Virus record (IMG/VR): IMGVR_UViG_3300020392_000016 | Coordinates: 1-60,880 of that record | Length of the DNA stretch: 60,880 nucleotides | Direction: 5' to 3' (one strand) | DNA from: a virus | Taxonomy: Duplodnaviria; Caudoviricetes | Shown here: positions 1 to 60,880 of the stretch, piece after piece | How positions within the stretch are numbered: position 1 is the stretch's first letter | Layout: every line of letters starts with the position of its first letter | Notes under the pieces: model-generated | Seen by the model: the letters and a program-made list of their open reading frames with translations, nothing else | What the model was told of the DNA's origin: nothing | Database searches by the model: none | Position numbers and translations under genes: made by a program

Positions 1-32
1 CGGCCGCCCATTTAAAATAGACAAAATAATAA

Positions 33-2018
33 ATGGCAGAGTATAACATAGATAATCCGATTCTATTCATCAAAGGCTTAGTAACTGCTGTATCTTCAGA
101 AGGTAGATATGAATATGATGACGCTACTGGTTTAGGCCCAAGTGGTTCTAACATCAGTATTTCATATAATATAACTGTATCTAGTATCGATCCACAATCG
201 ATTGGCTCTTCAGAAACAAGAACAGGTACAGGTAGAGAATATAATGGCTTAGACATAAAAACTGGTGATTGGGTTACTAATAACACTGGTAAAACATGTT
301 TACAAGTAACTGCCATTACTGCAAAATCTGAAAGCTCGGTTTCTTTTACAGCTAAAGATGTTGACGCATTCGTATACAAAAACTACAGAGCAAATGGTTA
401 TGCTGCTAATGTTGATGAGGTTGCTTTCTTTGAAGTATCTGATTCAGGTAAACCTCTAATTGCAGGTGAAGATGCTGCCACATTCTTTGGTGATAAAGTA
501 GCAGCAGACTTATTACAGTCTAGATTTGCAATACAAGAAGAAGACGAAAGATTTAGAGTTGAATATAGTTCACCTCAGAATAGTGTAGAAGAAGGTCAAG
601 TAGTAACGATTGATGCAAATGGTGACTTAGTACCATTTGGAACTGCTGGTTCTGCTGATTTCAAATTAGGTTTATTAGTTTCATTATCTTATGGTAATAC
701 AATTGCCTACTTAAAACCTTTCAATACAATTATAGATGATTTTGCTAAACCAGAAAAATTAACTGGTTCTAAAGGTGAGTTCTACTTTGCTTCAACAGTA
801 ACTCCAGGAGATATTACAACAAATTCAGTACAAGGTTCTGATAAATTATATTTCCAATTTAAAGATGCTGTTCCTACGGTTATTACAGCAACTACTGTTA
901 ACTCTGCAACTGCAGGAGGTGATACTCTTGTAGTTAATGGTGTAGCTTCAGTAAGTGGTGCGAGAACAATCGGAGAGATTGTATCAGATATTAATGCTGG
1001 TACTGCAACTCACTTTGTGACTGCAACTCAACCATTAGGTGAAACAGTTTTAAAATCTTATGATAATGGTTTACAACCAGCTAACGGTGATATTGTATTA
1101 GTAACATCTATAGATGGTGGTGTTAGCAATGTATTTCCTGAGATTACAATTTCAGATGGTAATAATACTGCTAGTGTTGTTTTCAATACTTCAGATAGTA
1201 CATTCCCTGGAACTGGCGGTGGGTACTTAACTGTATCTGCAACTCAAATGGCAGCAGATATTAATGCAGCTTGTCAAGGAGCTAGTGTAGATATTACAGC
1301 TTCTACAGAAGCAAATACAAACGGTGCTAACAATTCAACATATCCTAAATTAGTTTTAACATTAGGTTCAGGTAGTGGTATTACAATTACAGAAGTTACC
1401 GCAGATGCTGCTGGTCAGACATTCGGTGATAATGGTGGTAATGGTGGTGCAACTGCAATGCCATTAACTGCAAACCAAACTACTGATAGAACATTAGTCT
1501 TAACAAGAGCAGATGGTGGTGATATTTTATTAACAGGTGCTGGTACATTCGTTAACTCAAATGGTATTGTATCTTCATCTGCTGGTACTCCAGCTCTATT
1601 AGTAATGGTTGAAGATGAAGAAGGTGCTGCATCATTTGATGATTCAGAATTACAAGCTTCTATCGATTCATTAGAAATAAGTGCAGCCACTGAAACCGGC
1701 GTTACTACTAAAGTAGATAGAAACAAAAACCCACAAGTTACTTCTAACGACGAAGACACAACTGGAATTACAATTACTTATACTCCATTCTCTGATTCTG
1801 CAGTAACAGTTAAAGTAAATGGTTTACAATGTAACATTGGTGATGGTGCTAAAGATGAAGCAGTTTATTTCTCTGCAGATGGTGGTACTACTGCTAAGAC
1901 TGTCGCTAACATTGCAGCTGGTGATACTCTATATTGGATGGGTTCAATTGCAGGTTATGAGTTAGAAACAGATGATGATATTGATATTGATTACCAAGCA
2001 TCCTCTAACGATGTCTAA
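33..2018 (+). CDS. Putative virion structural protein (beta-rich, acidic)
   Basis: 661 aa, T/S/G/A/D-rich, one SIDSLE motif shared with the next gene; followed by a terminator; lies in the fibre locus. Confidence 0.55.
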   Translation: MAEYNIDNPILFIKGLVTAVSSEGRYEYDDATGLGPSGSNISISYNITVSSIDPQSIGSSETRTGTGREYNGLDIKTGDWVTNNTGKTCLQVTAITAKSESSVSFTAKDVDAFVYKNYRANGYAANVDEVAFFEVSDSGKPLIAGEDAATFFGDKVAADLLQSRFAIQEEDERFRVEYSSPQNSVEEGQVVTIDANGDLVPFGTAGSADFKLGLLVSLSYGNTIAYLKPFNTIIDDFAKPEKLTGSKGEFYFASTVTPGDITTNSVQGSDKLYFQFKDAVPTVITATTVNSATAGGDTLVVNGVASVSGARTIGEIVSDINAGTATHFVTATQPLGETVLKSYDNGLQPANGDIVLVTSIDGGVSNVFPEITISDGNNTASVVFNTSDSTFPGTGGGYLTVSATQMAADINAACQGASVDITASTEANTNGANNSTYPKLVLTLGSGSGITITEVTADAAGQTFGDNGGNGGATAMPLTANQTTDRTLVLTRADGGDILLTGAGTFVNSNGIVSSSAGTPALLVMVEDEEGAASFDDSELQASIDSLEISAATETGVTTKVDRNKNPQVTSNDEDTTGITITYTPFSDSAVTVKVNGLQCNIGDGAKDEAVYFSADGGTTAKTVANIAAGDTLYWMGSIAGYELETDDDIDIDYQASSNDV

Positions 2019-2035
2019 CAATATGATAATATAGG

Positions 2036-2060
2036 AAAGCGGCTTTATGCCGCTTTTTTT
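2036..2060 (+). terminator. Rho-independent terminator
   Basis: AAAGCGGC-tttat-GCCGCTTT followed by a T run. Confidence 0.85.
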
Positions 2061-2191
2061 ATGCGCTTTTTATACCCAGTAAAAATAATATATTTTTGCA
2101 TCCCATTTTCGGAAAATGGAAATTTCGTTTTAGATAAATAAGTATGAGGAGATAATAACATCTCTTTAGGCCTAAATAAACAATTATTTAT

Positions 2192-3643
2192 ATGTCAAGA
2201 TTAAAAGTAAAACAAATTAGTGACTTTAGTACTGCTGTTCAGAACCTAATCGACAACGATGCGGATCAGAATGCTGGATTAATCGATGCTTTAGAAGCTT
2301 CTGTTGACTCTTTAGAAACTGCGACTGGTGGTGATACTACTGCTATTAGCAACTCTATCGATTCATTAGAAACTCTAGTTGCTGCTGATGCTGCTGACGC
2401 TGATGCTTCAATCGATTCATTAGAAACTCAAGTTGGTGCTGCTGAAACAGTTAACACTAACCAGAACGCTTCTATAGATTCTATTGAAACTAGTGCTACT
2501 GCATTAACAGGTATCGTAACTAACCAAGGTGCTTCTATCGATTCATTAGAAGTTGTAGTTGCTGCTGATGCTGATGATGCTGATGCTTCTATCGATTCAT
2601 TAGAAACTGCATTAGGTGCCGAAATCTCTGCGACTAACACAGACGTAACTAACATTGGCGCATCTATCGATTCATTAGAGTCTGCAACTGGTGGTGACAC
2701 TACTGCAATCAATAACTCTATTGATTCATTAGAGGCTGCTGATTCAACGTTACAAGGTAACATCGATGCTGAAAATGCAAGAATTGATGCTATCTTAGCT
2801 GGTTCTGATGCTGACTTAGATCAGTTTGCTGAAGTTGTTGCTTTCATCGAGTCTGTTGATACAGTAACTGATGGAACAATTACTACATTAGCTACTAACA
2901 CTGGTGCATCTATCGATTCATTAGAAGTTTTAGTTACTGCTGATGCTGCTGATGCTGATGCATCTATCGATTCATTAGAAGCTGCTGACGGGTTCCTAGG
3001 TAATTCTGTTGATTCATTAGAGACGTTAATCGCTGCAGATGCTGCAGATGCTGACGCTTCAGTTGATTCATTAGAAACTGCATTAGGTGCCGAAATCTCT
3101 GCGACTAACACAGACGTAACTAATATCGGTGCTTCTATCGATTCATTAGAAACTGCAACTGGCGGTGATACTACTGCTATTAGCAACTCTATCGATTCAT
3201 TAGAAACTCTAGTTGCTGCTGATGCTGGCGATGCTGATGCTTCTATCGATTCATTAGAAACAGCGTTAGGTGCCGAAATCTCTGCAACTAACACTGACGT
3301 TACAAACGTCAATGCTTCAGTTGATTCATTAGAGACATTAGTTACTGCGGACGCTGGTGATGCTGATGCTTCTATCGATTCATTAGAGGATATGGTAACA
3401 TATCAGCATAAGTTTGGTACTGTGTTGAATGCAACATCATTCCAATTGAATGCTCCTCTGAAGTTTGGTGGTGCTGATGACTTATTAGTATTCATTAACG
3501 GACACAACATTCACCCATTAACTGGTGTTGAAGGTGATCCGACGCATGGTTACTCAACTGCTGATGGTCAAACATTTACTCTAACTAACATTGGTTACTC
3601 AATCGATGCTGAGGATGAAGTATATGTTATCGGACACAGATAA
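2192..3643 (+). CDS. Acidic coiled-coil fibre protein with S[IV]DSLE repeats
   Basis: About 17 S[IV]DS[LI]E repeats, mostly 14/18/21/25 aa apart; central LDQFAEVVAFI fibre-like motif; small C-terminal beta domain. Confidence 0.7.
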   Translation: MSRLKVKQISDFSTAVQNLIDNDADQNAGLIDALEASVDSLETATGGDTTAISNSIDSLETLVAADAADADASIDSLETQVGAAETVNTNQNASIDSIETSATALTGIVTNQGASIDSLEVVVAADADDADASIDSLETALGAEISATNTDVTNIGASIDSLESATGGDTTAINNSIDSLEAADSTLQGNIDAENARIDAILAGSDADLDQFAEVVAFIESVDTVTDGTITTLATNTGASIDSLEVLVTADAADADASIDSLEAADGFLGNSVDSLETLIAADAADADASVDSLETALGAEISATNTDVTNIGASIDSLETATGGDTTAISNSIDSLETLVAADAGDADASIDSLETALGAEISATNTDVTNVNASVDSLETLVTADAGDADASIDSLEDMVTYQHKFGTVLNATSFQLNAPLKFGGADDLLVFINGHNIHPLTGVEGDPTHGYSTADGQTFTLTNIGYSIDAEDEVYVIGHR

Positions 3644-3672
3644 TAGTCAAAGTTCTAATTTTTAGGAAAACT

Positions 3673-3698
3673 AAGGGTCCCCTCGGGGACCCTTTTTT
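3673..3698 (+). terminator. Rho-independent terminator
   Basis: AAGGGTCCC-ctcg-GGGACCCTT followed by a T run. Confidence 0.9.
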
Positions 3699-3738
3699 AT
3701 TTGCATGATATATACAATACAAATTAAAACTTATTTGC

Positions 3739-4974
3739 ATGCATATCGGTATAACCATAAGTTTGATGGGAGAGAAAGAGTCTCTCTGGATTAATGGTAT
3801 CAAACTTAACGCTCTATTTCTATCTAAAACTCTTCAGAAAACTGGACATAAAGTTACTATTCTAGATACAGGTAAAAATGTAAAGAAAATTACAAAAGAT
3901 ACAGTTCAATGGGATCTGAAAGAATTCCCCTGTGAAAAATACGGTAAAGTTCAACATACTGTAGATTTAATGATTATGCTTGGTACATCTTTCGATACTG
4001 ACTCAATTAAACACTGGAAGTTAATGGGCCCAAATCGAAAAGTAATAAAATATCACTGTGGTAATAATTATGTAATTGACATGGAAAGATGTATCTTCCC
4101 AAAGAAAGGTCACAGGAATTCTGGTGCAGCAGCTTACCAAAGAGGATGTATGGATGAAGTTTGGTATGTACCTCAACAAGGACATCAAAACAGAGCTTAT
4201 TATTCTGTACTCTATGATTTACCTCTAGAGAAAGTAATTCCAGTACCATTTATATGGGACCCTTATTTCTTAGATATAGAGATTTCTAACTTTGAAAGTA
4301 TTATTAAGAAAGTAGGTACTAAAGCTTATGGTATTCCTATCTATGTTCCAGGAAAGGATAAACAAAACTTAAAGTTCTGTGTATTTGAACCTAACCTAAA
4401 TGTTGTTAAATTTAACATGTTACCCATAATGATTGTTGAACAATGGAAAAGAGATGGTAACAAATTAGATAGTTTGAATTTAATGAGCTCGAAAGGTTTA
4501 ATTACTAGCTCTTACTGGAAGAGTATTATCACAACATTTGATTTAACTAAACCAGGAGATACAGATATTAAAACTTATGGTAGAAGTCCGGTTGCAGTTA
4601 CATTATCTAAACATGCAGATGTAGTTGTTTCTCATCAATGGCATAACCCACTTAATTATGCTTATTTAGATACTCTTTATCTACAATATCCATTGATACA
4701 TAACGCAGATATGATTCAGGATGCAGGATATTACTATAAAGACTTTGATATTAAAGAAGGTTATGATAAACTAAAACATGCAATTGAAAAACATGATGAT
4801 ACTCTAGAAGAATATAATGAAAGATCTGAAAATGTATTGTCTAGATATTGTGTTGACCATAATAGAGGTTTACTCAAAACCTATATTTACTTATTGAAAG
4901 ATTTAATGTCAGGTGAAAGAACTAGTAATCTAAGTTATGATTACGACTGGAAAACTAATTTATATAAAAAATGA
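3739..4974 (+). CDS. Putative glycosyltransferase (DUF2827-like, GT-B fold)
   Basis: SLWINGI N-terminus, FEPNLNVVK and VVSHQWHNPLNYAYLD motifs recalled from the DUF2827 family. Confidence 0.6.
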   Translation: MHIGITISLMGEKESLWINGIKLNALFLSKTLQKTGHKVTILDTGKNVKKITKDTVQWDLKEFPCEKYGKVQHTVDLMIMLGTSFDTDSIKHWKLMGPNRKVIKYHCGNNYVIDMERCIFPKKGHRNSGAAAYQRGCMDEVWYVPQQGHQNRAYYSVLYDLPLEKVIPVPFIWDPYFLDIEISNFESIIKKVGTKAYGIPIYVPGKDKQNLKFCVFEPNLNVVKFNMLPIMIVEQWKRDGNKLDSLNLMSSKGLITSSYWKSIITTFDLTKPGDTDIKTYGRSPVAVTLSKHADVVVSHQWHNPLNYAYLDTLYLQYPLIHNADMIQDAGYYYKDFDIKEGYDKLKHAIEKHDDTLEEYNERSENVLSRYCVDHNRGLLKTYIYLLKDLMSGERTSNLSYDYDWKTNLYKK

Positions 4975-5702
4975 ACAAAGAAATAAAGGACGTAACATTT
5001 TGTTTAACAAGTTGTGGTAGAATGGATGAGCTTGAGAAAACCGTTGATAGTTTTATTAAGTACAATGATTATCCAATTAAAAACTGGTTTATTGTTGAAG
5101 ATTCAGGAGATCCAGAACAACATGATATTTTAAAAAAGTTAAATGCTGAAAAATGGGATAGTAGATTTATGTTGTTTTTAAATAATAAAAACATAGGTCA
5201 GAATGCTTCCATAGATAAAATGTACAAAAATGTTAGTACAGAATACATATTTCATTGTGAAGAAGATTGGGAATTCTATAGAGGTGGTTTTATAGAAGAT
5301 TCTATGAAAGTTTTAGAAACTCAACCTAAAGTTTTACAAGTATGGATTAGACCAAAGTCAGATAAAATACTTAATCCTATTGAAAAGAGACAATTTACTT
5401 TACCTGGTGGTGTGGTTGTTAGAAGAGTTTTACCTGTAAGCTTTAAAATAAAAACAGGAGTAGTAAAAAATTACATGGGCTTTAGTTGGAACCCTGGTTT
5501 GAGAAGAAAATCAGATTGGTTATTAGACCCTATAGCAGGTAATTACACAAGATGTTTACATGAACATATAATTGATGCTGTTTATAGTAGATTAGGTTAT
5601 ATGGTAGTTTCCCTATCTAAAGATGACGAGGATGGATATGTTAAACACATTGGCTGGGGAAACAGAAAAATGGGTAAAACCGAAGCGACAAAAAATTTGT
5701 AA
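4971..5702 (+). CDS. GT-A fold (GT2-like) glycosyltransferase
   Basis: LTSCGR start, IVEDS, YIFHCEEDW acidic motif, C-terminal HIG. Confidence 0.7.
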   Translation: MNKEIKDVTFCLTSCGRMDELEKTVDSFIKYNDYPIKNWFIVEDSGDPEQHDILKKLNAEKWDSRFMLFLNNKNIGQNASIDKMYKNVSTEYIFHCEEDWEFYRGGFIEDSMKVLETQPKVLQVWIRPKSDKILNPIEKRQFTLPGGVVVRRVLPVSFKIKTGVVKNYMGFSWNPGLRRKSDWLLDPIAGNYTRCLHEHIIDAVYSRLGYMVVSLSKDDEDGYVKHIGWGNRKMGKTEATKNL

Positions 5703-5705
5703 ATT

Positions 5706-6494
5706 ATGTATAAATATGATATTACTTGGATTATGCAATCTTACCTTGGTGAGTATGAAGGTAGTAGAGCTAATTCAGATAAAAAGTTTATTAGAGCTGT
5801 AAAATCATTCTTAGCAATTCCAGATGAAAGAACTCAATTAGTAATTGCATCGGATGGATGTGAGATAACTCATAAACTCTACTATAAACATTTTAAAAAA
5901 GAACCAAGGATAGAGTACGTCTATGTTGACAAGAACACACCTAAGATGTACGAAAAATCTAAGGATGGTAGTAATAACCAGTATTATAGAGGGCTGCCCA
6001 GACAAGCTGCACGCGCGTTAGCAGAGGGATATTTAACAGCTTATATAGACTCGGATGATTACTTAATGCCAAATGCTTCTCAAATCATAAAAAGATTTTG
6101 GAATGGTATTACAAAAGCTAACCCAGATGTAGAATATAAATGGGGAGCAATGACACATTGGATTGAGAATGAAGCAATGGCAAAATGGTTAGAAAACAAT
6201 GAAAGTCAAATGTTTGGACCAAGAACAGAACCTTTTAAGATAGAAGGTTTAAAGAGTAAATGGCAGAAGTATTCTATGGATGAGCCTAATAAACATGTAC
6301 AATCAACTACATGGGCAACAGTACATAGATCAGACTGCATTACAAGATGGAAAGACCATATATCAGACCCTAAAGCTGGCGGAATTTCTGAAGATACTTT
6401 ATTTGCAAGAGGTATCAGAAAGGAAGGTCAAGGGATGTTGGTTGATGATGGTTTTTACGTTCGATGTCATTATCATGGAATTTGGGATATTTAA
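5706..6494 (+). CDS. GT-A fold (GT2-like) glycosyltransferase
   Basis: IASDG, AYIDSDD (DxD) and SEDTLF motifs. Confidence 0.7.
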   Translation: MYKYDITWIMQSYLGEYEGSRANSDKKFIRAVKSFLAIPDERTQLVIASDGCEITHKLYYKHFKKEPRIEYVYVDKNTPKMYEKSKDGSNNQYYRGLPRQAARALAEGYLTAYIDSDDYLMPNASQIIKRFWNGITKANPDVEYKWGAMTHWIENEAMAKWLENNESQMFGPRTEPFKIEGLKSKWQKYSMDEPNKHVQSTTWATVHRSDCITRWKDHISDPKAGGISEDTLFARGIRKEGQGMLVDDGFYVRCHYHGIWDI

Positions 6495-6571
6495 ACTACC
6501 CAAATCTTACTTGGTGAGACATTGCCGAAGATATATAATATAACGCGTAAAAAAAATACAAACAGTATTAA

Positions 6572-9500
6572 ATGTCTAGACTAAAATTAAAACAAATACA
6601 GGACTTTTTACTAAATAATCCACAACAGGGTGATTATTTAGAATATAATGCCTCAACCGGACAGTTCGAAAATGCCTCTGCTCCACTTTCTGGAACATCA
6701 GGTTCTTCCGGTTCAAGTGGTTCTTCCGGAACTTCAGGAAGTTCAGGTTCATCAGGTTCATCAGGTACATCTGGTGAAGATGGTGCAGCTGGTGAAGATG
6801 GAACAAGCGGCTCAAGCGGCTCATCTGGTAGCTCAGGAACATCTGGTTCTTCAGGAACTTCAGGTTCTTCAGGTTCAAGTGGCTCAAGCGGAACATCAGG
6901 TTCAAGTGGCTCAAGCGGAACATCAGGCTCAAGTGGCTCAAGTGGTTCATCTGGTACTTCAGGTGAAGATGGTGCAGCTGGTGAAGATGGTGCTGCAGGT
7001 ACTCCAGGTACTTCAGGTTCATCTGGTTCAAGTGGTTCATCTGGTACTTCAGGTTCTTCAGGTACATCTGGTGAAGATGGTGCAGCTGGTGAAGATGGTG
7101 CAGCAGGTGCAGATGGTACTTCAGGTTCATCTGGTTCATCTGGTAGCTCAGGAACATCAGGTTCATCTGGTTCATCTGGTAGCTCAGGAACATCAGGTTC
7201 TTCAGGTACTTCAGGTGAAAACGGTGCAGATGGAACATCTGGTTCATCTGGTTCATCTGGTTCAAGTGGAACATCAGGTTCAAGCGGATCAAGCGGATCT
7301 TCAGGCTCAAGTGGTTCTTCAGGTAGAACAGGTATTGTAGTATTTGGTACTAATGACATTGCCGCTTTCCCAGCCGGCGAATTTAACGGTCAAAAGGGTA
7401 TTGATAATCAAGGTAGAATTTACAAATGGACAGGTTCTGAATGGGAGCTAGACATAAACCTAAACGGTACATCTGGTTCAAGTGGTTCAAGTGGTTCTTC
7501 GGGTTCTTCTGGTTCTAGTGGAACATCAGGTTCATCTGGTTCAAGTGGTTCAAGTGGTTCTTCGGGTTCTTCTGGTTCTAGTGGAACATCAGGTTCATCT
7601 GGTACTTCAGGTTCTTCAGGTAGTTCAGGTTCATCTGGTTCATCTGGTTCTTCAGGTTCATCTGGTTCTTCAGGTTTTAGCGGTGCAAAATCAGGTACGA
7701 ATGTTGAAGACTTAGGTGAGGGTGAATTTAACGGTCAATTAGGTTTTACAGCCGATGGTATACTTCACCAATGGAATGGCGAATCATGGGATGCTATTGA
7801 TGACTTAAACGGTACGTCTGGTTCTTCAGGCTCAAGTGGTTCATCTGGTTCTTCAGGTTCAAGTGGTTCATCTGGTTCTTCAGGTACATCTGGTTCATCT
7901 GGTTCAAGTGGTTCATCTGGTACTTCAGGTTCTTCAGGTACATCTGGTGAAGATGGTGCAGCTGGTGAAGATGGTACTTCTGGTTCTTCAGGCTCAAGTG
8001 GATCTTCAGGTTCAAGTGGAACAAGCGGTTCTTCTGGTTCTTCAGGTTCATCTGGCTCAAGTGGAACATCTGGTTCATCTGGTTCTTCAGGTACATCAGG
8101 TCAAGACGGTAACTTTGGTGGCGCATCATTTGATTACACAATTTCAAATTCAACAAGTGCTGCTCAACCAGGTTCAGGTGTATTAAGATTTAATAACTTT
8201 ACAACACAGACGAGTGCAACTCAAATTTATATAAACCAAACTGACGATGCTGGAGGTAGTGTAGAGTCATTCTTTACATCTTTAGATGCAGTAACATCTG
8301 GTATTAAAGCACATATTAGAATTTCTAAGAAATTCGAAACCGACACATACTTATTATTTGCAATCGGTGATTTAACAGACAATGGCGCATGGTGGACATT
8401 AAGTGATTTATCAAATGTAGGTTCATCAAGTGCAGCTCCATTTGCACATACTGATGATATTGTAATTTCATTAGTTGCGACTGGTGATAAAGGTGACCCT
8501 GGTACATCTGGTTCTTCAGGTTCTTCAGGTTCATCTGGCTCAAGCGGAACTTCAGGTTCAAGTGGTTCTTCAGGTTCTTCAGGTTCAAGTGGAACATCTG
8601 GTTCATCTGGTACATCTGGTGGAGATGGTAGTGATGGTGAAGACGGAACATCAGGTTCTTCAGGTTCATCTGGTTCAAGTGGAACAAGCGGTTCTTCTGG
8701 TTCTTCAGGTTCATCTGGCTCAAGCGGAACATCTGGTTCAAGCGGAACATCTGGTTCTTCAGGTAGTTCAGGTTCTTCAGGTTCATCTGGTTCAAGTGGT
8801 TCATCCGGTACTTCAGGTTCATCTGGTTTCTCAGGTGCTAAACAAGCTGAAAATACAGAAGGTTTAGGTGAGGGTGAATATACAGGCCAATCAGGTTTTA
8901 CTGATGATGGAAGAATGTATAGATGGAATGGTGAAGCATGGGAATTAGTACAAGACTTAAATGGTTCTTCAGGTTCAAGCGGCTCATCTGGTTCAAGCGG
9001 TTCATCTGGTACTTCAGGTTCTTCAGGTTCAAGTGGTTCTTCAGGAACTTCAGGTTCTTCAGGTTCATCTGGCTCAAGCGGAACTTCAGGTTCAAGTGGT
9101 TCATCTGGTTCTTCAGGTACATCTGGTTCCTCGGGTACTTCAGGTACTGATGGTGCTGATGGTGTAGGTAGTGATGGTGAAGACGGTACATCTGGTTCTT
9201 CTGGTTCTTCTGGAACTTCAGGTTCATCTGGTTCTTCAGGTTCATCTGGCTCAAGCGGAACATCTGGTTCTTCAGGTTCATCTGGTTCTTCAGGTACATC
9301 TGGTTCAAGCGGTTCATCTGGTTCTTCAGGAACTTCAGGTTCTTCAGGTTCATCTGGCTCAAGTGGAACATCTGGTTCATCTGGTTCTTCAGGTACATCA
9401 GGTACTGACGCTGTTGTTTCAATTTCCGCAGGTAACACCAACAACAGAGTTGTTACTATGACAGGTAATAACAGTACACCATTTACCGGGGAAGCAAACA

Positions 9501-9625
9501 TGACGTTCAATGATTCTACTAGTATTCTTACTGTTTCAACTGGACACATCGTTACTACTAAATATGTCTTTAACAGTGGAGGTGAAATAACATCGGACGG
9601 TAGTACAATGAGGTTCCAATTTTAA
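6572..9625 (+). CDS. Gly-Ser-Ser/Gly-Thr-Ser triplet-repeat fibre protein
   Basis: Long runs of GSS/GTS triplets with GED/GAA blocks, three small Trp-containing inserts (GE[FY]xGQxG...Wx[G]xxW...LNG) and one central globular domain. Confidence 0.75.
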   Translation: MSRLKLKQIQDFLLNNPQQGDYLEYNASTGQFENASAPLSGTSGSSGSSGSSGTSGSSGSSGSSGTSGEDGAAGEDGTSGSSGSSGSSGTSGSSGTSGSSGSSGSSGTSGSSGSSGTSGSSGSSGSSGTSGEDGAAGEDGAAGTPGTSGSSGSSGSSGTSGSSGTSGEDGAAGEDGAAGADGTSGSSGSSGSSGTSGSSGSSGSSGTSGSSGTSGENGADGTSGSSGSSGSSGTSGSSGSSGSSGSSGSSGRTGIVVFGTNDIAAFPAGEFNGQKGIDNQGRIYKWTGSEWELDINLNGTSGSSGSSGSSGSSGSSGTSGSSGSSGSSGSSGSSGSSGTSGSSGTSGSSGSSGSSGSSGSSGSSGSSGFSGAKSGTNVEDLGEGEFNGQLGFTADGILHQWNGESWDAIDDLNGTSGSSGSSGSSGSSGSSGSSGSSGTSGSSGSSGSSGTSGSSGTSGEDGAAGEDGTSGSSGSSGSSGSSGTSGSSGSSGSSGSSGTSGSSGSSGTSGQDGNFGGASFDYTISNSTSAAQPGSGVLRFNNFTTQTSATQIYINQTDDAGGSVESFFTSLDAVTSGIKAHIRISKKFETDTYLLFAIGDLTDNGAWWTLSDLSNVGSSSAAPFAHTDDIVISLVATGDKGDPGTSGSSGSSGSSGSSGTSGSSGSSGSSGSSGTSGSSGTSGGDGSDGEDGTSGSSGSSGSSGTSGSSGSSGSSGSSGTSGSSGTSGSSGSSGSSGSSGSSGSSGTSGSSGFSGAKQAENTEGLGEGEYTGQSGFTDDGRMYRWNGEAWELVQDLNGSSGSSGSSGSSGSSGTSGSSGSSGSSGTSGSSGSSGSSGTSGSSGSSGSSGTSGSSGTSGTDGADGVGSDGEDGTSGSSGSSGTSGSSGSSGSSGSSGTSGSSGSSGSSGTSGSSGSSGSSGTSGSSGSSGSSGTSGSSGSSGTSGTDAVVSISAGNTNNRVVTMTGNNSTPFTGEANMTFNDSTSILTVSTGHIVTTKYVFNSGGEITSDGSTMRFQF

Positions 9626-9645
9626 TTAACAGTAAAGAATAAGAG

Positions 9646-11772
9646 ATGAGTTTAGACTTAACAAAATACAGGAAAGCAACACACGACCATATCGGAGTTG
9701 CGGGTAGTTATACAGATACTTTTATAGAAGCACAAGGAGCTAGCGCCACAAGCGCTAGTTCTGATGCTTTTGTAAGATGGGTACCTAATAACAAGAGTGG
9801 TTCTGGTTACTTGACAGGTACGGTTGCAACCAACCTATCTGCTAGTGGTTATTTACAGTACAATTGTACTAGTTCTGGTTATCATGCTCTTTACTTTAGA
9901 TATTATGATGACACTAATACATATAACAATAGTAATACTGCACCTGGTATTAGACTAATATCAGCAACTTACCATGCAAATAATAATACTGGTTCTACCA
10001 GCCTTGGTGAACAAATAGATGCTTTTCTAAACCAATCTGGATATGATGAAGGTTTCTTAGTAATTGTCAATAAAAATAGAATTGCTAGTAACGGTACTTT
10101 AAATACTGCAATGTTATTAGCAAGATCTTGGAGACATGAAGTTACTATGGGAACAAGTCAAACGCTAAAAGATTTTAGTTATGCAACTTGTATAACTAAT
10201 ATATCTTCTTCTAATGCAAATGCGCCTTTTAGTAATGGTGCTGCACCAGCTGTAAATGCAATAGGTATAATATCTGAGTCTTTAGCTGGTACTGGAAGTG
10301 GTCATGTTAACGGAGCAATCGAATTATGTATCGAACATGATAAAGATAAAATTGGACATGCTGGTTATGGAAAAGATTTAGCATCTGGTTTTGGTAAAGG
10401 TAATAATTATCTAGGAATGACATCAAACCAAACAAGACAGGTAACTATAAACTACGCTAATCCTAATCATCAATCTGTATCAAAAGAAGAATATGTCAGA
10501 GCTACATTTGAAGCTAGAGTAGGACAAGGTGCACTTAATACTGGCGGTTCAGTACAAGTACAATTAGAAGAAGAGTCTGCAAGTGGATCAGTGGTTGGAG
10601 GAACTACTGTCGGTGATGTAGAAGGTCCATGTGATATATGGAATAAGTATGAGGTAAGACTTAAAAAGTCAACTCAAACAAACGGTAGTAATCCATATAT
10701 TAATATCAATATAAATGTAAATACAGGTGGTGCTAATGTAGGTTTTCAGAAAGTAGACGTTAAGAATTTAGAAGTCTTTAAATGTGGTTTTGGTCCAGAT
10801 AGTCAAAGAGATGTTGCCGTACATAAATGGCATGTAAACGCATTAGACATAGAGGAGTCTCCTGCTGATTTTAAAATGGGAGATATAGAAAAGTTTAAAG
10901 GTTTCTATGATGCTAATAGAAATCTAGCAGATCAGACTGAAACATATACCACATACACTGATTTAACAGGTGGTGGAAGTTCACTTAGAAATAGACAACA
11001 CCATGGAGGTTCAACTTCAGGTTCACAAGGTTCATACAATTTCCCAAGAATAGGACCTTATTCATTTACTTCAACTTCAAGTAGTAATCAAGATTTCTTT
11101 GTGTATGAAGCTCCTAGTCCAACTAATAATACAACAAAAATTTGGGAAATAGGCGCTGGAGGCCCGACAACAAGTTTAACAGGTACTTCAATAAACCACG
11201 AGAAATTATATATGGCTGGTGTTTGGATGAGAGTGAGAAGAAATAATCCAACTGGTTCAAACCTTGCACCTAATAGAGTTAGTATAACAGCAACAGGTTT
11301 AAATAGTTCAGGTAATGCTATTCAAATGGCAGGTAATACAGGTTCAGCACCTTCTGGTTTTCACATGTTGCAATCCATTAACATGAACAGTTATCCTAAT
11401 CTAACAGCAGATAGACAAGAATGGAAACTATTGAATGGTTTCTTCTTACCTTCTTGGATGACAACTACAGAAAGAGGTACATGGAAGACTAACTATTGGG
11501 GTAAATGGGCTGGACAATTCGAACATGGTGAAGGTTCAGATCCTGATAAATGTATGAATGGAATTACAGGCTATGGTATTAATACTGCTACAGCAGGTTA
11601 TGTAGCAGGTATGAATTCTAGTGTTGTTAAGATAGCACCTAGAATAGTCGTAGAACAATATAATAATACGGATCTATGGGTGGAATTTACATATCCATTT
11701 ATAGTAGAGATAGATCCGGCTAATTTTAATGACGAAGGCCAAGCATTCTTTTGGGATGTTGGTGAGGCATAA
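9646..11772 (+). CDS. Putative receptor-binding / carbohydrate-binding virion protein
   Basis: 708 aa beta-rich; its C-terminal domain resembles the internal domain of ORF 13986. Confidence 0.45.
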   Translation: MSLDLTKYRKATHDHIGVAGSYTDTFIEAQGASATSASSDAFVRWVPNNKSGSGYLTGTVATNLSASGYLQYNCTSSGYHALYFRYYDDTNTYNNSNTAPGIRLISATYHANNNTGSTSLGEQIDAFLNQSGYDEGFLVIVNKNRIASNGTLNTAMLLARSWRHEVTMGTSQTLKDFSYATCITNISSSNANAPFSNGAAPAVNAIGIISESLAGTGSGHVNGAIELCIEHDKDKIGHAGYGKDLASGFGKGNNYLGMTSNQTRQVTINYANPNHQSVSKEEYVRATFEARVGQGALNTGGSVQVQLEEESASGSVVGGTTVGDVEGPCDIWNKYEVRLKKSTQTNGSNPYINININVNTGGANVGFQKVDVKNLEVFKCGFGPDSQRDVAVHKWHVNALDIEESPADFKMGDIEKFKGFYDANRNLADQTETYTTYTDLTGGGSSLRNRQHHGGSTSGSQGSYNFPRIGPYSFTSTSSSNQDFFVYEAPSPTNNTTKIWEIGAGGPTTSLTGTSINHEKLYMAGVWMRVRRNNPTGSNLAPNRVSITATGLNSSGNAIQMAGNTGSAPSGFHMLQSINMNSYPNLTADRQEWKLLNGFFLPSWMTTTERGTWKTNYWGKWAGQFEHGEGSDPDKCMNGITGYGINTATAGYVAGMNSSVVKIAPRIVVEQYNNTDLWVEFTYPFIVEIDPANFNDEGQAFFWDVGEA

Positions 11773-11820
11773 TAAAAGAATTGAATATATACAATAAGAT
11801 AAAAACAGAAAAACTAAACA

Positions 11821-13965
<2,145 letters not shown>

Positions 13966-13985
13966 TAATATAATAAAGCAAAAGC

Positions 13986-16784
13986 ATGGCTGACTACAAT
14001 AGAATACTTATTGCAGGTAATCCGGTACTAACAACCGATAACTTATCCGAGGACAACTTCCCACATCTATTAGGTGAGAAAGGTGCTGAAGGTGGTGCTG
14101 GTTCTAAAGGTACAACTGGTTCTAAAGGTACTAAAGGAGCAAAAGGTACAAAAGGTGCTGAAGGTGGCCAAGGTGACCAAGGTTCAAAAGGAACAAAGGG
14201 TGGTGTAGGTCCACAGGGTGATAAAGGTTCAAAAGGACGTAAAGGTGCGGCTGGTGAAGACATAGAACTAAAAGCAGCTTCAGGAGCCGCGGGTGATAAA
14301 GGTAATACTGGTTCAAAAGGTGCTACAGGTGCTCAAGGTGCTGAAGGTGGAATTGGTGATGACGGTGCAAAAGGTGTAAAAGGTATCAAAGGTACTGGAG
14401 GTAGTGCTGGTGAAAAAGGAGCTACAGGTTCAAAAGGACCACAAGGAACTGCTGGTTCACAAGGTGCTACAGGTTCAAAAGGTAATAAAGGTGAGACAGG
14501 TGCAACAGGCGGTCAAGGTGCTAAAGGAGATACTGGTCCAAAAGGTGAAGTAGGTGATGATGGTACTCCTGGCTCAAGTCCAGCAGGTCAAAAAGGTGCA
14601 CAAGGTGCAAAAGGTAACACTGGCCCAAGTCCAATAGGTGACCAAGGTGCAAAAGGTGACCAAGGTGCTCAAGGTGCTACTGGTGATACTGGTATAGACG
14701 TAAGTGGTGCTGCAAAAGATAATCTGTTTGCAGACTTTGGAGACCAAGGTGCACAAGGTGCACAAGGTGACCAAGGTGGTATTGGTGACCAGGGTGGAGT
14801 AGGTGATAGTCCAACTGGTGACAAAGGTCCAACTGGTGACCAAGGTGCAAAAGGTAATACTGGTGAACAAGGTGAGATTGGTGGTCAGGGTGCAAAAGGT
14901 AATACTGGTGCAAAAGGTAAAACAGGTGACCAAGGTGTACAAGGTGACCAAGGTCCAACTGGTGCGACTGGTCTAGACGGTTACGTAAGTGTTAATAACG
15001 TAGAAGGTGGATCTGGTTCTTTTGATGGCGGTAACATGATTGATTATTCAACATGGGTAGCTGGTAACTCTTCTGCTACTGGTTTCTCACGTAATGGTGA
15101 TGCAAATGAAAACTTAATTATCGAAGGAGAAGGTCCTTTCGGTGAGAATACTCTATTATGGAAAACAATTCCAAACGGTCTTGGTAATAACGGTGATGGT
15201 GGTTGGAATAGTTCATACGTCAGTGTAGACCACACTAAACTATATAGGATTAGTGTATGGATGAAAAGAATTTCGGACCAAGCAAACGGTACATTCTATT
15301 TAGGAACAAACGGTGGTGGAGCATGTGTATTACAAGGAAACAATGGTGCATCACAATGTAATCCATATTTTGAATGTCGTGGTGTTAGTGGTTATACAAA
15401 AGATCAATGGTATTTAGTAGTAGGTCACGTATATCCTTCTAGTACTTCAACTCCAGTAGCAAGACATGCACAGACAGGTGTATATACAATGTCTGGTGAA
15501 GCATTTGAAACCAATGGTTGTAACCTAGGCGGTGATGCAGTAATGCAAACTACAACCACATCGCTTAGACATAGAACATATCATTTCTATGCTAATAGTT
15601 CTGGTACAGAATTAGTATTCGCATATCCAAGAATAGAACAGGTTACTCCTGCAACGCCTAACATTGTAGATGGTTATTTAGCTGATTCATTCACTAATGT
15701 AGGTCCTAAAGGTACACAAGGTGACACAGGTGCTACTGGTCCTAAAGGTGGAATAGGTGATTCTCCAGCAGGTGATACAGGTGACCAAGGTGCAAAAGGT
15801 AATACTGGTCCTAAAGGTGACCAAGGTGACCAAGGTCCAAAAGGTAGTGTTGGTGGAGACGGTGCTGGAGGTACAAAAGGTTTCTTTGGATTAGGTGGTG
15901 TAACTGGTGACCAAGGTGGTGTAGGAGATGAAGGCCCTAAAGGTGGTGAAGGAGATGTGGGTGACCAAGGTGCTACAGGTCCAAAAGGTCCAAAAGGAGA
16001 TATAGGCCCTAAAGGTGGTGTAGGAGATGAAGGTGACCAAGGTGCACAAGGTGACCAAGGTGACCAAGGTGATAAAGGTAACACTGGTCCTAAAGGTGCA
16101 GTTGGTGACCAAGGTGAACAAGGTGAGACTGGTGACCAAGGAGAACAAGGTGGCGGAGGTGATAAAGGTCCAGATGGTGATAAAGGTGAAGTTGGTGACA
16201 AAGGTCCAGGTGGTGATAAAGGTCCAACTGGTGACAAAGGTCCAACTGGTGACAAAGGTCCAGGTGGTGGTCAAGGTGGAGATGGTCTTATAGGTTTTCA
16301 AGGCGAACAAGGTCCAACTGGTCCAAAGGGTGCAAAAGGTAACACAGGTCCAAAAGGTGTAAAAGGTAATACTGGCCCAACAGGTGCAAAAGGCGTAACA
16401 GGTTCTCAAGGTGCAAAAGGTAATACTGGTCAGAAAGGTGTCCAAGGTCCACAAGGTGCTACAGGTCCAACTGGCACATCGTCAGGTGGTCAAGGTGCAA
16501 AAGGTCAAAAAGGACAAACCGGTGCTCAGGGCCCACAAGGTCCAGCTGGAACTGGTGGAACTCTACAGTCTTATGAAATTACATCACAATGTTTTAGCAG
16601 TAGCTCAGGTACATATACAGATACAGGTGGTACTCAATTCTGGCAAGTAGGTTTCTTTAGTTCTCTACAAGTATGTTCAACAACTTTCCCTCAATGCTCT
16701 AGTAATTGTGGATGTGTAAATATAGGATTAGGCTTTTCGATTTGTGGTCCAGGAGGAGGCGAACCAGGAAAACCTCAAAGATAA
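13986..16784 (+). CDS. Collagen-like fibre with internal CBM-like domain and Cys-rich tip
   Basis: Two interrupted Gly-X-Y blocks flank a globular domain (approx. 14975-15700); C-terminal 70 aa contain 6 Cys. Confidence 0.8.
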   Translation: MADYNRILIAGNPVLTTDNLSEDNFPHLLGEKGAEGGAGSKGTTGSKGTKGAKGTKGAEGGQGDQGSKGTKGGVGPQGDKGSKGRKGAAGEDIELKAASGAAGDKGNTGSKGATGAQGAEGGIGDDGAKGVKGIKGTGGSAGEKGATGSKGPQGTAGSQGATGSKGNKGETGATGGQGAKGDTGPKGEVGDDGTPGSSPAGQKGAQGAKGNTGPSPIGDQGAKGDQGAQGATGDTGIDVSGAAKDNLFADFGDQGAQGAQGDQGGIGDQGGVGDSPTGDKGPTGDQGAKGNTGEQGEIGGQGAKGNTGAKGKTGDQGVQGDQGPTGATGLDGYVSVNNVEGGSGSFDGGNMIDYSTWVAGNSSATGFSRNGDANENLIIEGEGPFGENTLLWKTIPNGLGNNGDGGWNSSYVSVDHTKLYRISVWMKRISDQANGTFYLGTNGGGACVLQGNNGASQCNPYFECRGVSGYTKDQWYLVVGHVYPSSTSTPVARHAQTGVYTMSGEAFETNGCNLGGDAVMQTTTTSLRHRTYHFYANSSGTELVFAYPRIEQVTPATPNIVDGYLADSFTNVGPKGTQGDTGATGPKGGIGDSPAGDTGDQGAKGNTGPKGDQGDQGPKGSVGGDGAGGTKGFFGLGGVTGDQGGVGDEGPKGGEGDVGDQGATGPKGPKGDIGPKGGVGDEGDQGAQGDQGDQGDKGNTGPKGAVGDQGEQGETGDQGEQGGGGDKGPDGDKGEVGDKGPGGDKGPTGDKGPTGDKGPGGGQGGDGLIGFQGEQGPTGPKGAKGNTGPKGVKGNTGPTGAKGVTGSQGAKGNTGQKGVQGPQGATGPTGTSSGGQGAKGQKGQTGAQGPQGPAGTGGTLQSYEITSQCFSSSSGTYTDTGGTQFWQVGFFSSLQVCSTTFPQCSSNCGCVNIGLGFSICGPGGGEPGKPQR

Positions 16785-16797
16785 ATAGATAGTAAAC

Positions 16798-17697
16798 ATG
16801 GAATACTTTGATTCAAATAGATACTTTTCACTAACTGGTAATACATGGGCATATAAGCATGATATTTTACCATCAGCTCAACATAGACTATCTAGTAGTA
16901 TTGCTGAACCAACTGGTTCTGCGGTAGATAAAATTAAAGCTGTAGAGACTGTTTGGTATAAGTTTAATACACTAGGTGGTGAGATGGGTTTCCCTGAAGA
17001 CGTTACTGAAATGGGTCTAATGGCTCAAGACTTAATGGCTGTTGAACCATCTTTAGTTAGAGAAATGGATTGGTTAGGTCCAGATGCTGCAGGTGAAGGT
17101 CAAGGAGGTTTCTATATGATAGACTATAATGCTCTTAACGTTTTAGTTCTTGATGCATTAAATGAATTAAATGCTAGAGCTGAAGCTGCAAAAGTACAAT
17201 TAGGTATTACTCCAGCAGAAACATATCCTGCTAGAGCAACTACAACTACTCTAGCGCCACATGCTTCTAACTTTGCATTGAGTGTAACTCCTACAAGCGG
17301 ACCTGAAGGTTCAGAGTCAGTTTGGACTTTAACATGTGATAATGCCGTTGAAGGTCTGGTAGTCGGTTTTAAAATCGGAGGAACATGTGATATAGATGAT
17401 ATTTCATGTGACGAGCCAAGAGTTTACTTAACTCATGTCACAGATGATGATTTATTAGACGAAGATAAAGACTATGCTACTGACTATGACTCAGACTTAG
17501 AAGGTCGTATGTTTGGTATATTTTGGTTTGACGCAGCTGCCGCTGCAGCAGGTTCACTTTCAATTACACTGAAATACAATGTAGATAATTTAGCTGAAGG
17601 TGACGAGACTATTATTATGACTATGAAGCCACGTGATAATAAAGGAGGTCCTGGCCCAGGTAATAGCGTGACCGCTACTGCAGTAATCACATCTTAA
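16798..17697 (+). CDS. Stand-alone S74-like chaperone domain fused to a Calx-beta/Ig-like domain
   Basis: AVDKIKAV..YKFN..GLMAQDL..VEPSLV..IDYNAL..DALNEL; C-terminal DNLAEGDETI. Confidence 0.6.
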   Translation: MEYFDSNRYFSLTGNTWAYKHDILPSAQHRLSSSIAEPTGSAVDKIKAVETVWYKFNTLGGEMGFPEDVTEMGLMAQDLMAVEPSLVREMDWLGPDAAGEGQGGFYMIDYNALNVLVLDALNELNARAEAAKVQLGITPAETYPARATTTTLAPHASNFALSVTPTSGPEGSESVWTLTCDNAVEGLVVGFKIGGTCDIDDISCDEPRVYLTHVTDDDLLDEDKDYATDYDSDLEGRMFGIFWFDAAAAAAGSLSITLKYNVDNLAEGDETIIMTMKPRDNKGGPGPGNSVTATAVITS

Positions 17698-17739
17698 GCA
17701 AAAGAGACTAGGATACATATATTCTAATACAGTCTCACA

Positions 17740-18240
17740 TTGTTAAAACGTTTAAGCATATTAATAACTATATTCTGTGTTTGCTTACATTTTCTGCAAA
17801 CACCAGATACTAATAAGTATAATACATCCAACAAAAAGATTTTTAAATATACTATTGTAGATATAGTTAACAATAAATCTATTCAAGACTTCTTAACAGA
17901 TTCTATAAATTTTAATCCACCCTATCGTGGTCCTGTAATTAAACTTAAATTTGCACCCCTACATCCTAGAATTGGAGGTTTAACTACACAGGTTACAGAC
18001 AGAGTTTATTTTATACAAATAAATTCTTTATACCCATTGCTTTCTGCAAGAAGAATTCTAATGCATGAGTTAATTCATGTTTTTCAATTTGAAAAAGAAT
18101 GGTTAAAAGAATTACCAGGTGGTGTGGTTTTATGGAAAGGTAATTATTACACTTGGGGATTACCATGGTCACAAAGACCTTGGGAAATACAAGCAGAAGA
18201 ATGGACTGAAGAGCTGTTCAAAATTGAGCTAGATAAATAA
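17740..18240 (+). CDS. Small zincin metallopeptidase-like protein
   Basis: HELIH motif and downstream PWEIQAE; hydrophobic N-terminus; TTG start uncertain. Confidence 0.6.
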   Translation: MLKRLSILITIFCVCLHFLQTPDTNKYNTSNKKIFKYTIVDIVNNKSIQDFLTDSINFNPPYRGPVIKLKFAPLHPRIGGLTTQVTDRVYFIQINSLYPLLSARRILMHELIHVFQFEKEWLKELPGGVVLWKGNYYTWGLPWSQRPWEIQAEEWTEELFKIELDK

Positions 18241-18247
18241 TCTATAA

Positions 18248-18275
18248 GAAACAATTTTAATTTCTTTAGTATAAC
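18248..18275 (+). promoter_or_regulatory. GAAAC-N17-TATAAC promoter-like motif
   Basis: Same motif recurs at 23211, 29190, 35047, 35987 and 46457. Confidence 0.6.
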
Positions 18276-18291
18276 TTTTAAAAACTTACAC

Positions 18292-18921
18292 ATGGCAAAA
18301 TACGTTTTCGAACAAGAACAAAACGATCCCCAACAGTATTACTGGTTCAAGAATGCTTTATCAAAAGAAGAAGTAGACCGTGTTATAGCAACAGCAGAAA
18401 AATTACCTATCCATAGAGCAACTACCATAGGTTCAGATGGAGAAGTCACAGAAGCAAATGACCCAAATGGTGTTAGATCTTCAATGATAAAATGGATCCC
18501 ACAGAAAGATGAGTGGGATTGGTTGTATGATAGAATGAAAGACCTCTGTCTAGAAGCCAATAACACATTATGGAAGTTTGATTTACATTCAGCACCAGAA
18601 CAAATACAATATACAGAATACTACGACCACGAGAATGGTCACTATGACTGGCACCAAGATATTGGACCTGGTTTTACTCCATCCAGAAGAAAGATTTCAA
18701 TAACTATTCAATTATCAGATACTGATGAATACCAAGGTGGTGATTTACAAATTACTAGTGGTGGTAATGGACCTGACGGACTTATGCCTTCTATGACTTG
18801 TCCTAGAGGTGCAGGTGTTGGAGTTCTTTTCCCTAGTTACATGATGCACAGAGTTTCACCAATTACAAAAGGTACAAGAAAATCTCTAGTACTTTGGGTA
18901 GGTGGAGCACATTACAAATAA
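18292..18921 (+). CDS. 2OG-Fe(II) oxygenase, prolyl 4-hydroxylase/PKHD-like
   Basis: WHQD (HxD), YQGGDL, FPSYMMHRV (distal His), RKSLVLW (2OG-binding Arg). Confidence 0.85.
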   Translation: MAKYVFEQEQNDPQQYYWFKNALSKEEVDRVIATAEKLPIHRATTIGSDGEVTEANDPNGVRSSMIKWIPQKDEWDWLYDRMKDLCLEANNTLWKFDLHSAPEQIQYTEYYDHENGHYDWHQDIGPGFTPSRRKISITIQLSDTDEYQGGDLQITSGGNGPDGLMPSMTCPRGAGVGVLFPSYMMHRVSPITKGTRKSLVLWVGGAHYK

Positions 18922-18924
18922 AAT

Positions 18925-20046
18925 ATGAGAGTACTGTTTTGGGTAGGCTATCGATTTGAAGACTGGAATAGCCAATCAGATGGTTTAGGTGGAACTGAAA
19001 TAGCAGTTTCTAAAGTAGCAGAGTCTTTAGCACAATATGGACATGAAGTTACAGTCGCAGGAGAAGTTATCTCAGGCGTACATAATCGTGTAACATGGTT
19101 AAGCCTTTCAGACTTTACGAACCAAAGCTTCAAAAAAGACCCTAACAGATTTGATATAGTAGTAGGAGTTAATTACTTACACTTCGTACAACTTCTAGAT
19201 GACGAAGGTTTAAAACCAAAACACTTAGTATTCTGGTTACACAATACAGAATGGCATGAATACTATAAAGGTGAAGTTCTAGATAACCAAATGGACTTAT
19301 TACACAGAATAGACACTGTGGTAACGCCCAGCGCATGGTCTAATCAACGATTTATGGAAACTTATATAACACCATTCCGTAATAGTCCTCGCCGCTGGAA
19401 TGGCTTAGTTCAATCACAGGTCAATGGTATCGATCCTCTTAAATTTAAAATGAAATGTGCTAAAGATCCTAATAAATTTATTTGGTCTTCTGCAGTTGAT
19501 AGAGGTTTAGATAAATTGCTTGACAATTGGTGGAGAGTTAAAGAGGCAATGCCAGAAGCAACACTAGATATTTACTATCCAAAATACTCTGACCCTCATG
19601 TTCAAGATGACAGAAATTGGTATAATATAAGTGGTATTCTAGATAAATTAGAAAATGTAAAAGATCTTGGTGTAAATGATATGGGAAGTGTAAGTCAAGA
19701 TGAACTTCATTTAGCTATGCAGAAAGCTAGTTATTGGATGTATCTTACTGATTACGAAGAGACCTTTTGTATTACAGCTTTAGAAATGCAAATGGCAGGA
19801 GTATTTTGTATTGTATCAGATACAGCAGCATTACCATTTGTAGTTAAAGATGGTATAATTGTACCTACTACAAATGATGAAACAATGTTTAAAAATTCGA
19901 TACAATTATTAAGCATGATGGACCAAGGTCTAAAGCATAAAGCTCTAAGAGATGCAAAAGAAAGAGCTAAATTATTCAACTGGGACTTAGTAGGTCAAAG
20001 TTGGCATGACATGTTAAAAACATATTTATTACATAGAGCAAAATGA
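18925..20046 (+). CDS. GT-B fold (GT4-like) glycosyltransferase
   Basis: GLGGTE, NGID, SSAVDRGL and EETFCITALEMQMAG (E-x7-E) motifs. Confidence 0.85.
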   Translation: MRVLFWVGYRFEDWNSQSDGLGGTEIAVSKVAESLAQYGHEVTVAGEVISGVHNRVTWLSLSDFTNQSFKKDPNRFDIVVGVNYLHFVQLLDDEGLKPKHLVFWLHNTEWHEYYKGEVLDNQMDLLHRIDTVVTPSAWSNQRFMETYITPFRNSPRRWNGLVQSQVNGIDPLKFKMKCAKDPNKFIWSSAVDRGLDKLLDNWWRVKEAMPEATLDIYYPKYSDPHVQDDRNWYNISGILDKLENVKDLGVNDMGSVSQDELHLAMQKASYWMYLTDYEETFCITALEMQMAGVFCIVSDTAALPFVVKDGIIVPTTNDETMFKNSIQLLSMMDQGLKHKALRDAKERAKLFNWDLVGQSWHDMLKTYLLHRAK

Positions 20047-21464
20047 GAATTAACAAAATATACGTTATTAGTTTAGGAATATATTCTAAACCAAAATTAC
20101 AAGAAGCAATAGAAGCTAAATTAGAAGACATGGACTTCTTTGCTAATACAGGATATGAAATTCTTGAAGCATTTGATGGTAGAGATGGTGCAATTGAAGA
20201 TGGGTATTCTGTTTATCAAAACTGGGACTTAGGTAAAGGTACATGGAACGACTGGTGGCAAAGACCTGTTTTAGGTGGAGAAATCGGTTGTGCAATATCA
20301 CATAGAAAAGTATGGGAAAGAATTGTATTCGATGGACATGGTTTATCTTTAGTTTTAGAAGAAGACTTTATTATGAATGAGGGTGGTTCAATCGCAGCCC
20401 TACAAGACCCTCCGGTTAGTTCTAACTGGGATATTGCTCTATTAGGTAGAGATAAAATTGAAAGAGACGTAGAAGAAGCTACTATTGATAATGTATGGTG
20501 TAGGCCTAGACACTTCTATAATCTACATGCTTATGTAATTAAGAATTCAGATGTTGCTAAAAGACTTTTATCAGGTGGTTTAAAAGAGAATGTAATTCCA
20601 GTTGATGAATATGTAAGTGCTTTAGGTTATGCACATAGAAGAGAAGATGTTAGAAATATGTTTCCACCATCAATGACAATTATAGCTACACAAGACCCAA
20701 ATTTTGTAGTACAAAAGAGAGAAGGTACTCCATTCAGAGAGTCTAGCATTGAGCCAACTGATGGTTCTTCTCCAAACGACACAATTGACATACCTGCAGA
20801 TGCAAATGGTATGCCACCATCCCCAAATGATATGCCTACAAATGAAAATTATTATGAGATTCTAGACGTTTCCGATTGGGACGCATGGAAAGAAAAGTAT
20901 GTAAATCTGTCAGTAGCAAAAGGTGAATATGACTTAATGGTTTCCGATAGAGGAGACAATGTATTTGAGTTCCCATTATTTACCCCTAAATTCTGTAAAG
21001 AAGCAGTCGCTCTTGCAGAGTCAAAAGATAATTGGACTATAGACAGACATGAATTTTATCCAACCAATGATGTTTTACTACAAGACATTGGTTTAGATGC
21101 TATTTACAATAGAGTATTAGATGAAGTTGTTAGACCTTTAGCTATTCATTTATGGAATTTAGAAGGAGAGTCTTGGAAAGGTTTTTCAAATGAAAACTTT
21201 ATGGCAAGATATACGACAAGTAGACAATCACATCTATCACTGCACCACGATAGAAGCCATTTAACGATGGTTATTAAATTGAATGATGAATTTAGTGGTG
21301 GTGGAACTTGGTTCCCTCAGTATCAAAAGTTATCTAATCCAGCAGAGATAGGTACAGCAGTACTTCACCCTGGAATGATAACACACAGACATGGAGCCCG
21401 ACCAATCACATTGGGCAAGAGATACATTATCGTATCATTCATTCGCTCTCATTTAGAGCCTTAA
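20043..21464 (+). CDS. Fusion of COLGALT-like GT25 glycosyltransferase and PLOD-like lysyl hydroxylase
   Basis: N-half: AFDG, GEIGCAISH..VW, LVLEED, WDIALLGR, AYVI, IPVDEY. C-half: WKEKY, FPLF..FC, PTND, NFMARY, HHD, GGGTWF, LHPG..THRHG, RYIIVSF. Confidence 0.85.
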   Translation: MRINKIYVISLGIYSKPKLQEAIEAKLEDMDFFANTGYEILEAFDGRDGAIEDGYSVYQNWDLGKGTWNDWWQRPVLGGEIGCAISHRKVWERIVFDGHGLSLVLEEDFIMNEGGSIAALQDPPVSSNWDIALLGRDKIERDVEEATIDNVWCRPRHFYNLHAYVIKNSDVAKRLLSGGLKENVIPVDEYVSALGYAHRREDVRNMFPPSMTIIATQDPNFVVQKREGTPFRESSIEPTDGSSPNDTIDIPADANGMPPSPNDMPTNENYYEILDVSDWDAWKEKYVNLSVAKGEYDLMVSDRGDNVFEFPLFTPKFCKEAVALAESKDNWTIDRHEFYPTNDVLLQDIGLDAIYNRVLDEVVRPLAIHLWNLEGESWKGFSNENFMARYTTSRQSHLSLHHDRSHLTMVIKLNDEFSGGGTWFPQYQKLSNPAEIGTAVLHPGMITHRHGARPITLGKRYIIVSFIRSHLEP

Positions 21465-21484
21465 TATACAAATAATTAATTAAT

Positions 21485-21913
21485 ATGAAACAAGAAATAA
21501 CATTACGCTCCATCACTGGAGACGACGGTCACTTAGTCTCTCCTGTTTTGAATGCAGGTAGAAAGAACTACTTAATTGACATTGACGGCACAATTACAGA
21601 TGATGTACCAAACGAAGAGCCAGAGAGAATGTCAGTAGTACTACCATATCAAGGAGCAAAAGATACATTAAATAAATGGTACGACGAAGGCCATGTAATT
21701 ACTTTCTTTACTTCAAGAACTGAAGATGTAAGAGATATTACAGAAGCTTGGTTAAATAAACATGGTTTTAAATACCATGGTCTATTAATGGGTAAACCTA
21801 GAGGTGGTAACTATCACTGGGTTGATAATCATATTGTTAAAGCTACACGATACGAAGGTAAGTGGGCAGATTTAGTAGAAGAAGAAAGAACAATAGAAGT
21901 ATTCCCATCTTAA
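21485..21913 (+). CDS. HAD-superfamily phosphatase-like protein (Flavobacteria-type)
   Basis: DIDGT motif I, FTSR motif II, MGKP. Confidence 0.75.
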   Translation: MKQEITLRSITGDDGHLVSPVLNAGRKNYLIDIDGTITDDVPNEEPERMSVVLPYQGAKDTLNKWYDEGHVITFFTSRTEDVRDITEAWLNKHGFKYHGLLMGKPRGGNYHWVDNHIVKATRYEGKWADLVEEERTIEVFPS

Positions 21914-21920
21914 ACTCATA

Positions 21921-21929
21921 GATATATAA
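21921..21929 (+). promoter_or_regulatory. GATATATAA late-promoter-like motif (representative copy)
   Basis: GATA[TAG]ATA or a close variant precedes most structural genes; see findings. Confidence 0.65.
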
Positions 21930-21932
21930 TCT

Positions 21933-22874
21933 ATGAAAATCAAAGATTTCCAAACATTTCTTAATGAGAACACTGGAGGGCTTCACAAAGTCATCATGTG
22001 TGTTTCTAAAACTATATCAGATTTCGATTATGTAACTGATAAAGGTATGTACACTAGAAACTATATGACTCTATTCTCAAAAGGTGACAAGCCATATAAG
22101 GCTGATATGCCAGTAATTAATTTCTGTAATCTTCATACACAGAGATTACTAGATCTTGGTACACCTGAGGATCTAATCTATAATCCTAAAGAAAAGAAAC
22201 AGGAAATCTCATCAAAGGTTCGTTGGCATGAGATTCACAAAGATAGCAAATTTGTGCCTAAGACTGTGTCAGAACCAGAAGATATAGATCAGTTAAAATT
22301 CCCTATCATAGCAAAACCAGATAACAGATACTCTGGTATGGGTATTGAAAAGTTTGATACTCTAGAAGATGCTAAGAAGGCGGATCTTTCTGATTTTGAA
22401 GTCTTCAGCGAGAAGATAGACATCGATGAAGAACATAGGATAATTATGTGGAGAGGTGAACCTTTGCAATGGGTACAAAGAGTCCATGGCAATAAGGAGA
22501 CCAAAGAGATGACAAAGAAGAAAGAAGATAAACTCTATTTTAAGTATGTGTTAAAAGACGTAAATAAAATGCCAGAAGAATGGAATGAAGTATTTCAGGA
22601 AATGAACGAGGCACATGAAGGCTTAGACATATATTCAATAGACTTGGCGGTTGACACAGAAGGAAAACCACATGTAATAGAGATGTCCTCAGAGTTTGCT
22701 CCTCTCTATGGTGTAATGGCATTTATCTACAAAAAGGTCTATCAAGATTATTACAATAAAAAACTACATTCTACTGAAGAAGAGCAGATAGATATGTACC
22801 AAAAGAAAGATATTGACTCAACTTTGAGTTTTAACAAAAAATTTAAAAACAGATTTAGCGTAGACAATGGGTAA
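21933..22874 (+). CDS. ATP-grasp fold protein (RimK-like)
   Basis: FPIIAKP..YSGMGI, EHRI, SIDL..D..G...VIEM; N-terminal KDFQTFLNE motif. Confidence 0.7.
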   Translation: MKIKDFQTFLNENTGGLHKVIMCVSKTISDFDYVTDKGMYTRNYMTLFSKGDKPYKADMPVINFCNLHTQRLLDLGTPEDLIYNPKEKKQEISSKVRWHEIHKDSKFVPKTVSEPEDIDQLKFPIIAKPDNRYSGMGIEKFDTLEDAKKADLSDFEVFSEKIDIDEEHRIIMWRGEPLQWVQRVHGNKETKEMTKKKEDKLYFKYVLKDVNKMPEEWNEVFQEMNEAHEGLDIYSIDLAVDTEGKPHVIEMSSEFAPLYGVMAFIYKKVYQDYYNKKLHSTEEEQIDMYQKKDIDSTLSFNKKFKNRFSVDNG

Positions 22875-23106
22875 ACCAAACTATCAATGCATGCACATTA
22901 GTATCTGGGTGCATCACATGCATATAGATCCACTATTTGATTTCTTGAATGGTAGGATTAAAGAAGCGCCGGATTGGTATCTGAGCGAGTCTAAATGCCC
23001 AGAGTCAATAACTGGAGGTTATGTTGAAATAACTCTTTCTTTTGAAGCATATTCATTACTTTCTTCCCATAAAGATTGGGAAGCTTCTGCAGGTTGGATG
23101 GCTTAA
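22867..23106 (+). CDS. Hypothetical protein
   Basis: 79 aa ORF overlapping the upstream stop. Confidence 0.55.
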   Translation: MGKPNYQCMHISIWVHHMHIDPLFDFLNGRIKEAPDWYLSESKCPESITGGYVEITLSFEAYSLLSSHKDWEASAGWMA

Positions 23107-23116
23107 AACAAAAATT

Positions 23117-23221
23117 ATGAAAAAAGGTAACAGAACAGACTACCTATTAAACCACAAAGGCAAGAAGTATAAAGCCAACAGTTTTATAGGATTAATCTGG
23201 AAGTTTATTAGAAACAAATAA
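23117..23221 (+). CDS. Small hypothetical protein (34 aa, MKKGNRTDYLLNHKGKKYKANSFIGLIWKFIRNK)
   Basis: Hand-translated; fills the gap; A-rich leader. Confidence 0.45.
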   Translation: MKKGNRTDYLLNHKGKKYKANSFIGLIWKFIRNK

Positions 23222-23239
23222 AACTTCGAACGTATAACT

Positions 23240-23269
23240 AACCGTCTAGGGTAACTTAGGCGGTTTTTT
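23240..23269 (+). terminator. Rho-independent terminator
   Basis: AACCGTCTAGG-gtaa-CTTAGGCGGTT followed by a T run. Confidence 0.75.
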
Positions 23270-23291
23270 AGTATTTAAAGGAATAAAAGGT

Positions 23292-24023
23292 ATGTACACA
23301 TTAGACGAATTAAAAAAGATGATATTCATCGACATTGAAACAGCAACTCAAAAAGAGACGTTTCAAGAAATTATTGACGAGAACCCAGAACTCGAACAAT
23401 ACTGGAACTTAAAGACTATGCAACTGGTACAAAAGAACCCAGTTGAATTATCAGAATTTGAAGACCCACACAAAATGTGGCCTAGAATGGCTGGACTTAA
23501 TCCAGAGTGGGGTAGAATTGTTTGTATCTCTATTGGTCAATTACAGTTTGACGAAACAGGCTTTCCTAATGGTTTTAAGGCTGTCTCATTCAACGGAGAA
23601 GACGAGAAAGATATTCTTAAACAATTTTGCGAAATGTCCTCTAAGATTATGCAGAAATACCCAGGAATGAAATGGGTAGGTCACTTTATTAAAGGTTTTG
23701 ATATGCCATACATTATTAAGAGAGCTTTGATTAATGGTATATCAGTCCCATCACATTTTCATCTACACAAACAAAAGCCTTGGGAAAACTGTTTGCTCGA
23801 TACTAAAGAGACTTGGCAGTTCGGAGGTTGGGACTCTGCAAAATTAGGACTTATTTCAGAAGTTCTAGGTATTCCATCACCTAAAGACGCTATGTCTGGC
23901 TCAGAAGTATCTGAGTATTTTTGGAATGGTAAGCACGAAGAGATAAAAACTTATTGTGAGAAAGATATTAAGGCTACCGCAAATGTCATATTAAAGATTG
24001 CAGGCCTGCCAATATGTCACTAA
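23292..24023 (+). CDS. DnaQ/PolB-like 3'-5' exonuclease
   Basis: DIET (ExoI), GHFIKGFD (ExoII), YCEKD (ExoIII). Confidence 0.8.
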   Translation: MYTLDELKKMIFIDIETATQKETFQEIIDENPELEQYWNLKTMQLVQKNPVELSEFEDPHKMWPRMAGLNPEWGRIVCISIGQLQFDETGFPNGFKAVSFNGEDEKDILKQFCEMSSKIMQKYPGMKWVGHFIKGFDMPYIIKRALINGISVPSHFHLHKQKPWENCLLDTKETWQFGGWDSAKLGLISEVLGIPSPKDAMSGSEVSEYFWNGKHEEIKTYCEKDIKATANVILKIAGLPICH

Positions 24024-24079
24024 AAATTTAGTAAACAGTGACATATCGTCACTAAAATTGCTTTGGCATACTTTTTTCA
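24007..24079 (+). promoter_or_regulatory. Sigma54-like promoter with two TGACA-N3-TGTCA-like boxes
   Basis: TGCCA-ata-TGTCA (24007), TGACA-tat-CGTCA (24039), TTTGGCATACTTTTTTCA (24062). Confidence 0.5.
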
Positions 24080-24127
24080 CTATTAGTATTGTGCATAAGC
24101 ACATAAAACTAAATAAAAATTTAAAAA

Positions 24128-24511
24128 ATGTATTTAACAAATTTATCAAAACTAAATAATCAACTAGATGCTTTTGATGGTATCTTCGATTCATTCTTTA
24201 ATTTCCCTAACACTAGACCATCTACATGGACTACGATTAACTCTTTTGGAACTGACTATAGAGTAAATGATAATTCTTTAGAAATTTCTTTACCTGGTTT
24301 CACAAAGAAAGATGTTGATATTGCTGTAGATAATGGTGTTCTAACTGTTTCTTCAGATGTAAAAGAAGAAGGTTTTAGACAATCATTCAACAAATCATTT
24401 AGATTACCTGCTACTATTGATACTGATTCTATTTCAGCTTCAATGAAAGATGGTATTCTAACTATTGATTTTAAAAGAACTGATAACGTTAAGAAAATTA
24501 ACATCAAATAA
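24128..24511 (+). CDS. Small heat-shock protein (Hsp20/alpha-crystallin)
   Basis: LPGF.K.DV.I....GVLTV, F.KSF.LP..ID, A...DGIL.I motifs. Confidence 0.9.
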   Translation: MYLTNLSKLNNQLDAFDGIFDSFFNFPNTRPSTWTTINSFGTDYRVNDNSLEISLPGFTKKDVDIAVDNGVLTVSSDVKEEGFRQSFNKSFRLPATIDTDSISASMKDGILTIDFKRTDNVKKINIK

Positions 24512-24515
24512 TTGC

Positions 24516-24578
24516 AAAATAGTTGCCAAAAAGTTTTTCAGTGTCAGATTTTTTTATTATATTAGTACTGTAATTAAA
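24516..24578 (+). repeat. About 65-bp intergenic repeat, copy 1 (putative early promoter)
   Basis: AAAATAGTTGCC...TGTCAGATTTTTTTATTATATTAGTACTGTAATTAAA; most divergent copy. Confidence 0.75.
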
Positions 24579-24596
24579 AACCAAAACTAATAAATT

Positions 24597-24731
24597 ATGT
24601 GGAATATCCTATATTTTGACTACGGTAAAGAAATTATTGACACTGCCGAAACTTTTAAAGAAGCCAAATACTTGCTAAAAGAATACAAGATGGCTTTCAA
24701 ATCTACTAACCTAAAAATATCAAAAGCCTAA
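24597..24731 (+). CDS. Small hypothetical protein (44 aa, MWNILYFDYGKEIIDTAETFKEAKYLLKEYKMAF...)
   Basis: Hand-translated; directly downstream of the repeat; stop overlaps the next ATG. Confidence 0.6.
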   Translation: MWNILYFDYGKEIIDTAETFKEAKYLLKEYKMAFKSTNLKISKA

Positions 24732-25027
24732 TGGAAGACAATTTTAACATCGACGACTATATTAACGACCCAGACTTCGAGCAGAAGATGGAGGACTATA
24801 AAGAAAGAATGATTCATGAGGCTATTGAGCACAATTATGAGAACATGGCTAAGAATGGTATCTCAGACTGGCATGTAAGACACATGAACAAAGATGAGAT
24901 GACTCAGCTAAAAGAAACACTTCAGTTTATGATGAAGCACTTCTTAGAATACGAAGAGTATGAAAAGTGTATTTTGATGAAATCTGAGCTGGAAAAGGTA
25001 AATCAGATATTAGAGAAAGTGTCTTAA
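24731..25027 (+). CDS. UVR (UvrB/UvrC)-like motif protein
   Basis: C-terminal FLEYEEYEKCILMK. Confidence 0.55.
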   Translation: MEDNFNIDDYINDPDFEQKMEDYKERMIHEAIEHNYENMAKNGISDWHVRHMNKDEMTQLKETLQFMMKHFLEYEEYEKCILMKSELEKVNQILEKVS

Positions 25028-25039
25028 GATATATAACTT

Positions 25040-25114
25040 AACGCACTACCACAACGGCGGTGCGGGCCCCCGAAATGAACCCGTAGGAAATCTAGCATTT
25101 CCGCGGGTTTTTTT
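25040..25114 (+). ncRNA. Candidate structured small RNA or attenuator
   Basis: GC-rich island after GATATATAA (25028); hairpin CGCAC/GTGCG plus terminator hairpin AACCCG..GGAAAT/ATTTCC..CGGGTT and T run. Confidence 0.45.
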
Positions 25115-25129
25115 ATTGATATATAATCT

Positions 25130-25684
25130 ATGAAATACATATTAACATTGGAAAAGTACAGAGCATATATAGACTTCGAGGCCATGCGTGGTAAATGGGG
25201 AAGTCCTGTAGACATGCGTGCTGATGTAGAATTCTGTTTAGGCAGATTACTACCTAAAGATAATCTAATTAAAAACATTGAAGATCAGTCTTCAGATAGA
25301 GGTATCAAGTTCTTTGTTGAATTAAAAGGTGGTGACCATATCCACATGTACAAAGTATCTGACTGGCAAAGATCTCCAGAAGATGGTTGGGAATACTACT
25401 TCAATAAAAAGAAGATGGACTACTATAGTCTGTACACAATGTTAGAAGATGAGTATCAATCTAAGCTAGAACAATTCTTAAAGTATTTTAAGTCCTATGA
25501 CTTCTATGCACAATATATTGATAATGGTCGTCAGTGGAAAGCTGCTACTGCAAACAATGATAGATTAGCAGACAGATACAAAGCTCTTTCAAAATCAGAG
25601 CAGAAAAAAGCTAAAAAAGAAATTCTAAAACATTTCAAGTCTAAAGAATTAAGACCTGATGTGGATAGAGTTTTCCCAGGATAA
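25130..25684 (+). CDS. Hypothetical protein, putative internal head protein
   Basis: MKYILTLEKY N-terminal motif; late-like promoter at 25118. Confidence 0.55.
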   Translation: MKYILTLEKYRAYIDFEAMRGKWGSPVDMRADVEFCLGRLLPKDNLIKNIEDQSSDRGIKFFVELKGGDHIHMYKVSDWQRSPEDGWEYYFNKKKMDYYSLYTMLEDEYQSKLEQFLKYFKSYDFYAQYIDNGRQWKAATANNDRLADRYKALSKSEQKKAKKEILKHFKSKELRPDVDRVFPG

Positions 25685-25685
25685 T

Positions 25686-26024
25686 ATGAAGTATTTAAAC
25701 ACATTTGAGTCTTTTGTAAATGAAGGAAGACCATTCTTTCAAGATACTCCTAATGAGTTTGCTTATTTAGATTTCAAAAAATGGGCTTACAAGAAAAGAG
25801 GTGATATTAAGAATAGACTAAAAGATATTGATGATGGTTCATTCTTCTTTATAGAACTTAAGAAGATTTGGATGGACTGGGCAAACAGGAATGCAAAGGA
25901 ATGGAGTTATGTTCATTCAACTCCAGTTGCTGAGAAAGACTTTGGTAGAGCTCTAGCTTCTATGATGAAGTCAGATAATTTAATTATCAAAAAAGCTGGT
26001 AATAAACTTACAGATCTTAAGTAA
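25686..26024 (+). CDS. Hypothetical protein, putative internal head protein
   Basis: Start moved to ATG 25686, giving MKYLNTFESFVNE. Confidence 0.6.
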   Translation: MKYLNTFESFVNEGRPFFQDTPNEFAYLDFKKWAYKKRGDIKNRLKDIDDGSFFFIELKKIWMDWANRNAKEWSYVHSTPVAEKDFGRALASMMKSDNLIIKKAGNKLTDLK

Positions 26025-26278
26025 TGAAATATCTACAATTATTTGAAGACTTTGCAAAAGATGAACCTGAATTAGAAAGAATTAGACAATTCAAAGGTTC
26101 TATTCAAGATCTGGATGACTGGCTCAGATCAAAGGTGGGTGAAACAAACCCATACAAAGACACTATAATGGTTAACGGTCCCCATGCTGGACAGAAGGAT
26201 AAATCAATTCCTTACCAAGATTTCCAAAATGGAGAGTCCGATTTAATAAAGAATAGACATGGACGAAAAGACAGCTAA
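26024..26278 (+). CDS. Hypothetical protein, putative internal head protein
   Basis: MKYLQLFEDF N-terminal motif. Confidence 0.55.
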   Translation: MKYLQLFEDFAKDEPELERIRQFKGSIQDLDDWLRSKVGETNPYKDTIMVNGPHAGQKDKSIPYQDFQNGESDLIKNRHGRKDS

Positions 26279-26429
26279 AGAAATAGCAAAACAACTTAAG
26301 AGAATTGCAGATGCAATGGAAGCACAGGGTAAACGTGATATTCTTGCAGAAAAGAGAAGAGCTAAGTTAGAGTCTTTGCAAGTAATAGATATTCGTAAAA
26401 GAAACAATTCTAAATCTGATATAGAGTGA
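26259..26429 (+). CDS. Small coiled-coil hypothetical protein (56 aa, MDEKTAKEIAKQLKRIADAME...)
   Basis: Hand-translated; fills the gap; TGA overlaps the GTG start of the DnaJ-like gene. Confidence 0.6.
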   Translation: MDEKTAKEIAKQLKRIADAMEAQGKRDILAEKRRAKLESLQVIDIRKRNNSKSDIE

Positions 26430-27223
26430 GCCACTATGCAACTTTAGGTGTAGACAAAACAGCAACTCAGTCAGAAATCAAAAAAGCTTATAGAAAACTG
26501 TGTATAGTTCACCATCCTGACAAAGGAGGTGATGAGAACAGATTTAAAGAAATTGCAGACGCTTATGCTGTAATTGGCGATCAACAGAAGCGCCAACAGT
26601 ATGACGCTGTACAAGATAATCCGTTTGCCAACTTTGGAAACATGGGAGGTATGGACGGTAACTTCGGTGATTTATTCAATCAATTCTTCGGTCAACAACG
26701 TCAACAAACACGTGGTAGTGATATTAGAGTTGATATGCATATTTCATTTGATGAAGCATTTCATGGATGCACAAAGGTGTTTCAGATTAATGGATTAGAA
26801 CATACCATTGATTTGAAGCGTGGTGTCAGAACTGGACAGAGGTTCAGACTAGCTGGCAAAGGTCAAGCACATCCTTTCAACACGCAACTTCCACCTGGAG
26901 ATTTATTCGTAACAATACACGTACAACTTAATAGTGAGTTTATACTAGAAGGAAACAATATATGGGTAGACGTTACGCTTCCATGGTTTGAAATTATGTC
27001 AGGTACAAAAGTAACAATCAACTCACTAGATGGACCGATTTCAATAACAGTACCTGAAGGAACTGCGCCTGGTAAGGTGTTAAGAGTAAGAGAAAAAGGA
27101 TGGCCAGACTATGATACACAAATAAGAGGAAGTTTATTGTGTAAAATTAATGCTAGCTATCCTGAACTAAATGAACTACAACTCGAATATATAAAGAAAG
27201 TATATCAAAACAAAAATGGATAA
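26426..27223 (+). CDS. DnaJ-class (CbpA-like, no zinc finger) co-chaperone
   Basis: J domain with HPD, G/F-rich region, C-terminal GDLFV and G+..I.SLDG motifs. Confidence 0.9.
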   Translation: MSHYATLGVDKTATQSEIKKAYRKLCIVHHPDKGGDENRFKEIADAYAVIGDQQKRQQYDAVQDNPFANFGNMGGMDGNFGDLFNQFFGQQRQQTRGSDIRVDMHISFDEAFHGCTKVFQINGLEHTIDLKRGVRTGQRFRLAGKGQAHPFNTQLPPGDLFVTIHVQLNSEFILEGNNIWVDVTLPWFEIMSGTKVTINSLDGPISITVPEGTAPGKVLRVREKGWPDYDTQIRGSLLCKINASYPELNELQLEYIKKVYQNKNG

Positions 27224-27494
27224 ATTCTTTAGAAAGAACCGTAAAAGGTTATTTGATTCGCGATGGGACATAATTATTGAAGGCCTAATGGTCAACAATA
27301 AGCCTGCTTTTTTTGCTGCTCTTTACCAAGCCATGATGGAACACCCAACATACGTTATTCTATCAGATATGCCAGTTGAACGTAAAATACAAATTTTAAG
27401 TAATATGTTAAAGTATTACGAAGAGAAAGAAGATTACGAGAAATGTGCACAATTAGTAAAAATGCAACAGCAAGTAAATTCAGATATATGTTAA
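27216..27494 (+). CDS. UVR-like motif protein
   Basis: YYEEKEDYEKCAQL. Confidence 0.55.
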   Translation: MDKFFRKNRKRLFDSRWDIIIEGLMVNNKPAFFAALYQAMMEHPTYVILSDMPVERKIQILSNMLKYYEEKEDYEKCAQLVKMQQQVNSDIC

Positions 27495-27682
27495 TAGTAA
27501 AATTAAATAAGAAAACAAGTATAGAAAAGGCTCTTAAGCAGCTTAAGTCAAAAGTGATAAAGACTAAGCAAATGAGAAGATTAAGAGATTTAAAACAGTT
27601 CACAAAACCTTCACAGAAGAAGAGGCTACAAAATCAGAAGGCCAAATACATCCAGCAGATTAGAACGAAGGAACAGCAATAA
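27488..27682 (+). CDS. rpsU: Ribosomal protein bS21 (phage-encoded)
   Basis: MLIV....SIEKALK..K.K..KT...R.LR...QFTKPS..KR....KAKYIQ, Bacteroidota-type; start moved to ATG 27488. Confidence 0.85.
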   Translation: MLIVKLNKKTSIEKALKQLKSKVIKTKQMRRLRDLKQFTKPSQKKRLQNQKAKYIQQIRTKEQQ

Positions 27683-27763
27683 AAATATAGGATTAACTTA
27701 TTATCCTAATAATTTTCCATCTAGATATTAGCTATCTGGGGTGAGAACACTAAATATATAACC

Positions 27764-28060
27764 ATGGTTGACCTAACTATAAAAAGACCAACAATTACGA
27801 TGAGTGGATATATTTCCAACACAGATAAAGATTCTCTTATGAGAGCAAGTTATTATCAAATAACTAGGAACTTTACTAAAACAGTAAATCGTTTTGTTGC
27901 TTTTAAGGATGATGATAGATTGATTGAGATTCCACATGGTATTGGTCAACGATCAAAATTCATAGACTTAATGGTTAAATACTTTGAGTCGCTTGAAGAA
28001 TATGAGAAGTGTAATAAGCTGATGAAGCTTAAAGAACTAGTCATAATGGCTGGTGACTAA
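27764..28060 (+). CDS. UVR-like motif protein
   Basis: YFESLEEYEKCNKL. Confidence 0.55.
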   Translation: MVDLTIKRPTITMSGYISNTDKDSLMRASYYQITRNFTKTVNRFVAFKDDDRLIEIPHGIGQRSKFIDLMVKYFESLEEYEKCNKLMKLKELVIMAGD

Positions 28061-28073
28061 AAAAATTTAAACT

Positions 28074-28757
28074 ATGGCGAGAACCTCTAGAGCAGCATCA
28101 ATTGGAGCTGGGTTGAAAAGAGTTCAACTAAGACCTAATCAAAGAAATTATGTCGATACGATAAACAAGAATGATATTACATTCTGTTACGGACCAGCTG
28201 GAACATCAAAAACATTTACAGCTTGCTTTACAGCGCTGGAGATGTTGCAAGAAAAGAAGATTAAAGAAATAGTGTTGTGTAAACCAATCCAAGAAGCGGG
28301 TGAAAAACTTGGACATTTACCGGGAGACATTCATGACAAGACAGATCCCTACATGAAATCTTACAAATCTAATATAGAAAAGATAATTGGAGCTGAACTA
28401 ACTAAAACCTTATTTGACAAAAGAATAATTCGATTCGAACCACTAGCCTATATGCGAGGAGATACTTTTGACGATGCCTTAATGATTCTTGATGAAGCAC
28501 AAAATGCAACATATAAACAGTTAATGTTATTTGTGACAAGAATGGGTAAGTCAAGTAAGGTGGTAGTAACTGGAGATGTAAGTCAAGCTGATATTGCAGC
28601 TTCACATGTAAGTCTACCAGGTTTCATTGAGTTATTAGAAGGTGTGAAAGGAATTGACACACATATATTTACAGAGTCAGATATAGTTAGAGCTAAAATA
28701 CTACAAGAGGTTGTGGCTAGGTATGATAAATGGAAAATTCAAAACAACATCAAATAA
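28074..28757 (+). CDS. phoH: PhoH-family ATPase
   Basis: GPAGTSKT, LGHLPG, AYMRG, ILDEAQN, TRMG, TGDVSQ. Confidence 0.92.
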   Translation: MARTSRAASIGAGLKRVQLRPNQRNYVDTINKNDITFCYGPAGTSKTFTACFTALEMLQEKKIKEIVLCKPIQEAGEKLGHLPGDIHDKTDPYMKSYKSNIEKIIGAELTKTLFDKRIIRFEPLAYMRGDTFDDALMILDEAQNATYKQLMLFVTRMGKSSKVVVTGDVSQADIAASHVSLPGFIELLEGVKGIDTHIFTESDIVRAKILQEVVARYDKWKIQNNIK

Positions 28758-29209
28758 AGATTCGTAAAGCAACTTACGATGACTTAGGTCCTATTTGTGA
28801 TATTTACACAGATGCTTTTGAAGGTAAGACTCTACCGTCTACTAGACAGTGGTGGAATATATTAGATGACAAGAACATTAATTACTTCGTGGCAGAGGAA
28901 TACGGAGAAGTCGTAGGAACAGCATCACTTATTACAATCAACAAACTAATTAGAGGTGGTAACCGAGTAGGTATGATTGAAGATGTGGCAGTATCAAAAT
29001 ATGCAGGTTCAAGAGGTATCGGTTCTATGTTAATTGAAAGACTAAAAGAACTAGCCATAGAAAAGGGATGTTACAAAACTATTCTTAATTGTTCTGAAGA
29101 GAATGTGGAGTTCTACAAGAAGTGTGGTTTCTATCAAAAAGAAGTTCAAATGAGATGGGACAGACCACCAGAATTCGCCCCTGGTAATAGAAACAAATCA
29201 CTATTTTAA
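28730..29209 (+). CDS. GNAT acetyltransferase, glucosamine-6-phosphate N-acetyltransferase (GNA1)-like
   Basis: KLIRG..VGMIEDVAV...RGIG...GCYKTILNC...NVEFYKKCGF. Confidence 0.75.
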   Translation: MENSKQHQIKIRKATYDDLGPICDIYTDAFEGKTLPSTRQWWNILDDKNINYFVAEEYGEVVGTASLITINKLIRGGNRVGMIEDVAVSKYAGSRGIGSMLIERLKELAIEKGCYKTILNCSEENVEFYKKCGFYQKEVQMRWDRPPEFAPGNRNKSLF

Positions 29210-29233
29210 GGTATAACAATCAAAGTTATATCT

Positions 29234-29860
29234 ATGTCTAAACAAATAATCTTAAGACACAGTCACACAAACGATCCTAACACTATAGAAGTTGGAGTTG
29301 ATGAAGCAGGTAGAGGCGCGTTGGCAGGTCCTGTCACAGTAGCGGCTTGTATTATGCCGTATGGTTTTCAACATGAATTAATTAAAGATTCTAAACTTCT
29401 AAATGAGGCTCAGAGAGCAGAAGCTAGACAAATGGTCTTAGATAACTGTTTGGCATACTCCATTCAACACATCGGTGTAGAGCAAATAGAAAACACTAAC
29501 ATTCTTAAAGCTACCTTAGAAGGCATGAGAAGAGCTCTTGTTGCTACTAAAGCTCAAAGAGATTTTGACTTTATTCTAATAGATGGCGATCAATTTCACG
29601 GTTTCGATGGTAAACCTTTTGAAACTGTAGTCGGTGGAGATAATACTTATGTCAGTATTGCGGCTGCAAGTATTCTGGCAAAAACAGAAAGAGACCAATA
29701 TATGAAGTCACTTGAAGGCGGTAACGTATATGGTTGGGGTTCTAACAAAGGTTATGGCACAAAACAACACATCACAGCTATCAAAGAGTCTGGCTCAACA
29801 GAACATCACAGAGAGTCATTCATCTCACATTTATTAACTACTACAAATCAATTATTTTGA
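29234..29860 (+). CDS. rnhB: Ribonuclease HII
   Basis: GVDEAGRG.LAGP, DSK.L, IDG, GD....SIAAASILAK..RD, NKGYGT..H. Confidence 0.93.
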   Translation: MSKQIILRHSHTNDPNTIEVGVDEAGRGALAGPVTVAACIMPYGFQHELIKDSKLLNEAQRAEARQMVLDNCLAYSIQHIGVEQIENTNILKATLEGMRRALVATKAQRDFDFILIDGDQFHGFDGKPFETVVGGDNTYVSIAAASILAKTERDQYMKSLEGGNVYGWGSNKGYGTKQHITAIKESGSTEHHRESFISHLLTTTNQLF

Positions 29861-30201
29861 GAGGCTTAATTCTTGGAATGCTCCTCTTTCTAGGTGGGCA
29901 AATTCTGATTTGGTTTCAGACCAACGGACAATTCTTAAATAAATGGGCAAAAGATAATCCATTCTTAATGTCATGTATCTTTGCTATACCAATATCTTAC
30001 ATGTTCATTAAAGCTACTGCTCTAATAGCAGAACACTATGAAGGATTACTTTGGCCTGGTAGATTCATTGGTTTCTCAATGGGTATAACTTCCTTTGCAT
30101 TCTTAACATGGTGGTTGATGGGCGAAGGTATTAATATGAAGACAACAACATGTGTGATTCTAGCTTGTGCTATTATCGGCATACAATTATTTTGGAAGTA
30201 A
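29857..30201 (+). CDS. Small membrane protein (DMT/SMR-like, about 4 TM)
   Basis: Four hydrophobic segments in 114 aa. Confidence 0.55.
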   Translation: MRGLILGMLLFLGGQILIWFQTNGQFLNKWAKDNPFLMSCIFAIPISYMFIKATALIAEHYEGLLWPGRFIGFSMGITSFAFLTWWLMGEGINMKTTTCVILACAIIGIQLFWK

Positions 30202-30465
30202 ATGAAATTACCTTGGTTAGAAAAGAAACCTGATAAACCTACATTTGTAGCAGTTTACAAGAAACAAAAAAACAGTAACAAACACTATATGATTGTTACA
30301 GATATTCACTCTGATATTTTAATTAATGCCAGAGCAACAAAACCCATCATAGACCACAAGTATGAAATTGTTGAACTTGGGATGGGAAGCTCATTTATTG
30401 AGATGTGGTCTAAGAAGTATAAAATTAGAAAACCACAAATAATTGAGAAATATCCTGCAAAATAA
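30202..30465 (+). CDS. Hypothetical protein
   Basis: 87 aa ORF; its stop lies inside the repeat. Confidence 0.55.
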   Translation: MKLPWLEKKPDKPTFVAVYKKQKNSNKHYMIVTDIHSDILINARATKPIIDHKYEIVELGMGSSFIEMWSKKYKIRKPQIIEKYPAK

Positions 30466-30520
30466 TTGCCTTAGAATTTTTCTATGTCAGATATTTTTCG
30501 TATATTTGTACTGTAAATAA
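30456..30520 (+). repeat. About 65-bp intergenic repeat, copy 2
   Basis: TGCAAAATAATTGCC...TATGTCAGATATTTTTCGTATATTTGTACTGTAAATAA. Confidence 0.8.
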
Positions 30521-30527
30521 CAAACTT

Positions 30528-30743
30528 ATGAAACAATTTTTTTGGGCCCTATTGATAATCTTGGTATTCGTACCAGCAAGTATTTTCGTAGCAACATTAC
30601 TATGGAATATGGTATTAGTTCAAGTAGTTACATGGGCTAACCCAATTAACTTTTGGCAAATGTTTGGATTAATGGCATTATTGTACTTAATCTGGCCTGG
30701 CACAAAAGTAGGAATTAATAACAAGAATAAAAAGAATGGCTAA
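30528..30743 (+). CDS. Small membrane protein
   Basis: Two hydrophobic helices and a basic tail. Confidence 0.55.
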   Translation: MKQFFWALLIILVFVPASIFVATLLWNMVLVQVVTWANPINFWQMFGLMALLYLIWPGTKVGINNKNKKNG

Positions 30744-31194
30744 GAAAATCATTTATTTTGATATGGACGGAGTCCTAGTAGATTTAGCAGCAAAGATTGC
30801 TACTTACTCTAAGGACTTTATTGATGCATGTCAAAAAGATGATACTGTAGACTGTATACCTGATTTATTCTTAGACCCACCTCCAATGGCAGGTGCTGTA
30901 GATGCATTCAACAAGTTTGTCAAGTCTGACAAATATGATGTTTACATTCTAAGTACAGCTCCATGGAATAATCCAGATGCTTGGATGCAAAAAAGAAAGT
31001 GGGTAATGAAGCACTTAGGAGATGGTGCTTACAAAAGACTAATTCTCTCTCATAATAAACATTTGAATATGGGAGACTATTTAGTAGATGACAGAACCAA
31101 GAATGGTGCTGGTGATTTTACTGGAAAGCTAATTCAATTCGGCAGTGATAAATTTCCGGATTGGGATAGTGTATTGAACTATTTAAAACCTTAA
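30736..31194 (+). CDS. 5'(3')-deoxyribonucleotidase (NT5C-like HAD)
   Basis: FDMDGVL, ILSTAPW, K..WV..HL, GDYLVDDR. Confidence 0.85.
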   Translation: MAKKIIYFDMDGVLVDLAAKIATYSKDFIDACQKDDTVDCIPDLFLDPPPMAGAVDAFNKFVKSDKYDVYILSTAPWNNPDAWMQKRKWVMKHLGDGAYKRLILSHNKHLNMGDYLVDDRTKNGAGDFTGKLIQFGSDKFPDWDSVLNYLKP

Positions 31195-31195
31195 T

Positions 31196-31450
31196 ATGGA
31201 CTTTGAACCTAAATGGACTTTTAAAGAAAACATGGACCACATCTTTGATGTGATTAAAAAAGCTGCGGCAGTTATCAAATCTTGTAAGAACACTACACAT
31301 TTGGCAGGTGCCACAAATTATGTCAAGAATGTCAGGCGATACCTAACCTTCTTTGACAAATCTGCAAGACAACAAGAATTTTGTGACAAACAATTAAATG
31401 AGTTTGACAAAATGATTAGAATTAAAACTAAACAATATCTTGTCGATTAA
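31196..31450 (+). CDS. Hypothetical protein
   Basis: 84 aa ORF within the operon. Confidence 0.5.
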   Translation: MDFEPKWTFKENMDHIFDVIKKAAAVIKSCKNTTHLAGATNYVKNVRRYLTFFDKSARQQEFCDKQLNEFDKMIRIKTKQYLVD

Positions 31451-32024
31451 GAGGTGGACACAGACTGATATAGAATTATCTTCTGAATTCTTAAAAGCCC
31501 CTCATTTTTCTAAAAATACTGGTGGCCAAGAAATCATGCATGAATGGGAAACTCCTATAATGAAGCAGGATGCAAAGCACTTATGTAAAGGTGGAGGTAG
31601 TATTCTAAATATAGGTTATGGTATGGGTATCATTGACGGTTTTATTAGAGACCATAAACCTGACAAACATACTATTATTGAAGTACATCCACAGATTGTA
31701 GAGAATGCTAAAGCTGCAGGCTATGAGAATGTATTGGAAGGAGATTGGCTTGACATTGTCAAGAATATGACAGAACAGTTTGATGCAATATATTTTGATA
31801 CTTATTGTTTTGACAGAGATGATTGGGCTATTTTTACAAAAGACCATGTAGATAGACTTTTAAAACCAGGAGGTAGATTTAGCTATTTTAATCGTGATGC
31901 TGCAAGACATCAAAAAGTAGCAGAATTGTGTGAGGCTAAAGGTTGGAAGTCCAATATGGAGACTATTCAGTTCTCTAGAAGCCAGTGGTATGATTCTATT
32001 ATTTGGCATAAATCTGCAAAATAA
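31440..32024 (+). CDS. Class I SAM methyltransferase, Rmt2/GAMT-like
   Basis: IMHEWETPIM, ILNIGYGMGIID, HTIIEVHP, FDAIYFDTY, LLKPGG.FSYFN. Confidence 0.8.
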   Translation: MSIKRWTQTDIELSSEFLKAPHFSKNTGGQEIMHEWETPIMKQDAKHLCKGGGSILNIGYGMGIIDGFIRDHKPDKHTIIEVHPQIVENAKAAGYENVLEGDWLDIVKNMTEQFDAIYFDTYCFDRDDWAIFTKDHVDRLLKPGGRFSYFNRDAARHQKVAELCEAKGWKSNMETIQFSRSQWYDSIIWHKSAK

Positions 32025-32080
32025 TTGCCTCTAGATTTTTCTATGTCAGAAAAATTGATTATATTAGTACTGTAATTAAA
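32015..32080 (+). repeat. About 65-bp intergenic repeat, copy 3
   Basis: TGCAAAATAATTGCCTCTAGATTTTTCTATGTCAGA...TATATTAGTACTGTAATTAAA. Confidence 0.85.
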
Positions 32081-32085
32081 CAAAT

Positions 32086-32544
32086 ATGAAAAACGTAATT
32101 TTTGATCTCGACGGAACTTTAGCTCTTATTGATGATAGGAGAAAGATTTCTAAGAAGCCAAATGGTAAGATGGACTGGGATGTATTTTTCGATCCTAAGA
32201 ACATTGACCTTGACTTGCCAAACCATGCTGTAATTGCAATGGCTCAGACTTTAAAAGCTGCTGGCCATAGAATTATCATCTTGTCCGGTAGAAGTAAAGC
32301 TACTAAAGATGCTACTAGAGCTTGGTTAAAAAAGTTTGATGTACCATTTGACATCTTGAAGATGAGACCTACTTCTAAAGATTTCATGTTCATGCCTGAT
32401 GACAAGCTTAAGCAAATGTGGCTTGACAGTTTATTCAATGACAAAAATGATATTGTTTGTGTCTTTGATGACAGACAAAAGGTTGTGGATATGTGGAGAA
32501 GCAATGGCTTAACCTGTATGCAGGTTGCGCCAGGTGACTTTTAA
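32086..32544 (+). CDS. HAD phosphatase (T4 PseT/PNKP C-terminal domain-like)
   Basis: FDLDGTLA, LSGR, LKMR, K, FDDR..VVDMWR. Confidence 0.85.
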   Translation: MKNVIFDLDGTLALIDDRRKISKKPNGKMDWDVFFDPKNIDLDLPNHAVIAMAQTLKAAGHRIIILSGRSKATKDATRAWLKKFDVPFDILKMRPTSKDFMFMPDDKLKQMWLDSLFNDKNDIVCVFDDRQKVVDMWRSNGLTCMQVAPGDF

Positions 32545-32657
32545 CGTCCCTGGCCCCTGTATGCCTTCTTGTAATTCTTAGACTTCTTAGAATTAGAATG
32601 GTTGTTCTTACTATGAACTCCCGGGCGTTTCTTCTTTGCTTTATCTCTTAGAGCCAT
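32541..32657 (-). CDS. Small basic protein (38 aa, MALRDKAKKKRPGVHSKNNHSNSKKSKNYKKAYRGQGR)
   Basis: Hand-translated; ends in YRGQG; minus-strand GATATATAG at 32694-32686. Confidence 0.7.
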   Translation of the reverse strand: MALRDKAKKKRPGVHSKNNHSNSKKSKNYKKAYRGQGR

Positions 32658-32717
32658 TACTAATAGTATATTTTTATGTTAAAAGCTATATATCTTCAAA
32701 AATTGTTAACAACTTTT

Positions 32718-32783
32718 TGCAAAATAGTTGCCTCTAGATTTTTCTATGTCAGATATTTTTATTATATTAGTACTGTAATTAAA
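32718..32783 (+). repeat. About 65-bp intergenic repeat, copy 4
   Basis: TGCAAAATAGTTGCCTCTAGATTTTTCTATGTCAGATATTTTTATTATATTAGTACTGTAATTAAA. Confidence 0.85.
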
Positions 32784-32792
32784 CGATAAACA

Positions 32793-33107
32793 ATGAACAA
32801 ATACATGCAAAAAATCACAACTTTCCCATTCAGACACCCACTTGGAGACTGTACCAACAATGGTTTGACTTCAGTAGGTGATAACTTCGACCTTTATTTT
32901 GATTTCGATAGTGTGGACAACATTCCAGACGATTCACTTGTCTTAATCAAAAGAAACTTGTTTGGTAAACCAGCTTGGTACGCTAAACCTGCATCACTTG
33001 TAAAATCTAATACTCATTCTATGATGGGTGGTAACTTCGTTTACACTTCAGATTCAAGATTCCCTGGAGGTGCGCCGATTCCTGTTCACGATAGAGTAGA
33101 AGCATAA
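32793..33107 (+). CDS. Hypothetical protein
   Basis: 104 aa; DCTNNG, MMGGNFVYTSDSRF, HDRVE; typical small early phage gene. Confidence 0.6.
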   Translation: MNKYMQKITTFPFRHPLGDCTNNGLTSVGDNFDLYFDFDSVDNIPDDSLVLIKRNLFGKPAWYAKPASLVKSNTHSMMGGNFVYTSDSRFPGGAPIPVHDRVEA

Positions 33108-33319
33108 TGACAGATTTCTATACACATCCAAAAGGTACATCGTGGTACTACAGAGAAATGGGTTCCAGAGATAAAAAGACTGGAAAGCTAAAATACTATA
33201 ACGTGAAAGTCACGGACTATAAAATTGTGGACTGTGAGTGTATGGCTAGAGAATTCAGACCATACCAACCATGTAAGCACATGAAAAGATTACATGAAAA
33301 AATTGGCCACAGTTTGTAA
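33107..33319 (+). CDS. SWIM zinc-finger protein
   Basis: CxC...CxH (CEC...CKH). Confidence 0.7.
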   Translation: MTDFYTHPKGTSWYYREMGSRDKKTGKLKYYNVKVTDYKIVDCECMAREFRPYQPCKHMKRLHEKIGHSL

Positions 33320-33349
33320 ATTTCCAAAAAAGCATGTAATTATATTAAT

Positions 33350-33868
33350 ATGGAAGCAATAAAACAAATACAATCACTTCTGCAGGAAGCAGAACAGATA
33401 GCAAAAGATCAATTAGGCTTAGACAATATATTCTACAACGAGAGGTTCGTAGAGATGTTTATGGCTAATCATTTAGGTCATGAGTATGGTAACAATACTC
33501 AGGGTGGCGATGCCTTAGATGCCACTGAAACGCCTACAGAATATAAGGCAATTAATCTTAGAAATAAAACTAAAGGTACGTTCCAGTTCCATTGGTTATC
33601 TAAGAATAAAATCAAGAAATATGCTGAGACTAATAATATGTACTTTGCAATTAGAGATGGTGTAACTATTCAGAAGATCTATGAAGTTCCTACTGAAGTT
33701 ATCATGCCAGTCTTAGAAGCTAAAGCTACAAATTCAAAATCTATTAATGGTCACGCAGGTTTCAATGAGAAGAAATTAGTAAATGAGTTTAACGCAAAGT
33801 TAGTCTATGATGCAGAGAAATTCAACTGTGCATATTCTGGCTTAACATCACCAGCAGCTTATGAGTAA
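33350..33868 (+). CDS. PvuII-like PD-(D/E)xK endonuclease
   Basis: TQGGDALD....TEYKAIN....TFQFH...I.KY....FAI..G..I..IY. Confidence 0.6.
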   Translation: MEAIKQIQSLLQEAEQIAKDQLGLDNIFYNERFVEMFMANHLGHEYGNNTQGGDALDATETPTEYKAINLRNKTKGTFQFHWLSKNKIKKYAETNNMYFAIRDGVTIQKIYEVPTEVIMPVLEAKATNSKSINGHAGFNEKKLVNEFNAKLVYDAEKFNCAYSGLTSPAAYE

Positions 33869-34121
33869 AAAGAAAACACCAATATCATTGCTAATCCAAG
33901 CAATGCAAGAAGAACTAGAAAGTAGCCCAAAAGAAGTTTGGCCAGGTATGGAATATGCAATAGAGATTGCTAAAAGAATGTTACCTCAAGAAAAAGAAAT
34001 TATGTGCAAATTTGCAGATGATTGGGCAGACGCTAGAGAAGAAACAGATAGAATGTATAATGATATTCCAGGGTTTGAAGGTACTCTGGATGCATTGGAT
34101 GACTTAACCGATTTTTCATGA
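33861..34121 (+). CDS. Hypothetical protein
   Basis: 86 aa coupled ORF. Confidence 0.5.
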   Translation: MSKKKTPISLLIQAMQEELESSPKEVWPGMEYAIEIAKRMLPQEKEIMCKFADDWADAREETDRMYNDIPGFEGTLDALDDLTDFS

Positions 34122-34483
34122 ATAAAATCTTAGTCTTAGGTATTTCACCAGGTTTTGCTGGTAGTCCACAGAAATCTATGTCTATTCAAAGAGTAAAGAG
34201 ATGGATGGCTGAATGTGGCTACGAGCAGACCGACTATGATTGGCGAAATCTAGTCGATGAGGCTGGAGCTTTACCTAAGATGTCAGAAGTTACAATTACA
34301 CAGGATGAAGTCTCAGTCTATCAGAAAGTTGTTTGTCTTGGTAATAAACCTGAACAATGGTGTAAGACTAAGAAGCTGAATTATCTAAAAGTTCCCCATC
34401 CTTCTGGCTTAAATAGAATGTGGAACAATCCAAATCAAGAGACTATAACTATTGGTGAACTAAACAATTATCTAAATGAGTAG
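34118..34483 (+). CDS. Uracil-DNA glycosylase-like fold protein
   Basis: GISPG, VCLG and PHPSGLNR motifs. Confidence 0.6.
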   Translation: MNKILVLGISPGFAGSPQKSMSIQRVKRWMAECGYEQTDYDWRNLVDEAGALPKMSEVTITQDEVSVYQKVVCLGNKPEQWCKTKKLNYLKVPHPSGLNRMWNNPNQETITIGELNNYLNE

Positions 34484-35063
34484 ACAGTTTACATGGTGGC
34501 GAAGATTCTGGGCAACAAGAAAGATGCCTAAGCAAATGTTGTACAAAGCTGCTAGTGAATTACAACAAAGAATTGAGTTCGGTGAATATGAAGTAGACGA
34601 ACTCGGTAGAGAATATATGCTAGAAGAAGAAATCTTCAATAAGAAAGCAGACGCTCTTAGAAAAGAAAAGCCTTGGATGGATGAAGAGTCTTACATAGAA
34701 CAGATTCATCCTATCAATAAACAATATAGAAAAAGACAACAATTAATCATGAAGGCTCATCTTCAAGCTGAACAAAAATTGTTGCATAAACTGAGAGAAG
34801 AACTAAATAAAGAGTTTGGTATCTCAACAGAAAGAATTCAAGATGAAATGGAAGTATTCGACGGTACAACTAGAGAGTTTTACTTCCATGTTAAATCTAT
34901 AGCTTTAGGTAAAAAGTTTGACCCTGATAAACAGCAAAGACTGATACTTGAGCAACCAAGACATATACTAAAACCTAAAGAGAGAAAGTATGTAGATCTT
35001 TGGATGAAATTAGTAAAGAAAAATAAATGGGAAGAGTTCTTAAATTGGAACAATTACCAATAA
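34476..35063 (+). CDS. Hypothetical protein
   Basis: 195 aa, helical. Confidence 0.55.
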   Translation: MSRQFTWWRRFWATRKMPKQMLYKAASELQQRIEFGEYEVDELGREYMLEEEIFNKKADALRKEKPWMDEESYIEQIHPINKQYRKRQQLIMKAHLQAEQKLLHKLREELNKEFGISTERIQDEMEVFDGTTREFYFHVKSIALGKKFDPDKQQRLILEQPRHILKPKERKYVDLWMKLVKKNKWEEFLNWNNYQ

Positions 35064-35090
35064 ATCACTATAATGAATAAATCTAGCCTT

Positions 35091-36014
35091 ATGACAAACT
35101 ATGGATATTGTTGCATCAACATGCAACTCAGAAAACAAAAACCATCTATCACTACAAATCGTAGTATGATTAAACGTACATTCGAAGCTAAAGGTATGGA
35201 CTATGCTTCAGAACTTATTGTACAAAATGTACGAGATCTACGTGAAATCATTAAATGGAACCATGCTAACGGTATCAAGCTATATCGTCTTAGTTCTGAT
35301 ATTATGCCATGGATGTCAGAGTATAACATTTCAGACTTAAAAGACTTCAAGATTATTCAAACTATCTTAGAAGACTGTGGCGATCTGGCTAGGGAGTATG
35401 GACAACGTCTTACTTTTCATCCAGGACCATTTGACGTCTTGGCATCACTAAATGAAAACGTAGTCACCAAATCTATTGCAGACCTTAACAAGCACGGTGA
35501 AATTATGGACCTAATGGGTCTACCACGTACTCCCTATGCTGCGATCAACATTCATGTTAATACTACTCAAGGTGGTAAAGAAGAAGCTATGCAGAGATTC
35601 GTAGATGCATTCCACTTACTTGACCCTTCTGTTAAAAGCAGACTTGTAGTAGAAAATGACGACAAACAAAAACAATATGCTGTAGAAGATCTTTATCAAG
35701 GTATTCACAGTAAAATCAACATTCCAATTACATTTGACTATCATCACCATTGGTGTCACCCAGGTGAGTTGACTCAAGAAGAAGCACTTAAAATGGCTTC
35801 AACAACTTGGCCTAAGGACATCAAGCAACTTTGCCACTACTCTTCATGCAAGCAAATACATGAAGATGCTTCCGTAATGGCAAGGGCTCATGCTGATTAC
35901 ATCTATGAGCATATTAATACTTATGGTCTTAATTTAGACATTGAGTTAGAAGCTAAAGCCAAGGAATTGGCAGTTCAACAATATGTGAAACAATTTGCAT
36001 CACAGTTAGTATAA
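35091..36014 (+). CDS. uvsE: UV-damage endonuclease UvsE
   Basis: GYCCIN, YRLSSD, RLTFHPG, INIH, VENDD, FDYHHH, HADY, EAKAKE; ATG 35091 preferred because ATG 35073 overlaps a promoter -10 box. Confidence 0.9.
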   Translation: MTNYGYCCINMQLRKQKPSITTNRSMIKRTFEAKGMDYASELIVQNVRDLREIIKWNHANGIKLYRLSSDIMPWMSEYNISDLKDFKIIQTILEDCGDLAREYGQRLTFHPGPFDVLASLNENVVTKSIADLNKHGEIMDLMGLPRTPYAAINIHVNTTQGGKEEAMQRFVDAFHLLDPSVKSRLVVENDDKQKQYAVEDLYQGIHSKINIPITFDYHHHWCHPGELTQEEALKMASTTWPKDIKQLCHYSSCKQIHEDASVMARAHADYIYEHINTYGLNLDIELEAKAKELAVQQYVKQFASQLV

Positions 36015-36033
36015 CCCTTAAATAACATTATCT

Positions 36034-36243
36034 ATGATAAAAGTTTTAAACTCTTTAAAATCAGGTCTTAACCTAATAGTAAGTTCAGTAATTAATCAAT
36101 GGTTCTACGTGATAGGACTATTATGGATGGGCATTTCTTTTATTTACATTGGAGAACCCCACTTCTGGACGGTATTAGGCTTCGCGATTATTTTTACTGG
36201 AATTCAAAATGTAATAAATGAAATTAAATTAAATTCGAATTAA
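36034..36243 (+). CDS. Small membrane protein
   Basis: Two hydrophobic segments. Confidence 0.5.
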   Translation: MIKVLNSLKSGLNLIVSSVINQWFYVIGLLWMGISFIYIGEPHFWTVLGFAIIFTGIQNVINEIKLNSN

Positions 36244-36244
36244 T

Positions 36245-36493
36245 ATGAACCTAAAAGTAGACGCTTTAAAAGCCAAGTACCAAGCGGAAAAGCTTGAAGC
36301 AATTGCAACCCTTGAAGTTTACTCCACAAATGCAGTCGGTATCGGTGAACACCCGCAAATCATCGATGAAATGGATAAACTGGTCAGAAAAGTCGCTGAT
36401 GTCGACGGATGCCTAGAGGCACTAGACCAGATCTTTATCAAAACTGGAGACGGCGATACAAACGTAACTCAAGAGGGCTCCGTAAATAGTTGA
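36245..36493 (+). CDS. Phage hypothetical protein
   Basis: LEVY..NAVGIGEHP.I..E+DKL motif familiar from aquatic phages. Confidence 0.6.
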   Translation: MNLKVDALKAKYQAEKLEAIATLEVYSTNAVGIGEHPQIIDEMDKLVRKVADVDGCLEALDQIFIKTGDGDTNVTQEGSVNS

Positions 36494-36527
36494 TTTATTT
36501 AGGCTAGACATAGACAACTTAAGGAGC

Positions 36528-36558
36528 AAGAGGTCCCAAACGTGGGGCCTCTTTTTTT
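36528..36558 (+). terminator. Rho-independent terminator
   Basis: AAGAGGTCCCA-aacg-TGGGGCCTCTT followed by a T run. Confidence 0.85.
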
Positions 36559-36572
36559 GTGATATATAATAA

Positions 36573-38492
36573 ATGAAGTATATCCAACCTCTACATGAAG
36601 CCGATAAAAGAGTTCCTAGAAAGAAGGGACAGAAGGCTAAGTCAGATAAACATTCAGATCTTTACACAGATGAAGATCCGAAAGGCACTATCCATGGCTT
36701 AGGTTTTAAGGATGCCGAGACTGCAAATAAAGGTATCGACATTATCAAGAAAGTAGATAGAGAACACGCACATAAAGTTCAAGCAACTCTTGTTATGCAA
36801 CAGAGAGCTAAGGTTGCTATTGAAAGAACTAAAGATCCAGAGAAGAAAAAGAACTTAAAAGCAGCCTATGAGATATGGACTAAATTCTTAGAAGAGATGA
36901 AGAAGAAAACTCAAGAGTTAAAGAAAGAGTCTGTAGTAAATGAGATTGGCGATATGTCTGCAGGTTTCTACAGTGTTACTGGTCCACTGTTCGATGCTGG
37001 AGGTAGAAGATACTGTAAATATGAATTCACAACTGAGAGTAAATTAAGATATAGTGTTGTATTCTATGATAGCACAAAAGATCTAACTGAGATGTGGTTC
37101 GAAACCTTTGATGGTGATAAACAAATACCAATGCACCTAACAACTGATAGAGGTGAGATTCTTAAAGTTATTGGAACAGCAATTGCTATATTAAATCATT
37201 ATCTAACAGCAGAAGGCGCTGGTGCTCCTTATGGTATTCATGACAATAGAACTCCAAATCAAATTCACAATCCAGGAGTTAAGACTGTAATTGTTAAACC
37301 AGTAAAAGAAAAGAAACGTAAAGGTAGAGGTTTCGGTGATGATATTGAATCTGATAGAAGAAGAGAAAAGATCTATATGCAATTCTTAAAGAAGCAAGGT
37401 TTTTCTCCTAAACTAAAAGGTTCAGATATTCTTATTGATATTGAAAAGTATCAGAAGAAACAGGGTAAAGTAGGAGTTGTATCAGAGTCTTGGACTGGTC
37501 AAGAAGTTGCTGACCATATTAAATACATTACTCCAGACGATAGTGATATTCCTGATTACTTTATTGACAAATATGTTTTACCTAATGATGGTTGGCAGAA
37601 TAAACCAATCAAACTAAAGAACTTACTAAAAGACAGAGACTTTAAAGCATACTATAAATCTGGTGAAGAGAGATATGATGATTATGAAGTGGCTGCCGAT
37701 GACTTATACCAAGAGTTAGTTGTCTATAAAGGTCAATTATTAGATGGTTATTCTAGAGCAGCGAGAATGTTGAGGAATGGTGAAAAGACTGCAGGTGCTT
37801 TCGTAATAGAGAGTAATTATATAATGGACTTAGAGTTATTTGAAAGATACAGTAAATTAGATTCTGTCTCAAATAAATTATTAGGTGATGTATTTAGACA
37901 GTGGGTATTAGACTATAAGAATGGTAAGAGGTCTTCTCATTATTCATTTAGTGTAGAGAACCCCAAGTTAACTTTTGATTTAGACTGTAGAATTTATTTT
38001 AAAGGTAAAGGTTTTGAAGTCTTAGATTCTACTGGAGCTGATGCAAGAGATGAAGATGACGATGGCGATTGGCAAGATCCGTTTATTAATATAGACTTTG
38101 CTTGTAATCCAGAATGGTTACCTACATATTGGTCAGAAATTTATTTCCACTTAGCAGATGTTCTAAGACATGAAATCGAACATATTACTCAAGATGGTAT
38201 TGATATTGGTAATTATAGAAAAGGTAAACCTAATCAACCAGATGATGAGCTAAGAGCTATGATTAAGAGTGGTATCATACCTAAGTATTATTATTTACTT
38301 TTAGCTAAAGAAGTAGACGCAAATCTACAAGGCTTAAGGTTTGAAGCCAAGAAGAGAAAAGAGAAAACAATTGATGCTGCGAATAGATATTTAGACCAAA
38401 AGGTAGAGATGAATTACATAACACCAGAAGAAAAAGAAAAGGTTCTAATTAAATGGGCAGCAAGAGCCAAACAATTAGGTTTTAAATTATGA
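36573..38492 (+). CDS. Multidomain putative internal head polyprotein with C-terminal zincin motif
   Basis: MKYIQPLHE start; ESVVNE/VVSE/LFE linkers; DLYTDEDPKGTIHGLGF domain; HEIEH. Confidence 0.55.
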   Translation: MKYIQPLHEADKRVPRKKGQKAKSDKHSDLYTDEDPKGTIHGLGFKDAETANKGIDIIKKVDREHAHKVQATLVMQQRAKVAIERTKDPEKKKNLKAAYEIWTKFLEEMKKKTQELKKESVVNEIGDMSAGFYSVTGPLFDAGGRRYCKYEFTTESKLRYSVVFYDSTKDLTEMWFETFDGDKQIPMHLTTDRGEILKVIGTAIAILNHYLTAEGAGAPYGIHDNRTPNQIHNPGVKTVIVKPVKEKKRKGRGFGDDIESDRRREKIYMQFLKKQGFSPKLKGSDILIDIEKYQKKQGKVGVVSESWTGQEVADHIKYITPDDSDIPDYFIDKYVLPNDGWQNKPIKLKNLLKDRDFKAYYKSGEERYDDYEVAADDLYQELVVYKGQLLDGYSRAARMLRNGEKTAGAFVIESNYIMDLELFERYSKLDSVSNKLLGDVFRQWVLDYKNGKRSSHYSFSVENPKLTFDLDCRIYFKGKGFEVLDSTGADARDEDDDGDWQDPFINIDFACNPEWLPTYWSEIYFHLADVLRHEIEHITQDGIDIGNYRKGKPNQPDDELRAMIKSGIIPKYYYLLLAKEVDANLQGLRFEAKKRKEKTIDAANRYLDQKVEMNYITPEEKEKVLIKWAARAKQLGFKL

Positions 38493-38824
38493 GAAGAGTA
38501 AAATCATTTAAGGAGTTTCTTAACGAGAATATAAAGAAGACTGTCAAGAAGATTGACGGTAAGATTAAGAAAGAACTGGAAAAGAAAAAAGACCTAGTTA
38601 CTAAAGTTAAACAAGAACAAGAAAAAGGTGATGCTCTTAGCCAGCAAAAAGCTACTCTAAGTAAATTGAAAATGAAACAATCTGAAGTAGAAATACAAAA
38701 GCAAAGTGTAAAGAAACAGATTGAAATACAGAAGTCACAATTAAAAACTGCTAAGAAAAAAGACAAGGTTTCAAAGGAGTTAGAGAAGCAGGCAAAAGAT
38801 ACGAAAAAGGAGACAGATAAATAG
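38489..38824 (+). CDS. Lys-rich coiled-coil protein, putative internal head protein
   Basis: MRRVKSFKEFLNE, then very basic sequence. Confidence 0.55.
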   Translation: MRRVKSFKEFLNENIKKTVKKIDGKIKKELEKKKDLVTKVKQEQEKGDALSQQKATLSKLKMKQSEVEIQKQSVKKQIEIQKSQLKTAKKKDKVSKELEKQAKDTKKETDK

Positions 38825-38827
38825 AAT

Positions 38828-40228
38828 ATGAGGTACATAAAATCATTAAATGAGAAGAAGCCAAAAGGCGCCCCTGATTTTCATCATTCAGATGCTCCTG
38901 ATGCCGAAGGTAGATTCAGAGACCTGGGTATCAAAGCACTTGCAGCATGGTTAATTAAAACCAGAAAGAAAGATGTAAAGAAGATTAGTGGTTCCTTAAC
39001 TCAACAAGTTGTATTCAATAGAAACGACGACCCTGAGTATGCAGAGAAAATGGAGAAGGTTAGAAAAGAAGTCTACAAACAATTAGGTAGAAAAGACCTC
39101 CTAGATAAAATGGATGAGTCTATAGATATGTATTATTTAGACAATGCTAAAGATCTTCTTGAACCTAAAAAGGTTTACCAGCATTTAGGTGTTGAGTATG
39201 GTCAAACTAGAAGAGGTGACAAATATGTTCAGATTAACTATATACCTGTATCAAGACCTCAGAGTCAACAACCTTCATGGGCCAAAGTATTCTATGATAA
39301 TGATAGAGACCTAAAGAAAATAGGCAAAGAGCTTGGTATGGAGCTTAAAGAGTCTGTAATAAACGAAGAAGACTCTTATGATGATTATCCAGCTGCTGCA
39401 AAGAAAAATGCACAGATGGCTATTGATTGGAAAGAGAAGTATGGTAGAGATGAAGTACCTGCTGGAACTCCAGTTGGTTGGGCAAGAGCTCATCAATTAG
39501 CTAAAGGTGAAAAGATCTCAGCAGAAACTGTAAAGAGAATGTCTGCATTTAATAGACATAGAAAGAATTCTAAAATTGCACCAGAACATAAAGATACTCC
39601 ATGGAAAGATAATGGCTATGTTGCATGGTTAATCTGGGGTGGAGATGCAGGTGTTGATTGGGCAATGAATAAATCAAAAGAAATTGACAATATGGAAGAA
39701 GCAAAAGAGCTAAAACATATTAAACCTTTAAACGAAGGTTACTGGAGTCATTATGACTATGAAAAATGGACTAAAGAGAATGGTAAGCCTAAATATCCAA
39801 AATGGGTAAAGACTACTCTAAAGGAAATTGTCAAGGGTGGTTTCATGGAACCACACTATGATTCAGAACACAACTATATGGTTTTATGGTTAGGTTCATT
39901 AGAGTCCAAAAGAAGATCTGAATTATATGCTTACGACAAGAAAGGTAAGAAAGAGTTCGGTAAAGTAGGTTACGCGATGTACCAAAGATTCTACAACGAC
40001 TTAACAGGCTACAATATGTTCTTTATGATGGGAGCAATGTTTGCACTTGAAGTTTCTAAACAGATTGAAGATAGAGTAGCTAACGGTGAGCCTGTAGAAC
40101 CAGCATACTATATGATGAAAGAATACTTTAATAATTTTGGTATGGACACTAAGAGAAGTAGAATTTTCAACGCTGCTTATGAAAAGCTAGAGAAGTGGAT
40201 GAAAGACAACCAAATTAAGACACTATAA
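38828..40228 (+). CDS. Multidomain putative internal head polyprotein
   Basis: MRYIKSLNE start; internal ESVINE and LKHIKPLNE; GTPVGWARAHQLA..WGGDAG domain. Confidence 0.55.
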   Translation: MRYIKSLNEKKPKGAPDFHHSDAPDAEGRFRDLGIKALAAWLIKTRKKDVKKISGSLTQQVVFNRNDDPEYAEKMEKVRKEVYKQLGRKDLLDKMDESIDMYYLDNAKDLLEPKKVYQHLGVEYGQTRRGDKYVQINYIPVSRPQSQQPSWAKVFYDNDRDLKKIGKELGMELKESVINEEDSYDDYPAAAKKNAQMAIDWKEKYGRDEVPAGTPVGWARAHQLAKGEKISAETVKRMSAFNRHRKNSKIAPEHKDTPWKDNGYVAWLIWGGDAGVDWAMNKSKEIDNMEEAKELKHIKPLNEGYWSHYDYEKWTKENGKPKYPKWVKTTLKEIVKGGFMEPHYDSEHNYMVLWLGSLESKRRSELYAYDKKGKKEFGKVGYAMYQRFYNDLTGYNMFFMMGAMFALEVSKQIEDRVANGEPVEPAYYMMKEYFNNFGMDTKRSRIFNAAYEKLEKWMKDNQIKTL

Positions 40229-40245
40229 AATAGAAAAAACTAAAC

Positions 40246-42033
40246 ATGGGACAGATTCAAAAAACAGTAACAGTATTACCACAAGGTGATAATTATCAGT
40301 GGGAAGATGTAAACGGTGCAGTAGGCAACTGGTTATCTCTAACTCAAAATGGTAGTACAGATACTTGGACATTTGCTACAACAGGTGTAAATAATACAGG
40401 TTCTGATAGAACAGCTACGTTTAGACTGTTACATTCTACTTTCACAGAATTCCCTGGAGATCCTGGTCTGAAAGATGAGTTTACAATTACTCAATTGAGC
40501 TCTCAGCAATCTCTACCAGCATTTACTTATGCTGATTGGACAGGCTCCTTGACTGGTGTCGATGCAGCAGGTAATGTAAATATTGTTAATGGTAACTCTT
40601 CTACAGTAACTTCAAACCCTGCTAGTTTTCCTGCAAATACTACAATGGGAACTAACCAGGTAAGTTTAGTATTGACTGTTACAGTCCCTGCTGGTTATTC
40701 TAATACAGGAGGCACAGTTGATAGTGGTACTCTTACAGTAACACAACCTACTAGTTATGTTGCACCACAGACAATAACAGGGTCGATGAATATAAACTAT
40801 GGCGCTAGTGGTGGAGATGTATGTACAGGTGCAGGAACTTCTGTTACCGGTGTTGCAATAAACATAACTGGAATTCCTAATCCTACTAATGCACAATGGC
40901 AAACACAAGCTCGTGCACAGGCGGCAGATCACTTGAATACACTCAATGTTCCAGCTGGCCAATTCTATAAAGTAACAGCTATATCTGACCATAATAATGG
41001 TACGATTCCTACTTTAAATGAATTTGTTGAATATGATGGTGGCGGAATAATAGGAGATGTCGATCCATGTCCAAACCCACAATATACAGTTAACATTACA
41101 GCAAACAGTGCTATAGCTAACGCATCAATCTATAATGTTGCATCTGGAGGTGTACCTAACAATGTTATTACACAAGTTGGAGAGGCTGGTACTAGTATTA
41201 GTGATGCATTCTATGTTGAAGCAAACTCTGGCTATAACATTAGTCCTAGCCAGGTTAGTATATCTTCATGGGGCGGCGGAGGCTCTAATACTTATGTTAA
41301 TCCTAACGTGAATGCAGCAGGTAGGGTTGTTGTTGGATGGAACGACACTCTAGATCCAAACAATCTTAATTTTGCTATAGGAATAGCAGGTAGTGTAAGT
41401 CAATTAACATATACCGTGAACGTAGTAGAAACAAATAGTTCTAGTACAATATGTAGTGAAACTGTTAGTAATAATACATTCACATACCCACAGGGTGAAG
41501 GTGGAGTAAACTTCCAGAACTACTTCCTAAATAACTATTCAGTAACAGGTACTGACGGCTCGATAAAAATAATTAGCTCTAACGAACCTAACTTCTCTTG
41601 GGCAGGTTGGGCAATTACAATGAATAGCGAAAATGAACCGATGAACGGAGGTTGGTTTAACTGTAACGCTGGTCCTGGAGGACAACCTTCAGTATCAATA
41701 TCAGGAGAAGAATGGATCTACACAATGGGTTCACCTGAAGATTACACAGGAACTCCTAGTAATATATTTGGTTCTGGTGGAAATGGTAACCCTGATTTCC
41801 AATGGGCATTGTCTGGTATTAATGCTAACAAGTTCCAATTAACTAACGATACAGCAGCAGTATGTACGGTAGAATATATTGGTACTGGTGTTTGTGGTGG
41901 AGGTGGACATTCCGCTACTCTAACATGTACAGCAACAGGCTTTGATTCAAACGGACAATCAATACCATCGGTATCAGATACAAAAACAATAAACGGATGT
42001 GATGACTCTGGTGAAGGTGGCTCAGGTTCATAA
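40246..42033 (+). CDS. BACON/Ig-like multidomain adhesin or decoration protein
   Basis: N-terminal W+..N.G..R...+...F.ITQ BACON-like module; tandem beta-sandwich-like segments. Confidence 0.55.
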   Translation: MGQIQKTVTVLPQGDNYQWEDVNGAVGNWLSLTQNGSTDTWTFATTGVNNTGSDRTATFRLLHSTFTEFPGDPGLKDEFTITQLSSQQSLPAFTYADWTGSLTGVDAAGNVNIVNGNSSTVTSNPASFPANTTMGTNQVSLVLTVTVPAGYSNTGGTVDSGTLTVTQPTSYVAPQTITGSMNINYGASGGDVCTGAGTSVTGVAINITGIPNPTNAQWQTQARAQAADHLNTLNVPAGQFYKVTAISDHNNGTIPTLNEFVEYDGGGIIGDVDPCPNPQYTVNITANSAIANASIYNVASGGVPNNVITQVGEAGTSISDAFYVEANSGYNISPSQVSISSWGGGGSNTYVNPNVNAAGRVVVGWNDTLDPNNLNFAIGIAGSVSQLTYTVNVVETNSSSTICSETVSNNTFTYPQGEGGVNFQNYFLNNYSVTGTDGSIKIISSNEPNFSWAGWAITMNSENEPMNGGWFNCNAGPGGQPSVSISGEEWIYTMGSPEDYTGTPSNIFGSGGNGNPDFQWALSGINANKFQLTNDTAAVCTVEYIGTGVCGGGGHSATLTCTATGFDSNGQSIPSVSDTKTINGCDDSGEGGSGS

Positions 42034-42050
42034 AAATTAAAAGAAAAAAG

Positions 42051-42644
42051 ATGTATATATTAAATATAGGCCCAAACGTTTCTACTCAAGATCCTACAAA
42101 TTTTAAGAGATGTACACCTGCTAAAGTTAAGGCATGGTGGGAAGCAGTAAAGCAAAATATCCCAAACTATAATAACTATAATTGGCATATTGTAGGTGGA
42201 ATGGCTAATGGATCTCAAGATTCAAAAGATGCTGATATAGTGATAACGCCGCTATCTGGTGAAGTATATGATGAAAGTGAGTTAGCTGGTCTACAGTCTA
42301 TATTAGTAAACGCGACGCAATTAGGTTTAGATAATAACTTTTATTTAGATCTTAAAGCTACTCCATACCTTTGGACAAGTGCAATGGGTATCGATAGAGA
42401 TTGGTTTAAAATTCTTTGTTGGGATAAAATTACTATCACTATTGATGATTGGAGTGGGAATTGGAAAAACATTATGAGAAGGAAGGACGCTTCTTCTATA
42501 GAAAAGCTAGGTGAACTAGATCTATGGAAAGTATCGTGGGTAAACTATACAGGTGAAGTTTACTATCCTTATGGTTCAACTGCAACTGCGCAAACTTATA
42601 CAACAAGCTATACACCCGTTGAAGACTGGTGTAACGCACAATAA
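42051..42644 (+). CDS. Pol-beta-type nucleotidyltransferase-like protein
   Basis: IVGGMANG..DSKDADIV (GG/GS-x-DxD) plus a later YLDL. Confidence 0.45.
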   Translation: MYILNIGPNVSTQDPTNFKRCTPAKVKAWWEAVKQNIPNYNNYNWHIVGGMANGSQDSKDADIVITPLSGEVYDESELAGLQSILVNATQLGLDNNFYLDLKATPYLWTSAMGIDRDWFKILCWDKITITIDDWSGNWKNIMRRKDASSIEKLGELDLWKVSWVNYTGEVYYPYGSTATAQTYTTSYTPVEDWCNAQ

Positions 42645-42681
42645 TTAAACTGAATATATAATAAAAACAGACCGAAATTAG

Positions 42682-45093
42682 ATGGCAGTAACTCATAAAA
42701 AGACAGTAAATTTCTCAGGAGTAGCAGGAGGAGGTCAAGCAAACTATGATTGGCAAGACCCAAGTGTTAACTGGATAACATGGCCACCAACTCAAGTTGG
42801 AGCTACCGATGAGTGGGAGTTTGTTGTCGCATCAAATAGTGGAATTCAAAGACAGACTACAATTGAAGTAAGACATTGGGATTATGCTAATGATAATTCA
42901 TTAACAGATTCTTTTACTATTACACAAGCGGCAGCGCCGGCGGTGCCAACCTATACTAGTTTATCAGGGACACCAGATCCAGCTAATGAAGGTCAAGTAG
43001 TTACATTTACAGTACAAGGTACAGATTTATCAGCTGGTACAGTACCATATACATTAAGTGGTAGTGGTATAAATGCTAGTGATATTAACGGTGGTGTATT
43101 ATCTGGTAATATCACGATGGCAAATACTACTGGTAATAACTGGGAAGGTACTCTACAAGTAACTCTAACGAATGACCAAACACAAGAAGGTACTGAGAAT
43201 TTAATTTGCTCATTAGGTGCAACTGACTCTAATGGTGTTGCAACTGGTGGTTTTACAACTAATGTACAGGTCAACGATACTAGTACTCAACCTAGTACAG
43301 TTTCAATTGAATTACAGTGGTTTGAGAGTACAGCAACTTCAGGTAACTGGCAAGTATCAGGTTCTTCAGTTTCATCTGGTACAGTTACAAATGAGACGTC
43401 AACTGCAATTGCATCTAATTTTGATGCAGCTCCAGGTGAAGTAATACAATTTACAATTACTGGTACTACTAATGGAACTGACTTTACATCAGTTGGTGGT
43501 GCTGACATAATTACAATTTCATCTCAATCTGCTAGTGGTAGTTTAGTTTCAGAAAACTTAGTAAACCAAGATTCGATTTCATTCGTTTATCAATATACAG
43601 TTCCTGCAGCTAATGAAACAAAAGGTGTAACATTTGCAGCTGAGACTCTACCTGATGCTGGTAATAATCAAATATGGGTAACATCAGGTGTAGACGATCC
43701 ATCTACTAATACTACAACGGGTGGTACAGGTCAGATGGCTTATACTCTGAATAATAGTGCTAACAATCCACTGCCTTTCGAAATAAGAGTTAAATTAGAC
43801 CCAGATGGTGCTTTAGCAGATACAGGACTAAACCCAGAAATTTATTTCGCATCTGATGCGGCAGGTACACAGGCTACCGTACCATGGTTCGTAGAACTTG
43901 ATAGTATAGATAACAACCACACAGATGCCGATGGTGCAAATGCAGAGGTAACCTTTACTGAAGGAGTTGTCTCAACCCCAGGTGGAGGAACTCCATCAGG
44001 CTTTACTGGTACTCCGGCACCGGTGTCTCCGTCCCCGACTCCGACGGCTGAACAATATGGTGGCTCACCGGGAGCTTCACCAATGGCAGGACCACAACCT
44101 CCAGCTGGAAGTAACAATCAATGTTACATAATTATTAAACACCCAGGAGATCCTGCTAACTATGTCTCAATCAACTATACAGGTTCAAGTCAAGTAACTA
44201 CTACTCAGGCAACTACGCCTCCTAGTTCAGAAACTTTTAACTGGGATAATTCATACACTCAAACTGCACCAGCATTTATGGATTGGGATACTACAACTGG
44301 TGAGAATAGACAACCATTCTCATGGACTGGTGGTACTCTATCAGGTGGTACTGCAGCACAGAGTGATTTTAACTGGTATAACTGGACTGGATTACAATCC
44401 GCTGCCGTAACAGTTAGAAACGCTTCTGATACAGGTGCTCACGCAGGTGGACCAGGTGTTGCTGTTTTCAACTTCCAAGAAGATGGAACTAATCCAGGAC
44501 AACAAGGACCGGAGCAAAATGGTGTCATGTTCGATGGAACTGAAGGAGGTACTAGTGTTACACTTGTAAATTCTACTCCAGGTATGTGGGTATCATTGAT
44601 GGCTTCTTGTCACGTTGCAGGTACAGTAATGAATTTAGCTGATGGTAGTACAAAATTAGTTGAAGACCTACAGGTTGGAGATGTACTTAAATCTTATACA
44701 ATCCCAGGAAAAGGTGAAGATGAGAATAAAGACCCATGGCAAACATATAGTTCTCAATTAAACCAATGGACTACAACTCCAACAACTGCTACAGTTGCTA
44801 GTAAGGCAAGTTCATCATGGGGAAGTTACATCAACTTTAATGAAGGTTTAACTAAAGTAACAAGTGAACACCCAGTTCTAGTAAAATCAGCTGGTAATGA
44901 TATTACATTTAAACAAGCAATGAATGTTGTTGTAGGAGATTCATTCTTCGTTAACGATGCATGGGTAGCAATTACATCAGCAGAAACAGTAACTGAAAAC
45001 ATAACTGCATATAAGATTGACGTAGAACCTGCAGATGTTTATGTGGCCGATGGCATACTATGGCATAATGGCCCTAACATTGGAAAAGAATAA
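42682..45093 (+). CDS. BACON/Calx-beta-like adhesin with C-terminal Hint (intein-like) domain
   Basis: Hint aa 643-796: CHVAGT.+.LADG..K.VEDL.VGD.L, TSEHP, Y.IDVE...Y.ADGILWHN. Confidence 0.8.
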   Translation: MAVTHKKTVNFSGVAGGGQANYDWQDPSVNWITWPPTQVGATDEWEFVVASNSGIQRQTTIEVRHWDYANDNSLTDSFTITQAAAPAVPTYTSLSGTPDPANEGQVVTFTVQGTDLSAGTVPYTLSGSGINASDINGGVLSGNITMANTTGNNWEGTLQVTLTNDQTQEGTENLICSLGATDSNGVATGGFTTNVQVNDTSTQPSTVSIELQWFESTATSGNWQVSGSSVSSGTVTNETSTAIASNFDAAPGEVIQFTITGTTNGTDFTSVGGADIITISSQSASGSLVSENLVNQDSISFVYQYTVPAANETKGVTFAAETLPDAGNNQIWVTSGVDDPSTNTTTGGTGQMAYTLNNSANNPLPFEIRVKLDPDGALADTGLNPEIYFASDAAGTQATVPWFVELDSIDNNHTDADGANAEVTFTEGVVSTPGGGTPSGFTGTPAPVSPSPTPTAEQYGGSPGASPMAGPQPPAGSNNQCYIIIKHPGDPANYVSINYTGSSQVTTTQATTPPSSETFNWDNSYTQTAPAFMDWDTTTGENRQPFSWTGGTLSGGTAAQSDFNWYNWTGLQSAAVTVRNASDTGAHAGGPGVAVFNFQEDGTNPGQQGPEQNGVMFDGTEGGTSVTLVNSTPGMWVSLMASCHVAGTVMNLADGSTKLVEDLQVGDVLKSYTIPGKGEDENKDPWQTYSSQLNQWTTTPTTATVASKASSSWGSYINFNEGLTKVTSEHPVLVKSAGNDITFKQAMNVVVGDSFFVNDAWVAITSAETVTENITAYKIDVEPADVYVADGILWHNGPNIGKE

Positions 45094-45131
45094 GATATAT
45101 AATAATATATTATTAAACAAAACTAGTAAAA

Positions 45132-45806
45132 ATGGCTAAAAAAATACTATCATTTGAAGAATATCAAGTTCAACTTAAAGCTGAACAAGATAACGTAGAT
45201 ACTACAGAAGAAGTAGAAAACGAAGAGTGTCCTTGTGGAACAGACGAAGACGGCAACTGTATAGAGTGCGAAGACGATGTAATCGTTACGGCTCCAGTTG
45301 AAGACGACGATGAAGACGAGGATGACGACGAAATAGAAGACGAAGAGGATGATGACGACGATGATGATGATTCTGATGAAGATGATGACGATGATGAAGA
45401 CGATGATGATGAAGAAGATGACGATGAAGAATCTGACGAAGAAGAGTCTGAAGAAGCTCCTGAAGAAGGTGGCGAAGAAGCTGCTCCAGAAGGAGGAGAA
45501 GAAGCACCAGCAGTAGAAGCTCCATCTGTAGAGGAAATGTTAAAAGAGTCTTACGCTAAAGTTAAAGAAGCTGCAATTGCTTACGAAAATGACGATTACC
45601 AAGACCACACATTAGAAATGTATATGAAAGAGAATGCAGCTCTAATTGCTACTCTTGCTACACAAGCAATGGAAGAGGGTTATGGTGAAGTTAAAGAGAC
45701 TGAATTAACTCAAGAAATGTACGAAGCACATTGTAACGAGATGAAAGAAGCTTATGTTAAGAAAATGGATGAGCTTAAAGAAGTCTACGGTGCATCAAAA
45801 GAGTAA
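45132..45806 (+). CDS. Extremely acidic protein (scaffold or DNA-mimic candidate)
   Basis: MAKKILSFEEY start; run of about 50 nearly pure D/E residues; CPC...CIEC. Confidence 0.6.
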   Translation: MAKKILSFEEYQVQLKAEQDNVDTTEEVENEECPCGTDEDGNCIECEDDVIVTAPVEDDDEDEDDDEIEDEEDDDDDDDDSDEDDDDDEDDDDEEDDDEESDEEESEEAPEEGGEEAAPEGGEEAPAVEAPSVEEMLKESYAKVKEAAIAYENDDYQDHTLEMYMKENAALIATLATQAMEEGYGEVKETELTQEMYEAHCNEMKEAYVKKMDELKEVYGASKE

Positions 45807-45813
45807 TAGAACT

Positions 45814-46440
45814 ATGAAATACATCAAGTCGATAAACGAATTAAAAGAGGCTAGACAGGCTCCTGCTAAGAGATTATTTAAAGACGTTGTCAAAGGCAAC
45901 ACTACTTCTATTGAAGGTCAAAAGATCTCTAAGGAGATGGCGCAAGCTGCATTAGACTGGTTTGACAGATCTGTATATGCTAGAAAATATGCAAATCAAG
46001 TTCAAAAGGCTGGTATGGGTGCAGTAGCTCCACTTATTTTCGGTGACTATTGGGGTATTAAGAAGACTATAAGTCGTAAACTAAAAGACGAATTCAAAGG
46101 ATTACAAGACGTATATAAGAGAGAAATGTCTGAGTCAGTATTAAATGAGTCGGATGCAACTCCTACCATGATGTTAGCACAAGAAATTGACGGTGCTGAA
46201 TATCACATGGCATTTTCAGATGGCGGCATCAATGTAGATGCTAGATCGACTAAGAGAACCTGGGACGATGGTGTACCAGTACTTAAATATATTGCAAGAG
46301 CACCTAAGAAATCAGTAGAAATACCGAAGGGTAAATTTGAGGTAGTTATTGATGACAAATACGGGTGGTATTACTGGCAGAATAAAGGTACTTGGTATGG
46401 TATGGAACAGGATGGCGAAACACCCCCATTTGAATACTAA
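45814..46440 (+). CDS. Two-domain putative internal head protein
   Basis: Start moved to ATG 45814 (MKYIKSINE); internal ESVLNE. Confidence 0.55.
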   Translation: MKYIKSINELKEARQAPAKRLFKDVVKGNTTSIEGQKISKEMAQAALDWFDRSVYARKYANQVQKAGMGAVAPLIFGDYWGIKKTISRKLKDEFKGLQDVYKREMSESVLNESDATPTMMLAQEIDGAEYHMAFSDGGINVDARSTKRTWDDGVPVLKYIARAPKKSVEIPKGKFEVVIDDKYGWYYWQNKGTWYGMEQDGETPPFEY

Positions 46441-46468
46441 GCAGGCACACATTTTAGAAACTTTTAAG

Positions 46469-46506
46469 AAAGTCTATGTATAATTATTGTAAACATAGAC
46501 TTTTTT
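46469..46506 (+). terminator. Hairpin/terminator overlapping a GAAAC-N17-TATAAT promoter
   Basis: AAAGTCTATGT-N13-ACATAGACTTT followed by a T run. Confidence 0.55.
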
Positions 46507-46509
46507 AGT

Positions 46510-47016
46510 ATGCCAAGAATTCCCGTAGATTTAATTTACATGCAGATGGCTTATCAAGTAGCCAAGCTCTCGTACGCTAAACGTAGGCGCGTTGGTTGTA
46601 TTATCGTGAAAGATACACAGGTAATTGCAACTGGGTATAACGGTACGCCACATGGCTTTGAAAACGACTGTGAAGAGATGCAGACTAGAGAGATAGAGAA
46701 TGAAAATCATAGAAAAGTACTAGAAGAAAAAGGCTATGAGTGCGAAGACACATGTTGTCACAAAGAGGTAACTAAAAGAGAGGTATTACATGCAGAGTCT
46801 AACGCTCTAGCAAAAGTAAGTAAGTCTACACTCTCATCAGAAGGCGCAGATATGTATGTAACTACATGTCCATGTTTCGACTGCGCAAAATTAATTATTC
46901 AAGCAGGTATTAAAAGAGTATTCTTCTCAGAAGACTATCGAGATATGTCTGGTATTGCTCTATTAGAAAAGGCAGGTATTGAAGTAAATGAGGTAATATC
47001 TTGGAACGCGGAGTAA
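46510..47016 (+). CDS. dCMP deaminase
   Basis: VGC.IV, TGYNG.P, HAESNA, PCFDC. Confidence 0.92.
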   Translation: MPRIPVDLIYMQMAYQVAKLSYAKRRRVGCIIVKDTQVIATGYNGTPHGFENDCEEMQTREIENENHRKVLEEKGYECEDTCCHKEVTKREVLHAESNALAKVSKSTLSSEGADMYVTTCPCFDCAKLIIQAGIKRVFFSEDYRDMSGIALLEKAGIEVNEVISWNAE

Positions 47017-48731
47017 GTCAAATTATTGATGACTCACTAAAAGCAAATAAATTTGGTGAAGGTTTCTCATTCAGAGAAGGACAGAGAGAAGTCGTTGAGG
47101 CTATCTGTAATCACTATCTTGAAGATCCAGAAGGCACGGTTATCCTAGATGCTCCAACTGGAAGTGGTAAATCACTAATTGCTATGTGGTGCGCGCACAT
47201 TCTAAAAGAACTCGGTAACCGAGGTTATCTCGTCACATCTGACCTAATGCTACAAGATCAGTATGAAGAAGATTTCAGAAGACTAAAACTGGATTGGCCC
47301 AGTATCAGAGGAGTAGACAACTATGAATGTAATGTAAATGGTCTCACGTTCTCTCTAGCAGACTGTAAGATGAAAGGTATTGGATATGAAGCTGCAGAGA
47401 AACTTTCATGCTGGAACACTTGTGGGTATCTACAAGCCAGAAAGCGCGCGAAGGAGCTACCTGTAGCTCTCTTCAACTACTCATATTATCTAATACAAAG
47501 GAATTATGTAGAAGACAAGATGATAGATCAGGGTAGGGAAGTACCTTTTACACAGAGAGACTTTGTATTCTTTGATGAAGCACATAAGGTAGACAATATA
47601 GTACAGTCACACTTCTCACCTAGATTAGAGACCAGTACACCTAAGATATTTAGAGAGGTAAACAAATTCGTACAGAAACATGCAATCAATGCTGCCTGGG
47701 TATCTGAGAACAGAATAGCTGATATTGTCGACCGCTTAATGCGGGAAGACGATCACCAGGAGTTAATGAGGCACATTGGAGAGTTCAGAGGTATTGCGGT
47801 CATTTATCGCCGAGTCCAGTCAGCGGCCCTACTCCAAAGTAAGATGAGATTTAAACATGGTGAGGTTCCTAGAGAATGGCAAACTTTTTTTGGACGAATG
47901 GACAGACTAAAAGACATTTGGTGCAAGTTTGATGACTATCATGACATAATTAAAGAACTCGGCACTGATGCAATCGTTATTAATCGAAAAGAGAACGAAA
48001 CTCAATTCTTATGTTTAGAAGAAGCAATGATGATTGATAAATTCTTACAGAAGAAGAGTGGTTTTAAAGTCTTTATGTCAGCAACATTAGGTGATATTAG
48101 ATCTTATGCGAGACATACTAAAATGGGTAATGCGAAAGTTATCAGAATGAATAACAATTTTTCCTACGAAAAATCTCCCGTGGTTTTCATCAATAGGCAC
48201 AAATTATCTTTTAGAGAACGCGAACAAAATCTCCCCAAGGTAGTAAAGACACTTGACAAGATCTTGGAGAAACATAAAGGACAAAGTGGAATTATTCACG
48301 CCGGTTCCTATGATTTCATGAACTACATCAATCAACATTCTAAACATAAATTCAGTTTTATCACCTATGATGTAGCGAAAGAAAGACAGGCCGCAATTAG
48401 AAACTTTAATGAATTAGATGGTAAAATACTTGTAGGTCCCTCTCTGTTGGAAGGTTTAGACTTAAAAGATGACAAATCTAGATTTCAGATTTTCTTTAAA
48501 GTACCCTATCCAAGTTTAGGTGACCCACTTGTAAAAGCAAAGATGTCCGCGTTTGCTGATTGGTATGATTGGAAAACAGGCATTGCAATACAACAAGGAG
48601 CTGGTCGTAGTATCAGATCCAAAGATGATTGGGCAGTAACTTATATTTTAGATGCGTGCTTTAGAAGCTTGATAAATAAAAAAGGGTTGTTTCCCCCATC
48701 TTTTGAAGAAAGACTTAAAACAATATACTAA
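47001..48731 (+). CDS. DinG/Rad3-family SF2 helicase
   Basis: APTGSGKS, DEAH, MSAT, EGLD, KVPYP, QGAGRSIR; Fe-S-type cysteines. Confidence 0.88.
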   Translation: MERGVSQIIDDSLKANKFGEGFSFREGQREVVEAICNHYLEDPEGTVILDAPTGSGKSLIAMWCAHILKELGNRGYLVTSDLMLQDQYEEDFRRLKLDWPSIRGVDNYECNVNGLTFSLADCKMKGIGYEAAEKLSCWNTCGYLQARKRAKELPVALFNYSYYLIQRNYVEDKMIDQGREVPFTQRDFVFFDEAHKVDNIVQSHFSPRLETSTPKIFREVNKFVQKHAINAAWVSENRIADIVDRLMREDDHQELMRHIGEFRGIAVIYRRVQSAALLQSKMRFKHGEVPREWQTFFGRMDRLKDIWCKFDDYHDIIKELGTDAIVINRKENETQFLCLEEAMMIDKFLQKKSGFKVFMSATLGDIRSYARHTKMGNAKVIRMNNNFSYEKSPVVFINRHKLSFREREQNLPKVVKTLDKILEKHKGQSGIIHAGSYDFMNYINQHSKHKFSFITYDVAKERQAAIRNFNELDGKILVGPSLLEGLDLKDDKSRFQIFFKVPYPSLGDPLVKAKMSAFADWYDWKTGIAIQQGAGRSIRSKDDWAVTYILDACFRSLINKKGLFPPSFEERLKTIY

Positions 48732-49319
48732 ATGGCATATAACTTACTTATTATAGACGATTTCTACAATAACCCTGACGAGGTAAGAGCATTTGCACTA
48801 AAACAAGATTTTGGTGTGAAAGGTAATTATCCAGGTCAGAGAACAAAACCATTCCTATCAGATTCTGGTAAAGAATATATTGCAAAACATTTAAGAGCAA
48901 TACATGGTGAACCTGAATTCCCTGAAAATGAAGATAGTTATTGCGGAGCATTTCAATTTACCACAGCTAGAGATAGAACTTGGATCCATGCAGATGGTTG
49001 GAACAAATGGGCAGGCGTATGGTATGGAACTCCTAACGCACCTCTATCTGGTGGTACAGGTATATTTAGACACAAAGCAACTGGTTTAATCAAAGCACCT
49101 CGTTTAGCAGATGGTACTACAAATAAAGAGCTTTTAGATGAAATTTATTTAGATGCTCAAGATATGACTAAATGGGAAATGGTAGACCGAGTAGGTAATG
49201 TATACAACAGATTAGTATTATACCATGGTGATTTATTTCATGCCTCTTTAGATTATTTTGGCAGAGATATTAATGATGGTAGATTATTTCAAACTTTTTT
49301 CTTTAACACTAAAAACTAA
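48732..49319 (+). CDS. 2OG-Fe(II) oxygenase-like protein (DUF6445-like)
   Basis: IIDDFY.NP, YPGQR, WIHAD, YNRLVLY...FH, RLFQTFF. Confidence 0.7.
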   Translation: MAYNLLIIDDFYNNPDEVRAFALKQDFGVKGNYPGQRTKPFLSDSGKEYIAKHLRAIHGEPEFPENEDSYCGAFQFTTARDRTWIHADGWNKWAGVWYGTPNAPLSGGTGIFRHKATGLIKAPRLADGTTNKELLDEIYLDAQDMTKWEMVDRVGNVYNRLVLYHGDLFHASLDYFGRDINDGRLFQTFFFNTKN

Positions 49320-49322
49320 ATC

Positions 49323-49544
49323 ATGGGCTTCAATAAATTAAACTTACCAGACCTAGATGTATTAAAAGAACAATTAGCACAATGGGGCAAAGATGACTTC
49401 ACAGCTTATTGGAAAAACCTCTTTGAAAGAAGAGATGCTATCTGTGGTCCACCCGAATCACATGACTTTATTAAACTTTTTCTAAATCGTGAGTATAATT
49501 ATAGAAAGACTGGTCAAATTGAGTTTGACTTTGATGAAGTCTAG
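49323..49544 (+). CDS. Hypothetical protein
   Basis: 73 aa ORF. Confidence 0.55.
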   Translation: MGFNKLNLPDLDVLKEQLAQWGKDDFTAYWKNLFERRDAICGPPESHDFIKLFLNREYNYRKTGQIEFDFDEV

Positions 49545-49560
49545 TTTTAAAAACAATAAA

Positions 49561-50160
49561 ATGACACAAGAACAAGAAACTATCGAACAAACAAAACCTA
49601 AAATGTATGTTTGGTCAAGGACTGAACGTGCTGGAGACATTGTAACTGTAGATACTACTGATGGTGATTTCACTATATTTACAGATGGTACTAGAATTAA
49701 TTCTAGTTTGATGAATGAGTTTTTAATGGAGGCTGCAAATGATGCACAAGCAGCTGCTATTGCACAACCATTCGTAGACGTTGAAGAGTCAAAAGGACTC
49801 TCAGATATTAAAGAACCACAGAGAGATCCAGACCCAGTAGAAACTGGAACAGTTAACGTGATGTTAGAGATGCTAAGAAAGATTAGCGCTAAGAATACTC
49901 TAACAATGCCTATCGAATTAAATTTACCTTCCAATGAAGTATATTCACTATTTAAAGATCAGATGGATGTTACAGAAGAAGAGTTAAATGACCACATATT
50001 AGAGCTCGTACTGAGCCAGATAGATAACTTACAAGAACAATTAAAGCCTCAGGCAAAAGAATTTATTAACGATTACTACAATGGCAGAACAACAAAAAAG
50101 CGTGTCAATAGAAAAGACACAGGAAGCTCCGCAAACACCGGGCCCGATATTACTTACTAG
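49561..50160 (+). CDS. Hypothetical protein
   Basis: Start moved to ATG 49561, after an A-rich leader. Confidence 0.55.
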   Translation: MTQEQETIEQTKPKMYVWSRTERAGDIVTVDTTDGDFTIFTDGTRINSSLMNEFLMEAANDAQAAAIAQPFVDVEESKGLSDIKEPQRDPDPVETGTVNVMLEMLRKISAKNTLTMPIELNLPSNEVYSLFKDQMDVTEEELNDHILELVLSQIDNLQEQLKPQAKEFINDYYNGRTTKKRVNRKDTGSSANTGPDITY

Positions 50161-50512
50161 AAGACAGAGAAGATTTTACCTAAAGCAACAAGGTGCTTTA
50201 AAGTATATGAAATCTTTGAGCTTTAATGATAAAGCAGAGCTAAGAAGACAGAATATAGAGAACGGTAGAAAGTTACATCAACAACATCTGGATATTATTG
50301 AAAAAAGAAATCATGAGATGTTAGAAGAAAAGTTAGTTTCTCTAAAAGAAAGTTGGACTGCTATCGGTTACAATAAAGAAGAGCAAGATAAATTAGAAGA
50401 GGCTTGGGCTTTAGGTGTTGTAAAAGATAAAGAAACTTATAGAGCTGACAGAAAGAAAGCTAAAGCCTTATATAAAGAAGTGAATGCTTCTTTTCAGGCT
50501 AGAAAAAAGTAA
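50081..50512 (+). CDS. Hypothetical protein
   Basis: 143 aa, TRRQRR basic motif. Confidence 0.55.
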   Translation: MAEQQKSVSIEKTQEAPQTPGPILLTRRQRRFYLKQQGALKYMKSLSFNDKAELRRQNIENGRKLHQQHLDIIEKRNHEMLEEKLVSLKESWTAIGYNKEEQDKLEEAWALGVVKDKETYRADRKKAKALYKEVNASFQARKK

Positions 50513-50518
50513 AACAGA

Positions 50519-50842
50519 ATGATTACGATTTCAATAGAACCAGCTGACAACGGTGTTGTCAAATTTTTGATTGATGATAATGTCAATGGTGGAGGTGAAG
50601 AATATACTTCCAGAATTGTATATGAATTTGAAGGCATCGCTGGTAGAGCTAATCAGATTAAATTTTTAAAAGATCTTGTTTTAGACTTAGGTCTATCGAC
50701 AGGCTCTGATTTAGATAAAGACAAAATCGTAATTAAATCTGAGTGGGGAACACAGTATGTTCCTAATGAAGCAGAAATTAAAAACAGGATCTCACAATTA
50801 GAAAAAGAATTAAAAAGGTTGAGGTCTAAAGACAAGAAATGA
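50519..50842 (+). CDS. Hypothetical protein
   Basis: 107 aa with C-terminal coiled coil. Confidence 0.55.
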   Translation: MITISIEPADNGVVKFLIDDNVNGGGEEYTSRIVYEFEGIAGRANQIKFLKDLVLDLGLSTGSDLDKDKIVIKSEWGTQYVPNEAEIKNRISQLEKELKRLRSKDKK

Positions 50843-51234
50843 CACTACAAATAGAAGGTGTTTGGTGTAAAACTAGGACTGAGTTTGAGAAATTAGCTAA
50901 GTCTGGTGATTATGATTTGACTATATCCTATTTTGATATTGTAAATAGATTAGTCAAGAGTGACCCTTATAGCAAGGAACCATCAGATGTTATTGTTTCT
51001 CTTTATATTAGAAAGCTAATACAAAAGCTAATTACTGATAGAGAAGGAGAAGCTAAATTGCTTTACATGTTTAAAAACTTAGATGGCCCTGCCGTACTAA
51101 ATTTTAAACATTTTATCGCAGATCTGACTGGAGATCCATTTAATCTAGATTTAATTATTATCAACAGATGTGACTATCCTAAAAGGGGAGTGCTCAGTAA
51201 ATTTGATAATGTTAGATTTATAGACCATGATTAA
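50839..51234 (+). CDS. Hypothetical protein
   Basis: 131 aa coupled ORF. Confidence 0.55.
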   Translation: MTLQIEGVWCKTRTEFEKLAKSGDYDLTISYFDIVNRLVKSDPYSKEPSDVIVSLYIRKLIQKLITDREGEAKLLYMFKNLDGPAVLNFKHFIADLTGDPFNLDLIIINRCDYPKRGVLSKFDNVRFIDHD

Positions 51235-51823
51235 ACATAAAGTATTTACTAAAGGTGAATATGTACAAGCTTTAATATCAACTACACAAAACCCTAATGT
51301 ACTTATTCCAGTTCGAGCCCTAATTTACGACGTCAAGTTTGATGATGTAAACCCTAGGTATCAAATACGTATAAAAAAGTTCTATGACAATATAGTCTTT
51401 TTAAAAGCATACTTATTTGGTGGTAGGTTTATCAGAGACTTTGATGGTAAAGAAACTCGTATTAATCTAAAAAGACAAGAATATAAAACTGTCAAAAATT
51501 TAGAAGATAAAGTTTTTGATGGCGAGAAATGGAAGCAATATCTTATTACCGTTGACTCTGTATTTTGCGTAAAGACCAGAGGAGAGCAGGTAGAACTATT
51601 CAATAAGATACAAGATTTTCAAACAGAAGTAGCCTTAAAACAAGTCTACGAGCTCACAAATAGGTCTGTATATACAGGTCAATACAATTTTCATAGCAAA
51701 GGTGAGTATATTAAAGCACTTCAAAAGTTTTTAGGAGATAGATACCCTAAGGACAAAGATTGGGCAGATACTATTCTATATCGACCTAATCATGATGAAT
51801 TAGACCGCGGTGAGTGGGTCTAA
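51227..51823 (+). CDS. Hypothetical protein
   Basis: 198 aa coupled ORF. Confidence 0.55.
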   Translation: MIKHKVFTKGEYVQALISTTQNPNVLIPVRALIYDVKFDDVNPRYQIRIKKFYDNIVFLKAYLFGGRFIRDFDGKETRINLKRQEYKTVKNLEDKVFDGEKWKQYLITVDSVFCVKTRGEQVELFNKIQDFQTEVALKQVYELTNRSVYTGQYNFHSKGEYIKALQKFLGDRYPKDKDWADTILYRPNHDELDRGEWV

Positions 51824-51878
51824 AACATAATATCCTGATATATAGTCAGATATATAATAAAAACAAATAGGCTTTTAC

Positions 51879-53687
51879 ATGGGATTAGGTTTAGACGGTG
51901 TTTTAAGTGGTGCTCCACCTAAATTTGTATACACAGACGCAGAAACAGGCGACAAGACAGTTAGTAATGTACCTTTAGATGAGAATGGTAATGCTGTAGT
52001 TCCTGCTTCAGATAATCAATCTGCACAGAATAATTCTGATAATGCTGCTCTAGGTGCAGACCAAGAAGAGCCAAAACAGGTTGTTACAATAGGAAATACT
52101 GGTACTATATTTGAAGATCCATCAGGTACAGATAGTAAAGAACCAGATGGTATTTATGGTAACTCAGCTCTTAAATCTAGATCCTATGAAGTTGAAGAAG
52201 AAAAGATTCCAGGTGTAGATTCAGTTAGATCAAAGGCTAATCCATGGGTATTAATGAATTATAGAAACTATGCTGGTGGTACGGCATATAGTAACCCTAA
52301 ATACAAAGACTATAATAAGACTGTAATTCAAAACAATAAAGACAATATCTTAAACCCAACTGCTAAACGTATTGTAGAGTATTCTAATAATAACGGTGGT
52401 TTAGGTTTTGCATATTCATATAGAGATTTTATTCAAACAGAGTATTATGGTCAAATATCAAATGAATATCTTATTACTTTAAGAAGATTCGCATTTCCAG
52501 TAGGTGATGATATTATGAACACTAAAGGTGTTGATGATAAAGGTAAAGAATTTGATAGATCCGAACCTGATTTAGCTAGAGCTATTACATGGTTATCTCC
52601 TGCATTAGAAAATAACCTAACAGAAATTTTATCTTTCGGTACTGGTTTTGGATGGCAAGATATTGAGTCTAAAGTACAAGAGGCTTCAACAGCAGGTACA
52701 GAGACAAGAAGAGGTACATTAGGTGCATTAATTGAGAGCTCTCCAGCAGGAAAAGCAGTAGAAGCTGGTATTAATGGTTACTCTGCAGCACAAGCTGATA
52801 GAATTAGTACAAAGGGACATGGTTTCGATCCACTAAGTTCAACATACCCTAACTTTGTATATGGACCATACAATGCAATTAAGCAGGTAAAAGCAAGAGA
52901 TGAGAAAGGACTTAAGTTTGATAATAAATTTACTCTAAACTTCTGTTATGATTTAAGAGGTTTTGATAATACATCGCCAAAAGTAGTATTCATGGACGTA
53001 CTGTCGAATCTACTAGCGATTACATATAACAATGCTCCATTCTGGGGAGGTGCTACTAGATACACAGGTACTGGTTCTACTGGTAAACCATTTGGAGACT
53101 TTGATAAATTAAAGAACGGTGACTATGCTGGTTATCTAGGTTCGGTTGCTACGCAATTAAAATCTTCGGTTACAGCTGGTTTCAACGATATTGGTAAAGC
53201 AGTAACAGGTCTAGTAAATGGTAAAGGTGTAAATGCACTCGGTGACTCTAAGATCTTAGATAACTTAATCGGTGGTAACTTAATGAAATTAATGGGCTCA
53301 CCAGCTGGTGGTGATGTTATTCAAGCATTCTTAACCGGTGACCCAACAGGACAATGGCACCTAACAGTAGGTAATCCAATGAACCCAATGTTAGTATGTG
53401 GTAACCTATGTTTAATAAATGCATCATTTAAGTTTGAAGGTCCAATCGGTTACGAGGGCTTTCCTAGTAAATTAAAAATGACAGTGGAATTAGAGCCAGG
53501 TAGACCTAGAGATAAATCAGAGATTGAGTCTATGTTTAACGCTGGTAGAGGTAGATTCTACTTACAACCAGAAGTTGAAGGTAAATCTCTAGATGATGTA
53601 TTAGATATATCACAATATGGAAATAAAGATCGCGCAAGGTTAACTGGTGATAGAGCACTACGTAACTCTGACTACTCGGCAGGATAA
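51879..53687 (+). CDS. Putative baseplate / tail-tube initiator protein
   Basis: Late-like promoter; C-terminal WHLTVGNP..P....GNL...FP..LK.TVEL..GRPRD; baseplate context. Confidence 0.45.
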   Translation: MGLGLDGVLSGAPPKFVYTDAETGDKTVSNVPLDENGNAVVPASDNQSAQNNSDNAALGADQEEPKQVVTIGNTGTIFEDPSGTDSKEPDGIYGNSALKSRSYEVEEEKIPGVDSVRSKANPWVLMNYRNYAGGTAYSNPKYKDYNKTVIQNNKDNILNPTAKRIVEYSNNNGGLGFAYSYRDFIQTEYYGQISNEYLITLRRFAFPVGDDIMNTKGVDDKGKEFDRSEPDLARAITWLSPALENNLTEILSFGTGFGWQDIESKVQEASTAGTETRRGTLGALIESSPAGKAVEAGINGYSAAQADRISTKGHGFDPLSSTYPNFVYGPYNAIKQVKARDEKGLKFDNKFTLNFCYDLRGFDNTSPKVVFMDVLSNLLAITYNNAPFWGGATRYTGTGSTGKPFGDFDKLKNGDYAGYLGSVATQLKSSVTAGFNDIGKAVTGLVNGKGVNALGDSKILDNLIGGNLMKLMGSPAGGDVIQAFLTGDPTGQWHLTVGNPMNPMLVCGNLCLINASFKFEGPIGYEGFPSKLKMTVELEPGRPRDKSEIESMFNAGRGRFYLQPEVEGKSLDDVLDISQYGNKDRARLTGDRALRNSDYSAG

Positions 53688-53688
53688 T

Positions 53689-54486
53689 ATGAATTTTAGA
53701 ACACTATTAAATAAGACCGCAGATGCTATTAAGCAGCATTTAACTCAGCCTACTATGGTATTCACCAATAAGGAGGAGCAGACTGGTGTGATTCAGCATA
53801 TAGTTAGAGAAGACGATGTACTTAGACCAGATCTAATTGCATTAGAATACTACAACGACCATACTAAAACTGATATTATCTTAAAGTTTAATGGTATATC
53901 AGATCCTTTTAGTCTACAAGAAGGCGATGTACTCGACATACCTAATTCTGGTATTGCGTTTCATAAGTTAGAGAGACCAGAAGGTATGCAAGAGGATAAT
54001 CCTATCAAGAATCAATTCTTACAGGACAAGAGATTACCTAAGAAAGATGATAGAAGATTAGATGCTCTTAAGAAGAAATATAACAAAGATGTATTACTAC
54101 CACCTAACGTAATACCTCTAGGAAAAAAGAACTTTAAATTTGACAAAGGTCTGGTTACTTTTGGTGCACAGGCCCAGAATGCTGAAGTTAACGATCCAGT
54201 CGTACAAGAAGTGTTAGATGATTTTGTAGATGTAACTGCAGAACCAATAGCTGAAGTTGTACCAGATTCTCCAGTAGGTACTGGTGGAGGTAGAGGTGAA
54301 TTAACTGAAACTCAATTAGATAAACTATTAGCATCTGGTGTAGGTGCAGGCAAGACTAGTTCTGATTCAGGAGCTGGCTCTGGTCTAACTGCTACAGAAA
54401 CTGCAACTAATAAAGGTTCTGGCGATGCACCTCAAAGTACTAATGACGCTAGTGGAGTATCTAACGACGGTGCACCTTGTAAGTAA
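53689..54486 (+). CDS. LysM-like baseplate wedge protein (T4 gp53/P2 gpX-like)
   Basis: HIV......RPDLIALEYY......ILKFNGI.DPF.L.EG.VL.IP; start moved to ATG 53689. Confidence 0.65.
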   Translation: MNFRTLLNKTADAIKQHLTQPTMVFTNKEEQTGVIQHIVREDDVLRPDLIALEYYNDHTKTDIILKFNGISDPFSLQEGDVLDIPNSGIAFHKLERPEGMQEDNPIKNQFLQDKRLPKKDDRRLDALKKKYNKDVLLPPNVIPLGKKNFKFDKGLVTFGAQAQNAEVNDPVVQEVLDDFVDVTAEPIAEVVPDSPVGTGGGRGELTETQLDKLLASGVGAGKTSSDSGAGSGLTATETATNKGSGDAPQSTNDASGVSNDGAPCK

Positions 54487-54499
54487 TTAAGATTAAGAA

Positions 54500-55987
54500 A
54501 TGACAATAGACAATCATATATTAGCGGTTGTAGAGCCGGCGATACTTCCAACCGAGATTAAGATGCAGGCTCTAGGAGAAGACCAAGGAGATAATGTTGA
54601 TAAACAAACCAAAGAGATTGGTGCGTTCGAACCATTCATTCTATGTAACGGTGTACAGATTAATATCAATAAGTTGATTTCTTTCGACCTTGAATTAAGT
54701 GCTGTATTACCTAGATGTGTAGTTGAGTTTCAAGATGCTTCATTTGAAGTAGACTCAATGCCTAGAGACGGAGACTTCTTTACTATATTACTTAATTCAA
54801 AACATCAAGAGACTTTTAAGTCAGTTCACATGGACTTCGATATTACTGAAGTTTCTAATGATACTACAGACGGTACGATTAGTCTAGAAGGTATTTGTAA
54901 GATTCCAAGAATGTTTAAAGAAGATTGTCAAGTATATGACTCTGATACTTCGTTAGCTCATTTAGAAAAAGTTGCTAGAGATTTAGAAATAGGTTTGGCT
55001 ACTAATATAGATTCAACCGATGACGCTCAATCTAGAATACAAGCCTACGAGACCTATAATGATTTTATTAAGTCTATTGTAGACGACAGTTACATATCCG
55101 ATGATGGTTTTGCTAAATACTGTATTGACCAATACTATTATCTTAATTATGTAGATGTCAATAAGATACTTAATTCCCCTAATCCAAAATTAGATGAAGT
55201 TACTAAAGCTCTAACTGCTTTTGCAAAATCTGAAGCTGTAAAGAGACAAGCTGAAGATAAAACAGATTCAGATAATATAGAAGTACCTTTAATGTTAACT
55301 AATCACAGCGAGCTAAGAGGTTTAAGCTGTCACGTTATGAGTCATTCACTAATAAACAACTCTAGTAAAATTAGTTTGACAAATGGCCAGAGTAGAAATG
55401 TACAAATATATGATAATAACTCAGATAAAGGTGAGAGATTTCAAGAGTTTACAATTGAACCTCTAGCCACTGAAGAATTAACTGAATTAGAAGAGCCACT
55501 AAGAGGTAATAGAAAAGACGAGAGATACAAAGACCAAGTTAAATTCAAATACATGGGAAGGCAGAATGCAGGTGACGATGGACTAGGTAATACTCATGCT
55601 AATGCTTGTTTTACAAAATTACATAGAGCACAGAATGAAGCTGAGGTTAATAAGATGAAACTAAAAGTTGTATGTTCTGGTTTTAACTCAGCAATCTATA
55701 AGTTTTGTAAAGTACCAGTATTAATGTATCACTATAATGGTGAGATGATTGAAGCTGAACAAATGGCAGATCACTTTAGAGAAGAAGCTGGTCTAACTGA
55801 AAGACCAATGAAAGCTGGTAAACCAGAAGTAGATCCGAATGAAGTAACTCAAATGATGGATAAATTTCTATCAGGCTTCTATGTTGTAGAGAATATCGAC
55901 TATGAATATGACATAGACGAGGGTATAAAAACTATAGTAACGTTAATGAGAAGAGAATGGCCAAGTCGTTCTAGAAACCTAACGTAA
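54500..55987 (+). CDS. Putative baseplate hub protein (gp27/gpD-like)
   Basis: C-terminal LSGFYVV.NI.Y......T...L.RREW; position between the LysM-like and spike genes. Confidence 0.55.
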   Translation: MTIDNHILAVVEPAILPTEIKMQALGEDQGDNVDKQTKEIGAFEPFILCNGVQININKLISFDLELSAVLPRCVVEFQDASFEVDSMPRDGDFFTILLNSKHQETFKSVHMDFDITEVSNDTTDGTISLEGICKIPRMFKEDCQVYDSDTSLAHLEKVARDLEIGLATNIDSTDDAQSRIQAYETYNDFIKSIVDDSYISDDGFAKYCIDQYYYLNYVDVNKILNSPNPKLDEVTKALTAFAKSEAVKRQAEDKTDSDNIEVPLMLTNHSELRGLSCHVMSHSLINNSSKISLTNGQSRNVQIYDNNSDKGERFQEFTIEPLATEELTELEEPLRGNRKDERYKDQVKFKYMGRQNAGDDGLGNTHANACFTKLHRAQNEAEVNKMKLKVVCSGFNSAIYKFCKVPVLMYHYNGEMIEAEQMADHFREEAGLTERPMKAGKPEVDPNEVTQMMDKFLSGFYVVENIDYEYDIDEGIKTIVTLMRREWPSRSRNLT

Positions 55988-56007
55988 AAAATTGAGATAG
56001 ATAATCT

Positions 56008-57408
56008 ATGGCAGACTTAGATTTTAAAAGTAGGAATGAGTTTCGAAAAGGCATGAGACTACGTAGGATTGATGAAGATCCAACGTATTTAAGTTTTATG
56101 TTTCTTTTTCATTACAATGACCACGGTGATGTGGGTCACTCTCCCCTACTCGATGGTACGGCAGAGAGGTATCTGAGAAATGTTGTTAGAGATGATGTAG
56201 GTGCTAAATATGCAGACAACCTAAAGAACTTCGTTAGAGTTTTAAGAAGAGTCAATCAAGAGATGCCATGGTTTTGGACAGAACTAAAAGGTATTGAAAA
56301 GTGTTTGAACTATAATATGTTAGAACCTTATAGAGGTGCTGAAGATGCTACAATAGAAATAGGTTGTCTAGAAGAGAATGTTGAGTTAACAGCAATTGGT
56401 CTAATGGACTTATATAAAAGAGCTTGTTATGACTTTGAGAGATATGTAGAAGTAGTTCCAAAGAACTTAAGAGAATTCTCAATGGATGTTATCATATCCG
56501 AAGTTAGAGTATTTCAAAAAGATACCAATGCTAGAAACCTAGGTCTTTTTGATGGTGAGTCACAGTTATCAGGTAATGAAAATCAATCTAGTGAACCTGC
56601 TGAGAAAGTAACTGTTTTTGATACACAGTTAACAAATAAAGATTTTAATTCTGCAGATGTAACTCCTTTTATTAGATTAAGATTTACACACTGTCAATTT
56701 GATATGAATTCTATTGCAGATTATTTTGCAGATTTATCTAAAAACCCAGAACTCAAGAGACCTTCAATTAAAATTAATTGGGGTACATGTAGACAAATAG
56801 ACCAAAAGCTAGGTGCTAATCTATTTAAAGAGACTGCAGATAGTAGTAAGAATAAAACACCTCTTGAAGAAGCTGCTGAAGAGGGTAACCTAAAAGACGG
56901 TGCTGGTCTAAGTACTAAAGACAAATACTTGAAAGCACTTAGAGGTAGAACAATCGGTAAAGTTGAAGGTGCTTTAAGTAAGTTTAAGGATGCTGTTCAA
57001 GCTCAAAAAGAAAGTATTGCTAATTCATTTGCTAATCCAGATCAACCTGGTCTAGTTAATAATTTATTAGACAGAGTAGAAGATGACTTAATAGGTGGTT
57101 TATTATTGGGTAATGTACATGGCTTAGGAGGTACAATAAACAATATCGATACTGCGATTAAAACAGGTAGCTTAAATGCAATTGGAAACCTAGTTGGAGA
57201 CTTAGTAGGTAAAGGTGCTTCTGCACCAGATGGCTTTGGTCTAGGTAACGTTGGAGGTACAGGTGTAGACTCTACTCCAGATGGTGGTAACCTAGATAAA
57301 GTACATGATGAAATATCTGACGATCCTGGTATTCTAAAACCTGAAAATATACATGGTCAAACTGCCCCTGATACCGACGGGCCATTAAACGATAACGTAC
57401 ATGAATAA
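56008..57408 (+). CDS. Putative tail-tube-related / baseplate protein
   Basis: Baseplate context; late-like promoter 12 nt upstream. Confidence 0.4.
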   Translation: MADLDFKSRNEFRKGMRLRRIDEDPTYLSFMFLFHYNDHGDVGHSPLLDGTAERYLRNVVRDDVGAKYADNLKNFVRVLRRVNQEMPWFWTELKGIEKCLNYNMLEPYRGAEDATIEIGCLEENVELTAIGLMDLYKRACYDFERYVEVVPKNLREFSMDVIISEVRVFQKDTNARNLGLFDGESQLSGNENQSSEPAEKVTVFDTQLTNKDFNSADVTPFIRLRFTHCQFDMNSIADYFADLSKNPELKRPSIKINWGTCRQIDQKLGANLFKETADSSKNKTPLEEAAEEGNLKDGAGLSTKDKYLKALRGRTIGKVEGALSKFKDAVQAQKESIANSFANPDQPGLVNNLLDRVEDDLIGGLLLGNVHGLGGTINNIDTAIKTGSLNAIGNLVGDLVGKGASAPDGFGLGNVGGTGVDSTPDGGNLDKVHDEISDDPGILKPENIHGQTAPDTDGPLNDNVHE

Positions 57409-58117
57409 TAATGAACTTTACAGAGATAACTTACGAGAAACTCACTGGCTAGGTGAAGTGGTTATTAATGAAGACCCACTTCTACAAGGTAGGGTTCGAG
57501 TAAAAGTATTCGGCAAATTTGATAAATTACCAGACGACCAGATTCCATGGGCAACTCCTATGAACAGAGATCAGGTTGGTGCTCATGCAGTACCTAGAAT
57601 TGGTGATATTGTTGCAGTTAGATTTGACAATGGTAACATATATCATCCAGAATACTGGTTCCAAGTAGATCAGAATGATGACCTAAAGGCAGATATTCTA
57701 GAAGCATCTGATAAACCACATGATGTTATCTCTTTAGTATATGACGCAGAACGTAATTTAAGAATTTATCATTCACCAGAAGATGGACTAGTAATTACAA
57801 GAGGTGAAGGTAAAAAAGAAAGACCTATGCTTCAAATAGACGAAGAGGGTTTCATTAAGATTTCAACTGGTGAGAAAGTATTCTTAGACTGTGGAGATAT
57901 ATTTGTATCTAATACAGGCGAACCTGGTGCAGATGAAACTGAACCAGCAGTAAGAGGTCAGTCTCTACAAGATTGGCTACAAGCACTATTAGATGATTAT
58001 CAAGCTCATATTCATCCAACTGGTGTTGGACCGACTGGTCCTCCAATGCCACCAACTCCTGTAGTGGTGGGTAAATTATCTAGCACACATATTAACTACC
58101 AACAAAGAAACAAATAA
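57401..58117 (+). CDS. Baseplate central spike (gp5/gpV OB-fold)
   Basis: GEVV...DP...GRVRV.VFG.......IPWA.P, VP.IGD.V.V.F..G....P, C-terminal HIH..G.GPT.PP. Confidence 0.8.
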   Translation: MNNNELYRDNLRETHWLGEVVINEDPLLQGRVRVKVFGKFDKLPDDQIPWATPMNRDQVGAHAVPRIGDIVAVRFDNGNIYHPEYWFQVDQNDDLKADILEASDKPHDVISLVYDAERNLRIYHSPEDGLVITRGEGKKERPMLQIDEEGFIKISTGEKVFLDCGDIFVSNTGEPGADETEPAVRGQSLQDWLQALLDDYQAHIHPTGVGPTGPPMPPTPVVVGKLSSTHINYQQRNK

Positions 58118-58119
58118 CC

Positions 58120-60024
58120 ATGCCTGCACTTTGGCCTAAATTCATTCCTGATCTGGCAGACGATATTACAAGCCAGCAGTTTAAGAAACCAGGTGGAGCG
58201 GGTACCATGATTGGTATGCCAGTGCCTGCTGTAGGTGCTAATAATCAATTAGGTGAAACGGTGTCTGGTCAAAAATCTATTCTATCTGGTGGAATTACAG
58301 ATGTAGGTAATCCTGCTAACGCCGCACTTAAGACTAATCCTGCTACTATGATAAATGCAAATAATACTGCACCTAAGTCTGGTAGATATGATTTTGGTGT
58401 TAGAGTTGCAGAGAGATATATTGAAGCTGTAAAGAATAATGCACAAACTCATGTTGCAGAATTTCATGTCAATAATGGAGCAGCAGAACAAATACTAAAA
58501 GATGGTTATGGTTGGGCTTTTGAAAGACTATTAATGGAAGGTGATATACCACTACAAGATCAGTTCGATGAAGATGGTAACCTAACTGAAATGGGTAAAG
58601 AGTCTCATCCTGCTTATGCAGATTTCTGTCCGACTGAAGAAGAAACTGCTGGACCTGATTTAGAAGAGCTAAAGAAAAAGAATGATGAGGCTTTCGAGAA
58701 GTTTACTAAAGAGAGAAGACAGGAATATGACCTACATAAATTTAAGTTCTATCATTTTCCTTGTTTAAGTGGTGAAGAGTCTCAAGAAGAACTAGAAGTT
58801 ATCTTTGCTACTAGAATTCTAATGGGCTTTGAGTTTATGACTTCAAAAGCAGAGAAATGGAATTATTTTACATGGGCTTGCCACTTAGGTAAAGAGAACT
58901 ACGGCTCATCTAATAGTGCTTTTGATACTACTCAATATAAAAACATTAGCTCTAGAACTAGAAATGATATTGAAGATGCAGGTTATGACTATAAGCTATT
59001 AGCAGATAATGTATCTAAATATGTGAAAGATGCTATCATGGCAGCACATCCTAAATTAGAAACTGATTTCAATTCACTTGGTAATAACTCTACTTTAGAG
59101 CAGAGAATTAAAAGAGATGCTGTTAACCCGATTGAATTTCCAACTCTACAGAATTCAGATGGTGTGGATATTACACCAGACTTCTGTCCTATTAATCGTT
59201 ACAAGATTCAAGTTGCTTTTGATTTCGAAAACGACCCACCAGAGTTCTTGAGTCAAAGACCAAAGATTTTAACAGCTAATGTAGTGGCAACATTCACATA
59301 TTATCCTGGTAAAAGACAGGGTAACAGTGAGGGTTATGTTGTTAATAATGACGAAGGTAGATTCTCTTCGTCTGGACCAACTAACTCTAGATTTGAAAAG
59401 TCTACATCATGGGTAAGACAGAACTATGAGAAAGATGAATTTGAAAAGAAGTGGAGAAAGGTACCTAAGGCAAAATTACTAGCAGCATCTAAAGCTAATA
59501 ATCCAGAAGCAAAGTTTCTTGAGATTGACCCGAAACCACAAGGTACTCTATTTAAGTTTGAGTATCATAAAACAGTTTGTGCTAAAATAGCAGCAGAGAA
59601 ATGTGAAGAACCAATGGCTGAAGTCGCTCATCCATGGAGAGATAGCTATAAAGGTTATAGTGGAGACCCATATATGATGATGGCTAGAGTAACGATTGCA
59701 TACTGGTATGCTTGTCTTGTACAACCATTTAAGGCATCTCCATCTGCTCCTCCAGCTCTGATTGTACCACCTCTTGGCGGTATCTACATTCCAATTTATT
59801 ATGGAAGTGCAAATAGACTTGCAAATAATTTAAGAAGAGCTTGGAATACAGGTAAGTCTTTTAGTAAACTGCCTGCTAAACAACCTCCAGCGATTGCAGT
59901 AAGTACCGCAGTTGCAGGAGCATACGCGATACATTTATTAGAGTTTAAGCTTCTCTACCTTGGTGGTATTCCAACACCAGGAGGTCCCGTACCGATGGTA
60001 GGGTTTGTCCCGGTTGTATTTTAA
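58120..60024 (+). CDS. Hypothetical virion-associated protein
   Basis: 634 aa directly after the spike gene; Pro/Gly-rich C-terminus. Confidence 0.5.
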   Translation: MPALWPKFIPDLADDITSQQFKKPGGAGTMIGMPVPAVGANNQLGETVSGQKSILSGGITDVGNPANAALKTNPATMINANNTAPKSGRYDFGVRVAERYIEAVKNNAQTHVAEFHVNNGAAEQILKDGYGWAFERLLMEGDIPLQDQFDEDGNLTEMGKESHPAYADFCPTEEETAGPDLEELKKKNDEAFEKFTKERRQEYDLHKFKFYHFPCLSGEESQEELEVIFATRILMGFEFMTSKAEKWNYFTWACHLGKENYGSSNSAFDTTQYKNISSRTRNDIEDAGYDYKLLADNVSKYVKDAIMAAHPKLETDFNSLGNNSTLEQRIKRDAVNPIEFPTLQNSDGVDITPDFCPINRYKIQVAFDFENDPPEFLSQRPKILTANVVATFTYYPGKRQGNSEGYVVNNDEGRFSSSGPTNSRFEKSTSWVRQNYEKDEFEKKWRKVPKAKLLAASKANNPEAKFLEIDPKPQGTLFKFEYHKTVCAKIAAEKCEEPMAEVAHPWRDSYKGYSGDPYMMMARVTIAYWYACLVQPFKASPSAPPALIVPPLGGIYIPIYYGSANRLANNLRRAWNTGKSFSKLPAKQPPAIAVSTAVAGAYAIHLLEFKLLYLGGIPTPGGPVPMVGFVPVVF

Positions 60025-60042
60025 TGAAGGAGAGTGGATGCC

Positions 60043-60522
60043 TTAGGCAACCACTTCTACTAAAGTTATGTCTTCAAGAGAGTCTTTTAACTCTCCGTAA
60101 GCCGGATCTGCCCAAGACTTAGAACCGATAGATTTCCAGTGACTGTAATCCGCCATGTTAGGGAAAGTTGAGTGAATATCTCCAACAGTCAAGTTCTCAA
60201 TAACAGTCTTGTCGATGTGTAAGAATTTGTTACCTTTCATGTTAAGAACAGAAATATAAAAATCAGAACCAGGAAGTTGAATTTCAACATTGAAGAGTTT
60301 GTTCCTGTCGTATCTAAATAAGTTACAAAGATAACCTTCACCTGAGTTGATAGTTAAGAAACCAGCTACACATTTAGAGATGCTTCTGTATTTATACTTA
60401 GTTTTGTCCCAGTCTAAGCCAAGGTTTTTAACGTAGAATGTGTGGTTTTTACCCTTAATGTTCTGGTCGATTGAGAACGAAGTTCCAAGGGTTTCATTTG
60501 AATGTTTTTTAATATAAGCCAT
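60043..60522 (-). CDS. Hypothetical protein (putative early gene)
   Basis: 159 aa, directly downstream of repeat copy 5. Confidence 0.6.
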   Translation of the reverse strand: MAYIKKHSNETLGTSFSIDQNIKGKNHTFYVKNLGLDWDKTKYKYRSISKCVAGFLTINSGEGYLCNLFRYDRNKLFNVEIQLPGSDFYISVLNMKGNKFLHIDKTVIENLTVGDIHSTFPNMADYSHWKSIGSKSWADPAYGELKDSLEDITLVEVVA

Positions 60523-60537
60523 AGTTTTTGTGTTTGT

Positions 60538-60603
60538 TTTAATTACAGTACTAATATACGAAAAATATCTGACATAAAAAAATCTAGAGGCAATTATTTT
60601 GTA
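60538..60603 (-). repeat. About 65-bp intergenic repeat, copy 5
   Basis: Reverse complement reads CAAAATAATTGCCTCTAGATTTTTTTATGTCAGATATTTTTCGTATATTAGTACTGTAATTAAA. Confidence 0.85.
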
Positions 60604-60764
60604 AAATAAATGGTTTTTTCTGTGTTAAAAAGTTTATGGTTGTGATTTTTAAGCATTAGTTCTTCAAGGTAGATTTTTAGCTCAATGCGATTTGGATGTG
60701 GAAAATAAGATTGAGATTTGTTAATGCAAGAGTAAATTGATTTGAGTTTTTGTAAATCTGACAT
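60594..60764 (-). CDS. Small hypothetical protein (56 aa, MSDLQKLKSIYSCINKSQSYFPHPNRIELK...)
   Basis: Hand-translated; lies exactly between repeat copies 6 and 5, with its stop inside copy 5. Confidence 0.55.
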   Translation of the reverse strand: MSDLQKLKSIYSCINKSQSYFPHPNRIELKIYLEELMLKNHNHKLFNTEKTIYFTK

Positions 60765-60775
60765 AAGTTTGGTTT

Positions 60776-60841
60776 TTTAATTACTTCAGCAATATACGAA
60801 AATTATCTGACATAAAAAAATCTAGAGGCAATTATTTTGCA
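60776..60841 (-). repeat. About 65-bp intergenic repeat, copy 6
   Basis: Reverse complement reads TGCAAAATAATTGCCTCTAGATTTTTTTATGTCAGATAATTTTCGTATATTGCTGAAGTAATTAAA. Confidence 0.8.
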
Positions 60842-60880
60842 AAAAATGCCACTTTTTTGTATCTGGATAAAACTCGTGCG

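Follow-up and report, generated by a model that had tools for sequence, protein, structure and literature searches.

A collagen-like fibre locus with co-encoded candidate modifying enzymes

The question raised by this locus is whether a bacteriophage hydroxylates and glycosylates its own collagen-like fibres. The window, the whole 60,880-nt stretch of DNA that was analysed, comes from a large marine tailed phage and is a fragment, about 23% complete. The original prediction described a co-oriented locus here, and we found every ORF that it named in place, all on the + strand. The features below are referred to by their start positions.

33..2018, + strand: 661-aa protein, probable fibre-tip module, without family match
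2192..3643, + strand: repeat-rich (ASIDSLE-type) fibrous protein, from its translation and one 183-nt repeat
3739..4974, + strand: DUF2827 protein, possible GT-B glycosyltransferase, a lead only (PF10933, E 1.2e-84)
4971..5702, + strand: GT2-family glycosyltransferase (PF00535, 28.0 bits, cut-off 23.3)
5706..6494, + strand: probable GT-A/GT2-like glycosyltransferase, a lead only (DSDD motif; GT2-named Atlas clusters, score 0.98)
6572..9625, + strand: Ser/Thr-rich collagen fibre (PF01391, E 2.9e-88)
9646..11772, + strand: 708-aa protein between fibre genes, family unassigned
11821..13965, + strand: Lys-rich collagen fibre with C-terminal S74 intramolecular chaperone (PF01391, E 2.2e-83; PF13884)
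13986..16784, + strand: Lys-rich collagen fibre (PF01391, E 3e-54)
16798..17697, + strand: S74 chaperone-of-endosialidase protein, tail-fibre-like (PF13884, 28 bits, cut-off 22; tail-fibre PHROGs)
17740..18240, + strand: 166-aa HExxH protein, possible minimal metallopeptidase, a lead only (HELIH motif)
18292..18921, + strand: 2OG/Fe(II) oxygenase of the PKHD/prolyl-hydroxylase-like group (PF13640, 2OG-FeII_Oxy_3, E 9.5e-13)
18925..20046, + strand: GT1/GT4 (GT-B) glycosyltransferase, proposed second-sugar transferase (PF00534 and PF13692, above cut-off)
20043..21464, + strand: GT25 (COLGALT-like) and lysyl hydroxylase (LH; PLOD/L230-like) fusion, proposed core enzyme (PF01755, 38.5 bits, cut-off 24)
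21485-21913, + strand: HAD-type phosphatase (Pfam)
21933-22874, + strand: R2K-like ATP-grasp (Pfam match below cut-off)

The last two genes (21485..22874) keep their downstream synteny in more than 20 related loci. Searches of the 33..2018 product against Pfam and PHROG profiles returned no matches; in the related locus L012, its homologue (E 9e-122) and a collagen stalk lie within one ORF. The 9646 product likewise had no matches in Pfam and PHROG profile searches, and its homologues are present in related loci L007, L018 and L024. Pfam matches of the 2192 product are all sub-threshold, and it has an N-terminal MSRLK.KQI.DF motif in common with the 6572 collagen.

Lys at the Y position is frequent in two of the three collagens

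PF01391 matches lie above the Pfam cut-off in each of the three fibres predicted to be Gly-X-Y proteins (6572, 11821 and 13986), and the S74 chaperones predicted with them were recovered as Peptidase_S74 matches above cut-off in the 11821 C-terminus and in 16798. In the 6572 collagen, we found 221 GXY triplets that are nearly all GSS or GTS, in a run interrupted by globular inserts (X=S 134, Y=S 186, Y=K 3). In 11821, 195 triplets form a single uninterrupted run (Y=K 62, X=P 44, Y=P 3), and in 13986, 188 triplets flank a central globular domain (Y=K 56, X=P 28). Lys is therefore present at about 30% of Y positions in two of the three window collagens, 11821 and 13986, and it is nearly absent from X. 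When collagens linked to homologues of the fusion were pooled (44 ORFs, 7170 triplets), Lys was found at Y in 1175 triplets and at X in 28. Because Lys at Y is the target site of lysyl hydroxylases, the bias of 11821 and 13986 fits an LH substrate, and we propose these two fibres as candidate substrates. A Y-position Lys with Gly-Asp/Glu after it also stabilises collagens without hydroxyproline (Hyp) electrostatically, so the bias could arise without any enzyme.

Predicted catalytic residues are retained in both halves of the fusion

A GT25 and PLOD-like fusion had been predicted at 20043, and both halves were recognised, the first by a GT25 match above the Pfam cut-off (residues 5–114) and the second by matches to solved structures. 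Residues 254–467 match the LH domain of Mimivirus L230 (E 7.1e-28) and human LH3 (E 2e-21), and the next-best solved 2OG oxygenase is a Bacillus anthracis P4H (E 0.04). Residues 67–199 match human COLGALT1 (E 4e-8), the best solved relative of the GT25 domain. In the AlphaFold2 model, the GT25 part has a pLDDT of 80–93, and a Foldseek search with it returned COLGALT1 chains as the eight best matches (E 2.9e-13 to 2e-11; next match 1.6e-6). The LH half was modelled poorly (pLDDT below 50), so its fold assignment rests on sequence only.

In L230, H825, D827 and H877 bind Fe, and Y814 and R887 bind 2OG (PMC5802723); these residues align with H401, D403, H450, Y390 and R460 of 20043, respectively. 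In GLT25D1 (COLGALT1), D522 is the catalytic base and D436/D437 are the UDP/Mn residues (PMC12987934); D522 aligns with D188 of 20043, and D436/D437 with E107/D108, where E107 stands in place of the first Asp of the pair. In an alignment of 15 homologous sequences, Y390, H401, D403, H450, R460 and D188 are invariant, and the D436/D437-type motif is lost altogether in two homologues (P0099 and P0104). By these alignments, the catalytic residues that can be mapped onto the LH and GT25 domains of 20043 are all present.

Three observations link the GT1 gene 18925 with the fusion: its stop overlaps the 20043 start as ATGA, a GT1 of this type adjoins the fusion in 21 loci, and single GT1-GT25-LH proteins account for 24 of the best 150 cluster representatives. 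Over its full length, 18925 matches the N-terminal domain of one such protein, P0127 (36% identity, E 3e-51), and a second match to the N-terminal domain of GT1-GT25-LH proteins has an E value of 2e-35.

Fusion homologues co-occur with collagens across viruses

To compare viral records that carry a fusion homologue with viral records at large, we used 23 random viral records, each 34 kb or more, as a control set. We found collagen in 29 of 37 homologue-bearing records as compared to 1 of 23 controls (Fisher p = 3e-9, a value that ignores the relatedness of the records). This total combines 22 of the 37 loci with a collagen ORF inside the fetched flanks and 7 of 14 further homologue-bearing records in which collagen was found elsewhere in the record. 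Near the homologues, collagen ORFs lie upstream in 29 of 32 cases and on the same strand in all 32; the related loci are mostly of one phage lineage, so this synteny is partly inherited. Of the 36 homologue records searched, 7 showed no collagen, and all 7 are fragments (8–44% complete). In the reverse direction, we found an LH match in none of the 15 random collagen-pattern viral records searched; of their collagens read by eye, 8 of 10 have 0–1 Lys at Y.

In cultured phages, the enzyme is linked to a fibre in separate lineages. In roseophage CRP-6 and cyanophages S-8S53, S-PRM1 and S-CAM9, a Lys-rich collagen tail fibre is followed, one to three genes later, by a GT25-LH-type fusion. In CRP-6, the fusion gp58 lies two genes after the collagen gp60 (99 triplets, Y=K 26), with the small gp59 between them, and in the three cyanophages the fusion lies three genes after tail fibres with 55–59 triplets (Y=K 22–24). 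The fusions of CRP-6, S-8S53 and S-PRM1 have the architecture GT25 + GT_PLOD + LH, and those of S-PRM1 and CRP-6 have Lys at the position of the 2OG-binding Arg.

A predicted pathway for Lys modification and its alternatives

Because the Lys-rich collagens adjoin enzymes that are close to the animal and giant-virus modifiers of collagen Lys, this phage probably sugar-coats its own fibres, using LH, GT25 and GT1 activities before the fibres fold. The gene content, the families of the proteins, their intact catalytic residues, the fusion and adjacency of genes and the co-occurrence with collagen were observed; what is modified, in which order, with which sugars and to what effect on the virion we infer, as follows. 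The operon just downstream of the Lys-rich collagens would act in the infected cell, before triple-helix folding. The C-terminal LH domain of 20043 would use Fe(II), 2-oxoglutarate and O2 to hydroxylate the Y-position Lys of Gly-X-Lys in 11821 and 13986; the N-terminal GT25 domain would then move a hexose from a UDP-sugar onto the new hydroxyl, which is the COLGALT1 reaction; and the translationally coupled GT1 18925 would add a second sugar, a step for which the counterpart in the cultured cyanophages and CRP-6 may be the PLOD-type GT domain inside the fusion. The predicted product is glycosylated hydroxylysine (Hyl) along the fibre shaft. The original claim that the phage hydroxylates and glycosylates its own fibres is in this respect favoured by comparative evidence (intact residues, co-occurrence and cultured phages) for its Lys-collagen core, though not for its prolyl part. 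A full-text literature search found no description of such fibre modification in bacteriophages, in agreement with the original statement that none was known; collagen fibres sugar-coated by a phage's own enzymes would, if true, be unreported for bacteriophages.

It is unlikely that the LH-like domain instead hydroxylates a different residue or a different virion or host protein, or is a Ser/Thr/Asn-type modifier, while the collagens stay unmodified and are stabilised by Lys-Gly-Asp/Glu salt bridges. Such a target would accommodate the 85%-complete record L174, which has a collagen rich in Y=K and no LH match, as well as loci L032, L033 and L035, where a collagen-like ORF adjoining an LH-only gene has Lys at Y in 0 of 28 triplets. 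It would also suit the LH-like domain joined to a C39 peptidase in P0142, the LH-only proteins that make up 42 of the best 150 cluster representatives, and the low-confidence model of the LH half. However, each of the five active-site residues known from L230 is invariant, the domain is far more similar to L230 and LH3 than to any other solved 2OG oxygenase, and fusion to GT25, and elsewhere to a PLOD GT, is understandable if the domain produces Hyl, which in animals serves both enzymes as acceptor (PMC12987934).

We consider a host-directed auxiliary role for the glycosyltransferase and oxygenase genes (acting on LPS, capsule, cell wall or a small metabolite), with their place near the fibres due to inherited gene order, quite unlikely. 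Existing annotations lean this way: in Pfam, PF01755 is called a family of LPS biosynthesis, the PHROGs category is 'moron, auxiliary metabolic gene and host takeover', GT25 genes of cyanophages are counted with the genes that make and modify cell walls, as modifiers of the host cell wall (in the part of PMC12801897 that lists them), and cyanophage dioxygenase arrays are read as secondary-metabolite enzymes (in the relevant passage of PMC2938197). In addition, the enzymes of the L026-L031 clade are encoded in a replication region that is distant from the collagen gene, and those of the L029 clade are beside DNA polymerase. An LPS role, however, leaves unexplained why GT25 is fused to a collagen-LH-like domain, as well as the GT25 + GT_PLOD + LH fusions of cultured phages and the excess of collagen among carriers over controls. 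Across 185,579 prokaryote species (one genome per species), moreover, we found only two loci, both on MAG contigs, and one of these has collagen ORFs upstream.

Prolyl hydroxylation and the upstream genes

The predicted 2OG oxygenase at 18292 matches 2OG-FeII_Oxy_3 above the Pfam cut-off, and H121, D123, H186, R196 and S198 (HxD...H and RxS) are invariant in 16 aligned sequences. Its AlphaFold2 model (pLDDT 80.8) is nearest in fold to 3DKQ, Pseudomonas P4H (PPHD), PHD2, PiuC and PBCV-1 vCPH, a viral collagen P4H; PBCV-1 vCPH, PPHD, PHD2 and PKHD/PiuC share its fold (TM about 0.55–0.66), PF13640 and both motifs. The closest sequence relatives are PKHD/PiuC proteins (E 4e-5) and not collagen P4H; 18292 resembles prolyl hydroxylases in fold only. 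Homologues accompany the fusion in 18 related loci, including the distant L026-L031 clade. Unlike the substrates of collagen P4H systems, the phage fibres carry hardly any Pro at Y (3/195 in 11821 and 119/7170 in the pooled collagens), and the proposed prolyl hydroxylation of the fibres is therefore not favoured.

Two of the four glycosyltransferases predicted besides the fusion were confirmed by Pfam (the GT2 4971 and the GT1 18925); 3739 and 5706 are leads only. The 3739 product had no PDB relative in a search of solved structures, its nearest Atlas clusters other than its own are GT56 (score 0.92), and its stop overlaps the 4971 start. The 5706 product had no matches in Pfam, NCBIfam or PHROG. 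Upstream of fibre genes, 4 of 5 related records have a homologue of 3739 and 3 of 5 have one of 5706. The three upstream glycosyltransferase-like genes (3739, 4971 and 5706) might O-glycosylate the Ser/Thr-rich fibre 6572. As for the zincin predicted at 17740, the HELIH motif was seen, but the protein otherwise belongs to phrog_16532 (unknown function) and matches the MJ1213 protein weakly (E 0.02), and it stands as a lead only; homologues were found in just 2 of 37 loci (L002 and L007).

A full animal-like pathway, in which 18292 hydroxylates Pro and the fibres are decorated by all four of the other glycosyltransferases and trimmed by the HExxH protein, could draw on the family, motifs, fold and recurrence of 18292, on Pro at X in the two Lys-rich fibres (44/195 and 28/188 triplets) and on the recurring DUF2827 and 5706 homologues, but it is quite improbable given the near absence of Pro at Y (the canonical collagen P4H site), the PKHD/PiuC kinship of 18292, the lack of family assignments for 3739, 5706 and 17740, and the rarity of 17740.

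Relation to known systems

The predicted Lys pathway most resembles the human system, in which collagen Lys is hydroxylated and Gal and then Glc are added to Hyl by LH3/PLOD3 and GLT25D1/COLGALT1. LH3 has the same Fe and 2OG ligands as 20043, COLGALT1 has a GT25 domain with the catalytic-base Asp and an Mn-binding Asp, and both systems have Lys at Y of Gly-X-Y (PMC12987934 for the human system) and an associated second glycosyltransferase. In contrast to the human ER complex of two large proteins, the phage enzyme is a single 473-aa cytoplasmic polypeptide that, by Pfam, is without the N-terminal GT2 domain of COLGALT1 and the GT and accessory domains of LH3. The phage second transferase is GT-B (GT1/GT4), unlike its human counterpart, and the proposed phage substrate is a fibre that has Pro at X but lacks a Hyp site.

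Among solved structures, Mimivirus L230 is the nearest to the phage LH domain. It is a virus-encoded LH for the virus's own collagens and is described as bifunctional, hydroxylating and glycosylating (review PMC8968730, citing Luther 2011). L230 comes from a giant virus that infects amoebae, whereas the present system is that of a bacteriophage; unlike L230, the window has GT25 as the glycosyltransferase partner, with no PLOD-type GT match in Pfam, and the cultured-phage fusions carry both.

Among phages, glycosyltransferases encoded by mycobacteriophages glycosylate the virion proteins of these phages (Freeman et al. 2023, cited in PMC12619734). Those glycans are on the C-termini of capsid and tail-tube subunits, and the account in PMC12619734, in the part that concerns them, involves no collagen, hydroxylase step or Hyl linkage. 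Iyer et al. 2010 predicted, likewise from comparative genomics, that 2OG dioxygenases encoded alongside prokaryotic collagen-like or tail-collar proteins hydroxylate them; as described in the corresponding part of that paper, the enzymes come from the beta-hydroxylase family and the phytanoyl-CoA hydroxylase family, together with sulfotransferases, in bacterial operons, unlike the phage LH (PMC2938197).

Parts of 13986, 16798, 18292, 18925 and 20043 have exact matches in contigs from one marine RNA-library study, which hints at expression of these genes, and DNA carry-over could also account for the matches.

A predicted GT25–lysyl hydroxylase fusion within the fibre locus

The locus at 2192–21464 lies on the + strand and contains the following open reading frames (ORFs), which we name by their start coordinates.

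2192, + strand: repeat-rich, fibrous protein
3739, + strand: DUF2827 protein with GT56-like Atlas neighbours (score 0.92)
4971, + strand: GT2 glycosyltransferase (over the Pfam cut-off)
5706, + strand: protein with a DSDD motif and GT2-named Atlas neighbours (score 0.98)
6572, + strand: predicted collagen
11821, + strand: predicted collagen
13986, + strand: predicted collagen
16798, + strand: S74 protein
17740, + strand: protein with a HELIH motif
18292, + strand: predicted 2OG oxygenase
18925, + strand: GT1 protein (over the Pfam cut-off)
20043–21464, + strand: predicted GT25–lysyl hydroxylase (LH) fusion, 473 aa

The fusion consists of two halves joined by a poorly conserved linker of about 45 residues. 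The N-terminal half matches GT25 (PF01755; 38.5 bits, cut-off 24), and its AlphaFold2 model is confident (pLDDT 80–93). When we compared this model with the PDB using Foldseek, we found that ranks 1 to 8 were all human COLGALT1 (E 2.9e-13 to 2e-11) and that the first match to another protein had an E value of 1.6e-6. In the 2026 structure of GLT25D1, D522 is the catalytic base and D436 and D437 are ligands of UDP-ribose and Mn (PMC12987934). D522 aligns with D188 of the fusion, which is invariant among homologues, D437 aligns with D108, and D436 aligns with E107, a position that is Asp in most homologues; the lid-loop residues S569 and T571 of COLGALT1 fall outside the alignment. COLGALT1, which takes galactose from UDP-galactose to Hyl, has two lobes, one of them a non-catalytic N-terminal GT2 domain, whereas in ORF 20043 GT25 begins at residue 5. 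By sequence and model, the GT25 half is predicted to be COLGALT-like, with the GT2 lobe absent. Two homologous proteins, P0099 and P0104, no longer have the Asp motif of GT25.

In the C-terminal half, residues 254–467 match the solved LH domain of Mimivirus L230 with an E value of 7.1e-28 and human LH3 with an E value of 2e-21; among solved structures, the next 2OG oxygenase family is represented by B. anthracis P4H, at E 0.04 only. In L230, the Fe ligands are H825, D827 and H877 and the 2OG ligands are Y814 and R887 (Guo et al., 2018; PMC5802723). These residues align, in that order, with H401, D403, H450, Y390 and R460 of ORF 20043, all of which are invariant across 15 homologues (51–72% identity). 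Because AlphaFold2 modelled residues 228–473 poorly (pLDDT <50), the fold of the LH half rests on sequence; the Pfam OGFOD2-like match is sub-threshold (25.8 bits against a cut-off of 31). We predict that this half is a collagen-type (PLOD/L230) LH domain. Enzymes of this class hydroxylate Lys of X-Lys-Gly at C5 and depend on an Fe-stabilised homodimer for activity. LH3 has its own GT and accessory domains, whereas ORF 20043 does without them, and Pfam gave no match to the PLOD GT domain (PF25342) in the window's fusion. In the homologous protein P0142, an LH-like domain is joined to a C39 peptidase.

Two of the three predicted collagen fibres are rich in Lys at the Y position

ORFs 6572, 11821 and 13986 match PF01391 over the Pfam cut-off (E 1e-54 to 1e-88), and the S74 chaperone domain is found, also over the cut-off, at the C-terminus of 11821 and in 16798. 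The three are predicted to be collagen triple-helix proteins, with a chaperone end on 11821. ORF 11821 has a single run of 195 Gly-X-Y triplets, with Lys at Y in 62 and Pro at X in 44; ORF 13986 has 188 triplets, 56 of them with Lys at Y; and the 221 triplets of ORF 6572, 3 of them with Lys at Y, are nearly all GSS or GTS. In animals, LH and COLGALT1 act on Lys at Y (PMC12987934, PMC13382579). When we pooled the 44 distinct collagen ORFs linked to homologues of the fusion (7170 triplets), we found Lys at Y in 1175 triplets and at X in 28, and Pro at X in 1477. The collagen P4H site, Pro at Y, is nearly absent (3 of 195 triplets in 11821 and 119 of 7170 in the pool), which argues against the prolyl hydroxylation of the fibres that the original prediction included.

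Some features recur between fibres. The repeat fibre and the Ser-rich collagen have the N-terminal motif MSRLK(V/L)KQI(S/Q)DF in common (2192–2230 and 6572–6610), which may mark a docking end that both use on the virion. In a related phage (L012, 4598–7810), a homologue (E 9e-122) of the 661-aa protein at 33–2018 follows a collagen stalk within one fused protein, which suggests that tip modules are shuffled between fibres.

Homologues in cultured phages and their domain architectures

The stop codon of ORF 18925 overlaps the start of the fusion as ATGA. Homologues of 18925 are present in 21 loci; in one of these (L023) the gene lies downstream of the fusion, and in the other 20 it lies immediately upstream. 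Over its whole length, 18925 aligns with the N-terminal domain of two GT1-GT25-LH proteins (E 3e-51 and 2e-35), and because such fusions exist, a Rosetta-stone argument suggests that GT1, GT25 and LH act together. Against PDB sequences, 18925 has a weak match (E 0.0028), and a predicted complex of the fusion with 18925 scored 0.06 against a mark of 0.32, which gives no verdict.

Homologues of the fusion are also found in four cultured phages. In Roseobacter phage CRP-6, whose genome is complete, the tail-fibre gene gp60 (99 triplets, 26 with Lys at Y) is followed first by the small gp59 and then by the homologue gp58. In three cyanomyoviruses (S-8S53, S-PRM1 and S-CAM9), a tail fibre (55–59 triplets, 22–24 with Lys at Y) and two small 2OG oxygenases are followed by the homologue. 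In these proteins from S-8S53, S-PRM1 and CRP-6, Pfam detects GT25 and the PLOD GT domain (PF25342; E 2.4e-47, 9.1e-46 and 4.5e-28, respectively), and the C-terminal LH of the cultured-phage proteins matches the LH half of the window's fusion at E 6e-22 and 1e-18. In S-PRM1 and CRP-6, HxD...H is retained and Lys replaces the 2OG-binding Arg. Thus, in the architecture of CRP-6, S-8S53 and S-PRM1, relatives of all three animal activities are united in one polypeptide beside a Lys-rich collagen. With the module present in four cultured phages, the proposed modification of the fibres can be tested directly. In the window's lineage, 18925 (GT-B) appears to take the place of the cyanophage PLOD GT domain.

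Among the best 150 cluster representatives, of which a sample was also run through Pfam, we counted 61 GT25-LH proteins plus 4 with N-terminal extensions, 24 GT1-GT25-LH, 2 GT1-LH and 42 with LH alone. In L024 and L025 (8958–10621), two related viral loci, GT1 is followed by an LH-only ORF that matches query residues 262–469 only, and the GT25 half appears to be missing.

Collagens accompany most homologues of the fusion

An exhaustive, profile-free cluster search with the fusion returned 2686 protein clusters at E ≤1e-3 and 113 at ≤1e-30. On IMG/VR viral contigs, a single-protein scan found one close relative only, and a motif-seeded, alignment-based scan found 37 loci. We found that 22 of the 37 loci have a collagen ORF (a run of at least 8 triplets) inside the fetched flanks. 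All 32 flank collagen ORFs are on the enzyme's strand, 29 of them within the 247 kb of upstream flank and 3 within the 350 kb of downstream flank. When we searched 14 of the remaining 15 records whole with PF01391, we found that 7 have collagen over the cut-off elsewhere, with ORFs that include sizes of 1780–2707 aa; the 7 records without a PF01391 collagen are 8–44% complete. In total, collagen is present in 29/37 records with a homologue as compared to 1/23 control viral records (at least 34 kb, drawn with an arbitrary 14-mer), a difference for which Fisher p = 3e-9 overstates independence because the carriers are related to each other. This comparison, which the original prediction had itself proposed as a check, supports a link between enzyme and collagens. 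The separate lineages weigh more than the co-occurrence count.

For the reverse test, we sampled viral contigs by a degenerate Gly-codon pattern (at least 28 kb and at least 3 matches, n = 15) and found an LH match in 0 of the 15 records and GT25 alone in one. Of the collagens that we read by eye in 10 of these records, 8 have 0–1 Lys at Y and are of GYS, GSS/GTD, GPT/GAT or GPP types. One further contig, L199, has a few GSK triplets, and another, L174 (a 32-kb record, 85% complete), has two collagen ORFs rich in GPK/GEK/GDK at 8996–11935 and neither an LH nor a GT25 match. LH thus tracks Lys-rich collagens, yet Lys-rich collagens can occur without LH, L174 being a counter-example to a strict rule from LH to Lys-rich collagen. 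In three of the related loci (L032, L033 and L035), an LH-only gene adjoins a collagen-like ORF without Lys at Y. Lys-Gly-Asp/Glu pairs stabilise triple helices that are free of Hyp, and this stabilisation offers another explanation for the Lys at Y.

The reverse-test contig L247 (1–2862; record 29% complete) encodes a GSS/GTD collagen that has a GQDGNFGGASF...IKGHVKISKKF insert in common with ORF 6572, so fibres of this Ser-rich type are common among the viral contigs of the sea.

A clade of related loci (L026–L031, about 67 kb, two records 96% complete) has GT25 and LH as separate neighbouring genes. After them come an 18292 homologue and more oxygenase-like ORFs, and a DNA polymerase gene is adjacent; the collagen, which is rich in Lys (73–103 at Y per ORF), is far away in the genome. 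In L029 (5477–13680) and also L031, three more 2OG-oxygenase-like ORFs come after LH, a family-B DNA polymerase adjoins, GT25 fused to a further domain precedes the GT25/LH genes, and the collagen is huge.

Probable origin of the window in a large marine phage

The window spans an entire IMG/VR virus record of 60,880 bases with an estimated completeness of 23%, its G+C is about 35%, and all sizeable ORFs are on the + strand. Proteins outside the locus are mostly without any family. A Rad3-type helicase (47001–48731) has about 30% identity to helicases of Bacteroidota jumbo phages, namely Chryseobacterium MA9V-2, Tenacibaculum pT24 and PTm1, and the Lak phages. Full-length homologues of the fusion occur on contigs of up to 215–262 kb, and a non-exhaustive scan of prokaryote assemblies with two motif patterns found 2 loci with homologues, one on a contig binned as Flavobacteriaceae. 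We interpret the window as a fragment of a large, tailed phage of marine origin, for which a Bacteroidota host is a lead only. We reject a giant-virus origin on the basis of the tail-fibre PHROGs, the S74 chaperones, the jumbo-phage-like helicase and the Uroviricota-labelled Atlas neighbours. One protein that is 53% identical to the fusion (P0063) is recorded on a contig of 104,430,999 bases, the size of a eukaryote chromosome.

Lysine modification of phage collagens

Taken together, these sequence comparisons show that the finding is real, and the reading that they support best, which we consider moderately probable, is that the phage modifies Lys of its own collagen fibres. Of the maturation system in the original prediction, the Lys-hydroxylation and glycosylation core is supported by sequence, co-occurrence and fusions, and the prolyl part is not supported. 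Virus-encoded collagen lysine modification is of a known kind (Mimivirus, animals); what is new is the bacteriophages and the fused architectures. More tentatively, with a little less than an even chance, several tailed-phage lineages (T4-like cyanophages, a roseophage and jumbo phages, probably of marine Bacteroidota) may carry the animal-type pathway from Lys through Hyl and hexosyl-Hyl to dihexosyl-Hyl in one operon or polypeptide (GT25 + PLOD-GT + LH), sugar-coating their collagen tail fibres. In that case, the LH/GT25 module would be widespread among marine phages, and the giant-virus and metazoan enzymes could have it as their reservoir.

To our knowledge, Hyl glycosylation is regarded as an animal hallmark, with Mimivirus the sole viral exception. 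A search of the main texts of the papers available to us found no lysyl hydroxylase, Hyl or Hyl glycosylation described in a bacteriophage. For bacterial collagen-like proteins, hydroxylation and sulfation through other families of dioxygenase have been predicted (Iyer et al., 2010; PMC2938197), and a review describes prokaryotic and phage collagens as mostly unmodified and Mimivirus as the virus that modifies its own collagen (PMC8968730). In a Baltic virome paper, viral P4H is said to have a "cryptic" role (PMC9301287), and in a cyanophage paper, GT25 is grouped with genes that modify the host cell wall (PMC12801897). A moraphage paper describes four core glycosyltransferase groups, and the words collagen and hydroxylase are absent from its accessible text (PMC12619734).

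If the reading is true, glycosylated Hyl would be a new kind of post-translational modification in phage virions, and this modification could influence how well virions recognise hosts, resist proteases and remain stable in seawater. Some abundant "auxiliary" 2OG-oxygenase and glycosyltransferase genes of marine phages would gain a function, compact, bacterial-compatible enzymes would become available for hydroxylated, glycosylated recombinant collagen, and the result would bear on the origin of the animal collagen-modifying toolkit.

Other genes of the locus and their expression

ORF 18292 matches 2OG-FeII_Oxy_3 (PF13640; 49.4 bits, cut-off 27), and H121, D123, H186, R196 and S198 are invariant. 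The nearest folds to its model (pLDDT 80.8) are 3DKQ, Pseudomonas P4H, PHD2, PiuC and PBCV-1 vCPH, and by sequence it is PKHD/PiuC-like, below the NCBIfam cut-offs. We predict a P4H-type 2OG oxygenase, at the superfamily level only. Its homologues occur with the fusion in 18 loci that span two clades, so it probably has a role linked to that of the fusion.

The predicted ORF coordinates were confirmed, as were the labels of 4971, 18925, 18292, the GT25 half of 20043, the collagens and S74 by Pfam, but the coiled-coil label of 2192, the glycosyltransferase labels of 3739 and 5706 and the zincin label of 17740 were not established. A PDB sequence search found no solved relative of 3739; 5706 has no family match and only a weak PDB sequence match (E 0.04); and 17740 weakly matches the MJ1213 protein in the PDB (E 0.02). 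The prolyl-hydroxylase, four-glycosyltransferase and zincin parts of the first reading are not supported. Homologues of DUF2827 (3739) lie 11–16 kb upstream of the fusion in 4/5 relatives and homologues of 5706 in 3/5, and because they recur there, the 19-kb module is conserved. As a guess, the Ser/Thr-rich fibre may be the target of 3739 and 5706. In the related L018 record (G042:C1:23252-24473), the DUF2827 homologue spans two TGA stops and one TAG stop and may be a pseudogene or recoded.

In one marine metatranscriptome study, short contigs are identical to parts of 13986, 16798, 18292, 18925 and 20043, a weak hint of expression since DNA may have been carried over in the library; the bins left uncovered by RNA (17295–18260, 19871–20514 and 20837–21158) carry no meaning.

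After the fusion, at 21485–24023, there are a HAD-type phosphatase, an R2K-like ATP-grasp (below the Pfam cut-off) and ORF 23292, and more than 20 related loci share this gene order. An ATP-grasp peptide ligase so close to enzymes that modify proteins may contribute a further modification.
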